A DNA stretch of 64,000 nucleotides from Lytechinus pictus (taxonomy: Eukaryota): positions 21,702,001-21,766,000 of the forward strand of contig NC_087245.1 of NCBI RefSeq assembly GCF_037042905.1, in the 5' to 3' direction. Positions 1-64,000 of this stretch are shown in pieces; positions within the stretch are counted from its first letter, which is position 1; each line of letters begins with the position of its first letter. The translations under genes were made by a program, and so were the position numbers. The notes beneath the pieces are model-generated. The model was not told the origin of the DNA and made no database searches. It was given only the letters and a program-made list of their open reading frames with translations.

Positions 1-1035
1 CAGACTTCAGAAGCGAGCTGCCCGATACGTTACTGGTAATTTCGATATTATAGTGGGGAACATATTGTTAAGGATATTAAATGGACATCTATTGAACAAA
101 GAAGGGACTATATTTTAGCAAACTTGATTTATAAATGTATTCATGGAAAGGCCATATCTCGTTTATGTAATAATATTAAAATGGTTTGTGAAAGACATGA
201 TGTTAGAACACGTAATTATAATACACTAAATGTTGTTCCCCCTTAATCTAATATTGAATGCTTCAAGAAATCTTTTATGTTCTCCGCCGCACGGGTCTGG
301 AACAATTTGCCAAATTCACTTAAGAATGCAGTTTCAGTAAATTCTTTCAAATTATCCTTTAAAATGTATTTCCTATGATACCATGTCAATTTTCGACTCA
401 GTATGGCTGTCATACACAATCACTATGAGCATATGCATTCATCTCTATCTTCACCACTCCTTACTTTTCATGTTACTACCGATATTCCTATACTTTTAGG
501 TTCTTTCCAGATAGTATTTGTAATCCAATGATTTTTTTCCATAATAACCCTTATTTATATTTCATTTATTGAAATATACAATTCCCTTGTTCCTCTTTAA
601 CATTGTTGTCACGTTGCTATTATTTGTAATAATCTTAACCCTCTAATATTTTATAGTTATAGACATACATTTATAACTGATTGCCATTGTTTCACTCGAT
701 TTTCTATAATGCTATGATTATTTCATTGTTCAGTGTTTTTATCAGCGAAAAATTATACAATTATTAGTTTTATAATTAGTAACTGTTCCCTTTTGATAAC
801 TTAAATTATTTTAGTTTGATTCATAGTATCATTTAAGTAACAATATTTGTTTATTTATGTTACTAAGTATTGTTTATTTATGTTACTAAGTATTGTTATC
901 TTTGAATTAGATTTTGACTTTATTTTCATGTATGATATGTTGTTCTTTATGTTTCCATTAGGTCATTGATGAAAAACAGTTTTATGCTGATCTTAAGTAC
1001 CTGAATAAAATATGTTCTAATAAATAAATAAATGA
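1..1035 (+). mobile_element. 3' end of L2/Crack-like LINE (degenerate ORF2 C-terminus, 3' UTR, tail)
   Basis: Translates to RLQKRAARYVTG / KWTSIEQRRDYILANLIYKCIHG / FKKSFMFSAARVWNNLP with a stop and frameshift; ends in AATAAA and (TAAA)n at about 1004-1033. Confidence 0.8.
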
Positions 1036-1514
1036 TAAATTTTCATGTCCAAAAGTATGAGCTTGCGATTCGCACTCGCAACATCTCGTAAATATGACTT
1101 TTTAACAGTAATTAACGCCATGATTGACATGCCGTAAAGCGAGTTTCACAACTTCAGATTTGCATTATTTTGTCCAAACTGATTGTTTATTTATGTTACT
1201 AAGTATTGTTATCTTTGAATTAGATTTCTTGACATGCAGAAAAGCGAGTTTCACAACTTCAGATTTGCATTATTTTGTCCAAACCGATTGCTCGCTACGC
1301 TCGCTAGCAAAAATAAAGTCTAAATATAGATGTTATCAATCAAAAATCACTTTAAAAAGCTGTGCTCAACTTGATTACAACAAAACACACAACTATTTCA
1401 CGCAGATGATAATCTCATTGTGAAAATACCCGTTTGTACCATAATGCCCATTTTGACATATAAGTGCCCTTTTTGGCTTTGCCCCCCAAACGGAAATACG
1501 TTATGCCGCCCCTG
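1036..1514 (-). mobile_element. Fragment of hAT-like non-autonomous element, same family as 57454-58483
   Basis: 1240-1514 is a reverse-complement match to about 57454-57740 and ends GCCGCCCCTG. Confidence 0.6.
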
Positions 1515-2049
1515 CTATAATTCACCACTTTCATAACACATTATGTTACCAATGAACAAAACAAGTAGGCATGCTTTCTTCTAAAAAAAAATAGTTTCTC
1601 TGAATTGATACGATGCTGATCTCAAAATGTATACTTTTAAGACCATTTTGGAGGTAATTTTAAATTTTAAATAGTAAGATGGGCCAACGCATCGTGTTCA
1701 TGATTACAATTAGTGGTTAGAATGTCCCGTTCTTAAAAATTTAGCTCGCGCTTTGCAATCGCATCATTCAGTGGCATCCATCCTCTTTAACGTTCCTAAA
1801 TGATTAACATGATTAAATGTTTAACATGTCCATTACATACAAAATTACAGCTAACGCTTCACGCTCGCATTAATGAGTTTGTTTGGTAAGTTTACACTTT
1901 TTGCTTTATGCATTTTAGAATTGATATGATTAATAATCTTGTAGAAATAAGTACCTTGCCTTTCAATTTAATTCTTCTGAAATATTTTTACCTATATATA
2001 ACTTTCTACCTCCACACTAAAATTCATTGTCACCTTTGAAAAAAGAGAT

Positions 2050-2711
2050 GTCAAATGGCTCAACTTGCCCCATCTGTGGGGTAAGTTGAGCCACAAAAAA
2101 CCGTACAAAATTTATGGGGAATGACCAGCATGTCATTTTTATTCAAAACCTTTTCACTTGCTAATTCTCTATACGTTGGAAATACTAACATCCTCTAAAA
2201 CGAGTCATGTACATTTTTTCCTTTCTGGCTACATATCAATGGCTTTTTAATGTTTTTTCAATATATATATATAATATACATTACCATAAGAATTACGATG
2301 GCTCAACTAGCCCCATGTTGGCTGGCTCAACTTACCCCAGTCCGAACTTAAAGCGACAATTTCGCATCCACACATTCCTGCATCCATCATGCAAAAGACT
2401 ATATAACAAGAATGAAGATCCATACCTGGACTAAAAATATTGTTCTTATCTCTTTATTATATTTAAAGACGTGTGTGTAAAAAGCACTAATCTATTTCAC
2501 ACCCTTTTTTTACCTTTTTTTTGCTGAAATTTGTATTTTTCCCTCTAAAAAAGTACTATTTGTTTCAAAGTTGAAAAAATATGGTAGGGTTAGGGGTTAA
2601 GCAATGGGTCATCAATACATGACACCACCACAATGTCTGACTCATTCATTATCGGCATGGGGCTTGTTGCTCAACTTGCCCCTATGCTCAACTTACCCCC
2701 GCCTTCCCCTA
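2050..2711. mobile_element. Truncated MITE with repeated GGCTCAACTT(A/G)CCCC motifs
   Basis: Motif in both orientations near 2058, 2078, 2320, 2669 and 2685; one terminus CTTCCCC|TA. Confidence 0.5.
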
Positions 2712-4099
2712 CACTTTTAATCGATCTAGGCAAACGCCAATATGGCGTACTGCCTTAAACTTCAAGTACTAACTCAAATTCCTTCAATTTTAATACCTAA
2801 CATTAAGATAATATAACTTACCTGATTGGCTACCACCAAACTATGTTTTCCCGAGATCAGCTTCCTGAAGTTTCTATATCCTTTTCCCTGTCTCACACGC
2901 AGTAATATCAGGAAAATAAAATCTGTCGGATGTCTTTTCTTGGAAAGCACATATTTCCCTTAGCATTGACGCCGATGATGTTGTTGTTGCTTGCTGTACA
3001 TTCTACCCTATCTACGAAATACATTTGTCTCTCGCCTGCCACGCTCAGCTGTTCAAAATCCGGTTCAAATCTCCCGCCATTGTGTGCTCATGTTCTCCCC
3101 CAGTGCACGACAATGGCCCTATTATGGATGGTCATCGTGCGTCGTTTTGTTCATGTTCCTAGTGATTATATAATCTCGGTCAATGTCCTTTCAATAAAAT
3201 TCAACGCCTCTTCTTACTTTTAATTGTTCATGTCATAAAAGACAAAATAAACTAACACAAGAAATAGTAAATAAAATTTATAAAAAAGTCACTGAAATTT
3301 CGGAAAGCGATGTGCAGAATTTTTGTGGAGTTCATTAGATTCAACTTGAAAAAAGGCTGATATAATAGGGCAAAATTTGTGCACGATATGAGCGCGAATC
3401 AGTAATAATTTATTCCGTAATACTAAAATGATTTGTTTTATCTAACAGTACTTTGTTTACCATAATTAGTTTTCTTCGGGTAAAATAGATCTGATAAATG
3501 AAAACAAATACTAAGGTACTTTAGGATATATTTCTAGTTTATATTTCACATTCTCTATATTCTTCCTCCTTCTTTATTTCATGCCACAATATAGACCCGA
3601 CCTCTGTTCTTTTTTGTTATTTTCATATAATAATACGTCATTTAGGTTTTAAAATTCGTTGATCTTTGTAACAAACTTTTTAATAAGTTTTGTTATACCG
3701 CGTGAGGTAAAAACAAATCTTGACACCTCACAAATCCCCAATTTGAGGGAAAAAATACGTCATGAACACATAATTATTATATATGGCCTGAAAGAGTGTA
3801 TTCTCCTTAATAATTTGGTACCATTTTTATATTGTATGTGTTAACGCTTGGATGATCAGGTATTCTTTGCTGTGATGTAAATTTTAATTGATTTGCGCCA
3901 AAGTAAGGTATAACTACAATTAATGAATCCAGATGTCATAATCCTACAATGGTTGCATTAAAATCTATTTCAAATACCTTTTCAATAATTTACATTATAA
4001 TTGCTTATGATCACTTTTTAGTATCAATTGTCAAGTTAATTTCATTGAAAATAGATTTACAAATATGAAGAGCTCAGTTGCAAAAGGTCCATTTCTCAT

Positions 4100-4735
4100 C
4101 AAATTTGATTTAAAAAAAAATAAATGTATAGATATTTAGTAGCTCTATAAGATGATACCAAAGAAATGTTGAAAATTCCCATTAAAAAGTAAACAAAAAT
4201 GACAAAGAAAAATCTCTTTTTTCAAAATGGGTTAGGTCCACAAAGTTTCTTTTTGGAATAGAATATTTATAAAAAAAATATGAAGACAGGTAGATTTTTT
4301 TGTACCCAATTTATGTTCACATGGTATGAGGGTATCATGAAAATTTAATTTTGCATAAGAATATTGGAATATGGACGAATAAAAAAAAAATGTTTTCCTG
4401 TGGATCTAACCCCTTTTGAAACCAAACTCTTCTGAAGAGCTCATTTTTCAAAAGGGTTTAGGTCAATTTTTTCATAAATTTTATTGTTTTCTGTCTCTAA
4501 ACCTATAGATTTTTAGTCGCTCTGATGATACCAAAGAAAATTTGAAATTTACATTAAAACGTTAATAAAAGTGGCAAAGAAAAATCACTCTTTATTCAAA
4601 TGAGATTGGCATTTCATTTTGTTTGCAAAAGGGGTTAGGTCCACAATGACAGTTTTGGAGAAAAAAGGAAAAAAAAATGAAGACAGGTAGATATCTTTTA
4701 TACCCAATTTTATGTTCACATGATAGGGTAGTACA
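4100..4735. repeat. Diverged direct duplication, period about 375-400 bp
   Basis: GATGATACCAAAGAAA...GGTTAGGTCCACAA...GAAGACAGGTAGAT...TTATGTTCACATG occurs at about 4151-4323 and 4523-4722. Confidence 0.6.
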
Positions 4736-6209
4736 CAACCGCGTAGCCAGGATTTCATTTTGGAGAGGGCGGTAAATGCACGCGAAGCGTGCCAACGCTT
4801 ACAGAGCGCGCGAAGCGCGCTCCCTAGGGGGTGGGTGCAGGGAGGAGGAGTTTCCCCCTAGCTCCCGCGCGAAGCTTTTGGTGTTTCATAAATCAAAATG
4901 AAAAGGAGTCGTCTCTCTTGTCTCTAGTATCTATATCAGCTCCAATTCAGTTGACTATATTGTGATTTTGAACCTGGTTTTCAAAAAAGATTGTGAACGC
5001 ACAAAAAAGGAATACAATGGAGGAAATTAAAATGATAATAACCCCGCGCGAAGTGCGGAAGCTAAAGCGTTTTATCAATTTTTTGCCATGAAAAGGGTCC
5101 CGAGAAAAGGATATTCTCAAACATATATTGAATACTTCCCTTGGAAAGATCAGATTTGAATACAAACAATTTAGCGACAGTGCATATCTTTAACTCGCAA
5201 AACAGAGGAGAAGAAGTGTATATAAGCCAGGAGGAAGACATTCCTCCCCGCGCAGAGCAACGAAACTCTGAAATTTCAAAGGGCGGATGTTTCATCAAAA
5301 TAATGCAGATATCTCCAATACCCCATCGGCTCTAATTCAATTAATTTTCTAAGATTATTGAACTTCATTAAAAGGAAAATAGTGCGCAAAAAGTTGAAAC
5401 TTCTGTGATTTATTGAAATTATATAAAAAGGATGCCTAATTTCTTTGACTTATCCTGAAGCGCTTCATTTTGAATTATAAAGAAACTTAAGAGTCATTCA
5501 AAATTCAAACTGAGGGCGAAAAACAGGACAGGAGATGAATGTACAGGGAAATGACATGAAGTTGAATAGAATTTGATAAAAAAATATTGTACTTTTTTAT
5601 TTAATACCCTTATACGATACGAATTTTATACCTTCCTCTTTTTGGATTAGGAACCTGTTTGCCCCAAAAATTATGGTTGTTTAGTAATGAGCTGAAAAGC
5701 GGGAGAAGTTGACTTTATGGAGGTGACGGCAGAAATTGATATAAAGATTTTACCCACCCGGACCCGACCCGACCAGAAGTTGCGCGATCAATTAAAAAAA
5801 AAGATAACTTCATATACTTCGGCCTAACCTTACTCTAATTCCATGCCCTAATGTATACATTTGAACTTTAACTGGCAATAAACACATATAGCTGAGGTAG
5901 AAAAACAGGGTTAGAGAAAGGGTGGGGGAAACAATGGAGATCTTCAATATTTTCATTTAACCGCGCGCAGCGCGGAAGCAAAATTCATAATCATAAATTT
6001 AGAGCAAGAGTGAAGGAGTTTCTCTTTTGAGAAAAAAAAAGAATAAAAAGAAAAAAACCCCACAAAGCTACCTTTCTTCCCTTTACTCCCTTCCCTTTTC
6101 CTTTTCTCCTCTCTTTTTTCCCTTCTTTTTTTTCTTTTTGGGGACGTTTTTTTTTTTTTGGGGGGGGGGCGACCGCCCCCACCGCCCCCCCCCCCTGGCT
6201 ACGCGCCTG
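4736..6209. mobile_element. hAT-like non-autonomous element
   Basis: TIR CA(AC/GG)CGCGTAGCCAGG; exact 8-bp TSD GTAGTACA at 4728-4735 and 6210-6217. Confidence 0.85.
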
Positions 6210-6329
6210 GTAGTACATCCTGACAATTTAGTTTCTCATATAAGAATATAAGAATATCTAGAAATCTATAGCCTAGCCCTAGGCCTATACTACTTTAAAA
6301 AACATTTAAAAGCCCATGGAAGCCATCTT

Positions 6330-6492
6330 TTTAACACTATTCACATCTAAAACCTTTTCTCTCTGTTCGGTGAAAGATGAAATAACCGACAATCCATTCA
6401 ACTCGGTTACGTCTCGTTGAATGGATCATTTCATCTTTCACCTCATGAAGTATTCTGTCCACTAATTGCACTCATAAACATTAATTATTTGT
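6330..6492. mobile_element. Short palindromic element (possibly Crypton-derived)
   Basis: GGTGAAAGATGAAA..TCCATTCAAC-loop-GTTGAATGGA..TTTCATCTTTCACC hairpin. Confidence 0.4.
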
Positions 6493-7119
6493 TTACTGTA
6501 TATATATGCAAAGAACCTTTCATAGTATTGTACCAGGAGAAATTTTGTATTATGAAGACCTGATGCATGTGCAGATATGTTGGAATCCTAAAACAAACAA
6601 AAAGGTTAAAGGCAAAAATTATAAGAGTAAAGTAGCAAGTTTTTCATACATTAATGGTATATTCATCAGTTTGCAACTGGATCATGACAAATGAATTATT
6701 AGAAAGAACTACTCATGCAAATACTACTTTTAATAATGATGGCATCATTATGAAGGTCAGACCATCACTGTTTCGTTTTTTCCTATATTATACATCATAT
6801 GTCCTTAAATTTTCACATATAGTCAACAATGATTCACTGGCCAATAGACCTTTGAAAAATCTTATTGTTAGATGATACTTGAGTATAATTCACATTATTC
6901 AATCTTCACCAAGGCTTTAAACACATTTCGAAATAAAAGTAATAGCAACAACGATAAGCCCACTCGTATAGCAACTGTATCTAATCACATTATGAAGCTT
7001 AGACATCATTCCCCCTCACATATGAGCCAGAAAAGTAAATGTGTGTTCATATCTTGTACTAAAGATGTTTTAAGAACATTTTTTATGATTATCTTTAGAA
7101 GAAAATAAAGTTGTCTTAC

Positions 7120-7184
7120 CTTGTAAGCTTGTAAATTATCTGTTGCTTTTGGTAATCCCATATATTTTTCAGTATAAACAGAAT
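7120..7184 (-). pseudogene. DPP4-like exon
   Basis: DSVYTEKYMGLPKATDNLQAYK, like DSVYTERYMGLP. Confidence 0.9.
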
Positions 7185-7560
7185 CTGTAAGAGAAAGATA
7201 TAATACAAGAATATAATGTATACAAACTCCAAATAAGTTGAAAAACAAGAAAAAAAATCAAAATGTTTATCTATGGGCCAGGGCCCACAAAAGAAAATTT
7301 CATTACTGTTGCCAACAGGCATTTGAGCTCGCACAGGAATTAAACCACTGATAAAATATTGCACAAATTCCATTACACTAACGAAGAAATATTGAATTAC
7401 TTGTTCATTTAAAATTGACATCATATTTATGATGTAAGATTATAATTTTTAAATGTGGAAGAACATATATGAAAGCACTTAGCTTAAACATTATGATTTA
7501 TGGATGAACTTATGATTTGTTAATGTCTATTGTAATATTAATTCATCACACGTACCTTAC

Positions 7561-7654
7561 CATAAAATCTCCAATCAGTGACAGGGGCTACAGCCATTGT
7601 ACAGTTAAATTTACCATATGTAGCAGCTAACGTTGAAGCAAAACCTTCATATGA
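7561..7654 (-). pseudogene. DPP4-like catalytic-Ser exon
   Basis: SYEGFASTLAATYGKFNCTMAVAPVTDWRFY; TAG and GTAAGG sites. Confidence 0.88.
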
Positions 7655-7983
7655 CTAAATATGAATGGTAAAGGAAGCCAAATAGGTATCATTAATATTC
7701 AAATGAAATTACAGACTAATTTTTACCACACATATCATAAAAATGCTTTGATGCGTAATTATTTATCAATTATTATGTCTACTCTAAATGTTGTTAGCAG
7801 TGTTCTGTCCTCTTCTGTGGACATGGAAATAAATCTCTTCCAGTTTATTACTGAATGTGAGCAACCTTATAAAGTTATGTCAGATTGAAAAAAATCAAGC
7901 TTATCAATTTTATGTCCAAAATACTTGTTCCTAAAAAACAACTCTTAAACAATTCTTAAACTAAAATGGACGTTTATACTCAC

Positions 7984-8041
7984 CCATCCCCAAATAGCTG
8001 TTTTGTTCCAGTCCAAGTAACGATACGTATCCAATAAATAG
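7984..8041 (-). pseudogene. DPP4-like exon preceding the nucleophile Ser
   Basis: YLLDTYRYLDWNKTAIWGW|GTGAGT; acceptor reads CAA instead of CAG. Confidence 0.85.
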
Positions 8042-8544
8042 TTGGATGAAATTGAAAAAAAATAAAACCAAATTTGAAATGGGGAAAGAACATACTTTCA
8101 TAATAGCTTGTATGAACAATAGAACATGTATTCAAATAAAATTAATGATTCACTTTTATAGCATAATTATGCAAATAAACACTCCTAATTGATTTTACAA
8201 TTCTGAGGCATTGTAGATTTTACACACAATCAAATATAATAGATCTCAAAAGTATGGTTAGATTTTATATTGTAACAAATAAAGATGTTGATACTTATGC
8301 CTTCAATTAGTACACAAAGGGGAAGCACAATAATTCAGTCAGCACAATAATAATCTTGTAATCCAATGAGCGATGTTCAAAATTTATCTGGCTACAGTTT
8401 CACAAAAACTTGTGATTGATTCAATCATTCCCAACGATAACATAGCAAGAAACATCATCATCTAGAATATGAAATCCTTTCAAGTGTCCATGAAATGCTT
8501 GAAATATGAGATCAATGTTATCATCATAAATTTATTTATATAAT

Positions 8545-8710
8545 AATTTGATCTTCAATTTCAACTGTGCCCAATCTTTTGTATATATAGATCTCATAAA
8601 GTAGCTTCTGACCATTTATATGCCGATCCACGCCCATCGATACGAGCAATAATCACATGGTGATTACTACTCAAATATGAATACCAGCCCTGGTGATATT
8701 TGGCATCCAC
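8545..8710 (-). pseudogene. DPP4-like exon, frameshifted and 3'-truncated
   Basis: VDAKYHQGWYSYLSSNHHVIIARIDGRGSAY / GQKLLYEIYIYKRLGTVEIEDQI, then a stop and no donor. Confidence 0.88.
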
Positions 8711-9204
8711 CTGCAGAAAAACAAAAGGATGAAATAATTGTTTCTATCAAACTTAGGATAAAGTTTATGGATAGAAGATACAAGATTTTTATATATTTGT
8801 TTCCTAAGGTTCAACTAAACTTACATACATACACATAGAAAATTAGTCTTGTAATCCGTTTTAATGGAGAGAAAGCATACAATGTTTTGCTATTTCCCAT
8901 TGATAAGCAGAACCTTATAGACTAGGTAAACTTTTCTTAAAGTTTATTATCACTAAGACAAAAATTTCTTCATAAAAATAGCTTATCTAATTCTTAGTTT
9001 GATAAATAGCGGTCAGGTAGATCAAACTTAAGAAAGCATTACACAGAATCCAATCTTCTGAAATTTGAAATAATGTTAAGGAAATTATATTTTAAAAGAG
9101 AAATAATCACTTAAAATATACCCCTTATGCACATTAGTTTCTGATCAGTCTCTTACTCATCTCATTTTCCACATGAAAATGAGTGAATTAACTCATCAGT
9201 CAGT

Positions 9205-9960
9205 TTATCATTTCCCACTGCTGCAACCAAAATAGTATGGATACCAAATTACTGCCCACCCCTAAAGTATAAACATCTCAACTCTGCCACAATATAAAAA
9301 TCTCACTGCTGCCACTACAAAAATTTGTATTATCCCACTACTGCCACCACTAACAATTGATACTCAATTCTAAACACATCTACCACTGCTGCATGACACC
9401 ACCATATATAGTACATATATCCCATCTCTGCCACTACAACAGTTTGTAATATATGCCGCTGCTGCCACCATGATATCTCATTCACACTACATCTACAACT
9501 ATTGACACCACCAGAGTAAATATATCCCACTGCTGCCACCCCTAAACAATCATCCCATTCCAACCATCTACTACTGCTGCCTGACATCACCATTGTGCAG
9601 ATATCCAATCTCTGCTACCACGTCAGTTTGTAATCCCACTGCTGCCACTCCTAAACCATTGATATCCCATTCCCACTACATCTACCCAAGCTGCTAACAC
9701 CACAGTACAGAAATCCCGTCTCTGCTGCAACAACAACAGCTTGTAATATCGACTGCTGTACCCCAATACAGTTGATACGCATACCCCATTCCCATCACAT
9801 CTATCACTGTTGACACCACCACAATCCTATCTTTGCCACCAAAACAGTTACTTTGTAATATCCCACTGATAACAATTGTCCACTTTCATCACCACACTAT
9901 ATATCTAACACACCAGTAAAGTTATAAATATCCCACTGCTGAAACACACCACTACAGCTC
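9205..9960. repeat. Degenerate minisatellite in a DPP-like intron
   Basis: Recurrent ATCCCACTGCTGCCAC and CATCTCTGCCAC units. Confidence 0.65.
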
Positions 9961-9991
9961 AAGAGAGTAGCAGATAAGATGACATTCTTAC

Positions 9992-10138
9992 CTGTTGTGT
10001 GCCAGGTCCTGCATAGACGTCAACCAGTAACGGATGCCTACGCTGATCATCCATTGACCGCGGAATAAGAAGCTCGATTTGGATGTCAAAATTACCATCT
10101 GAAGACTTGACAGTGTGGAACGTCTTCATCACAAAATC
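9992..10138 (-). pseudogene. DPP4-like exon
   Basis: ...IELLIPRSMDDQRRHPLLVDVYAGPGTQQ, like KKYPLLLDVYAGPCSQK; TAG and GTAAGA sites. Confidence 0.9.
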
Positions 10139-10676
10139 CTATATATGAAGAAAAAAAAATCAATATTCTGAGTAAGTTCTTGTAGAAATTTTAAGTGAAG
10201 TGTGAAAATTTACATGAAAAAATAATTATTTCATACCACAGGAAAATTAGATATGTATGGTTTCTTTTATAGAAGTCACTGTTCATTATTGGATTCTGCA
10301 AGATACAAGCATCAGTATACCATATACATTCTCAAAAATATCTTTTACAGCTTTGTTGACCTTCTTCATTAATAGAATTCTGAGGTATAATGTAATAGTA
10401 ATGTTCAGAATGAAACATAATCCATTAAAAGTAAAATGTTCAGGAGACTGAAAGTTAACAGTTGATATGTGACTATTGGAACAATTTTACTATATACAAT
10501 GTCATAGTACACATGAATAAAACATCGAGTCTATTCCATGGATCATTTCACTGAAGTTGGAAATTTTTATTAAACCTGTACGTTCTATGCTAATTTTCCA
10601 TTCGCTACCATTTTGAATGAACTCTTACAGGATTTCAAACTTCACTCAAATTGAATCTAACATGTCAAAGACTAAC

Positions 10677-10894
10677 CTTATCAGCCAGAGCCGCCTTGAC
10701 GCCAGCATTATCTACCAAAACTGTGAAGTTTGCCGAATCAATGGAATTAAGGAATGTCTGAGGTACATCAGGACCATGGCACTGTAGGATGTACCGGGTT
10801 GCCTTGTCGTTGAAGTCTGCACTGACGTAGGAGCAACCTTCAATTAATTACATCACATGTCAGGCAGTTTCTCTCCTTGGTCACAATGTTCAAA
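10677..10894 (-). pseudogene. DPP4-like Cys-rich exon with frameshift
   Basis: RNCLTCDVI / EGCSYVSADFNDKATRYILQCHGPDVP; AATT duplication at 10842-10849 shifts the frame. Confidence 0.85.
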
Positions 10895-11331
10895 CTGAAT
10901 GGAAGATAAGAAATTATCCATCAAGAATATGATAAAAACTCTATCAAAATTGTTAAAAGAAGTTTATATTGATATTGTATTATCAATATTCTGAAAATAT
11001 TTTGCACATTTTTATGGGCTTTACATAGTCATATTCTGTGCCCCATTCAATTAATTTAATTTTTTAACCCTCTATCACCTCTGCTTTTATCATATATTGT
11101 TTGTTTGGTTGATACTTTATTCATAAGTTTTAACTATATATGTCTCCTCATCTGTATATGTTTTGTTTTCAGAAATTAAATATGAATATAGTGCTTATTA
11201 TTAATAGCACTGTTAAGAAATTGTCAAAATATACTGTAGCATATATGATAAAATCAAACAACGTTAAAAAGCAGTTCCATCATGAATAACATAATACACG
11301 TACGTCTATTGCAGTATTCAAAGTCTCTCAC

Positions 11332-11472
11332 CTCAGTGTACAATGTTCTGTTAATGGATCCATCCTCGGTACTCAAGTAAAAGGGAAGGTTCCTCTCTGC
11401 ATTGTAGCCAACAATCTGTGTTACTTCCCAGATTCCCTGGGTCAAGAAAGTGACCTGACCCCGCTGACCACT
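11332..11472 (-). pseudogene. DPP4-like beta-propeller exon
   Basis: SGQRGQVTFLTQGIWEVTQIVGYNAERNLPFYLSTEDGSINRTLYTE; ends in phase 0 while the next exon needs phase 2. Confidence 0.85.
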
Positions 11473-11552
11473 CTGCAAAAATAAAGATAAATTAAAAATA
11501 TTTTAGCATTTCGGATCATTTTGGCATTTTAATATAGTATTGCATTATACTA

Positions 11553-13332
11553 CAGTGCGTCCCAAAAAAAACTATACACTTTTGAAATGGCTGCCATATA
11601 GAAAATATAGCACTTTGGGGGAAATAACTTATAGATATGGAAAGCCAATAAAGTCAACTTTCAAGTGACACCAAAAATTTGGAAAACTATTCATGATTGA
11701 GCGAGCACTGCCCACTGAAACAAAGGGTATGAAAATTAGGGTGGGCCGGAATTAGCCTTCCAATTTCTTTCAGGTTTTTTGTTTGGTACTTGCAAAGTTG
11801 AGGGTTATTTGGTGAATTAAAGATCAGTTGTGATCAGTTTGTTGTTTGTGAAAATTTAATGCGTTATTTATTACATTGCATTTAAATGCATGAGTGATCG
11901 TGAATTGCAATTTTTAGTGCAGCATTTTGTCTTTATTATGGGGATCTCAACAATGTGTTTATGAAAGTCAGGAGAAGAGGGGGTAATATGACTTAGGTAG
12001 GTGAAGTGCGTTGATGGGATAAAGGTCAACAGAACATTTAGCAACCCCTCCCTCCATCTCAACCCCCCGCTTCTCTCCTCCTCAGACACTGAGCTCGGCT
12101 AGGCTGGGCTGGAATTAGCCTTACAGTTTTTTGAGTGGTTAGTCCTTTGGAACTTGCTAAGGTAAATTAATGAGTGAGTTAAGTTTTGGTTTCTTAGGCA
12201 AATTTCATGAGTTACTAAATTGAAATGTAATGCATGAGTGAACAGGAATTGAAATTTTAGTGTAGCATATTCATCTTGTGGACCTCAGAAGTGTGTTCGT
12301 GAGAGTCAGAGTAAGGTGATGGTACCTGTTACAAGCAAGAGGGCGAGATATGCTAAGACTTGGTTAAAAGGGCATTCCTCTTCTTTTTGTCCTTTTACAA
12401 ATTAAAAGTCCTATGTACCCTCCCCTCTCCACTTCCATTTCCCAGCCCCGGCCCCCCTCTCTGTCTCACTTCCTGGATTGTAGCCTTTTCAAAACTTAGC
12501 TGCCAAGTGACCGGTGGCTGATGGTCACTTTTTTATTGAATTATTACCAAGAAATTTAATGATTATGATGATTGATTTATTGAAAAAAAAAACTGAATGT
12601 TTGATTGATCACATTGCACATTGAATGAGTTGATTTACTGATACATTGTTGATGAAATGATTGATAGGAAAAAGTTGATGCCCCAATTGAGAATTAATCA
12701 TTAAATCAACATTCCGCTCTGGACTTCACGCGTACATGACAATAGCCATCAGTCTCTCAACAGGAGGGGATGGCGGGAAAGAGGGAGGGGGCGGGGGCTG
12801 AATGTTCTGTTGACCGTTATTCTATCAACCTACTTCTCCCACTTAAGTCCTATCTCACCCCCTATTCTCCCGACTCCCATGAACACATTGCTGAGATCCA
12901 CATGATAAAGTTGAAATGCTGCCCAAAAAGAGATCCAAATGATAAAGTTGAAATGCTGCCCAAAAAGTGTAATTTGCGTTCACTCATGCATTAAAGTTCA
13001 ATTTGATAATTTATAAAATTTGCATAAGCAACCAAAACTGGTCACGGTTGATCATTAATTTATCACAACGCCCTTAACTTTGCAAGTTCGAAAGGATATG
13101 CCTCTTTAAAACTGACATAAATTGGAAGGCTAATTCCAGCCCACCCTAATTTTCATACCCTTTGTTTCAGTGGACAGTGCTCGCTCAAGCACGAACAGTT
13201 TTCCAACTTGTTGGTGTCATTTTAAAGTTGACTTTATTGGCTTTCCATATATGTAAGTCTTTCCCCCCAAAATGCTATATTTTTAATTTGGCAGCCATTT
13301 CAAAAGTGTATAGTTTTTTTAGGGACGCACTG
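11553..13332. mobile_element. Tc1/mariner-type non-autonomous element with long TIRs
   Basis: TA|CAGTGCGTCCC...GGGACGCACTG|TA; inverted arms over 200 bp with further patchy inverted similarity; no transposase ORF. Confidence 0.88.
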
Positions 13333-13686
13333 TATAGCTTGGTTATTTTTTTATGCAACAAACGAATTTAAGAATAAACAGAAAAGCTTTTGTTCACGTA
13401 AAAAAATAAAAACTATGCAAAATATACATATTTTATTGAATTTTATATATGGTCATCTTGACCCAAGGAATACCACATTAAGGACTCAACTTTATATTCA
13501 AATTTGTAAGTTTAAGGAAAATAAAAAGAAAATTTAAAAAAGATAAAGGGAATGTTTCACAAAGACTATTTTGGGGAATTTTCACCTGCAGATGTTAAAC
13601 GCTACTGGAAATCCTTCCATCTCATTTGCTGAGGCCAAATTAGTCAATGACAATCATTGATAACACATTTCAAAATGTAAACTGAC

Positions 13687-13794
13687 CTCAGCAGTAACTT
13701 GAGCTATATGATAGAAGCTTCCTCTTGGTCTTTCTCTCTCAGGTAGAATAGTGAAGTATTAAATACCATCTTCTGCAAAAATAATATCCCCTCT
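13687..13794 (-). pseudogene. DPP4-like exon with premature stop
   Basis: RGDIIFAEDGI*YFTILPERERPRGSFYHIAQVTAE; TAA at 13759-13761; CAG and GTCAGT sites intact. Confidence 0.8.
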
Positions 13795-14568
13795 CTGCAA
13801 ACAAGAATAGAATATCAAATATCGACATCATGCAATGTGGTTATATACACAATTATATCCCATACTGAGAATTTGTTGCTATTTGATTGATCGAGAGCCC
13901 TTCTTGTGACTAATCATAATTTCACCAGAAAAATGAAATTCATCGGAGATCAAAATATTTTAGTTCATCGATATTATTGATGATTGATAGTGAAGTGATG
14001 ATTAGGGTCGATATAACTCTGGAACTCTGATCACACACCCTCTTGTGTTTCTGGCGCATCCAATGATAATAGAAAAATGTAACCCGGGTACCAATAGTTA
14101 ACAAATGTGTTTATTTTTTGCTTTAAAATAAATCCTTTTATCACTATTTTTTTTCCTTACAGGATTGAGGCAGATCAGATGCAGAGATGTCCGGGAATGT
14201 CAATAACTGACTAGTGGACAGATGACAAAATTATGTTGTTTGACTTCTGTTACGATTATAACAAGTTAGGCCAATTCCCGTGTAACAGTCTATTACCACC
14301 TCAAATTTAGGGGGGACCTGTCCCCCCGTCCCCGCTTCCGCAGCCTATGCCGCAGTTCTAAGTACATGTAGTTTCTGCAGCTCCAATGCTGCATTATGAG
14401 GAGTTTATTATGCCTATATCAGCTATACCAGTCGGGCACCTTCTATGATTGAGCCATTTTGCTCCATTATTTTTACACCGAACACAAATAACTTTCATGA
14501 GTGAGATCGCTTTATTAATTTTTTCAAGTATAGGGGTTCAATGTAAATGATAGCTACATTGTTTCTCC

Positions 14569-17500
14569 TTGAATTTTTCACGGCCACTGAGAATGTAGAA
14601 ATTTAATGACGACATTATGGAGTCATTGTGACCCATTAAGAGTTCATAATGAATCATTAATGTTTATATCATAAATGCTACTATAATTAAATAACATAAA
14701 TCCTTCTTGAGATTCAAAGTTTCTTTTTATCTTGATATCTTATATAGCTTACCATAAGGATTACGATAAACGAATGAACATGTTTGATATGTTTAATGTT
14801 ATTTAACTATTTAATATCTTTTGTATAAATTTGAATGCGATTTCCTATACAATTGAATTTGAATTTTGAATTTTTCACGGCCACTGAGAATGTAGAAATT
14901 TAATGACGACATTATGGAGTCATTGTGGCCCATTGAGAGTTCATAATGAATCATTAATTTTTATATCATAAATGTTACTATAATTAAATAACACAAATCC
15001 TTCTTGAGATTCAAAGTTTCTTTTTATCTTGATATCTTGTATAGCTTACCATAAGGATTACGATAAACGAATGAATATGTTTGATATGTTTAATGTTATT
15101 TAACTATTTAATATCTTTTGTATAAATTTGAATGCGATTTCCTATACAATTGAATTTGAATTTTGAATTTTTCACGGCCACTGAGAATGTAGAAATTTAA
15201 TGACGACGTTATGGAGTCATTGTGGCCCATTGAGAGTTCATAATGAATCATAAATTTTTATATCATAAATGTTACTATAATTAAATAACACAAATCCTTC
15301 TTGAGATTCAAAGTTTCTTTTTATCTTGATATCTTATATAGCTTACCATAAGGATTACGATAAACGAATGAACATGTTTGATATGTTTAATGTTATTTAA
15401 CTATTTAATATCTTTTGTATAAATTTGAATGCGATTTCCTATACCATTGAATTTGAATTTTGAATTTTTCACGGCCACTGAGAATGTAGAAATTTAATGA
15501 CGACATTATGGAGTCATTTTGGCCCATTGAGAGTTCATAATGAATCATAAATTTTTATATCATAAATGTTACTATAATTAAATAACACAAATCCTTCTTG
15601 AGATTCAAAGTTTCTTTTTATCTTGATATCTTATATAGCTTACCATAAGGATTACGATAAACGAATGAACATGTTTGATATGTTTAATGTTATTTAACTA
15701 TTTAATATCTTTTGTATAAATTTGAATGCGATTTCCTATACAATTGAATTTGAATTTTGAATTTTTCACGGCCACTGAGAATGTAGAAATTTAATGACGA
15801 CATTATGGAGTCATTTTGGCCCATTGAGAGTTCATAATGAATCATAAATTTTTATATCATAAATGTTACTATAATTAAATAACACAAATCCTTCTTGAGA
15901 TTCAAAGTTTCTTTTTATCTTGATATCTTATATAGCTTACCATAAGGATTACGATAAACGAATGAACATGTTTGATATGTTTAATGTTATTTAACTTTTT
16001 AATATCTTTTATATAAATTTGAATGCGATTTCCTATACAATTGAATTTGAATTTTGAATTTTTCACGGCCACTGAGAATGTAGAAATTTAATGACGACAT
16101 TATGGAGTCATTGTGACCCATTAAGAGTTCATGATGAATCATTAATGTTTATATCATAAATGCTACTATAATTAAATAACACAAATCCTTCTTGAGATTC
16201 AAAGTTTTTTTTATCTTGATATCTTATATAGCTTACCATAAGGATTACGATAAACGAATGAACATGTTTGATATGTTTAATGTTATTTAACTATTTAATA
16301 TCTTTTATATAAATTTGAATGCGATTTCCTATACAATCGAATTTGAATTTTGAATTTTTCACGGCCACTGAGAATGTAGAAATTTAATGACGACATTATG
16401 GAGTCATTGTGGCCCATTGAGAGTACATAATGAATCATTAATTTTTATATCATAAATGCTACTATAATTAAATAACATAAATCCTTCTTGAGATTCAAAG
16501 TTTCTTTTTATCTTGATATCTTGTATAGCTTACCATAATGATTACGATAAACGAATGAATATGTTTGATATGTTTAATGTTATTTAACTATTTAATATCT
16601 TTTGTATAAATTTGAATGCGATTTTCTATACAATTGAATTTGAATTTTGAATTTTCACGGCCACTGAGAATGTAGAAATTTAATGACGACATTATGGAGT
16701 CATTGTGGCCCATTGAGAGTTCATAATGAATCATTAATTTTTATATCATAAATGTTACTATAATTAAATAACACAAATCCTTCTTGAGATTCAAAGTTTC
16801 TTTTTATCTTGATATCTTGTATAGCTTACCATAAGGATTACGATAAACGAATGAATATGTTTGATATGTTTAATGTTATTTAACTATTTAATATCTTTTA
16901 TATACATTTGAATGCGATTTCCTATACAATCGAATTTGAATTTTGAATTTTTCACGGCAACTGAGAATGTAGAAATTTAATGACGACATTATGGAGTCAT
17001 TGTGGCCCATTGATAGTTCATAATGAATCATTAATTTTTATATCATAAATGTTACTATAATTAAATAACACAAATCCTTCTTGAGATTCAAAGTTTCTTT
17101 TTATCTTGATATCTTATATAGCTTACCATAAGGATTACGATAAACGAATGAACATGTTTGATATGTTTAATGGTATTTAACTATTTAATATCTTTTATAT
17201 AAATTTGAATGCGATTTCCTATACAATCGAATTTGAATTTTGAATTTTCACGGCCACTGAGAATGTAGAAATTTAATGACGACATTATAGAGTTCATAAT
17301 GAATCATTAATTTTTATATCATAAATGTTACTATAATTAAATAACACAAATCCTTCTTGAGATTCAAAGTTTCTTTTTATCTTGATATCTTATATAGCTT
17401 ACCATAAGGATTACGATAAACGAATGAACATGTTTGATATGTTTAATGGTATTTAACTATTTAATATCTTTTATATAAATTTGAATGCGATTTCCTATAC

Positions 17501-18668
17501 AATCGAATTTGAATTTTGAATTTTCACGGCCACTGAGAATGTAGAAATTTAATGACGACATTATAGAGTTCATAATGAATCATTAATTTTTATATCATAA
17601 ATGTTACTATAATTAAATAACACAAATCCTTCTTGAGATTCAAAGTTTCTTTTTATCTTGATATCTTGTATAGCTTACCATAAGGATTACGATAAACGAA
17701 TGAATATGTTTGATATGTTTAACGTTATTTAACTATTTAATATCTTTTGTATAAATTTGAATGCGATTTCCTATACAATTGAATTTGAATTTTGAATTTT
17801 TCACGGCCACTGAGAATGTAGAAATTTAATGACGACATTATGGAGTCATTTTGGCCCATTGAGAGTTCATAATGAATCATTAATTTTTATATCATAAATG
17901 TTACTATAATTAAATAACACAAATCCTTCTTGAGATTCAAAGTTTCTTTTTATCTTGATATCTTATATAGCTTACCATAAGGATTACGATAAACGAATGA
18001 ACAAGTTTGATATGTTTAATGTTATTTAACTATTTAATATCTTTTATATAAATTTGAATGCGATTTCCTATACAATCGAATTAGAATTTTGAATTTTTCA
18101 CGGCCACTGAGAATGTAGAAATTTAATGACGACATTATGGAGTCATTGTGGCCCATTGATAGTTCATAATGAATCATTAATTTTTATATCATAAATGTTA
18201 CTATAATTAAATAACACAAATCCTTCTTGAGATTCAAAGTTTCTTGTTATCTTGATATCTTATATAGCTTACCATAAGGATTACGATAAACGAATGAACA
18301 TGTTTGATATGTTTAATGGTATTTAACTATTTAATATCTTTTATATAAATTTGAATGCGATTTCCTATACAATCGAATTTGAATTTTGAATTTTTCACGG
18401 CCACTGAGAATGTAGAAATTTAATGACGACATTATGGAGTCATTGTGGCCCATTGATAGTTCATAATGAATCATTAATTTTTATATCATAAATGTTACTA
18501 TAATTAAATAACACAAATCCTTCTTGAGATTCAAAGTTTCTTTTTATCTTGATATCTTATATAGCTTACCATAAGGATTACGATAAATGAATGAACATGT
18601 TTGATATGTTTAATGTTATTTAACTATTAAATATCTTTTATATAAATAAAATGCGATTTCCTATACAT
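14569..18668. repeat. Tandem satellite, about 297-bp unit, about 14 copies
   Basis: CGGCCACTGAGAATG recurs at 14581, 14878, 15175, 15472 and onward; near-identical units; two adjacent units share a 20-bp deletion. Confidence 0.97.
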
Positions 18669-18718
18669 TTTTTTATTGCAATTGTACTTTTGCAGGCGTG
18701 AATGATAATGATTCTAAC

Positions 18719-18929
18719 CACTGGCGTACCTACGGGGGGCAGTCTGCCCCCCCCCCCTGACGAGCCACCATCCATGCAAAGGAGGACGTATCCCTGCCCC
18801 CCCTGACGAGCTTGAAAGACATTTTTTGCCCCCCCCCCTCTGACGAGCTTGAAGGCCTTTTTTTTGCTTGTCAAATTTTTTGCGGACGGTTTTGCCCCCC
18901 CCCTGTGGAAAATCCTAGGTACGCCACTG
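18719..18929. mobile_element. hAT-like MITE
   Basis: TIR CA(C/G)TGGCGTACCTA; exact 8-bp TSD ATTCTAAC. Confidence 0.88.
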
Positions 18930-19794
18930 ATTCTAACCGATTTATAAATGAATAATGTAAAAATCATACTAGCCAGAACTGTACAGTATTAATATATATA
19001 GTAATATATTCTGTATTAACAGGTTAAAGAGGAGTTCGCCCTGATAAAAAGTTTATTATTAAAATAGTAATAAAATATTGGTGAAGGTTTGGGAAAATCC
19101 ATCTAAGATTAGAAAAATTATAATGTTATTAGAATTCTAATGTTTTCATACATGACGTCATATACGCGCAGCTTTTCAATATATCTTGTGGTTAAAAAAA
19201 CGATAAAATATTTTATTCTTTTTTTACAATGAGTCGGCTGCTCGTATGTGATGTCACAAACCATAAACTTTAAATTCTAATATCTTTTGAAATATTTGGT
19301 CTATTTTCTACAAACCTTCACGGATATTTTTTCTGGTATATTCACAGCAAATTTTTCTTGAGTGCGAATTCCCCAATAAGTCATATTGAAAGACGAGTAT
19401 ATATCGTGATGACAAAATTATTGTTTTTAAAATAAAGAAAATGTAAAAAGAGTCTATGATGCTGGCATAAATGTTGAAAAGTTAGTAGTACTGATGATAA
19501 TGACAATATAGCATAACAGTCACGTACAGAATTAGTAAGTTTCGATGTTGAAAATAATTGATTTCAGAGAGTGAAGACGATGAGGAATAAGCAGTTTTGA
19601 TAAATGAATGGAGGCTGACTCAGAGATATAGAATGATGAGGTGTCTATTGTCATGTGTGAAGGTATTTTTAAATAAATCAATTTTCAAAATTTTAAGATG
19701 ACAAGAGACATCGTTATGTAATTGTGGAACTAGAAGTAGACATTGAGAGACTTTCAGGAAGATTATAATCTTCAGGATGAAATAATGGAAGTAC

Positions 19795-20546
19795 AGGTTT
19801 ATGAAAGGGGTATATTACCCCTTTCATAAACCTATCCTCCAATTAGCCGCCTAAGAGTAATGCGGATAATTCAATAAAAATTGCGTTCACAAACTCCGAA
19901 AATAAGCCGCATTATTTTTACGAGCGCCGGCGTCCTGAAAAAGGCGGATAATCGTCATGACAACTGCACACGCCCCCTCCGATGCGGTTGTGTTGCAAAA
20001 GGGTGACCTTGTGACCGCACCATGGCAATTATCCGCATTATTTGGAAATGCGTTCATAAATTCAAAATCTTGTCCCGATGCTGCTATTATGCGGATAATA
20101 GCAGCATCAAAATAATGCGGATAACTCTGGTCCTCCTCCAATTTTACGACCAAATTATGCTGCTATTATACCCCTTTCATAAACCTATCCTCCAATTAGC
20201 CGCCTAAGAGTAATGCGGATAATTCAATAAATATTGCGTTCACAAACTCCGAAAATTATCCGCATTATCTTTACGAGCGCCCGGCCTGAAAAAGGCGGAT
20301 AATCGTCATGACAACTGCACACGCCCCCTCCGATGCGGTTGTGTTGGAAAAGGGTGACCTTGTGACCGCACCATGGCAATTATCCGCATTATTTGGAAAT
20401 GCGTTCATAAAGTCAAAATCTTGTCCCGATGCTGCTATTATGCGGATAATTGCAGCATCAAACATGCGGATAACTCTGGTCCTCCTCCAATTTTACGACC
20501 AAATTATGCTGCTATTAGCCGCATAATTGGGTTTATGAAAGGGATA
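19795..20546. mobile_element. Tandemly duplicated MITE (353-bp period), TIR TACCCCTTTCATAAAC
   Basis: Units start at 19816 and 20169; right TIR at 20531-20546; extra inverted TIR at 19795-19812; internal GCGGATAAT/ATTATCCGC subrepeats. Confidence 0.8.
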
Positions 20547-20569
20547 GAGAGAAAAAAAATAATCGTTAA

Positions 20570-21135
20570 AGGACAAGTCCACCCCAACAAAAAGCTGATT
20601 TGAATAGAAAGAGAAAAATAAAACAAGCATAACACTGCAAATTTCATCAAAATTGGATTAAAGTTTCGCTTAATTTCACAAAACAGTTAATGCTCATCCT
20701 GTTCGGTATGCAAATGAGGGAACCGATGACATCACCCAATCACTATTTCTTTTGTATTTTATTATATGAAATATTTTTATTTTCTCGTAACTGTCATGTG
20801 AAACAAAGTTTCATTCCTCCCTGAACACATGGAATTCCATTATTTTAACATTTTGTGCTTCACACAAAAGGGTCCTAATTGTCAAATTCGTAAAAATTGA
20901 AATATTGTATAATTCAAACAATAAAAAACAGAAGAAATAGTGAGTGACATCATCGACTCTCTCATTTGCATATCACTGAGTTGAGCATAGAACTGTTTTG
21001 TGAAAAATAAGCGGAACTTTAAAATGTCATAACTTTATTATTTTACATCTGATTTTGCTGAAGTTTTCAGCGTTTTTCATGTTTGATTTTTCTCTATTTA
21101 TTTAAATCAACTTTTTTCTGGGGTGGACTTGACAT
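20570..21135. mobile_element. Kolobok-like MITE (TTAA TSD)
   Basis: TTAA|AGGACAAGTCCACCCC...GGGGTGGACTTGACAT|TTAA; related to 38729-39328 and about 27345-27920. Confidence 0.8.
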
Positions 21136-22022
21136 TTAAGAGTACAGTGATATGTCTGCGGAAAATAGTGAAGCACAATTAAAGAGAAGAGTGACCAAAA
21201 ATAATTTTTTAAAAATAACGTTGATTTACGGGAGAGATAGGAGGGAAAGAGAGATGGTAGAGTGAGCAAGAAAGAAAGAGAGAGAGAGACAGATGGGAGA
21301 TGGATAGAAGACAGTCATACACTGTTTGAAAAAACAGAAGATTTTACAGAAGAACAATTAAAAAACAGATTTTACAGAAAGAAATTACCATATTATTCTG
21401 TCAATTTTGATAACAGGAAAGATTTCTACATTTTTTTTTTTACAATTTTACAGAACAGGTCTGTTATAAAAAAGGGGAGAAAAGTTTTATCACAATAAAT
21501 TTGTGAGGCTACATAAACCAAATACCAATTCCCTGTCATTTTACACAAATGCATGTAAGATTACACAGTGCAGTAAGATTACACAGCATAGGCGGATCCA
21601 GGGGGGCCGAGGGGCCCGGGCCTCCCCCCCCCTAACATAAGAGGACGAAGACGATTGAATGAAATAAGATGAGGGGAAAACTTTGAAAATAATCTTTAAA
21701 AAATCTTTCATGTCCCTATATAACAATGTATGGATACTGGGAGATCAGAGAATATCGAAATATTTTACAACCAACCACCCTATATTATTTTCGTCATTCG
21801 TCGATCCCCTTCCGAATTTCGCAATGATTCTTTGTTTGCATTGTTTGTGGTTTTGACTGCTCGCTATAATGATATTAGATAAATCACAATACCCTATGAA
21901 AAGGAACAACTAGTCGCATCGTTATTAGCTTCTGACCCAAAATGTTATCCGAGACGCCTCGGTTAACTGTCACACCCATATGAGACAAGGGCTTCTTCAT
22001 CAACAGATGGTTTTAATGATAT

Positions 22023-22203
22023 ATGATTAGAAAGGTGGGCATGGAAGAATCGATGGATACTTCAAGGTTGGGCACGTCAGAAGCTCATCTCGAACAGTTC
22101 GCCAAGGCCAAGAGACAGCAACGATTAATCTATGATGATACCGGTCATCTCATTACGAGAATAAAAGCCGAGCTGGAAGAATTGAAACCCGAACATGACG
22201 TAG
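22023..22203 (+). CDS. Mitofusin-like exon 1
   Basis: First in-frame ATG after TGA at 22017 (alternative ATG 22041). HLEQFAKAKRQQRLIY resembles mitofusin PLKHFVTAKKKINGIF. Donor G|GTGAGC, phase 1. Confidence 0.8.
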
Positions 22204-25200
22204 GTGAGCATTGTACATTCGCTGCTCGACCATCCTGGTAACAGTCAGTCGAATTATCAAAATTATGATTGCTTTGCTCAGTACACAAATCGTTGCCCTT
22301 TTTCATTATAAACAATTACCTATAAGTTTTATTCTGCCATTATACATTATACTTATTACTTGTTCCTGATTTGAAGACAAGGCCCAGATTATATTTTTTT
22401 ATGAATACATTTTATAGAACCACAAAAATAAACCTTTCCAGAACATAATTCAAGAAAAGCAAGTGAGGTCTTAAGATGTCTTTGTGAATCCTATATATCA
22501 CAGGGTCCGGTGGAACCAGGGGAGGGGGGGGGTCACATACCCCCCACTTTTTTCAATAAACGTGCATGGTCAGCCCCAAACAATTTTCGCTCAGCCCCCT
22601 CCACTTTCAAGCAATATACATTATAAAAGGAAATATACCAAAATATCTTTATCAATAGGCCTACACACATTCCTTTATTTATCATCGATATTTCATTTTT
22701 AATGTATTGAAATTTCATTTAATAGCGATTTTTGTTCCGAACCCTGCCATTGAATATTCGATTTATCATGAGGCCTTTATCGTTCAATCACTTTTTTTTT
22801 CAAATTATCGATATTGCTTTAAGTTGTTTAAGTATCTTTACATCATTGTATTTGAATATGCTTTATATTTTCATCACATTTTTATATCATTGTATTTGAA
22901 TATTCAGTGTTATATGAACACTTCCTATGTTATCAATGCCTTTACTAATGAAGATTCTTGGGCGAAGAGTCCCGACAATGATGTGGTACAGGCCTTATAT
23001 TATTGATCAAAGTCCCGTATCGAAATGAAATAAGAACAAACAAAAAATGTTCTCCCTTGAGGAAAACCTGTAGATGATTTACATGGCTTTAAAAATGAGT
23101 TAGGAGGCGGGCATGTTATATTGCCTACGTCAGTTTTTTGGGGGGATTCCCCGTGGGCTGATTGATTGCGAAATGCGCAGTGAATAGAGACCATATACCA
23201 CTACCATGGAGCTATCAACAAATATCAACAAATTAGCTCAATGCCACGTAGTCATGGTAGTGGCATATTATACAGTGCGTATAAATAAAAAGTTAACACT
23301 TTGAAAAAGTCATAGGAATGGAATAATAGACAATATGGGGATAAATTTTTCACATATATTCTTGGATCCATTTTTTTAAAGCTCGCAGAAATAGGTATGC
23401 GCAGAATAAATGCTCATTTCCACGCTGTGTCAAGGAAAAAAGGCGCAAATAAACTGACCGTGTGGGACATTTTTCATACATTTCTTTTGCATTTTTAGCG
23501 AATTTGAATAAAATCAGATACATTTAAATATTTTTGTAACAACTTTGCCACCCAAAACATCTTAACCCCTGGTAAGCAGAATCTGTTTCCATTTTGTGCC
23601 AGCTGGACACAACTGAATGTAAACAAAAGTTTATTTCTAACATCTGTATTCTTTCACTTAGTTTTTATCACCTAAAGTGGGACTATATTTCATGTTTCAT
23701 GCAATACTTGTTTCTCCACACTTTTCCCAAGCTCGACAATAATTAACAAAATTGAAATCAAGCTTGAACCATTTTTAATCACAGCTCCGTGTAAAGCAAA
23801 TATCATCACGATGGCCTCGGCGTGTGTGTGTGTGGGGGGGGGGGGGGGGCGTAATGGCGCTCTATGAAGTGTTTTGAGCTAGAAAACAAGCTAAATAGGT
23901 AAAATATATCTTCAAATCATAGACCCTACTTTAAATCAATAATCCTAGCTAATGTCCATGTGCTCTTCCTGATTAACGTCTACTTTTATTCACATAACTA
24001 TTTCTAAATTCTGCGCAAATCATTTTTCATGAATTTTTCAAAAGCAAGTGGTGCTCATTCAAGCGGAACGATTTTTTGACAGTTATATCGTCATTTGCTT
24101 AAAGAGATCTGTACCAATGTTTAAATGTGGAAAAAGTTTCAGGATATTATACAAATACGCACTGTAGTTCAGTGATCTAGACAAATCACATGCAAAACCC
24201 TGGCGAATCTAATAACTGTTCTGTACATTCATTTCATTCAGTGGAACTGATGAAAGAACATAATCATGCTGGCCCAGTGACGTAGAGGTGGGGCCGTGGG
24301 GGAGCTTGGGGCACTCCCCCCCCCCCCCCATTTTACACAATCAAGGATAAAAAGGGAAATAGGAATTCAAAGAAAAGAACAATTAGAAGGTTGAAATTTT
24401 TTTTGAATATTATTTAAAAATCTATTGCAAATTGTATATTTGTAATCAAATTGTAGAAAATTTTGCTTGCATGCTTCGCTCGCCCGCAAAATTTTGATAC
24501 CTGATACGCCATATCTAGCCCCCTCAAAATTTCATTACGCCACTATGCTGGCCTGTATTAATTCCTTGTGATGGTGAGCATTTACACTCGCCCCTGTCAT
24601 TATTATTATTTTTTAATCTATTCATTGCTGTTAGTTCCCTCTCAGTCCAATTGTAGCCCCTCATTTGGCGTAATAGGAAGGATTTTTTTTTTGTATTTTT
24701 ATTTGTTTGTATACTGCAGCGTGATTCATGGCGTCTTTTGATTATGGTTGCTCAGTCAACAGAGATTTTGATTCAGTTTTTGAGATGTATATTATTTAAG
24801 CGCTGTGCAGCTATCGTGACTGCAAATATCTCTACATAAATCATTATCGCGTGCATATTGGCCACTCATCGCATGTCCTTTTTCTTACAACCTTAGGATT
24901 TCACATTCCCATGATGGGTTTCATTCAGTTAATATAATGGGTACAGGCAGGAGGTAATTCATCAAAAAGCTGTGCGCAACTTAGCCCGGAATGATATAGG
25001 AGCGCCTTGAGCACCCATCAAGGTGGATATGTACGCTATACAAATCCTATATAATATCATTATTACTATTATAATATCACCATTATTGTGAACATGGTTT
25101 GTATTGGTCAGCCATTAATGAATTCGAAATGAAATTCATCACAACACATTCGAATACAGTTTAGTACATCTTGTTTGACATAATTACATCATCGGGAATT

Positions 25201-28200
25201 CCCCCAACCCGGTGCATATATTGCGTGTCAGTGGTGTGGGGATCCCCGTCTTTCCCGAACACATATACCCATCGTGCATATCAGTAGGCTATTAACCATC
25301 ACAGGTGCCTACGTGGAAGGGCATAAATATCAATAACTGCAAATACGTAGGAGTTCTACGTCATAAAAAGGGATTCCCCAAGTGCAGTTCCACTAAAAGT
25401 GTTATCTTAAGAAGCAATGCATGTCAAACAAGTTGTATTACACTGCATTCGCGTGTGTTGTGATGAATTTCATATCGATATACTGTAATTAATGGCTAAC
25501 CAATACAAACCATGATGACAATAATGGTGATATTATATCAACTGCATGAAACCAATCACATGAAATCATGAAGTTGTAAAAAAAGGGCATTGATAAGTGT
25601 TCCATAATAAGAGAAGACGTAGCTGGTTTTACCAATGGGGTTCGTGATTTTACACTCCTTTCATCACATGCTATTTTTTTTATACAACTGCAACAATAAC
25701 AACAGTACATCAACATCAAAAATTCATCAAATTATGTACATCATTTATTTCAATTCCATTCGGAAATGTTATAACAAGCTAAAAACATGTTTAAGAATGA
25801 ATAAAACACTTTTTTATTCTCACATTCTTGAAACCAAGTGTACAGACCAGCGCTAATCCATTTACCACAATGGCCTGTATTCTGAAGCAATGTTTAAAAT
25901 TAAACTCTGGTGTAAAATCTTGGTTTACCTCCTGGATAGCGAATTCTGACAAATAACTTTAAAATCACAGGTTCAGTTTATCAGTTGATATATCGCTTAC
26001 ATCATTCACAACTGTCATGACCGTATGGGATTGATGATTGAAACAGTTTTCTTCGCCCAACCACAGGGAATATTTGAAATTTTTAGCTTGCCATAATTTT
26101 AGCACAGAGTTAAACCATGGCCTGAGACTTGACTCCAACATACGGGCCAAATGCGATTACTTGGGGAAAGAACTTTCCTCTTGCCACATTGGCAGCGACC
26201 CCATGGAGCGGGTGGGGTAAAGAGTCGTGCACAAACTATGATGTTTTGGGGAAGTCATCCACACATTTTCTGGAGACAGAAATAACCGTATAATAATTTT
26301 TAAAAGATTAATGGATGCTACAGTATCTGCAGTACCATGATCATGATGGAAATGTGGGCATTTATCTCCCAAATCTTCAAAGCGAGAACCTTTGCCCCGC
26401 CCATAGAAAATTTGAAGAGTGACATATCATTTTTTTGGAAAGGTCATCGTAGCATTGGAAGTTTATGGATCTACCGTAGTTCATGAAACTTGGACATAGG
26501 GGTAACCAAGTAATACTGATCGTCTTGTATGTAGGGCCAGCTCACACGATTAAGGTCAAAGGTCATCTAGGGTCAATGACCTTTGATTATGTGGGGTATC
26601 AATCTGAAAGTATATGAACTTATTTCCAGTGGCGTAATTAGTCAAACAATTTAAGGAGGCTAGATATGGTGTATTGGGCAAAATCTGATTAAAAATTGCA
26701 AACGAGCGAAGTGAGCGAGCAAACAAAAATACATTTCATTACAAATATCAAAGTTTGTGATAGACTTTGACATAATATTCAGGAAATGATATCATTTTTC
26801 ACACTTCTCCCTTTTTTTCATTACTTGTCTCTTTTTTTTCTTGGTCGTGAAAAAGTGGGGGAGGGGGGCAAGACCTCCATCTGTACTCAACTGACCATTT
26901 CAACAGAATGACAACCAAGGATCGCTTATCATTCTGCAAGAGTTTCAGTTCATATGATCAAAGTCAAAGGTCATTCAGGGTCAATGAACTAAGTATTTTG
27001 TTATCATATGAATGTGTTTTTGTAAATATCTATCAATTTTAGTTATTTTCCAAGTCAGCACTGTTGCAATATTGAACTGCGAAATGCAGGTGGCACCGCC
27101 AGAGGCGTCCCCTTGTTATTTCTATTTTTCACAAAAAAAATTTCCTGCCATCACTGCAGTACCGACAATCCGATCAATTATTCATACAAAAAGATATGTT
27201 TTAGCATAATGATTGGGGTATTTTTGTACATCGTGATTTCTGGATGCGAAGAACTTTTTATGAAAATAATTTGTTTTTGCAGCACTGGCCATGAACAATT
27301 ACCAGCCCTTGGTCACTGTTACTCAAATAGCCTAATTTTAATATTAAAGAACAACACACCCCCCCCAAAAAAAAAAGTGGGTTTAAATAAATATATAGAG
27401 AAAAATAAAAAAATGCAGAACGGTGAAAATTTCATCAGAATCGGATGTAAAGTAAGAAAGTTTAAAAAAAAAATAATGTTTCGCTTCGCATGGGTGATAT
27501 GCAAATGATTTAGTCGATGGTGTCATACACTCACAATTTATTTTGTATCTTATCATACGAAATATAGAACATTTCAATTTTGCACAATAAAGAACCATCT
27601 TCATCGATGCAACAATGGTAATCTCTCTTATTTAACCCTTTGCAATCAAATCAAATCAAACCCTTGTACACATTATGAGAGGAGTACAGTATTAAGATAT
27701 TTTATATTCCGTTTAAAAAGTATGCAAAAGATTTAGTTAGTGGGCGGGTGACATCCTCAGATCCCTCATTTGATTATCGATCAGGATTTGCATATAACTG
27801 TTTTGAGAAAATTAAATGTATCATAACTGTTTTATCTTACATCTCATATTGATTTTCAGCATTATGCTCGATTGCTTAGTCTCTATTCAGTCAAGTCAAC
27901 TTTTTGTTGGGGTGGACTTGCTATCGTTTATCAATCACAATATCTGCAGGTACCAGATATGAATATATTCGTAGTTACTGCAAATCAAATGGAAAGGTCG
28001 TTGAATGATTGTAAATTATGGTTTAAAAAGAATAAAAGCAGCGGACCTAAAAACCAATCATTTGAGGTATTCATGTTTCACGTTTTCAAATCAAACTTAT
28101 TTAAAGATAGTTAACTGATTACTGTCAAACCCATTCCAATAATAGTCAATGAATTTCATTGTGATATAGTTGTTAAAACGTGCATAAATTCACTTTGCAG

Positions 28201-31200
28201 GCATATGATATATCCACGAATTAAACATGGCTGTTCTAGATTTGGTAAATGGGTATTGATCAATGACTTTATTATTTCCATTTCTTATGAAGACATAGAC
28301 CCATCATCGTTGTTAGAGAAGATGAAACTTCTTGAGGGGAGAATCGAGAGCCTCACGAGTGACTTGCTTAGAAAAAAAATGAAAGTAGCGTTCTTTGGAG
28401 GGTGAGTACAGTGTAATTCTTTTAAAAGGATGGTCCGGGCTGAAAGTATTTATAGCTTAATAAATAGAGTACAATTCACTGAGCAAAATGCCAAAAATTT
28501 CATCAAAATCGGATAAAAAATAACAAAGTTATTGAATTTTAAAGTTTAGCAATATTTGGTGAAAACAGTCGTCATGAATATTCATTAGGTGGGCTGATGA
28601 TATCAAATCCCCACTTTTTCTTTTGTATTTTATTATATGAAATTAGGTTTGTTCAAAATTTTCCCTCCAAGAACTAGAAAAATTGGATTGACAACTGATT
28701 TAGTGCATTAGATATTTATTGCTGCAACTTATTTCATTATAAGGGAAACATATTATTCACACAAGTATGAAATGATGAAAACATTATGATTTTATGTTAT
28801 AACATAAGAAAACGGAAGTGAAGATCTAACATCATAAGCCCACCTAATGAATATTCATGACGAATGTTTTCACAAAATATTGCTAAACTTTAAACTTCAA
28901 TAACTTTATTATTCGTTATCCGATTTTGGTGAAATGTTCGGCATTTTGCTCAGTGAATTCTACTCTACATGCTCTATGTATTAAGATATAAATATTTCCA
29001 GCCCGGATCATCCCTTTAAATTACTGCCATTAACGTGATTAATGATTAAAGTTAAGTACAATGTAACAGATTGAATAAAATCCGACAAATTTCGTCACCC
29101 CCATGATAGAGTAGTGCTTTGTTTAAATACCATTCCCTGATCAAATATTGTTTTATACTTTGTCTTCTTAAGTTATTTTTGTTATCCAAACAGAACCAGT
29201 AGCGGGAAGACAACTACCCTGAATGCTATGATTGGCCGAGAACTTCTCCCATCGGGAATGGGCGATACGACAAGCTGCTTCATTCAGATCGAAAAGATGG
29301 GCATTGTTTCTGAGAGTAAAGACGCCTCATGTCCTGAAGAACAAAATCATTTCGTCAGCAACTGCAGCACAAACTCAATGGACAATGAAAATGACGACAT
29401 CCCACGAACGCCTTCCTATTTTGTTGTTAGAGAAGTCGAGAGTAGGGAGAAAGAGGCGTCTCTCCATTCGTTCCTAGAAGACAAACAGCCTCTCGATTCA
29501 GAGGTTTGTTAAAAGCCAAAATCGACCAAAGAATAATCTGAAAGTAATAACAGAGAACCCAGGCAGTAAAAATCCATAATCAAACTTGAACGGAAAATGC
29601 GTTAATGCCCTGTGTTCAATGATGAGTCGCTGGTGTTATAACCGCAAATTTTACTTTTCATTTAATATTTTTTATTGTTCAGCACTTGGCATGAAATGAC
29701 AATTCCTTTCCCATTTTCCCATTTGAGGATATATAAATGGTACAAATCTTTACTTTATGTGTAAGATAATTAATGATTCCGTATATTCATTGTGAACTAT
29801 AGGCCTTGGAAGATCTGTGTGACGCCAAGTCGATTCGCTCTTTGGATGCGACCTACCTCATAGAAATACACTTGTCAGATGACGAAGTGACAAACGACCA
29901 TCTTCTGAATTATGACCTTCAGATCATGGATTGGTATGGTTCATTCTCTTTCATAAAACAAAATTCAAGGGGTTTAGAACTGGAACTCAAAAGTGTGTAA
30001 CAAGAAATTTTCGTCATTGTATAGATAATGTTATGATTTCTTCATATTTATTATTTATTCACTGAAAGCAATGGTCATTAATTGGTCATTGATGATTATT
30101 TCATTTCTGTATAATATTGTTTATATATATACTTTCGACAGAACTCTCATGTTAAGCAGATCGATATGGATTGAATTACACCTTCCAAATAAGTATAAAT
30201 AGATATTCTACTGGTATTTCATTCATTCCACCCTGATGGCCATCAATAATGATTTGAAAGAAATAGTCTTAAATTCGATATTTCATGGTTATTTTTCCAA
30301 ACGTATAAAAAATGCGTTTATTTCATATTTAGACTAAAATTCGTTTTACCCGGTTCTATTTTACATGCATATACGCGTAAATCTAGCCCAGGTATCACGA
30401 AATGTCGAGAGCTCGGTGACAGGGTGAAAACCTTCTGTGCAGACTCAGATGTCCATGTCTTTATTGTGAATCCCAAGACTGTCATGTCACCGGAAGTATG
30501 TTTACAATCATAAGTCTTTATTCTTCATTTTTTTAAAGAAAATGAATTATTTGTTGTAATATAAAGGAATAGCACACGTATAAGGATTTCTGAAAGCAAA
30601 GACTTTCAAAAAGTACGTTTACGATTTTAAACAACAACGGGAGGAAAATTTCTAATTTGTTGATTCATTTGGACTGTTATTTTGTGTATATTTCAACTTT
30701 GAAAATGGAAAAGATATGAGAAGAATGTGCAAGTTTTGTTTTCACTTGTTCTAGTAACCAATCAAGAGATACAAAATTTCAAATCATAATGTGCATTATT
30801 GACAGTTGTCATACCGGGATGAAAAATTTTCAGTTGTCTTTTTTTCACAGGAACGGGATCATTTTGTTGAAGTAGGCAAGCGTCTTCCTAAGCCTGACAT
30901 CATTGTAGGTTACACTCAGTGGGACTTAGCAGCGAGAGAAAGACGCCCTGAAGAGGTAAACAGAGTTTCGTATAATCAAAAGAATCTTATAAAAATAATG
31001 CGGAGGGGGGGGGGGGGGCATGGCCCTTGGAAGAATTTTCGGGGGGGGGGGTGCTGCGTGTATTATTCTCCATAGGCAGCACCCCCAGGTATTCTGAAAG
31101 ATGTGTAAAAATGGAAAAAAAATGTAACCAAAATTACCTACATTTTGTAATGAAACTCTCTTTTTTTTTGCTCTTCAAATTTACATCAGCACCCCAGTAA

Positions 31201-34200
31201 GAAAATCGTTCCCAGGGCCCCGGGGGGGGGGGGTGCAATAAGTATAGATTCATTAGCTTTATTGTAGATTCATTATCTTTTTGATAAATTCATTGATCCA
31301 TTTAATTTTGGTTAATATTACTTCTTCTTTTTTTTTTTTTTGGGGGGGGGGGGGACGTTATTTTAAAAAAATGGAACGAATTCGAGAGGGCCACCGATTG
31401 AGAATGTAAATATCGATAGGTCTATGTACTTTCGAAATTGTGATGATGTCCCCCAAAGTAAAAGTAGGAACGGGGATAATTTCATTAGTCATCCGTTAAG
31501 TTTTGTTTATGCAGGTAAAAGCTCGACACGTCGACTCAGTGTTTGAGATGCTGAAAAAACTCGATGTCGTAAGTACGAGAGAAGAAGCACAGGAAAGATG
31601 CTTCTTTTATTCTGGTAGAGAAGCTTTGGATTTGGCTATTGGCGAGAAAGGTTAGTGGGTGAAAATATTCGGGTCAATTGTCAGTTATGTTACCCAAAAA
31701 ACCCAAAGTCCTTACAAAATCTGATGACAAATTCGGGGTTTCTGTATTAACTGTCTTTCATCTATTTACCCATTGGCATCATGCACATGGCTGTAATAGG
31801 GGGAAGGAGGCAGTGGGATGGGGCAGTTTCCGTCCACGTTATACTAAAAAAAAAGCTTCATGTGAATCGATTTTCCTTTACAAAAAGAGTTAAGAAATAA
31901 TATTTAAAAAGTTAAGTGAATATTCAGAATCCTTCCCTTGCAACACTAAAATGAAAACACGCCTTTTGATCAACTTTTTCGCTTTGCTCCATCACATGCG
32001 AACGCTTTAAGTAAAATTTACCCCTCCCTGGAATATTTTATTCTGATTGTTGATGACTTTAGTTAAAATGATGAAGTGTTGATAGGTTCGAAAGGCCTCG
32101 TGCAGTTGTACCTTGTAGCATGATAATAATCCAAAATGAGGACATCCCCTCTATTGAAAACAGCAACGCTTTATACCTGATTGCATGATAATGAAATTAT
32201 TAACTAGGAACTAATTACAACTGACTGTTTGCATGGTTTATAAGTATGATAAAATTATCTGATAAAACATAATTATTTCTTTGTGCCCTCCATTCTTTTT
32301 TATTTGGGGGATACACTCGATTTTTTAAAGTCAGTTTCCTTGTTACTTCGTTTTCAAATTGTCTCTCTATTCCTCCAGGGTATTTTGTCAAAGATTGGGA
32401 AAAGCGAAGAGAAGATTTTAGGAGGTTCATTTCGAAAATAGAGGTATGTTGCCCCGTTGCATAAAAGTTACACCTGTAACTTCAGCATTCAATGGCAGCA
32501 ATGCTTAATATGCTTTTCACATTGCATTTCCTTAACCCCATACTATCCTTAACCCCGGACTATCCTTAACCCCATACTATCTTTTTTGGATTCACATTGT
32601 CTTTCTTAACCCCATACTATCTGCTTCAGTTAACCGGGGTTAACGCCTTAACCCCAGACTATCCCACAGCTCATGAATATTGATGATTTTACCATACAGA
32701 GTGCGATTAACGTGCAATTTCGACTTCTGTGATTGGCTATTGCTTAGCCCCACTTTTCCTTAGCCCAGTTTCGTTTCACACTGCATGTCTTAGCACCGCA
32801 ATTGTGGTGCTAGCACCACAAAAGTATGCTTTTCACACTGTATTTTTTCCCTTAACCCCGGGAAATTAATGGGGCTAAGGGGGGCCTTAGCCCCACCAAT
32901 TTCCCGGGGTTAAGCTTAGCCCACTTCGTTTTCACACTACGTTTTAGCAAAGTGGGCTAGCACGGTAAATAGTACGGTACTATCTGGCCCTGCAAAAAAG
33001 CCGGGTTAGCCGGCTTATTGTGGTGCTAGCACCACAATTGCGGTGGTAAGAGATGCAGTGTGAAATGAAACTGGGCTAAGGAAAGGTGAGGCTAAGCAAT
33101 AGCCAATCACAGAAGTCGAAATTGCACGTTAATCGCACTCTGTATAGTAGAATAATCAATATTCATGAGCTGTGTGATAGCCCGGGGTTAAGGCATAAAC
33201 CCCGGCTAATCAAATAGTAAAAAAACCATGGGGTTAAGAAAGACAGTGTGAATCGAAAAAAAAAAGATAGTATGGGGTTAAGGATAGTCCGGGGTTAAGG
33301 ATAGTATGGGGTTAAGGAAATGCAATGTGAAAACCCTGCTTTTTTGCAGGGCCAGAAAGTACCGTACTATTTACCGTGCTAGCCCACTTTGCTAAAACGT
33401 ATAATGTGAAACCGAAGTGGGCTAAGCTTAACCCCGGGAAATTGGTGGGGCTTAGGCCCCCCTTAGCCCCATTAATTTCCCGGGGTGCAGTGTGAAAAGC
33501 ATATCATTGGTTTTATTATATGCTTTTCACACTGTACTTTTTTCCCTTAACCCCGGGAAATTAATGGGGCTAAGGGGGGCCTTAGCCCCACCAACTTCGT
33601 TTTCACACTATGTTTTAGCAAAGTGGTCTATCACGGTAAATAGTACGGTACTATCTAGCCCTGCAAAAAAGCAGGGTTAGCCGGCTTATTGTGGTGCTAG
33701 CACCACAATTGCGGTGCTAAGAGATGCAGTGTGAAACGAAACATGGCTAAGGAAAAGTGGGGCTAAGCATTAGCAAATCACAGAAGTCGAAATTGCACGT
33801 TAATCGCACTCTGTATGGTAAAATCATCAATTTTCATGAGCTGTGTGATAGCCCGGGGTTAAGGCGTTATTAAACCCCGGCTAAGCAAATAATTTGGGGT
33901 TAAGAAAGACAGTGTGAATCGAAAAAAAAGATAGTCCGGGGTTAAGGATAGTATGGGGTTAAGGAATTACAGTGTGAAAAGCATGTGAGTCAGTCAATGG
34001 AAGTTACCACTGGATGGCAAAGTTACCACTTGTATGCAATGACGATCAAAAGAACAGTAAATATTGTGTGTTCTTCTGTCAAATTGATGAAAAATATATG
34101 AATAGATATAAGTAAAGATATGACTGGAGTTAATACCTAAATAGTTTTAATAGATATACATTGCAAATGTTCTTATATAGACTGGATGCCTGGATGGGAT

Positions 34201-37200
34201 GCAAGTCATTGCCTATCAAGGAAGCTATTTGGTATGATGCAATAAATTATTTGATAACACACTGATAATAATGTTCAAACAATCAAAATTCAATCATCGT
34301 TTATTATCACATGTATTTGTTTAACTAATATAACCGATTGATACGAATCAATCCAATTTCGGTATTATCCGTAGCAAAATTACATGCTAATTTGACTTCG
34401 ATCAAATAATGATAATATTGACTATAAACATTTGCAATAATGAAAAGGCCGCATTATTCTAGTTATGCTGAGTGTTAGAAAATAATTCTGTATATTTTTT
34501 CATTTATATTTTGTTTCAAGTTAAACCTTTTCTCAAAGCACATCATTTTTTAATTTAAAGGAGAGAGCCACCTCTTCTGGTATGACTACCAAATTGAAAG
34601 TCAATCGAGACACATGCCAAGAGGTCTTACTGCAGTGCTTCAAAAGCCTTGAAGAAGTTATTGCAGAGGTCCAGAAACAGATGTAAGATATATTTATTTT
34701 TAAAGATAGATTTAAATTCGTATAGTCTTATTAACTATTGTGTTTGTGTATTTGGGGGAAATCTCTTTTTTTATGTTCTTTTGTGAATATTTCACACTCA
34801 AAAAGAGTTTTGAGTATGTTGATATATATGTGTAGAGTATACACTTAGTACACATTATTTTCTTTAAGAAAGTACAAGATAATGTGACATGGAGTTTCAA
34901 AGTAACGCACGATGATATAATACTAGGCCAATACATGCGTATTTAAAAAGAAAATAAATAGTAAATTATAAAAAATGATATTTTGTTAGTGTTTCCCAAA
35001 AATATAATAGTGTTAAGTATAAAAGTTGTCAATGTATTTATTTGTAAAGAGATTATATATTATTTGCTATATTATGTATCTTATTTTCTTTATGCCAAAA
35101 ATTTAAGTAAATAAAAAGCCACTAAATACAGACAAATTAAAAACAAAATGAAGACAGATGGTGGTAGTAGAGGCAGATCTAGGGGATCGTTAGTAGAAAA
35201 ATAGGAAGATGGGATCAGCTCCAACACCCAAGGCGCCTTGTTCCCTGTTGACGAGAGTTCGTTGTAGCTCATCTATTGTAGGTCCATGGTCAAACCAATT
35301 GGTCGAACCCGATTAGCAAAAAGCTAGATCAGCAACTGACATGACTGGGTAGGGGATATACTTGTAAGGGAGGAGGATGGAATGAATTTGGGGGTCTAGG
35401 TAAGGAGGAGGAGGGGAGGATCATAGTCCATCAGGGATAGATGGATGCATCATATATGATTTACAACTTAAGGAGTAATCAGATGTTTAAGGTTTTGTAC
35501 TTGATCTTTCCAGGTCAGATGGCAAAGAAAACATGGACAATATGACGAAGAGTCTGGAATTATTTCAGATAAAACGAGCCGAGTTTGTAAAGGAAAGCGA
35601 GGAAAAGAAAAGGAAAGCTTTGAATGTGATCTCTGAATCGGTACGATTCTTCAGCTAAATATGATTCAAGTTTCCTTTACTTTGAGATGTACATGATATT
35701 GGGTAAAATGCTCCATGAGGGTAATTTTGTGTCTAACCAACATTGGACATTTCTTTTGGGTATTATTATTCATCCAGTGTGATGAAAATTTTGCCCATTC
35801 TAAAGTAATTGATGCTTGTTTTTTTCAACCTTACTGGACAATATGCTTCCCGCATTGGGTAAAATACTGCCCCACATTGATTGGACACATAATTACCCTC
35901 GTGCTGGTTAAAATTTTACCCAATATTTTTTATAGTGTATTGGGGTAAATACAAGACGATAATTAAAAATATTTTAGATTTACAAAGCAGCTTGTCAATT
36001 CTGTTTTCTGATCAACCACATCAGATAGTAATTAACATAAAGGAATCCCTAAAAAATTGATTACACATTTATATTCTTATTGCGTGTTTTTTTTTTTTTT
36101 TTTTTTTTTTTTTTGGGGGGGGGGTATGACAAGCTTAAAATGAAAAGGAAAACAAAAGTTATAGAAATGAGGACCGTCGGTGTCAGAGAAGCATTGGGAG
36201 AGTTTTTTACAATATTCATGGGCGCAATGTGCCCAAATTTTTCATTGCCTAGATATGGTGGATGAAGCAAAATTACCAAAAACATATCAGCGAAGCGAGG
36301 GAGCACAAAATATGACCTTTTGAATAATTAAGAAACATATATAATACTTCACTCTTTCCCTTTCCTTTCCTTCTTGCTTTCTTGGACGTGAAACTTTTGG
36401 GGTCTACGGCCCGAAAGCCCCCCCCCCTTCTTATACGAATTAAGTTTGATTCTTATAACATTTTGTGATCGTAGGTATTGCACTGTATGAATGAAGTGAG
36501 TAAGAAAATGACCCAGACCTTGAAAAGGAGCTCCGTGATCAACAGATTTGAGGAAGATCAGGTTCATAGATACGCCGAGGTGAGTACAATCTGTATATAT
36601 ATAGCTTTGTAAAAAAAAACGGTTGAACTAATAATAGCCAAAAATGTTAATAAGGACAGTAACTTCAAAAGGTCAACTTTAAAGATGGTAGATATAATGT
36701 ACTTAGAAAATGTATCCTCGTCGTTTGTGCAATATGAGGAAGAACTACACCATGGAAATGTAAAATAGACAACAGTTGCCAAAAATAATATATATAGTAG
36801 TAGTAACATGAGCACTATGGTACAAGATGAAAAGATCTAGAGAGTGAAAGAGCGTTTTTCATTGATTGGAATTGTAGTCGAAGAAAAAAATAATAAAACG
36901 TTGTTTATCCCTTTTTTAAAAGGGGCAGATAACTATGATAACAATGACATTTTTCATACATAAAAAGGGACATTCTTAGTACTTGAAAAATGTTTGTCAT
37001 GGGAGAGACAGAGAGGGAGTGATCGGGAGCTCTGATTTTTTCACGTAAAATTCTGTCTTTTTCTTTTAAAATAGAACGCCCTCATGGATTGGTATCGCAA
37101 GATGTTGGCTGAGTTTCAGCGCGCTACGGAAAAGGTCTGTGATGACTACTCCTTTGGTATCCTTGGTGAGTGAATAGTTTGGGAGCCATTTCTGTCCTCT

Positions 37201-40200
37201 GATGTTGTAGGCCTATCGATTTTATTGGCGATATAAAACTAAAAGTTTTTTCCATAAATAGAATTTGATATATTTGTTTCGCGATTTTTTTTTTTCTAGT
37301 TTTATATGGCCAATAAAATCGATAAGCCTACAACACCAGAGGACAGCAAATTACCAAAATCTAATTATCCATGATTGAATTCCTTACATAATGTATATGA
37401 AACAGTGTAATATGTCTGTGAGTAGAATGGGTTAATGATCTCCGTTATATTTAAACCTCTTTCAAAACACACACCAACAATTTCAAGCACGTCACGTGTA
37501 TTGTGGTCTGAAACATATTGGGAAGTATGTACCCTACTAAAGTGAAATTTGCTTTTAAGTTTAGTAACATGACGAAGACAAGACATTTCTTTCTAAAAGT
37601 AATATTTCCGGCAGGAAAGTATAGTGGATAATGCACTTGCTAATACTTATGACTCTTTAAGGCATTTTAGACAAAGAGAGGGGCCAATTTAAAGATATAA
37701 ACGGTAAATACTAGTATTACACAACTATATCTCTACACAGAATCGTATGAAAACCACATGAAAGACTTCCCTCATCAAGCACCGAGGGCATTTCAAATCC
37801 GTATGAAACAGATTGAAGAAGAAGCCGAGGTTCCAGAGGCTGCGATCCAGAGGGTCCTTACAGGAATCACCGAGAGAGCTGTATGGTCATCGTTTGCTTC
37901 AAGACGCAGACGGATCAGCGCAGGTATTTTTTTTACTTTTTTTTAAATAATGCATATAGCATTTCCATTTTATTTGAAAGCAGGATAAAAGAGCATTGTA
38001 CATTAAATGCTTGCTCACGGGCATAGATGACGCGGCCGGGGATCGAACCCCGGACTTTCTATGTATAGCCAGGCGCCTTAGACCACTCGGCCAAGGCACC
38101 TCCACACATAATTATCAATCGTCTTTGCGACGCTAACGATACTGGAAATCATGATCGGAAGTTGTTTTTAGCCATAAAACAATTTAGTTCACGAAAATAT
38201 TGTTGCTCGACTGTAGCCTAAAGAGTTGCACTTTCACTTTAAATCGAGAATAAAAAAATAGGCCTAAACGCAAAACCGGTAATTTTCCATAATGTGTCTT
38301 ATTGTGGTCTTATGATAATGCAAGCAAAGATTTTAATCCTCAATAATGAAAGGGGAGTTACATAAATTCTTCCATAATGCTACTGTCTGTCATAATGCGG
38401 CTGTCTGTTTCTCGAGCTTCAAACTGATGCCATGTTCGGCTCGTCTATGAAAGGAATTAAACAAACACCATCGTCAATGTCATTATGTTGATTACCGATC
38501 ACACTTTTTATTGAAATTGCATTATTTCAATTTGATCAAAATATTCCCCATTCTGATTATTCATTTGTATATCCAACCACATTAAGACAAAACTATTCCA
38601 CGCCCCGCCCCCGCATGAAAAATACTTCCGCTTTAATACCATTATTGTGATAACTTTGATATATTTATCATTATCTAAAGATAAATTCATTGGTGGATGA
38701 TGATCATATTAGCACGCTTAGCTTTTAAAGGTCGAGTCCACCCCAGAAAAAAATGTTGAATTGAATCAATTTTAGAGAAAAATCAAACAAGCATGAACCT
38801 GAAAATTTCATCAAAATCGGATGTAAAATAACAAAGTTATGACATTTCAAAATTTCGCTTATTTTTCACAAAACAATCATATCCACCATTCAGTGACATG
38901 CTAATGAGAGAGTCGATGATACCAATCACTCACTATTTCTTTCGTTTTTTCATTATTTGAATTATACATTATTTCAATTTTTACTGATTTGACATTAGGG
39001 ACCAACTGTGCTGAACCATAAAATGTTATAACAACGGTATACCCCATGTTCAGGGAGGAATGAAACTTGGTTTCACAGGATAATGAGAAGAAAATTAGAA
39101 TATTATTTTCATAATTCATGTAATAAAATACAAAAGAAATAGTGAGTTGGTGATGCCATCAGTCCCCTCATTTGCATTGCATACAGACTGTTTTGTGAAA
39201 TTATAAGCAAACATTAAAAATGTCATAACTTTCTTATTTTACATCCAAATTTGATGACAATTTTAGTGTTATGCTGTTGGATTTTTCTGTTTTTATTGAA
39301 ATCAATTTTTATTGGGTGGACTTGCCCTTTAAGTGCTTTCTTAATTCTCAATTTTTATCACAGTCGAAACCGATGAAGAACGTAATATTTTACTGCGCAG
39401 AATCGCGGCGGCAGCAGGAGTGTTTTTCACTCAGGTTCGACAGTGGATCAGAGCCTCTATTGAAAGTCAATTGGAGAATCTTACGTCATCACAACAAAAT
39501 TCTCTCATTTGTCTCGAAGACGTGAAGAACCGATGCTACGAGGCTGTGGAAGCGTGAGTTTTGTGGCTTTTTTTGTTCTAACCCTTAAGATTAAGAAGTG
39601 GGTTCAAGCAAGGAGATATCACTCTAATCTCCTTGGTTCAAGTGTATTCGATACTATGTTTTAAAAGGGCGTGTTAGCGAAATTGGGAGCTTGATAAATA
39701 CGCACTTTCTCTTTCTCAATTTTCACTCTTTCTTTCAAGAGTCTTGAGTTTAAATAGTTTCAATAAACTTTCTACAGTGCGTCCCACAAAAAACGAAACG
39801 GAGATTTATCGATGATTTATCATAACTTAATCACAAATACAATAGACAAATGACCTACCATTGTTAAGCTTAAAATTAGCTTATTTCTCATTCACGCATG
39901 AGTGAGCAAAAACAATTTGAAAAGGGGATACCAACAAGTCACTTGGCGGGCTGTATCTGGGTTTCAAAAAGAAAACCACATTTTTAAAAAGTTCAATATC
40001 TGCTCTTTAATTTGATACATCAATTAAAGAAAATGGTCAAGAAAAAAGAAAGTTCTGGTTATTTGAAACAAGGCTTGATTTTCAATAATTTCATGAAATG
40101 AAGAGCGTTCAAACTCACTCAACACTCCGTTTTGTTGACGATCAGCCATGTTACCGTGCGATAGCTTCTGTGGGAAACCGGTGAAAACACGTTTATTTAA

Positions 40201-43200
40201 TGAAATTATGGAAATACAAGCATTGTTTCGAGGGATCATAACTTTTTTACCTCTTGACCATTTTCTGTGGTTAAGGTATCAAATAAAAGAGCAGATATTG
40301 AACTTTTTAGTCATGTGACTTTCTTTTTGAAATTCAGATACCCCCCGCCAAATGAGTTTTTGGCGTCCTTTCTTCGAATTGTTTTTGCTCGCTCATGCGT
40401 GAATGACGATGAAAGAGGAGATTCTAAGCTTTACGTTGGTGGGTCATTTGTCTATTGTATTTATGATTAAGTTATGATAAATCATCGCTAAATCTCGGTT
40501 TCGTTTTTTGTGGGACGCATTGTATAACGCATACACGCACGCACACATGCGCAAAAAAAAAAATGGGAAGGCTTCAAAAGTGTTATTTGATAGCTTGTGC
40601 AATTGCTTGACATACAAAACAAACAACTGACTCTTTCAAAACACCGAAGACATTTTTGTTTAATTCTTGGCGCGATAAAAGTCAAATTTATCATTATTAT
40701 CATTATTATTATTATTATCATTATTAAACTAATATGAATATGCCATGTGTTAAGTGATGATGTCGAGACGTTTCTCGAATCCACATAACAATGTCCGCAC
40801 AGGAATAGCTACAAAACCGACTCCAAAACGATGGTTAAATTATTGGTCAGTTTGGAGTCCGGGACCGGAACATAATAAATGGAGATGGAGCAAGAGCAAA
40901 CACAATCCCCGATTGCCTATAGGTCTTATTAGGAAAGATGCCCTTGTTATGATAATCACTTTTCGCTCCATCTTGGACTGGTAATGTGAGCAGAAGATAG
41001 TTCTTACCTTTTCGGGGGCATGCAAAAAAAGTGTGCAACATTTCCTGAAATATGATTAAAATCTATACTCGACTGTGCATGTACATGCACTAATCTGGCA
41101 TATGAAATAATGAACAACAATATTCCCACAACCGTATTTTCAATTTTTCTTTGTCGGTAACAATCGGGAAAGTGTCAAAATCTTTTTTCACTAAGACCAA
41201 ATTCTTACATTTTGATGGCAAACGCATCAAATTCTCATCATTGCTGTCATTGATTTTTTCCCTTAGATTTTGCAACAGTGCCGATGTGTATTACACTGAG
41301 TGTTGTACACGTGATGTGGAGCAAGGGTTGAAAGTCCAGCTCGCAACGCAAGAAAGGAAAAATGAACAGATGAAACTTCTTTCAAAACACATGACGAATC
41401 TCAAGTAAGAATTGATGCAATGCGTCTCAAATGGGTACTCCGGGCTGAAAATAACTATATCTAAATAAAGAGAGTGAAATTCACCGAGAAAAATGCTTCA
41501 AATTTCATCAGAATCTGAGAAGTAACGATGTTATTGAATTTCAAAGTTTAGTTTTTTTTTTTTTTGGGGGGGGGGGGTGTAAAATGTGCACGTCGTCATG
41601 CACATTCATTACGAGGACTAAGCAGTGAATTTGAGTTTATGAATGGCGCGGGCTAAAATAGCCCCTCCCTCGCGCCATTTTGGTGCTGCTTTTATCAGCA
41701 CCAGACCAGCCCCATCGTAAAAGTAGCGCGGATCTGCTACAGTTACTTCCGCTTGTGGTGCGGACTATTTTAGTGCGGGCCTGGTGCGGACCAAAGAAAA
41801 ATGAGTTACTGAAAACGGTATTATACGATTACGGTATACAATATTTTGGTGGTTGGATGGAGGCCAAGTTCTTGTGAAGCCAGGAACACTCTTTTCACAA
41901 AACGAAAAAAATGTAGCTTTAAATTTAGACATGAACATTCCAACCTGCACACTCTTGATAATCATTGTTCCGAATAGTAGTATGATTGTCTGAATTAAAA
42001 TTCCAGGCTATTACAAGCCTCCCTGTATGAATCAAGTAGTAGTGACGTCATAGCATTTTCGCAATCAGCTGGTATTTGAAGCCGATTTGGACTTCCCCAA
42101 CCACGACTTGCAATAAAGCAAAAAATTATTTTACTATTCATATTTCAAACTTGAAAGATGGTATTTGTACTTTTTTGAACTTTTATATTCCATGCAAAAC
42201 TTATGCAATTTGTTTAAAGATTTGGTCGTCGTCGGACTACTCATGTAGTGAGCTGAATAGGCCTTTCGTACTTTCGAAGACGATGTTGTCTTTCTTCATT
42301 GCTTTTAATCCACATTCAACGTTTAATTCTTCTGTTATTATTATGTCAGTGTTGAATCTTTCCTTTGATTCACGGGCGTAAATCCGGGGGGGGGGGGGTT
42401 ATATGTACAATCATCCCACCCCCCTACTTTTCAAGACAGAAACTAACTAAACTAAATCATCAAATGATTAATACTACTGTTGATGCGTGGATTCATCTTT
42501 AAATGCGATCAAGGTGCCCAATCTGCCCAATTTCGAGTTTTAAAAAGCAAAATTTCTCGCGCGGTCGCTCTGCTCCCGCCCTCAATCAAATCTTACAAGA
42601 TTTTGGCCCTGACAAAATCCCTACGTTTAGCTTCTTGCCAATGTTATATCCCCTGCATCATTAGAATATACATACGTCCACTTATGAATTGTATGATACA
42701 AAATACTTTTAAATATGGTTATGTATTTGATCACAAAACAATCAAAACATCCTTTAAATACACGGGCGTGAATGGGGTGGGGGGGGGGGGTCATATCATT
42801 GCATCTCCGTAGAAGCGGGAGACAATTTGTACAATAAATTTATGCATACTCTGTACTTCAAGTTAAGTGTACGATGAGTGACTGACCGATGACTGATCAA
42901 ATCAATATGCCGTTAATGAAACACAGGCAAGTTAGGAATAACAATGCACGCACTTTACAATTCTATCGTTTATAGGAGACTTTAAATCTCAATGATCCCC
43001 TAACAATCTAATAGATATTTCAAATATGAATTTTGTTCAAAATTTTGAATATTTTGCATATCATCTCCCAATATAATCTTAAACATTATTCAAAATCTTT
43101 CTTTTCTGCAATATTTTTCTTTTAATTTGCATGCTTATGCTATTTCCAACTTTTTGGAAGTTGTGGCCTTTGATGCCTATTATGATATAGCATCTGGTTA

Positions 43201-46200
43201 TCCCCGATTCATGATTCCTTCTTTTCATTCTCATCTCACCATGGACCAGTGAGCAAATGAATTTTCATTGAACAAAATGTGGAGTATTTAATACTTCTTT
43301 GCTCTTTATATTTCTTTCTTCGTTTCTTCTAAAGTTAAATTTATTGATAATTTACCTTTATCAACCTCTTTAATTATATGCACATCATTTTAAACGATTG
43401 AAGCAACTTTTTCAAGTCTCGTCCACTACGCTAACTCGCTGCACCTTTCCCACATTATTACACACCCCTTGGAAGACGATTTTTGTCATCATTCTGACTT
43501 CCGACTACTAAATGATTACTCGGTCGCTTCGCTCGCTCACATATTAATATTAACTGTTATTCATTACTCTATATCACAAGTCCATAACAATAAAGCCATT
43601 GAAAAAAAATGATAGGCCTTTTAATGAAAGATGATCAATTCAATTCATACATATTTACAGTATGTAGGTAAACATTGGTCGTGTTGTGATTATTACCCAC
43701 CACTTCAAAGAGGTTTTTACACCATTTTGTCTCCCAACTACTGAAAATTTGCTCGCTCGCATACTGACTTCAAGTGCAATTCATTACTTTATAGCCATCA
43801 AGAAAATCGTTATAGGCCTTTAACTGAAAGATGGTAGTATTATGTACCTGCATGGTTATAAACCCCCGTATGCATAGCCCCTTGGTGTGTGTGTGTGACG
43901 GGGGGGGGGGTCCCTAAAATTTTGAATTTTCAGGTCAATATATTGCTATCACCCCCCCCCCCGCTAGAATTTAAGCCAGTGTTGTGATTGCATGAGATTT
44001 TTTGTCAAGCCACTGAAAATTCCAGTTTCGTCGGCCATGTTTGGGAAAATTACAGCACAAAGTGCCTGGCTAAAGGTTACTTATAGGCTACTTAATCCTT
44101 AACCTAGGCGTAGATATCTGTATGGTAGGCTCCTTAAAACCCAAGAAAACAACAACAACAACATTAACTGGGCTTTGTGGCATGCATCTGTAACAGCTAT
44201 GTGGGGAAGTTACAAATTGATGCAGAGGTTCGAGCCCTGGTCACGTCTATCGAATGGTGGCGTTAAAGGTCGGTCCCATACATGCACCGTACGCAGAAAT
44301 TTTTCGCTGGGGGGCAGCATACGTAAACTTTTCTTGTAAAAACTTGAAAGCGACCGAGCTCGACATTGTGGCGCTTTTGTCTTTTTAAATTATTTTTGAA
44401 TTATTTCTTGCATACTTTTTGTGAATTTTGTGAGAATTTTCAGTAAAAGAAATGTAAATTTTCAAAATTTCGCTGCGCACGGCCATGACTCCCATATCTG
44501 TTTGACACACATCTAAAAATATCACATACACACACCCACCCAAACAATCACACCCTCAACCACATTGAAAGATTGAAGTGGATCAAATACTTATACATAC
44601 TTCAAAGAAACTTCGAATTGTAAAGCTCAACACAGCTTTGTTATAACGACAAGAGGAAGAAAAACTTTCTAAATTATACGAAACGGATACTCGAAACTAC
44701 TTTTTCTCTTACTTAGAATACATCAGTTGAATATAATTAGATATTGACGAGGTAAATATAATAATGTATCATATTCTGTGGGAGTCTTTTGTTTTACTAC
44801 AGGCAAATTTGAAGAAAGTGATATGTCATAATCGTCATTCTCACCTATTAAAAAGAATATTCTAAAAAATGAAAAAATGATACAGAATTACAAACCGACA
44901 ATGATGTAATGCGCCAACCATTTAGATGTTGGTACAACATGGCGTATATAGGCTATACGGGAAAATGTTAGCCCTTTAAAATATAATTTTGCGATAGATT
45001 TTGATATGATATTTAGCATTGATATCATCAGTGGCCTACTGTGAGTCACATCATGGGAGGGGGGAACAAGCAAAAAGTATGTGTCAACACCAACTGAGCG
45101 CGCGAAGAGCGCTCAATATCTAGGTATACTTAATATTCTAAAGAGACACTTTAAGGACTGTTGGTAAGAATTCTTGCAATGGGTATATACTGCGTCTTGC
45201 TAATCAAATAATGCGAGCGCGAAGAGAAAATCAAAAATTTTGATATTCAGACCTAGGAACGGTAAGTTTTGTAATCATGCTTCGTACGTGTATCACTAAG
45301 CTGACACTGAGCTGAAAATTTTGTATATATTTACCATCAAATGGGACACTTTGAGGACACTCTTTAGCAATTTATGAATACCATACGTTATCTCATCAAG
45401 GTCGACCAATTCGAGCGCGAAGCGAGCGTCGATTTTTTTATTAGAGAAAACAGGAAATTTCAAGAACATTTGGTAATAATAAAACACAAAAGGGATTACG
45501 TATCTAATTAATCTGATATAGTGAGCGCGAGCTGACATTTTTTTATTTACAGGCTTGAAAATAGACATTTTAAGGACTTTTTGTAGGAATTCCTAAGAGC
45601 ATACGTATTTTAATAATAAAATAATGCGAGAGCACGAAGTGCGAGCTAAAATTGTATATGTAGATCAGAAATAAAATGGACATTTGAGGACTGTTTTAGG
45701 AATTCATGATGAGCATACATATTTCACCGATGCAATACTGCGAACGCGAAGCGCGGATTGAACATGTTTTCGATACGAGAGCGGTGTTGGCTCAGTCGGT
45801 AACGCGTCTGCCCGTCGAACCAAAGATCGTGGGTTCGAGTCCACCCCGGGCGGATGACTGAAGCCAGTGCGTTGTGTGTAAACGTCTCTCCCATGTTTCA
45901 TAGATGCAGGCTATGTTACAATGGAAAACACTCCGTCCCTCGGATAGGACGTTAAATGGAGGCCCCGTGTAGAGGAGAGTCACCACCTTTGCACGTTAAG
46001 AACCCACTGCACTATTCGTATAAGAGTAGGGGGAAACCCCGGTGTAGTGGTCCACCTGCATTCCCCCCAATCAGTTACATCGGGAGGAGAGACCTGCGGG
46101 TCATAGTGATTCAGTTCGCTTTTCGCCTCCCAGGCACAGGTGACGCCAAACAAATAATGATAATAATAAATAATAATAATAATGATACATGTTCAGATTT

Positions 46201-46863
46201 TAAGTAATCATAAAATAAGATGCGTATGTCACTACATGAAATAATAAACGCTCAAAGCGAGAGGGAAAAAATATTGTCAACATTTCTCTCTTTTTCTTTT
46301 CCCGCTATGTCTCTCTTTTCCCCTCTTTCTCTTCTTTCTCCTCGTTTTTTAAGCAGCTGGTGGGGGGAGGGGGGGGGGTGCCCCCTACCGAAGTTACGCC
46401 TTCCTGTTTTTTCTTTGTTCTTTTTTTTCTTCTCTTTTTCTTGGTCGTGGAATCTTAAGGGCCTGAGCTCCCAAAGCCAACTCCCATTTGTACTCTTGGG
46501 ATAACAGGTAGAAAATAGTACATATTTTCGAAGACAATTTCGTCTTTGAAATACATTACTTTTAAATCCAATTTATACCTTTTATGAATAATATGGTTTC
46601 TTAAACTTTACAATTTACATCTTGGTACAAGGAATTTTTTTTAAAAACATCATTATGAGTATCAATCATCAGCATGATCAGTGAGTTTCCTTTTGCTAGT
46701 AATACTTCAGTCACAGTCAGTGTTCACTTTCACCACTGTTTCTTTTTGGGGGGTCATTTCTATTTCTACTTTCAGGGAAGAGGCAGGTCATATCCGTGGC
46801 AGATACAACATGGACGACAAAGAACCAATCGACAGTGATGGTATTCGAGAAGACTCCAGATGA
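22023..46863 (+). CDS. Divergent mitofusin/fzo-family dynamin-like GTPase, 16 coding exons, about 729 aa, apparently lacking the transmembrane hairpin
   Basis: Hand-spliced GT-AG exons: 22023-22203, 28293-28401, 29194-29503, 29803-29933, 30387-30495, 30851-30955, 31515-31650, 32379-32443, 34561-34682, 35514-35640, 36475-36579, 37075-37165, 37741-37923, 39364-39553, 41267-41404, 46776-46863. Total 2190 nt, all phases compatible, no internal stop. Motifs MKVAFFGGTSSGKT (G1), LPSGMGDTTSCF (G2), DCPG (G3), TQWD (G4) and CFFYSGREAL resemble mitofusin MKVAFFGRTSNGKS, LPSGIGHTTNCF, DSPG, NRWD and [10 protein letters not shown]. Confidence 0.88.
23273..24164. mobile_element. Tc1/mariner-type MITE
   Basis: TA|CAGTGCGTAT...ATACGCACTG|TA. 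Confidence 0.7.
24275..24545. mobile_element. hAT-like MITE
   Basis: CAGTGACGTA...TACGCCACTA with exact 8-bp TSD TGCTGGCC; related inverted copy at about 26628-26890. Confidence 0.8.
25125..25478. mobile_element. Old MITE with about 60-bp inverted arms
   Basis: ATGAAATTCATCACAACAC...CTTGTTTGACAT versus ATGTCAAACAAG...GTGTTGTGATGAATTTCAT. Confidence 0.6.
26400..27117 (+). mobile_element. Degenerate Helentron/HINE-like element interrupted by a hAT-like MITE
   Basis: AGGTCAAAGGTCA repeats; 3' end ATGCAGGTG..GCCAGAGGCGTCCCCTTGTT resembles the end of the 59261-60244 element. Confidence 0.55.
28293..28401 (+). CDS. Mitofusin-like exon 2
   Basis: Ends LLRKKMKVAFFG(G); donor GG|GTGAGT, phase 2. 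Confidence 0.9.
28426..29015. mobile_element. Kolobok-like MITE (TTAA TSD) with long inverted arms
   Basis: TTAA|AAGGATGGTCCGGGCTGAAA...TTCCAGCCCGGATCATCCCT|TTAA. Confidence 0.85.
29194..29503 (+). CDS. Mitofusin-like exon 3 (P-loop, switch I, long insertion)
   Basis: CAG acceptor; TSSGKTTTLNAMIGRELLPSGMGDTTSCFIQIE...; donor GAG|GTTTGT. Confidence 0.9.
29803..29933 (+). CDS. Mitofusin-like exon 4
   Basis: ALEDLCDA...LLNYDLQIMD(C), like LLKDDLVLMDS; donor TG|GTATGG, phase 2. Confidence 0.88.
30387..30495 (+). CDS. Mitofusin-like exon 5
   Basis: PGITKCRELGDRVKTFCADSDVHVFIVNPKTVMSPE, like [36 protein letters not shown]; 109 nt. Confidence 0.88.
30851..30955 (+). CDS. Mitofusin-like exon 6 (G4 motif)
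   Basis: ERDHFVEVGKRLPKPDIIVGYTQWD, like [25 protein letters not shown]. Confidence 0.9.
31515..31650 (+). CDS. Mitofusin-like exon 7
   Basis: VKARHVDSVFEMLKKLDVVSTREEAQERCFFYSGREAL, like [38 protein letters not shown]. Confidence 0.9.
32379..32443 (+). CDS. Mitofusin-like exon 8
   Basis: GYFVKDWEKRREDFRRFISKIE; CAG acceptor, GTATGT donor, phase 1 to 0. Confidence 0.85.
32508..33985. mobile_element. Cluster of four full or partial copies of one MITE (TIR TGCTTTTCACAC) in alternating orientation
   Basis: Inverted partial about 32508-32822, forward about 32825-33333, inverted partial about 33334-33503, forward about 33519-33984. Confidence 0.85.
34561..34682 (+). CDS. Mitofusin-like exon 9
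   Basis: ERATSSGMTTKL..., like ECISQSAVKTKF; 122 nt, donor AT|GTAAGA, phase 2. Confidence 0.82.
35514..35640 (+). CDS. Mitofusin-like exon 10 (HR1-like coiled coil)
   Basis: 127 nt, phase 2 to 0, charged helical sequence MSDGKENMDNMTKSLELFQIKRAEFVKESEEKKRKALNVISES. Confidence 0.8.
36475..36579 (+). CDS. Mitofusin-like exon 11
   Basis: 105 nt, phase 0 to 0, VLHCMNEVSKKM...VHRYAE; donor GAG|GTGAGT. Confidence 0.8.
37075..37165 (+). CDS. Mitofusin-like exon 12
   Basis: NALMDWYRKMLAEFQRATEKVCDDYSFGIL; donor G|GTGAGT, phase 1. Confidence 0.78.
37741..37923 (+). CDS. Mitofusin-like exon 13
   Basis: CAG acceptor, open frame ESYENHMKDFPHQAPRAF...RRRRISA; donor CAG|GTATTT, phase 1. Confidence 0.72.
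37945..38103 (-). mobile_element. tRNA-derived SINE (5' part)
   Basis: Minus strand has A box TGGCCGAGTGGTCTAAGG and B box GGTTCGATCCC, then a CORE-like ATGCCCGTGAGCAAGCATT; no complete cloverleaf. Confidence 0.75.
38729..39328. mobile_element. Kolobok-like MITE (TTAA TSD)
   Basis: TTAA|AGGTCGAGTCCACCC...GGGTGGACTTGCCCT|TTAA; same family as 20570-21135. Confidence 0.82.
39364..39553 (+). CDS. Mitofusin-like exon 14 (vestigial hydrophobic segment)
   Basis: VETDEERNILLRRIAAAAGVFFTQVRQWIRASIESQLENL...RCYEAVEA; donor GC|GTGAGT, phase 2. Confidence 0.72.
39775..40522. mobile_element. Tc1/mariner-type MITE with long TIRs
   Basis: TA|CAGTGCGTCCCACAAAAAACGAAAC...GTTTCGTTTTTTGTGGGACGCATTG|TA. Confidence 0.88.
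41267..41404 (+). CDS. Mitofusin-like exon 15 (HR2-like coiled coil)
   Basis: Strong TAG acceptor; FCNSADVYYTECCTRDVEQGLKVQLATQERKNEQMKLLSKHMTNL(K); donor AA|GTAAGA, phase 2. Confidence 0.78.
45779..46185 (+). mobile_element. Full-length tRNA-headed SINE with Nin/Deu-like central domain
   Basis: A box TGGCTCAGTCGG, B box GGTTCGAGTCC, CCCTCGGATAGGACGTTAAA...GCACGTTAAGAACCCACTGCAC core, (AAT)n tail. Confidence 0.85.
46776..46863 (+). CDS. Mitofusin-like terminal exon 16
   Basis: Pyrimidine-rich CAG acceptor, phase-compatible; EEAGHIRGRYNM lines up with mitofusin NKAGWLDSELNM; TGA at 46861. Confidence 0.7.
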
Positions 46864-47498
46864 GGAATGAGTTAATAACCGACTGAAGTAGGATGGAAAA
46901 TAGGAGAAAGTAGTCGGAAGGAAGAATGAATAGGCCTCATTAATACTTAAGTCAATATGGAAACTTATATAATTCATCAAAGTGATAAATATAAATGGAA
47001 AGAGGGGCGACAACATGATCACAGCACGGCAATTAGAACGGTATTCATATGCATATCCCATTATTGTTACAAACACACAAACACAACTTCCACATTCGAA
47101 TGTGTATATTCCCTTATTCTGTGTAAATATTAGCATTTCTTCCTAAAGGAAATATTGACATATCACAATGATATTGCCATTCTATTGACGTGCTTCCCTT
47201 TTTAAAAGCATCATAATTATCATTTTAATATATAATGACATCCTTACTTTAGATGTTTTTGAGAGTGTATACTTTTCATATCGGGTTTCTCATTTTAAAT
47301 AACTATAAATTATCAATCTTTGTAATATGAAATGTATAATTGTCAACCATTTTTATCTTTACATAATCCGACATTGTAAAATATACAATACGGTTGTAAT
47401 GAAAGATTGAATTGTATTGAAATTGAAAAAGTTGTATATTGTCAATGACCAAGGGTCAGACGTATATAAAATACATATTGTTGTAATGTTCCCCCATG

Positions 47499-47966
47499 GG
47501 TTACACTTCGTAATTCCGAAGGTTCGTAATTCTGAAACACGTAAATTGCCTATACCTCGATGTTCGTTAATCCGAAAACGCAAAAGGGTTCGTTAATCCG
47601 AACATTTGTGGCGTTATTCCGAAGGTTCGTTATTCCGAAGGTTCGATAATCCGAAAACGAAATTAGGTTCGATGTTCCGAAGTTTCGTTAATCCGAAAAC
47701 GAAATAAGGTTCGTTGTTCCGAAGGTTCGTTGATCCGAAAACAAAATAAGGTTCGTTGTTCCGAAGGTTCGTTAGTCCGAAAACGAAATAAGGTTCGTTA
47801 ATCACTTCGTTTTCGGACTAACGAACCTTCGGAATTACGAACCTCATTTCGTTTTCGGATTAACGAACCTTCGGAATTACGAACCTCACTTCGTTTTCGG
47901 ACTAACGAACCTTCGGAATATCCGAACCTTCGGAATAACGAAGCTTCGGAATTACGAATGTATGCG
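47499..47966. mobile_element. Foldback MITE built from TTCG/CGAA subrepeats
   Basis: Inverted arrays of TCCGAAGGTTCG; flanking direct repeat CCCCATG; sister copy at 62788-63259. Confidence 0.85.
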
Positions 47967-48059
47967 CCCCATGTACCTGCGTACTATGGAGAATCGATTA
48001 TCATTGTGTCTTATAATAATACTTATCTTAATCAGTCTTTGATCTTTTGATAAGACAAC

Positions 48060-50043
48060 GGCTAGATGTAATAGTCTTTATTTCCTCATCTTTGTTTCTG
48101 AATCCAACCTCTCCATATGAAATTATTAATCTTTGCCATTAACTTAAATCATATAAAGCAACATGCCCAGATGATGTATTAACTTCTGTTTTGAAAAAAT
48201 GTATACACTTTTTTGTTGAATCTTTGTGTTGTATTATAATTAATCTCTTGTATCAGGAGTATATCCCAAAAACTTAAAATTGCCAAAGTTATTCCTTCAT
48301 ATAAAAAAGGTCCAGTTGATTGTAAAGAAAATTATAGGCCCATTGCACTTTTATCTACTTATTCAAAATTACTCGAAAGAATTATGTATAAAAGAATTTA
48401 TAAATTCTTATCAAAAAATAATCTGCTAGTTTCAGAGCAATTTGGCTTCTGGAAAAAAACATTCTACTTCTTTAAGCATATTACATATTACAGATTATAT
48501 ATCACGTAAATTTGATGAAGGTAAATTTTGCTGTGGGGTTTTATAGATCTTTCCAAAGCATTTGACACCATCGACCATCACATACTGCTTGAAAATTTGT
48601 ATTATTATGGTATAAGAGGTGTATCTCTTAAATGGTTTAGTAGTTATTTATTTGAAAGGAAACAGTATGTGATGGTCGATGGTGTAGCATCCAATTTCTC
48701 ATATATAAATACTGCTGTTCCACAAGGATCTGTGTTTTGGCAACTGTTATTTTTGTTATATATAAATGACATTTATATACATACTTTAAATATTATCAAA
48801 TTTTCATTATTTGCTGACGATACTGCTGTCATTTCATCTCACAAAGATATAAATATTCTGATTTGTAATATTAATGTTGAATTTTTAATAGAGAAACTAA
48901 GTGAATGGTATATTTATAACAAACTCTTTTTCAATGCTGATAAAACACATTACATAATATTTCATTCCAAACAGAAAAAAGTTTCTTGTCAAGTTTACCC
49001 TGTGAATATTAAAAATGATATTCTTAAGAAATCTGATATTGTAGAATTTTTAGGCATCAAACTTCATGAATCACTATATTGGTCTCACCACATTTCTCAT
49101 GTTTGTTCTAAAATCTCAAGGGGGGGGGGGGGTTGGTATTATCACACACTTTAGAAACACACTGTGAAAACATATTTTATTAACTATATACAACAGCATT
49201 ATATTACCACATATCAATTATTGTAATATGATATGGGGCAACTCTTACAAGACACACCTATACAAAATTCATATTCTTCAAAAACGTGCTGTCCGTATAA
49301 TTACTCATTCTAACTACATGACACCAAGTACTCCTCTGTTTTGTGACCTGAAATGTTTGCCAGTTTTTTATCTTGTTACAGTAAACCATTTAATATTTAT
49401 GTTCATTTTTCATAAAAAAGATCTCCCATTAATACTCAATTAAAACAATTTCTTTTTATCATTCCTATGAGACCAGAAACAAATCAAAATTTCTTATTAC
49501 TTTTGCACGTACCTCATTAAACCAACATGCAATAAGATTTCAGGGTGTTCATGATTGGAATTTGTTACCTTATGTTGTGAAAAATTCTTCAACTTTAACG
49601 AGATTCAAATGTTTATGTAAACAATTATTGTTTAAAGGTATGATGTGCACTGAGTAGAGGGCATTCTTTCTCCCTCTCGATCTCTATCCTCCCTCTTTCT
49701 TTCTCCCTATCTCTCCTTTTCTTTTTCTCTCCCGCTATCACTTCCTTTCTTTCTTACTCTTTGACTTTGTTAACTTCTCAATGTTCTGCATATGGGTGTG
49801 TGTTGGTATGTTGTGTGTATGAGGCATGTTTTCTTTAAATCTGTTTTACACTTTAAAAATGCATGGACCTATTAATAGGTCCATGGAAAATGTAAGATCT
49901 GTTTTGTTTTGTAAATTATTGTACAGGGCCCCATCCTCGCAAGCTATGCTTTTCTTGGGGTCTTTCCGATTTCTATTTATGAATTTTGCATGTATTTATT
50001 TTGATTGAGTTTTTAATGGAAAATAAATGAACTGAACTGAACT
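48060..50043 (+). mobile_element. 5'-truncated, decayed L2/Crack-like LINE (reverse transcriptase pseudogene)
   Basis: [43 protein letters not shown] and LQKRAVRII motifs across shifted frames; AATAAA plus (TGAAC)n tail. Confidence 0.93.
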
Positions 50044-52964
50044 CCTCAGATTTTGGCCAGTCTTGATATGTTTGCACACTAACTTCTATTCACACTTTGC
50101 CTTTACTCTGTCATTTATTTCATGCAAATGCGTTATGTTAAGTTTGAAGACTGCGGACTCGTTGATTATTGTGTATATAATGATAATTATGTCTTCCTGT
50201 GATCTTGGGTTACGATGTTAATATTCTGTAGGTATATAACATGTAAATTATTATTACTGCTTACCTGATAGAATTTCAAATTGGATAGTCGACAAAAGGT
50301 TACATCCCGTCCTATCGATTTAGGACGTCATGAGAGATGCTTGTATATTTCATTTGATCTGTTAAGATGAAAACAGTAGGGAAAAAACAAACCAATAGGC
50401 GTATCAGTGTCATTGTCCAGTGATTACAAGCACACACGAATGATTAAAGTTTGGTTTAAAAGGCATGTGATTGAAATATGCATGACCTGTTAAAAAATGC
50501 TGTCTTTCTTGTCATTTTGTTGTAGTTCTCGTACAATTACTTTTCATGATAAAGCGCCTGATCTAAACTACGTGGGGGAAGTTACATATCAATGCAGAGG
50601 TTCAAGCCCTGGGGTGGTATTCTGAAAACGTTTTTCTTATCTTTTGTTCTTATCTTTTTCTTATCTTGCTTTCCATCCTATGCTGAGCGCGTAAATTTAT
50701 CACTCGCTCATATAATACAAAAGTGCGCTAAAAATAAAAGAAATCTTTTTAATTTCTTCTTTTTCTTTTCCTTTGTTTGATATATTCTTCATCTTTCCTT
50801 TTTATTTTCCCTTTTCGTTTTTTTTTCTGTGTTTCATTTATTCTTCATCTTTCTTTTTTTATTTTCCCTTTTCGTTTTTTCCCCTTTCTTTTTTTTCTTT
50901 ACTTGCGCTGAAGGCGATGGTAATACGCTGAGAGTACGACGATGCCACTTTCTTGCGACGATTCGAGGCAGATGTGATGCGCTGCTTCTGCGATCAAAGC
51001 GATCGTACAACGAGGCTCATACGCTAATTAGGACCTCGGTACGGTGGTGCTACGAATGAAGCGATTATGTTACGTTCATGATGGGCTCTTGAAACGATTT
51101 CAAGCAATCGGCATACTAATCGCGGCACATGACACATTTTTCAGTCGATTGCCAACCTCCAACCAACATGGATGTCCAGAATTTGGTTGGACTTATACAT
51201 CTTGGCATTCTAAAAGAACATCAGTTAAAAGTTGAATGCGAGGACAAAAGAAGGAGGAGGCCAAAAAGATACAGGGTCCGATCCTGGCTGTCACCTAAGT
51301 CATAATATACAATATTTTTACAATTTCATTCAAAAGAATTTTTAATTTTTGATGTCGATGAGCCTAATAGTTAATATGAGGGATGCATCCAGAATTTCAT
51401 AAAAGAGCATAAAAATCTTTGATATTCTGTTTATTTTTTTCCACAAAGTTTGTCACTCAAAAATATTTGGTAAATTCCTTTCAAATTTGCTGACAAGAAG
51501 TAGTCTACTGATGTGAGAGCACTCATAAAAAGGGAGGGGGAGGGGGGCTGTGGAGCCGTGATATGTGCAAACGCCGGGATATGTGCAAACAACGGTATAT
51601 GTGCAAAATTTCGCCGGGATTTGTGCAAACAACGGAATTTGTGCAAACGCCACGCCGGAAAATGTGCAAATCTGTCAAAATGTATCAACGGCATCTGTTC
51701 AAACGTGACGACGGGATATGTGCAAATGAACAATTTTCACGGGAAAAGTGCAAACCTCCGGGATATGTGCAAATTACTGTTTTTATCCATATTAAGGATA
51801 TTTCTCATGAAATGTTTCATAACATTACTGTTAAAATGAGAAACATGCCTGCATAAGGGAGAAGCTACAGCTAGTGTCATCGGCAATGAAACGCTTTTCA
51901 GAGAGGCAGTGGGGGGGGGGGGGCACCAGGCTTAGTGGACATTTGCTCTGGCGACAATTGCTCCGATGTAAATTCTAAACATTAAGCGAAACATAAAAGC
52001 TAACCTCCAAAACTAAATACACCCTAATCGTAATCATGACAATATTCTGAACCAAGAACTCTATCACAATCCTAACACTAATCCTATGCCTTCTGAGATA
52101 TTAATTGTCGCAATTTTCGCAGGAGTATATGTCGTGTCACCTTAAAGGAACATTTAGTACTGTTTCGAACACTGCATGGGGCAATTATTAAAGGGGATGG
52201 GAGAGGCAAGCATGATTTCCACTGATACTCACATTGAACTTGATCTGTTGATTTCATTTCCAGATTTCATCAGAAGTTGTCGAATTTCTTTAAAATTTAA
52301 TTATAAACCCAAAATGTCTTGATTACTATGCCATTTGATATTAGTTTTTTATGAATCTATGAACATTCAAACAAGACATTGTTTCCTATCTCTTTTAACA
52401 CACCCAAAGTGACGCCAGCTTGTGTAATATCAGCCACATGTGTAAAAACACTGTACCCACTAACGTATATAAAAAATATTTCCCACACAATCATGTCATA
52501 CTAGCGCACTTTACCAACAAGAGGCATTAATTTCGAACTATATACCCACAAATGCGATGCACTTTACTCTCTAAATGAAATATTTTTAGGTTGCAATTCA
52601 TACACCTCGATTTTACAACGAATGTTCCATACGATATGAATGCAGGGGCTGCGATCCGGGGGGGGGGGGGGCAGGGGGTTCACAGTGCCCCCACTTTTTG
52701 AAGCACTAAACAGTTTTCCCTTTTAACCCAATAACGTTGCCCCTTTCATCTTAGAAGGACCTGTTTTATGTGTTAAAGTGTGCCCCTTTACCTTTTTTAT
52801 AAATATAAGTGCACATTCTCGTATCAGATAAGTTTCCATTCCTTAAAACCGCTCTTTTCATGCCCTGTCATTGTCCGTTTTCCTTATTTCGCGTTCTTAT
52901 CCCTTCTAAAAGTGCATATTTAAATAATAAAAATCCTTTTAAATTGTTCCTCTCGCCCCTTTAA

Positions 52965-53719
52965 CCCTATCTTGGCCAGGGGGGCTCGGAGGCCCCCCTC
53001 CCCCCTCAACGAGTCGCGCGATATTTTCGTCGCGCAAAATTTTTTGACCGCGCTGCTCGCTGACTTTTTACTTTCAAGTCTTCCGCACCTTTTGAGACCA
53101 ATTTTGCGTCACCCGGGTACGCGGTTCCGAAGTTACGCAATGTTACGTAAGTGCATCTCAGACCAAAAATTGCTCAAAAACGTGATTTCGTGTACAAAGT
53201 CAATGTAAATTGTGTTTTGAACCAAAAATCATAAATGTATGATTATTTTTAGTTTTGCACGCCTAAATGTATGTATTTTATGCTGTTTATGATCTTAGAA
53301 GAGTCCCCAACGAATTTCATTGAAAAAAAACAATGAAAAACAAAAGGTCCAAAAAACAAAGAAATACATACATAGGAAATTGATCTGATATCACGATTTT
53401 TTCATGTACACTTGCTAAGAACATCACAAAGGGTTTCTATGCCAAAAATTAGAACATTTGGAGCTTTATTTACGGAGTTAGAGGAAAAAGTATGATTTTG
53501 CATACTAATTACGCATAAATTAGCATAATTACGTAATAACGATTTGCATGAAATAAATTACTATACAATTTTGTAGATTATATCCCAGACAACATGCGTG
53601 CCAATTTTCGGTGCGATCGCGCGGTCGACGGCCGAGATCTCAAGGGGGGGGGGGGGGGGCCTGGGAGGCCCCCCTCCCCCGGCCATATGAATTCCAAAAA
53701 TACCCCGACCTAGATAGGG
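52965..53719. mobile_element. piggyBac-like MITE
   Basis: TTAA|CCCTATCTTGGCC...GACCTAGATAGGG|TTAA. Confidence 0.85.
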
Positions 53720-54304
53720 TTAAGTTGCCCCTTTTCAGAGTGAAATTCTTCTTCTGTAGTGTGTATATTTTCACCTTTGATCAAGTGCCCCATATGATTA
53801 TTCTGATAAATGTCCCTTCTCTTCTGGTTTGTTCAAATGTCCAATTTGCTAATATAAGGTATATGTATTTGCAATTAGCGTCCTTTCTTTTATGCAGGGG
53901 CATCTGAGCAGAGGGAGAGGGGGGGGGCACTTGCCCCCTTAAGAAATGGACCTCGTTCCATGGACTCAAAAAGTTTTCAATACCAAGAAAAAGAAAAGAA
54001 GAAAAGGAAAGAAAAGTGGTGAAATATGATAGTGTTCTCTATGTCAAAATCTATCACAAATGTTTGTTTTTTTCATTAAAAGTTTCAAAATTTTGCTCGC
54101 TCGCTCGCTCGCAGCTTTAAAGAAATTTTGCCCCACACGCCATGTTTGCCCCACTCAATCATTTTGCTCATTACCCTACTAGGGTACATTATGCTATTTT
54201 GTTTTTAAAAAAGTTTTTTGTTTCAAGTGCCCTTTTCTAAAAGAGGAAGTGCCCTTTTTCGCTGTGCCCTCCCCTCCCCTATCAATTTTGCTCTGCCGAC
54301 TCAT

Positions 54305-55745
54305 GCTGGTAGTCTCCTTTTCCAGACCCAATGCGACCTTACCCTACAAGATGAAGGTTATTAGTCTACTTTTTAATACTCAGTCTTGGCCATATATTCT
54401 TCCAAACAACAGGATTAACGCTATACCTGGACTAGCTAAGCGTAGTCTTTACTCAAAACCCGGTAGTTAAAAAGAGAAATAAACTTAACAATTTAAACCT
54501 CACCATCTTCTAAACCATTGCCATGTCATCAAGCATATGGATATAGAGTTATTATTTTCTCCAGACCCAGTCATTTGAAAAAAAAAATCAAGAATCTTCG
54601 AAACGTCAATCCCGTCATCTTCAATACTAAGAACCTGTAATGTAGCACATGGGTATACAGCGTAATCATACAGTGGGTGTACAGTGTAGTTTTTTAAATA
54701 AATGGATATGGAGTAAAGGCTATGCTATAGGTACCCGTGCTTTGTTATACTTATAGACTATTAGTTTGGAAGATGATGGGGTCTTACTATTTAAGTTTTT
54801 TTTTAATCACCAGGTTTGGAGTAAAGACTACACTCTATATCCATTTTTTTCCCACAGATATGAGACGGTGGGGTCGTCAAATTGAAGATCTCCTAATTTT
54901 TTTAATAACAGCGTCTGGGGTAAAGACTGCGCTCTTATATCCATGCTTTCTTACGGGGTCTTATTTTTAAAGATTATAACATAATTTTTTTTAAACGGGT
55001 CTGGAGTAAAGACTACGATATGTACCCTTGCTTTATAACGGAGTCTTAGTCTTGGGTCTTAATTCTGAAGGTTTTTTAATCAAAGGTCTGGAGAAAAGAC
55101 AACGCTTTATATCCATCTTTTTCACAGGAATGAGACTGTGGGGTCTTGAAAATTTGTTTAAATAAACGGGTCTGGAGAATTGAGAATACGTTATATACAC
55201 GTTATAACAGAGTCTTAGTAGTGGAAGGGGCTTAAATAGTTTTGAATTTGTTTAATCACCCGGTCTGGAGCAAAAACTACACTTTAAACCCAGTAACCAC
55301 CGATAGCTCAGTTGGTAGAGCGGAGGACTGTAGATGATTGATGATTAACCTTATGTCGCTGGTTCGAATCCGGCTCGGTGGATGTGGTTTTTTTGGCGCA
55401 AATATTCACTACTGAATGACACGAGCCGTATAAGCTAAAACAACAACTTATTCGATAGGAATGAGACGGTGAGCTATTAAATTAGATTTTTTTTTTATTG
55501 ATACAACAAGGTCTAGGGTAAAGACTACATTCTATATTCATTTCTACAAGGTATTAATTTGGTAAACGGTGAGGTGTTGCAGTTTTTTTTTTAATTATTT
55601 TTGAATGGCTATGCTCCTTATGTATGCTTTAGTACAGGATCTTAGTTCAGAAGGATCTTCAAATGATTAAATGACCGGGTCTGGAGCATTAAAAGACTAC
55701 ACTCTACATCCATGTTATTCCAAACGATAGTGGGTCTTCAATTTA
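54305..55745. repeat. Degenerate tandem repeat with core GGGTCTGGAGTAAAGACTAC surrounding the tRNA-Tyr
   Basis: Core is reverse-oriented near 54309, 54441 and 54555, and forward near 54813, 54911, 54997, 55085, 55168, 55262, 55510 and 55677. Confidence 0.65.
55297..55382 (+). tRNA. trnY: tRNA-Tyr (GTA) with 13-nt intron (55334-55346); possibly a variant or pseudogene
   Basis: CCACCGA/TCGGTGG acceptor stem plus A73, D arm GCTC/GAGC, GAGGA-CT-GTA-G, T arm GCTGG-TTCGAAT-CCGGC, T-run terminator just downstream. A31:A39 mismatch. Confidence 0.88.
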
Positions 55746-57119
55746 AGGTTGGTGCCCCCCCCCCCCCCCCCCGCCGCCTCTCTGAAAAGCGTTTCATTGC
55801 CGATGTCATTGTAGCTTCTCCCTTATGCAGGCATGTTTCTCATTTTTAACAGTAATTTTATGACTGAAACATTTCATGAGAAATAGCCTTTCTATGGATA
55901 AATGCAGTGATTTGCACATATCCCGGAGGTTTGCACTTTTCCCGTGAAAATTGTTCATTTGCACATATCCCGTCGTCACGTTTGCACAGATGCCGTTGAT
56001 AAATTTTGACATATTTGCACATTTCCCGGCGTGGCGTTTGCACAAATTCCGTTGTTTGTACAAATCCCGGCGAAATTTTGCACATATACCGTTGTTTGCA
56101 CATATCCCGGCGTTTGCACATATCACGGCTCCACAGGGGCACAATGCCAGAATCTCCCTAAAGATTGCCTTTCCCAATCAATACATTAGTGATCGAATCA
56201 TTAACAAAATTTGATGTTGTCTACTGTCACTGTGGTTAGAATTCAATTTATTTTCAAAACATAATCAATTTATTTATTTCTGCAGAGGTAACCCATTTCG
56301 TCATCAAGACATGTGAGCGTCTTTTTTCTCTTTCCAGCTGGCTCAGCAGTAAGATTTTCATCCTCCTCCTGTACCCCCTCCTCTTCCTCCTCTACCTCCC
56401 CCTCCTCTACCACCATCATAACCCCTTGATCTTCTTCTTCGACCGCCGGCCTAAGAGGGGTAGCTTGGGCAGCTTTCCCTTTTTCTGGGAGGTATGTTTG
56501 AAAACGCCGTGGTATCGCCTCGTAATCTGTTGCAAATATGATAACCCGCCACCATCGGCACGGCGTTTTATAGCAACGCGGATGGTTGTTGCGCAATCGC
56601 TGCCCAGTCATCAGCGGCGCAGCAAAAGCGCAACGCAAACGCCTATAGCGGGCTGAGAACGTGTGCCACATGCCACCCAAAGAAGGAAGCGTCGTGGTGG
56701 AAGATGTGTGAAGCGTGTCGAGCGCAAGGCAGTCGCCTTGTAAACGGAAGCAGCGTAGCAGAATTGTCTTGGGAACGGGCCTGAAAACCACGGGCGATCG
56801 GTGCCGCTTTTAATGCGCTTATACTACGCTTTATGCGTTGGGGCTCCGTTACAGCTACGAATATGTCGTTTGTAATACGCTCATGACTAGATTGTGATGC
56901 GCTTTAGCACCTCCGCGATCTCGCTACGTAAGTTTTGTTGTGGCGACCATAAAGATGGTGGCGATCCTTGCCGCTTCAGAAAAGATCAAGGTTAGACGGA
57001 GAAGATTGAAAAGATCAAGGCACGATCAAGCTACGTTATACCACGCTTTGTCGATTTTTGACGATCGCAGTGGAATCGCCATCTAGTGAGATGGGGATTC
57101 CACGAACCATTATTAAATG

Positions 57120-57438
57120 TCGTGGGTTCGAGTCCACCGTAGACGAATGGCTGAAGCCTGCGTTGTGTGTGAAACATATCCATCGTTCCATAGAAGCACG
57201 GCTATATTACAGTGGAAAACATTTTGTCCCTCGGATATGACATCAGGCCCCGTGTAGAGGAGAGTCACCACCTTTTGCACGTTAAGAACGCACTGCACTC
57301 AGAGTACGGGGAAAATCCCGGTGTAGTGGTCCACCTGCACTCCCCCAATCAGTTATATCGGTAGGAGAGACAGTGATTCAGTTCGCCTTCCGCCTCCCTG
57401 GGACTATAATGATAACTCCAAACAAATAATGATAATAA
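57120..57438 (+). mobile_element. 5'-truncated copy of the Nin/Deu-like SINE
   Basis: Colinear with 45828-46165. Confidence 0.85.
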
Positions 57439-57453
57439 GAGTATATCGCTGAA

Positions 57454-58483
57454 CAGGGGCGGTGGAACGTAATTTCGATTGGGGGGGGGGGGAAGCAAAA
57501 AAGGGCACTTATATTTCAAATGGGCATATTGGATATTTTCACCATGAGATTATCATCTGCATGAAATAGTTGTGTGTTTTTCAGTAATGAAGTTGAGCAC
57601 AGCTTTTTTTAAAAGTGATTTCTGATTGATAGGATTACATATTCAGGCTTTACTTTTACCTGCTTGCGATCATGATCGGTTTGAACAAATTTTCAAATCT
57701 AAAGTTGTGAAATTCACTGTTTGGTCAGTTATGGCGCTAATTACTACACTCTAAAAAATGTTGGGCAACATACGGTCCACACAACAATTGGTTAAAACTT
57801 TATCCAATTCTGGGTAGTTTTCAACCAATACTGTGTAGTTTTCACCCAAAGCACATATTATTGGTGTAAAACTACCCAGAATTGGATAAAGTTTTAACCA
57901 ATTGTTGTGTGGACCGTATGTTGCCCAACATTTTTTAGAGTGTATAAAACTGGCATCCTTGTGAGATGTTATGAGCGCGAAACGCGAGCTCAAACGTTCG
58001 GAGATTTCGTGTGATCGACTTGAAAATTAAACATTCCGAGCAATGTCTGTTATTTTGAAAAAAAAACGTGTATCTAACTAAAGATTTGACGCGAGCGCGA
58101 AGCGCGAGCTGAAATTTATAATATACTAACAAGAAAAGGAACCTGATAAGGACTGCATTTAGTGACTGATGAATAGGATACACATCTCATTAATCAAATC
58201 GTGCGAGCGCGAAGCATGAACTGAAATATTGCGATATTCCTACCTGAAAACTGGACATTCTAAGCATTCGTGTGACCAAGAACAGAATAAGTACCTTACT
58301 AAACAATAGTTGATGCGAAGCGCGAGCCCAAAATTTTGTGATTTGCTAATCTAAAATGTATTAAGTTTTACTTTAAACAAGGGTATTTCATTTTGAATAA
58401 GGGCACATTTCATTTTGAACAAGGGCATTTTTTTCCTACGGGGAATTTTGGGGGCACTTTGCCCCCCGGTACCACCGCCCCTA
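57454..58483. mobile_element. hAT-like non-autonomous element
   Basis: CAGGGGCGGTGG...CCACCGCCCCTA; 8-bp TSD TC(G/A)CTGAA. Confidence 0.75.
57747..57942. mobile_element. CACTA/EnSpm-like palindromic MITE
   Basis: TA|CACTCTAAAAAATGTTGGGC...GCCCAACATTTTTTAGAGTG|TA, about 75-bp perfect arms; related older copy at about 35696-35938. Confidence 0.85.
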
Positions 58484-59260
58484 TCACTGAACAGATGTAT
58501 CTACTATCTTACAAAGCAAATAATGTAAGTGAGTGTAAGCTGAAATTTAGGTTGATAGTGATCGGGAAAATTCATGAACAGAATAGGGCCTACGTATTCC
58601 ATTAAACGGCCAAATGCAAGCGCTGCATGATATTATACTATATTATGATATTATAGTGCACGGGGATTACCGGGTGTGTTTGCCATAATTAATGTGTCTG
58701 GGATGGTGATTGGGAAGTGTTGGACTATCATCAAATGCACAATTCACACGAATTCCAAAATAAGATTTTTTTCACTAAAAAAGTACTTTCCAGTCAACGT
58801 GGGGGAGGGGGGAAGTAAAATGCCCAGTTTTCCAAGCCCCTCGCCTGTTGAAGCCCACGCATATTCAAATTAATGTACATTAATGTAATAGTTTCGATGA
58901 TAGATGTACTGTTGGGCCTATAACTGATGTAAAATATATGTATATTGTTGTAGGTTCATTTGCAAATTTCAGAGTAACGTTGTCATTATTTTATCTTACT
59001 ATGTCGTACGATTTTTTAAATGAAAAGAAGATAGCGAGTGAAAATTTTGACTTCTTAAAAAAAAAAAAAAAATGAAATTATTTGATAATTTTTTACTATT
59101 TTCCTAAGTTTTTAATTTTCATTTATCCCTTTATGCCCCCATGAAACTTTGCTTCTCCAGGCCGCCATCTATAAGCCCGTGAGTGAGCGGATGGTGTATA
59201 CCTTTTTATAAGGATGTGACTGTATATGATAATGGGTGCCCTTGCATGTATGTGTATATA

Positions 59261-60162
59261 AACAAGTGGAATGCCTCTGGCCGTCTCACCTGCATCACGC
59301 GATTCAATATAGCAGCAGTGCTGATTTTGAAAACTACTATAACTCGCACAAGATGTTCAGTGATACTTGGTTACTCTTATTTCCACGTTTTATGAACTAG
59401 ACCAATACACTTATAGAGATATGATGGCAATTCAACAAATACCCCCAACGTGGCCAAAGTTCTTTGACCTTAACATGACCTTTGACCTTGATCATGTGAC
59501 CTGAAACTTGCACAGGATGTTCAGTGATACTTGATTACTATTATGTCCAAGTTTTATGAACTAGACCAACACACTTTCAAATTTATGGCTGTAATTCAAC
59601 AAATACCCCAATTTGGCCAAAGTTCATTGACCCTAAATGACCTTTGACCTTGATCATGTGACCTGAAACTTGCACAGGATGTTCAGTAATACTTGATTAC
59701 TATTATGTCCAAGTTTCATGAATCAGATCCATAAACTTTCAAAGTTATGATGGTAATTCAACAGATACCCCCAATTCGGCCAAAGTTCATTGACCCTAAA
59801 TGACCTTTGACCTTGGTCATGTGATGTGAAACTCATGCAGGATGTTCAGTGATACTTGATTAACCTTATGTATAAGTTTCATGAACTAGGTCCATATATT
59901 TTCTAAGTTATGATGACATTTCAAAAACTTAACCTTAGGTTAAGATTTTGATGTTGATTCCCCCAACATGGTCTAAGTTCATTGACCCTAAATGACCTTT
60001 GACCTTGGTCATGTGACATGAAACTCAGGCAGGATGTTCAGTAATACTTGATTAACCTTATGGCCAAGTTTCATGAACTAGGTCCATATACTTTCTAAGT
60101 TATGCTGTCATTTCAAAAACTTAACCTCAGGTTAAGATTTGGTGTTGACGCCGCCGCCGCCG

Positions 60163-60194
<32 letters not shown>

Positions 60195-60244
60195 GGAAAA
60201 GCGGCGCCTATAGTCTCACTCTGCTATGCAGGTGAGACAAAAAA
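59261..60244 (-). mobile_element. Helentron-associated (HINE/DINE-1-like) non-autonomous element
   Basis: Minus strand: T-run, subTIR GTCTCACCTGCAT, short IR GTGAGAC, (GGC/GAC)n microsatellite, internal about 162-bp tandem repeats, 3' subTIR ATGCAGGTGAGAC, terminal CTTGTT. Confidence 0.75.
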
Positions 60245-60559
60245 CTATAGAAAACTCAGTTGTGTCTTGTAGCCCATGTCAGCACCCCCACTGAAAAAAA
60301 TCTTTCCCAGGGCCCTGGTCTCTAGATCTTAATAGACTCCGATCTATACTGTGTCAGCATGGAACGTATTAAACGTCAGGCACAACACAAATTATCGTCA
60401 ATGCGCAGAACATGCACGTAAAGTGTCTGTGTAAACGCGTGTTGCAATCGGGGAGTAAATTCTAAATTAAGTCCACGCGCATGCGTACTCTTATTGCGAA
60501 GGCGCAAGTCATGAATATACGACGCCCCCCCCCCCCATGTTCCTCTTATATGCGGCTAA

Positions 60560-62722
60560 ATTACTTCCAAAAATAAAAATCATTCTCAATGAAATGTATG
60601 GATTTAGGAATTTCATCTCATGTTCTAACTTCCACAATAAAAATTCATTGGTCTCGCTTCAGTGGTTTTGAATACACAACCTATTATGTAACAATGGTGC
60701 TTTTCAGCCCATTCCAAGTTTGCATGCGTGCAGCAATGCTGTGTGTTCTGCACTTTCTCGCATATCAACCCCTTTTGACCATTCTGATTCTGACCAAGGA
60801 ATTCCTTGATCTAACCAGGGAAATCTCAATGATCTAACCAGGCTCATCAAATCACAACCTTGAGCACATGTTTATAAGGGCAAACAGTATTCGACAGTTC
60901 ATTTCATGTTTGATAACGGGAGATGCACAGTGATTGACAGTGGCGTAACTAAGGGGGGGGGCATGGGGGGCACGTGCCCCCCCCCCCATCGGCTGACCCC
61001 AAAAAACGGGGAAAAGAAGAAAAAGAGGGAGAGAGGAAGAGAAACGTAGTGGGAAAGTAGAAATTATTGTTTACTATAATGTTATATTCTATTATTAGTA
61101 TGTTATATTACGTTATATTACATAAGAAACATTTTTTCATAACTTTATGAAACAAAATTTGCTCAGGGCCTATGTCTTCATTGTTCATGGTGCTCGCACT
61201 GTCTGTTTAACGAGATATATAATAATGTTGTACTAAAACCTCCTGTTTTCAAGTCAATATACACCAAATATATTTCCTCGCATTTCGATATATTATTGTT
61301 TTATGTTAAATAGTATGCTTCTTTTTCATGGCTACTTAAAGTGATTGCCCCATTTTAAGGTCTTAATATAAAATATTTCCTGTCCGTGCTTACGTTCGCA
61401 TTAGTAGATTGGTGAGGTATGTCTGCTCTCCATGAATTCCTAGAATCAGTCGTTATAAAATGTCCCCTTTTTTATCTGAATATCAAAAATTTTCAGCTCG
61501 CGCTTCGCGCTCACATCATTTGGTTAGTGAAATACTATGGTATCTGTGAATTCTTACAAACAAGCCTTAAATTGCCCCTCTTCAACTCTGAATTTCTTAC
61601 ATTTTCAGCTTGCGCTTTGCGCTCGCAATATTTAATTAGTGAGATGCATATGTTAATAATCATGATTACAATGACTACAAGTGCTTCATGTGTTTAGATG
61701 CAATTTTAACAAAATCAGCAAGCGCTTGGAACTCGCATTAGATGACTATGGTGAGATATGGATTCCTAAAATATAGTCCTTAAAATCTCCGTTTGGGCTC
61801 AGTATATACAAAAAATTCAGCTCGCGCTTCGCACTCGCATTGTTTAGCGAGACAGGTACGCATCATGATTACAAAAATTTGATTATAATGTCCCTTTTTA
61901 TAGGTCTGATAAAAAATTTAAGCTCGCGCTTCGCGCTCGCATTATTTGATCACTGAGATACATATCCGTTTCATGGCACTGTCCTTAAAATTTCTCTATC
62001 AGGTCAGTATACCTGGCAGCTGAGCGCGCTTCGCGCGCTCACTAAGTGACTCAAAATTTTTGCTGGTGCCCCCCCCCCCAATGCCGTGACCCACGGTACG
62101 CCACTGATGATTGACATAACGGGTCATGTCTGTTCCATGGCTAATTCCAACAATACTGGGTTTTTTCTTTTTATTACTTTTTTTTTGGTTAATAAGCTTC
62201 TGAGAGAGGTCAAGTTAATTCATGTAACTTTTTAAAGACACAATTCTCTGGTAAAGTTCCTTCTCGCAAAGTGTGATTAACTTGTGGATTCCTCTTTATT
62301 TTTCAGCGGATTTTACACATCCATCATTCACATTTTCTTTCAAGTTGGTGCACTGATTATCAACTATTAAACTTAATTTGTTATGTTTCTTGTCCTTCTT
62401 AACATGCCCCAGTTTATGATTTGATGAGCCTGGGTATGATTGGGGAAATGTCCCTGCTCAGATCCTGGATGTATAATTGGGGGTTAACATGCCAAAGACA
62501 ATTTAGAAATACATCGATGCTGCAAACTTGGAATGGGCTAAAATGAACCACTGTAACGTAACAGAGTGTGTATTTAAAACCGCTGAAGCGAGACAAATTA
62601 AATTTTCATAAAAGTTAGATCATGAAATGAGGTTTCAACTCATGAACATTTATTTGAGAATACTACTACAGTTTAGAATCAAGTCAGCCTTACGTCAGAG
62701 GGACATTTTTGGGACGCGCTGT
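60560..62722. mobile_element. Old Tc1/mariner-type element with inverted arms, interrupted by a hAT-like element
   Basis: About 60580-60725 is an inverted match to about 62520-62660; right end GGGACGCGCTG|TA. Confidence 0.6.
60938..62106. mobile_element. hAT-like non-autonomous element
   Basis: CAGTGGCGTA...TACGCCACTG; 8-bp TSD (G/A)TGATTGA; internal GCTCGCGCTTCGCGCTCGC repeats. Confidence 0.85.
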
Positions 62723-62787
62723 ACATAACATTTAGACTTAGGGTCCGTTACTGAAGTGGGACAAATAATTTCGCTTCCCGCTGGCCC

Positions 62788-63259
62788 CGCATACATTCGT
62801 AATTCCGAAGGTTCGGTTATTCCGAAGGTTCGTATTTCCAAAGGTTCGTAATTCCGAAGGATCGTTAATACGAAAACGAAATAAGGTTCGTAATTCCGAA
62901 GGTTCGTTAGTCCGAAATCGAATTGAGGTTCGTAATTCCGAAGATTCGTTAATCCGAAAACAAAATAAGGTTCGTTACGAAATTACGAACGTTCGGAATA
63001 TCGAACCTTATTTTGTTTTCGGATTAAAAGCACCTTCGGAACAACGAACCTTATTTCTTTTTCGGATTAACGAACTTTCGGAACAACGAATCTTATTTTG
63101 TTTTCGGATTATCGAACCTTCGGAATAACGAACCGTCGGAATAACGCCACAAATGTTCGGATTAACGAACCCTTTTTCGTTTTCGGATTAACGAACATCG
63201 AGGTATAGGCAATTTACGTGGTTCGGAATTACGAACCTTCGGAAATACGAAGTGTAACC
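62788..63259. mobile_element. Foldback MITE, inverted sister of 47499-47966
   Basis: CGCATACATTCG...CGAAGTGTAACC; exact TSD GCTGGCCC (8-9 bp). Confidence 0.88.
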
Positions 63260-63947
63260 GCTGGCCCACACCTAATGGAATGTTGACAATACATTATGAC
63301 ATGTATTGTAATTATTACTTTGGCTGGGGAAAAACCAAGGCGGGGAAAACCAAGGCGGGGAAAACCATAGAGATATGGGGAAATCCATGGGACGGGGAAA
63401 ACCCAACGCACGCGCAATTCCATTGTTAGACGATTCCATGCTAGAAAAAAATCAGCCATTTTCACAACACTTTCAAACGAGGAACTTCAATTTGTTTGGT
63501 TGTAATATTAAAGTACTACTGAGTAGTCATATAAGAAAATAAAAACCAACATAAATATGTTTTCTATTGATGAATTATTCAATGCAATTCGGTTTATTAG
63601 ATATAAATTGGAATACAATGCTGTAGTCCGAAGACTAATTGTGCAGTTTTTACAGTGAATATTATTTATCATTTATATTATTTAAGGCTTTTTTTGTAGG
63701 AATTCATTAAAACCATACGTATTTTCACCAACCAAATGATGCGAGCATGACGCGCCAGCTAATCTTTTTTATATTCAGACCAAAAGAAAGGGATTGGGTT
63801 AGTGTTAAGGCAAGTGTGAAAAAATATATTTGGTGTATATTGACTTGAAAACGGAATATTTTAGTGTCATTTATCCCAAAATCATGAATCAACGTTCCAA
63901 AGGCGCTCGATCGTACAAAACACCCCCCCCCCACACACACACATAGG

Positions 63948-63995
<48 letters not shown>

Positions 63996-64000
63996 GTATA
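63948..64000. repeat. (TA)n microsatellite
   Basis: Visible TA run, preceded by short poly-C and (CA)n. Confidence 0.95.

What the first reader, a model, noticed from the sequence alone, without database searches (positions are those of the whole stretch)
22023..46863. Intact but highly divergent mitofusin paralog that appears to have lost its membrane anchor
Seen: 16 GT-AG exons join into a 2190-nt stop-free ORF with a mitofusin-type GTPase domain and helical regions, and no hydrophobic stretch long enough to span a membrane. Knowledge (recalled): human MFN2 coding-exon phases run 1,2,0,2,0,0,1,0,2,0,0,1,0,0,2,2 and include exons of 109, 122, 127 and 105 nt. This gene reproduces those phases and those four lengths. 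The exception is that the three MFN2 exons covering the TM region (about 574 nt) correspond to only two exons here (183+190 nt, about 67 aa shorter). Only LRRIAAAAGVFF remains as a possible echo of WRLIALSFGLYG. Inference: an intron-preserving duplicate has become a soluble or peripheral dynamin-like GTPase. It could regulate mitochondrial fusion, act in the germline, or serve as an immune GTPase by analogy to Mx/GBP and bacterial DLPs. The ORF stayed intact despite heavy intronic TE traffic, which suggests purifying selection.
Basis: partly seen in the sequence, partly recalled or inferred. Interest (0 to 1): 0.88.

Follow-up and report, generated by a model that had tools for sequence, protein, structure and literature searches.

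The report
Anchor-less mitofusin paralog of sea urchins
This is a real, intact sea-urchin gene, one of a small urchin-only family copied long ago from the mitochondrial fusion protein mitofusin, that has lost the membrane anchor and changed three key catalytic-interface residues, so it probably no longer fuses membranes and may regulate instead.

Summary
Sixteen GT-AG exons (22023-46863, + strand) splice into a 2190-nt ORF of 729 aa. The product is letter-for-letter RefSeq XP_063954105.1, "mitofusin-2-like [Lytechinus pictus]", so the gene is annotated but I found no study of it. The same genome has a canonical, anchored mitofusin on another chromosome. Nine introns share alignment column and phase with it. 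The three canonical exons around the membrane hairpin (550 nt) are two exons here (373 nt). No hairpin-sized hydrophobic stretch exists, Pfam's Fzo_mitofusin domain is undetectable, and no hidden anchor exon lies in the introns.

New here: it is one of at least three anchor-less paralogs in this genome. The family was found only in echinoids (Lytechinus, Strongylocentrotus, Diadema). GTP-binding motifs are kept, but the residues matching MFN1 H107, E209 and R238 are D, K and Q.

Most likely it is a soluble or peripheral GTP-binding regulator, not a fusogen. Kind: new variant of a known kind. Interest about 0.5.

The parts
22023..22203 (+). Exon 1 (181 nt, aa 1-61), start codon at 22023; N-terminal helices
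   Evidence: identical to P0161
28293..28401 (+). Exon 2 (109 nt); ends inside the P-loop (G1)
   Evidence: intron 2 has the same column and phase as the canonical gene
29194..29503 (+). Exon 3 (310 nt): rest of G1 (GGTSSGKT, G1 spans 28394-29212), switch I GMGDTTS at 29255-29275 with D121 in place of the mitofusin His, then a 69-aa acidic insert (29297-29503)
   Evidence: insert has pLDDT 40-65
29803..29933 (+). Exon 4 (131 nt); ends in G3 (DCPG, split over exons 4 and 5)
30387..30495 (+). Exon 5 (109 nt, same length as canonical exon 5); K274 at 30475-30477 in place of the interface Glu
30851..30955 (+). Exon 6 (105 nt); G4 motif TQWD at 30914-30925 (Q303 in place of the interface Arg)
31515..31650 (+). 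Exon 7 (136 nt); end of the GTPase domain (G5 region)
32379..32443 (+). Exon 8 (65 nt, same length as canonical exon 8); acceptor 32379 chosen over 32394
   Evidence: 32379 reproduces P0161
34561..34682 (+). Exon 9 (122 nt, same length as canonical exon 9); helical bundle
35514..35640 (+). Exon 10 (127 nt, same length as canonical exon 10); helical bundle
36475..36579 (+). Exon 11 (105 nt, same length as canonical exon 11); helical bundle
37075..37165 (+). Exon 12 (91 nt)
37741..37923 (+). Exon 13 (183 nt); ends in the conserved polybasic stretch SSFASRRRRISA (from 37887)
39364..39553 (+). Exon 14 (190 nt); ETDEERN...AAAAGVFF...VRQWIR helix (39366-39464), the conserved remnant where the second hairpin helix lies in canonical mitofusin
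41267..41404 (+). Exon 15 (138 nt); part of the long C-terminal helix; skipped in L. variegatus isoform X2
46776..46863 (+). Exon 16 (88 nt including the TGA stop at 46861-46863)
37924..39363 (+). Intron 13 (1440 nt, phase 1), the only intron with no canonical counterpart. It holds MITE-like repeats, and an out-of-frame hydrophobic ORF at 39227-39331 that is repeat-derived and not an exon

Best explanation
The locus is a real, intact protein-coding gene of a Lytechinus-type sea urchin. It arose by DNA-level duplication of the animal mitofusin gene. It belongs to an old family, found here only in echinoids, whose members have all lost the outer-membrane hairpin. The protein keeps the mitofusin/BDLP-like build: a dynamin-type GTPase domain, two helical bundles and a long C-terminal helix. 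The residues that bind GTP are kept. The three residues that canonical mitofusins need for GTPase-domain dimerisation and dimer-stimulated hydrolysis (MFN1 H107, E209 and R238) are replaced by D121, K274 and Q303, and these replacements are conserved in the family. A conserved polybasic Ser-containing stretch followed by an amphipathic Ala-rich helix sits where the hairpin was. Inferred mechanism: a cytosolic or peripherally membrane-bound GTP-binding protein that cannot act as a fusogen by itself. It would work as a regulator or adaptor, for example by engaging or capping membrane-anchored partners, with a rewired GTPase interface of its own. What is shown: the gene model, descent from mitofusin, the missing anchor, the motif changes, conservation and the fast rate. 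What is inferred: solubility, altered hydrolysis and a regulatory role. My odds are about 0.9 for the identity and architecture and about 0.3 for the regulatory mechanism.
For: Gene model: 16 exons, all introns GT-AG, 2190 nt. The product is identical to RefSeq P0161.

Descent: Dynamin_N scores 60.3 bits. The best solved relatives by sequence are MFN2 and MFN1 (7 distinct PDB sequences, best E 9.5e-36). The AlphaFold model (pLDDT 78.4, pTM 0.66) matches MFN2/MFN1 first (E about 1e-20, TM by target 0.77-0.81) and then BDLP. Introns 2-10 coincide in alignment column and phase with the canonical gene of the same genome (9 of 9), introns 1, 11 and 12 agree in phase and lie nearby, intron 15 falls in the same column and phase as canonical intron 16, and intron 14 has the phase of canonical intron 15 and lies 7 columns of the 44-row alignment from it (one column off in the pairwise print).

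No anchor: the highest hydropathy over 19 residues is 0.85. Over 45 residues, all 9 full-length family proteins score 0.15-0.38, against 0.49-1.95 for 59 other full-length hits. Fzo_mitofusin is absent at E<=1 in 5 of 5 family proteins tested, while canonical P0028 scores 205 bits. No remnant of the hairpin exon lies in introns 12-14 (best tblastn E 1.1). A 1133-nt public contig (P0014) carries an uninterrupted ORF across the equivalents of exons 13-16 of the sister paralog. Given the kb-scale introns, that contig must be a spliced copy, and it has no extra exon.

GTPase: K102, T103, T122, T123, D243, G246, W304 and D305 are kept. Among rows with a residue at each site, the A/B/Diadema-type proteins have D at the His site in 15 of 15, K at the Glu site in 16 of 16, and Q at the Arg site in 14 of 16 (H in 2). 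The 36 non-family rows have H in 31, E in 33 and R in 32. The mapping onto MFN2 H128/E230/R259 comes from the alignment. Passages of PMC9568670 state that H107A binds GTP but does not hydrolyse or dimerise, and that the E209-R238 salt bridge stabilises the G-G interface.

Constraint: 221 of 729 columns are invariant across Lytechinus A, Lytechinus B, Strongylocentrotus B and two Diadema proteins, concentrated in the G domain and in the hairpin-replacement motif. Between paralogs A and B, pS is 0.79 (saturated) and pN 0.26, with pN 0.05-0.10 in the G domain.

Functional analogy: in PMC9568670, section 12, an engineered cytosolic Mfn1 (F646D) reduced trans-tethering by anchored mitofusin.
Against: There is no RNA evidence for this gene.

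No dedicated TM predictor was available. The canonical mitofusin hairpin is itself only moderately hydrophobic (19-residue maximum 1.64 in urchin), so the 19-residue scale alone discriminates weakly.

The hairpin-replacement region is modelled with low confidence (pLDDT 48-64), so peripheral membrane binding is a guess. Its hydrophobic moment of 0.51 is high for this protein but not extreme (mean 0.26, sd 0.13, maximum 0.59).

The D/K/Q changes remove the very contacts a decoy would use to pair with canonical mitofusin. That weakens the 'competitor of mitofusin' version of the regulatory idea.

The family evolves about 11 times faster than canonical mitofusin (Diadema-Lytechinus path 1.21 versus 0.105 substitutions per site), and the helical-bundle region is only 88-90% identical between two congeners. 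This pattern fits an arms-race function as well as a housekeeping regulator. No ortholog dN/dS could be computed, because I had no L. variegatus DNA.
Confidence: 0.6

Rival explanations
1. A fast-evolving defence or conflict GTPase: a mitofusin-derived dynamin-like protein recruited to innate immunity or another genetic conflict, by analogy with Mx, GBP and bacterial DLPs. It would act in the cytosol or on pathogen or organelle membranes.
For: The family is lineage-restricted, with tandem and dispersed copies on one chromosome. Its stem branch is 2.48 substitutions per site and its rate is about 11 times that of canonical mitofusin. Between two congeners the helical bundles are 88-90% identical while the G core is 100% identical. 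The insert in the G domain is variable.
Against: There are no expression or induction data. No immune-type domains were found. Mx appears only at rank 40 of the fold search, as a generic dynamin-fold match. Relaxed constraint after a change of function explains the fast rate equally well. No site-wise test of positive selection was possible.
Confidence: 0.15
2. A germline-specialised mitofusin paralog, comparable to Drosophila fzo. It would act during spermatogenesis or oogenesis on mitochondrial aggregation or inheritance, without being a membrane fusogen itself.
For: There is precedent for tissue-specific mitofusin duplicates. The best non-echinoid hits of the exhaustive search are Drosophila fzo proteins. 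Rapid evolution is common in reproductive genes (recalled).
Against: The fzo hits are most simply long-branch attraction: about 30% identity, G domain only. Fzo keeps its hairpin, with a 19-residue hydropathy of 1.85 in P0015. No tissue data exist.
Confidence: 0.1
3. The annotated model is incomplete. The true mRNA contains an unannotated hydrophobic exon or an alternative 3' end, so the protein is membrane-anchored after all.
For: Intron 13 has no canonical counterpart. Hydrophobic ORFs exist in introns 13 and 14. I obtained no reads for this gene.
Against: The hydrophobic ORFs are out of frame or belong to repeats. tblastn with the canonical hairpin region finds nothing better than E 1.1. 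Independent RefSeq models in L. pictus, L. variegatus and two Diadema species join the same way. The junction sequence ...RRR[IL]xS|VETD... is conserved across the family. The P0014 contig crosses the same junction without an insert.
Confidence: 0.04
4. A decaying duplicate: an unexpressed or functionless copy that still happens to be open.
For: It evolves fast and catalytic-interface residues are lost. No RNA evidence was obtained.
Against: The gene has 16 exons with 30 intact splice-site dinucleotides and no stop in 2190 nt. Intact homologs exist in Diadema, Strongylocentrotus and Lytechinus. The substituted residues D, K and Q are themselves conserved. Between paralogs pN is far below the saturated pS. 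The G core is 46 of 46 identical to the L. variegatus ortholog.
Confidence: 0.03

Closest known systems
Canonical animal mitofusin (human MFN1/MFN2; the same genome's canonical gene on contig C2, 741 aa; Diadema P0028)
   Same: It shares the dynamin-type G domain with the mitofusin-specific Trp in G4 and the BDLP-like helical bundles. MFN2 and MFN1 are the best sequence and fold matches. Nine introns are in identical position and phase, and five exons have identical length.
   Different: There is no membrane hairpin and no detectable Fzo_mitofusin domain. Two exons stand where canonical mitofusin has three. A 49-aa longer exon 3 adds an insert to the G domain. The residues matching H107, E209 and R238 are D, K and Q, and GRTSNGKS has become GGTSSGKT. 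Identity is only about 20% over the whole protein. The rate is about 11 times faster.
Drosophila Fzo (testis-specific mitofusin paralog, beside the general Marf)
   Same: It is a lineage-specific, fast-evolving second mitofusin gene. Fzo proteins are the best non-echinoid hits in the exhaustive search.
   Different: Fzo keeps the hairpin (19-residue hydropathy 1.85 in P0015) and the His in switch I (GHTT). It is a fusogen (recalled knowledge).
Nostoc BDLP and other bacterial dynamin-like proteins (PDB 2j68/2j69, IniA, DynA-type)
   Same: The whole-length architecture is the same: G domain, neck and trunk helical bundles. BDLP is the first full-length structural match (E 8e-16). BDLP binds membranes with a paddle rather than a true TM span (recalled), which is the nearest model for peripheral binding.
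   Different: Identity is 12-13%. The paddle-equivalent region here is short, charged and modelled with low confidence. This gene descends from eukaryotic mitofusin, as its introns show.
Engineered cytosolic mitofusin Mfn1-F646D (PMC9568670, passages of section 12 read)
   Same: It is a mitofusin that stays mainly in the cytosol. In that paper it lowered mitochondrial clustering caused by anchored mitofusin, and the authors read this as blocking trans complexes. It is the nearest tested analogue of a natural anchor-less mitofusin.
   Different: It is a point mutant with a wild-type G interface. The urchin protein has lost the E209-R238 pair and H107, so pairing with canonical mitofusin is doubtful.
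Truncated Mfn2 lacking the TM domains and C-terminus (Segales et al. 2013; only the title was seen, in a reference list)
   Same: It is an anchor-less mitofusin form reported to have cellular activity (from the title only).
   Different: It is an artificial truncation that also lacks the C-terminal helix. The urchin protein keeps a long C-terminal helix (residues 642-715, pLDDT about 90).

Membership tests
Mitofusin / Fzo family (dynamin superfamily) | Dynamin-type GTPase domain with intact nucleotide-binding motifs (G1 Lys and Ser/Thr, G2 Thr, G3 DxxG, G4 Asp) | tested here: met
   Dynamin_N scores 60.3 bits against a cut-off of 27. K102, T103, T122/T123, D243, G246 and D305 are conserved in all family rows that have these residues.
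Mitofusin / Fzo family (dynamin superfamily) | Mitofusin-type G4 motif N-R-W-D with the characteristic Trp | tested here: inconclusive
   W304 and D305 are kept, but the motif reads TQWD: N is replaced by T and R by Q.
Mitofusin / Fzo family (dynamin superfamily) | C-terminal Fzo_mitofusin domain (PF04799: hairpin plus HR2) | tested here: not met
   There is no hit at E<=1 in 5 of 5 family proteins, while canonical P0028 scores 205 bits. In the own genome the only PF04799 match is on contig C2.
Mitofusin / Fzo family (dynamin superfamily) | Membrane hairpin anchoring the protein in the outer mitochondrial membrane | tested here: not met
   The 19-residue hydropathy maximum is 0.85. The 45-residue maximum is 0.35, against 0.49-1.95 in 59 other full-length hits. 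No hidden exon was found. No dedicated TM predictor was available.
Mitofusin / Fzo family (dynamin superfamily) | G-G interface and catalytic residues (MFN1 H107, E209, R238) | tested here: not met
   The matching residues are D121, K274 and Q303 (alignment with MFN2 H128/E230/R259). Their roles come from passages of PMC9568670.
Mitofusin / Fzo family (dynamin superfamily) | Descent from the animal mitofusin gene (shared intron positions and phases) | tested here: met
   Introns 2-10 match exactly, 9 of 9. Introns 1, 11 and 12 match in phase and lie nearby, intron 15 matches canonical intron 16 in column and phase, and intron 14 has the phase of canonical intron 15, 7 columns of the 44-row alignment away.
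Mitofusin / Fzo family (dynamin superfamily) | BDLP-like fold with two helical bundles | tested here: met
   The model has pLDDT 78.4. Foldseek puts MFN2/MFN1 first (TM by target 0.77-0.81), then BDLP at E 8e-16.
Mitofusin / Fzo family (dynamin superfamily) | Mitochondrial outer-membrane location and fusion activity | not testable with these tools
   This needs localisation and fusion assays.
Interferon-type or defence dynamin-like GTPases (Mx, GBP) | Mx- or GBP-type domain organisation, and induction by infection | tested here: not met
   No Mx or GBP family appears in Pfam. MxB is only at rank 40 of the fold search (E 1.5e-7, TM 0.24-0.29), behind 14 mitofusin rows and BDLP. Induction was not testable.

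The most novel reading that the evidence does not exclude
Echinoids have kept, probably for more than 200 million years (divergence date recalled), a family of natural anchor-less mitofusins. In these proteins the catalytic His and the trans salt-bridge pair have been co-replaced by D, K and Q, creating a new, self-specific GTPase interface. These proteins would form a soluble GTP-gated switch that docks on organelle membranes through the conserved polybasic, phosphorylatable motif and the amphipathic helix. The switch would control mitochondrial tethering or fusion, or a defence reaction, in eggs, sperm or coelomocytes. That would be a third mode of mitofusin action besides fusion and ER-mitochondria tethering.
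Probability: 0.2. Interest if true: 0.75.

Novelty: new variant of a known kind. Interest (0 to 1): 0.5.

Why it matters
Mitofusins are defined by their membrane anchor, and all models of outer-membrane fusion and tethering assume it. A conserved natural family without the anchor, and with the three best-studied G-interface residues changed together, is a ready-made evolutionary experiment on two questions. What can the mitofusin scaffold do off the membrane? How much of the G-G interface is needed for a useful GTPase? Lytechinus pictus is a laboratory species in which mRNA injection and gene knock-out are practicable (recalled), so localisation and loss-of-function tests are straightforward. 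If the proteins prove to modulate canonical mitofusin, they would be the first natural soluble regulators derived from the fusogen itself. If they are conflict genes, they would add a mitofusin-derived branch to the defence dynamins.

Tried and rejected
I used the genome search and fetched stretches instead.

2. RNA evidence. The look-up of sequencing runs listed no holder on record as RNA. Nothing was laid, so I make no statement on expression from reads.

3. Complex prediction on two copies of the G domain (residues 62-372) returned no verdict: score 0.00 against a mark of 0.32, controls not run. I use it neither for nor against dimerisation.

4. A word-based search with the C-terminal part (residues 540-715) returned only the protein's own cluster, 1 of 588 candidates. 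It was not informative on distribution.

5. The careful tree did not finish in time, so the quick tree is reported. The position of the family relative to other animal mitofusins is not resolved, because long branches meet. The AU test does not reject an echinoid-internal origin (p 0.338) but does not show it either.

6. dN/dS between paralogs A and B cannot be quantified because pS is at or above 0.75 in most regions. Only residues 201-365 gave a number, 0.067. Ortholog dN/dS was not possible without L. variegatus DNA.

7. Three non-family hits without the Fzo_mitofusin domain (P0037, P0052, P0090) looked like further anchor-less forms. They are truncated canonical models that end at or before the hairpin.

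8. The hydrophobic ORF at 39227-39331 just upstream of exon 14 is rejected as an exon. It is in the wrong frame and lies in an inverted-repeat element.

9. The ESM Atlas search with the C-terminal half gave only bacterial helical-domain clusters, including a BDLP helical-domain family at rank 17. That fits the fold and adds nothing new.

10. NCBIfam gave only sub-threshold dynamin-like hits.

11. Earlier findings of this scan: nothing near the place or like the sequence, and the word search gave only unrelated genomes.

12. Literature. Searches for mitofusin with 'sea urchin' (66 papers, 20 listed) and with 'echinoderm' (23 papers, 10 listed) showed no title or abstract start about urchin mitofusin genes. 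A search for six accession and LOC identifiers of family members found 0 papers. A phrase search for anchor-less mitofusins (74 papers, 15 listed) found only engineered forms. These searches cover the held library only.

Full report
WHAT IS THERE

The window is low-GC animal DNA with many repeats. Open frames on the + strand between 22 and 47 kb carry recognisable GTPase pieces. The largest one hits Pfam Dynamin_N (E 6.5e-09). A search with that exon, allowing longer proteins, found 6 proteins at E<=0.001 among 62 candidates. All named ones are from sea urchins, and the best was L. variegatus "transmembrane GTPase fzo-like isoform X1" (P0001, 94% identical). tblastn of P0001 against the window gave 16 ordered + strand matches.

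Splice-site refinement produced 16 exons with GT-AG at all 15 introns. They total 2190 nt and encode 729 aa. For exon 8 two acceptors scored almost equally. Acceptor 32379 has the better polypyrimidine tract and is the one that reproduces the database protein. The translation is identical over 729 residues to P0161, which is XP_063954105.1, "mitofusin-2-like [Lytechinus pictus]". That record sits on a 44,300,000-base contig, the same length as the window's contig C1. The gene is already in RefSeq under an automatic name.

THE REST OF THE GENOME

A six-frame search of the window's own assembly (812 Mb) with P0001 gave 30 matches. They fall into four groups.
- The gene itself.
- A tandem paralog 70-95 kb upstream on the same strand (C1:21.627-21.655 Mb).
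- A third, more diverged copy at C1:42.478-42.499 Mb.
- A weak match on contig C2.

The Pfam Fzo_mitofusin model has a single match in the genome, on C2 (115.7 bits). I modelled that gene using a Diadema canonical mitofusin (P0028) as guide. It has 17 coding exons, encodes 741 aa, shares 653 identities over 741 aligned positions with P0028, and has a clear hairpin region.

The tandem paralog (B) has the same 16-exon layout. It matches the L. pictus RefSeq protein P0003 with 704 identities, 3 mismatches and 10 gap positions, the gap coming from one boundary that my script set differently. I did not model the third copy (C) fully. Its exon-sized frames show a P-loop, a switch I with GHTT, an FTQWD motif and the same anchor-less remnant of the hairpin region.

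DESCENT FROM MITOFUSIN

I placed the canonical C2 protein into a 44-sequence alignment (A1) and marked the introns.
- Introns 2-10 of the two genes fall in the same column with the same phase, 9 of 9.
- Introns 1, 11 and 12 have the same phase and lie nearby, in poorly alignable stretches.
- Intron 15 falls in the same column and phase as canonical intron 16. Intron 14 has the phase of canonical intron 15 and lies 7 columns of the 44-row alignment from it (one column off in the pairwise print).
- Exons 5, 8, 9, 10 and 11 have identical lengths in both genes (109, 65, 122, 127 and 105 nt).
- Canonical introns 13 and 14, both phase 0, flank a 132-nt exon that encodes the first hairpin helix. Here they are replaced by a single phase-1 intron with no counterpart.
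- The canonical 221+132+197 nt are 183+190 nt here.

By sequence, the only solved relatives are MFN2 and MFN1 (7 distinct PDB sequences, best E 9.5e-36). The AlphaFold model built on A1 has mean pLDDT 78.4 and pTM 0.66. It has low confidence at residues 1-19, 136-162 and roughly 540-640. Foldseek against the PDB ranks MFN2 and MFN1 constructs first (E about 1e-20, TM by target 0.77-0.81), then full-length BDLP (E 8e-16), IniA and Fzo1.

NO ANCHOR

The Kyte-Doolittle mean over 19 residues never exceeds 0.85 in this protein or 1.32 in any full-length family protein, the highest being Diadema P0008. The urchin canonical proteins reach only 1.64, so this scale alone is not decisive. Over a hairpin-sized window of 45 residues the separation is complete. 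Nine full-length family proteins score 0.15-0.38, and 59 other full-length hits score 0.49-1.95. That count excludes three truncated models, and P0011 is shorter than the 600-aa limit used.

Fzo_mitofusin is not detected at E<=1 in 5 of 5 family proteins, while canonical P0028 scores 205 bits. A permissive tblastn of the canonical hairpin region against 37001-41400 found nothing better than E 1.1. Hydrophobic frames do exist in introns 13 and 14. The notable one, 39227-39331, is in a different frame from exon 14. It belongs to an inverted-repeat element (38790-38862 against 39203-39275) whose relatives lie at 27402 and 28470.

Independent RefSeq models from L. variegatus, L. pictus and two Diadema species join the exons in the same way. 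A public 1133-nt contig (P0014) carries an uninterrupted 200-aa frame across the equivalents of exons 13-16 of paralog B. In this genome the introns between those exons are 0.65-2.3 kb. That contig is therefore a spliced copy, and it has no extra exon.

WHAT REPLACED THE ANCHOR

Across Lytechinus A and B, Strongylocentrotus B and two Diadema proteins, 221 of 729 columns are invariant. Outside the G domain, one of the best conserved blocks is the hairpin replacement. Its pattern is W-x-SFA-x-x-RR-...-ETD-x-ER-...-AA-...-VFF-x-x-VR-x-W-x-R-x-S-x-E. In this protein it reads SSFASRRRRISAVETDEERNILLRRIAAAAGVFFTQVRQWIRASIE, spanning exons 13 and 14. The Arg-Arg-x-Ser pattern resembles a basophilic-kinase site (recalled, not tested). 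The following helix has a hydrophobic moment of 0.51, against a protein-wide mean of 0.26, sd 0.13 and maximum 0.59. This fits either a bundle helix or a peripheral membrane-binding helix. The model is not confident there.

THE GTPASE IS NOT A PLAIN MITOFUSIN GTPASE

Nucleotide-binding residues are intact: K102, T103, T122, T123, D243, G246, W304 and D305. Four family-specific changes stand out.
- The P-loop reads GGTSSGKT where canonical proteins have GRTSNGKS.
- Switch I reads GDTT where canonical proteins have GHTT.
- NPK stands where canonical proteins have NAE.
- G4 reads TQWD where canonical proteins have NRWD.

In the alignment to the MFN2 chain 6jfk, an offset of 14 places H128, E230 and R259 on an H, an E and an R of the chain. 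These align with D121, K274 and Q303 of this protein. Passages of PMC9568670 state three relevant points. MFN1 H107 (MFN2 H128) is thought to compensate charge in the pocket. H107A binds GTP but does not hydrolyse it and does not dimerise with GDP-BeF3. The intermolecular salt bridge E209-R238 (MFN2 E230-R259) stabilises the G-G interface, and breaking it allows binding but blocks hydrolysis.

In the alignment with added fragments, counting only rows that have a residue at each site:
- The A/B/Diadema-type rows have D at the His site in 15 of 15.
- They have K at the Glu site in 16 of 16.
- They have Q at the Arg site in 14 of 16, with H in two short Diadema proteins.
- The 36 non-family rows have H in 31, E in 33 and R in 32.

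The C-type protein of S. purpuratus (P0011) has Q, E and K at these sites. The C copy of this genome keeps GHTT. The triple change therefore marks the A/B/Diadema branch and has been kept since. I infer that GTP binding is retained, and that canonical dimer-stimulated hydrolysis is lost or rebuilt on different contacts. This is inference, not measurement.

AGE, SPREAD AND RATE

The word-based search with the full protein found 7 proteins at E<=1e-5 among 8000 scored candidates, all echinoid. The exhaustive HMMER search of 1.84 billion representatives found 335 proteins at E<=0.001, 120 at E<=1e-10 and 18 at E<=1e-30. The eight best hits (P0003, P0008, P0005, P0004, P0011, P0012, P0013, P0014) are family members. 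The six that carry an organism name are from Lytechinus, Strongylocentrotus or Diadema; the records read for P0013 and P0014 give no organism. The next hits are Drosophila fzo proteins at about 30% identity over the G domain and the following helices. No non-echinoid member appeared among the 150 listed. Only some of those 150 have names, so this is not proof of absence.

I built a quick maximum-likelihood tree of 27 rows: 8 family proteins, the own and Diadema canonical proteins, and 17 other mitofusins picked from the full-length hits without a formal rule. P0010, P0160, P0007 and all fragments were left out. The tree shows:
- The family is one group (SH-aLRT 100) on a stem of 2.48 substitutions per site.
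- The C-type branches first, then Diadema, then the A/B split.
- The Diadema-Lytechinus path is 0.105 for canonical mitofusin and 1.21 for the family, about 11 times faster.
- Where the family attaches among animal mitofusins is unresolved, because long branches meet.

An AU test does not reject a tree uniting the family with echinoid canonical mitofusins (p 0.338).

Between paralogs A and B, synonymous differences are saturated (pS 0.79) while pN is 0.26. By region, pN is 0.047 in the G core, 0.10 in the rest of the G domain and 0.43 in the C-terminal part. Against the L. variegatus ortholog, identity is 46 of 46 in the G core, 159 of 165 in the rest of the G domain, and 158 of 175 in the helical-bundle region. 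The gene has therefore been under purifying selection, strongest on the GTPase, with fast-changing helical parts.

HOW IT MOST LIKELY WORKS

Without a hairpin the protein cannot be an integral outer-membrane fusogen. It keeps the whole soluble scaffold and the GTP pocket, a conserved basic and amphipathic element in place of the hairpin, and a changed G interface. The most economical reading is a cytosolic or peripheral GTP-binding regulator.

The one experimental analogue I found is an engineered, mainly cytosolic Mfn1 (F646D). It reduced the mitochondrial clustering caused by anchored mitofusin, and its authors read this as capping of trans complexes (PMC9568670, section 12 passages). Loss of the E209-R238 pair and of H107 argues against simple pairing with canonical mitofusin. 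I therefore give the 'decoy' form low odds, and I leave open a self-specific interface or a different partner.

The fast rate, the tandem copies and the restriction to one lineage keep a conflict or immune role alive. A germline role is possible, with no evidence here. I obtained no expression data.

COMPARISON AND NOVELTY

It works like, and descends from, mitofusin. It fails three defining features of the family that I could test: the hairpin, the Fzo_mitofusin domain and the interface residues. I file it as a mitofusin-derived, anchor-less variant rather than as a mitofusin in the functional sense.

My searches of the held library found no paper on it. Searches for mitofusin with 'sea urchin' or 'echinoderm' returned nothing relevant in the listings. 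Six accession and LOC identifiers returned 0 papers. Phrase searches for anchor-less mitofusins found engineered forms only. Papers outside that library, and supplements, were not seen.

VERDICT

- Observation: confirmed.
- Novelty: new variant of a known kind.
- Interest: about 0.5.

Noticed in passing
window 14155-14214 (+): An orphan copy of the last coding exon of the tandem paralog B. It ends ...IEADQMQRCPGMSITD and a stop, and is preceded by a pyrimidine-rich stretch. It lies about 8 kb upstream of this gene's start and about 60 kb downstream of B's own last exon (C1:21655263-21655314). It may be a relic of the duplication or an alternative 3' exon.
   Followed up: partly
own genome C1:42478403-42498615 (loci L036-L038): A third, more diverged anchor-less paralog. 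Unlike A and B it keeps the canonical Arg in the P-loop and GHTT in switch I, so it looks like an intermediate form. I did not model it fully, and several middle exons were not found.
   Followed up: partly
window 55297-55382 (+): A tRNA-Tyr (anticodon GTA) gene of 86 nt, which is long enough to hold an intron. It scores 53.7 bits with Rfam and is confirmed by ARAGORN.
   Followed up: partly
window 48525-49154 (+): A reverse-transcriptase fragment (Pfam RVT_1, 64 bits) of a retrotransposon just downstream of the gene.
   Followed up: partly
window 32514-33869 (intron 8), 27402-28967, 38773-39275, 39770-40527: Dense nested direct and inverted repeats (MITE-like elements, arms 60-275 nt, 72-100% alike) fill several introns. 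One arm produces the out-of-frame hydrophobic ORF just upstream of exon 14.
   Followed up: partly
P0160 (L. variegatus isoform X2) against exon 15, window 41267-41404: The L. variegatus RefSeq isoform X2 is 46 aa shorter and lacks exactly the exon 15 equivalent (138 nt, in frame). This would shorten the long C-terminal helix. I did not check whether the isoform exists in L. pictus.
   Followed up: no
window 56240-56809: A GC-richer stretch (0.45 in 56-58 kb) with a 179-aa open frame on the minus strand that ends in an acidic run. It has no Pfam match and may be the first exon of a neighbouring gene.
   Followed up: partly
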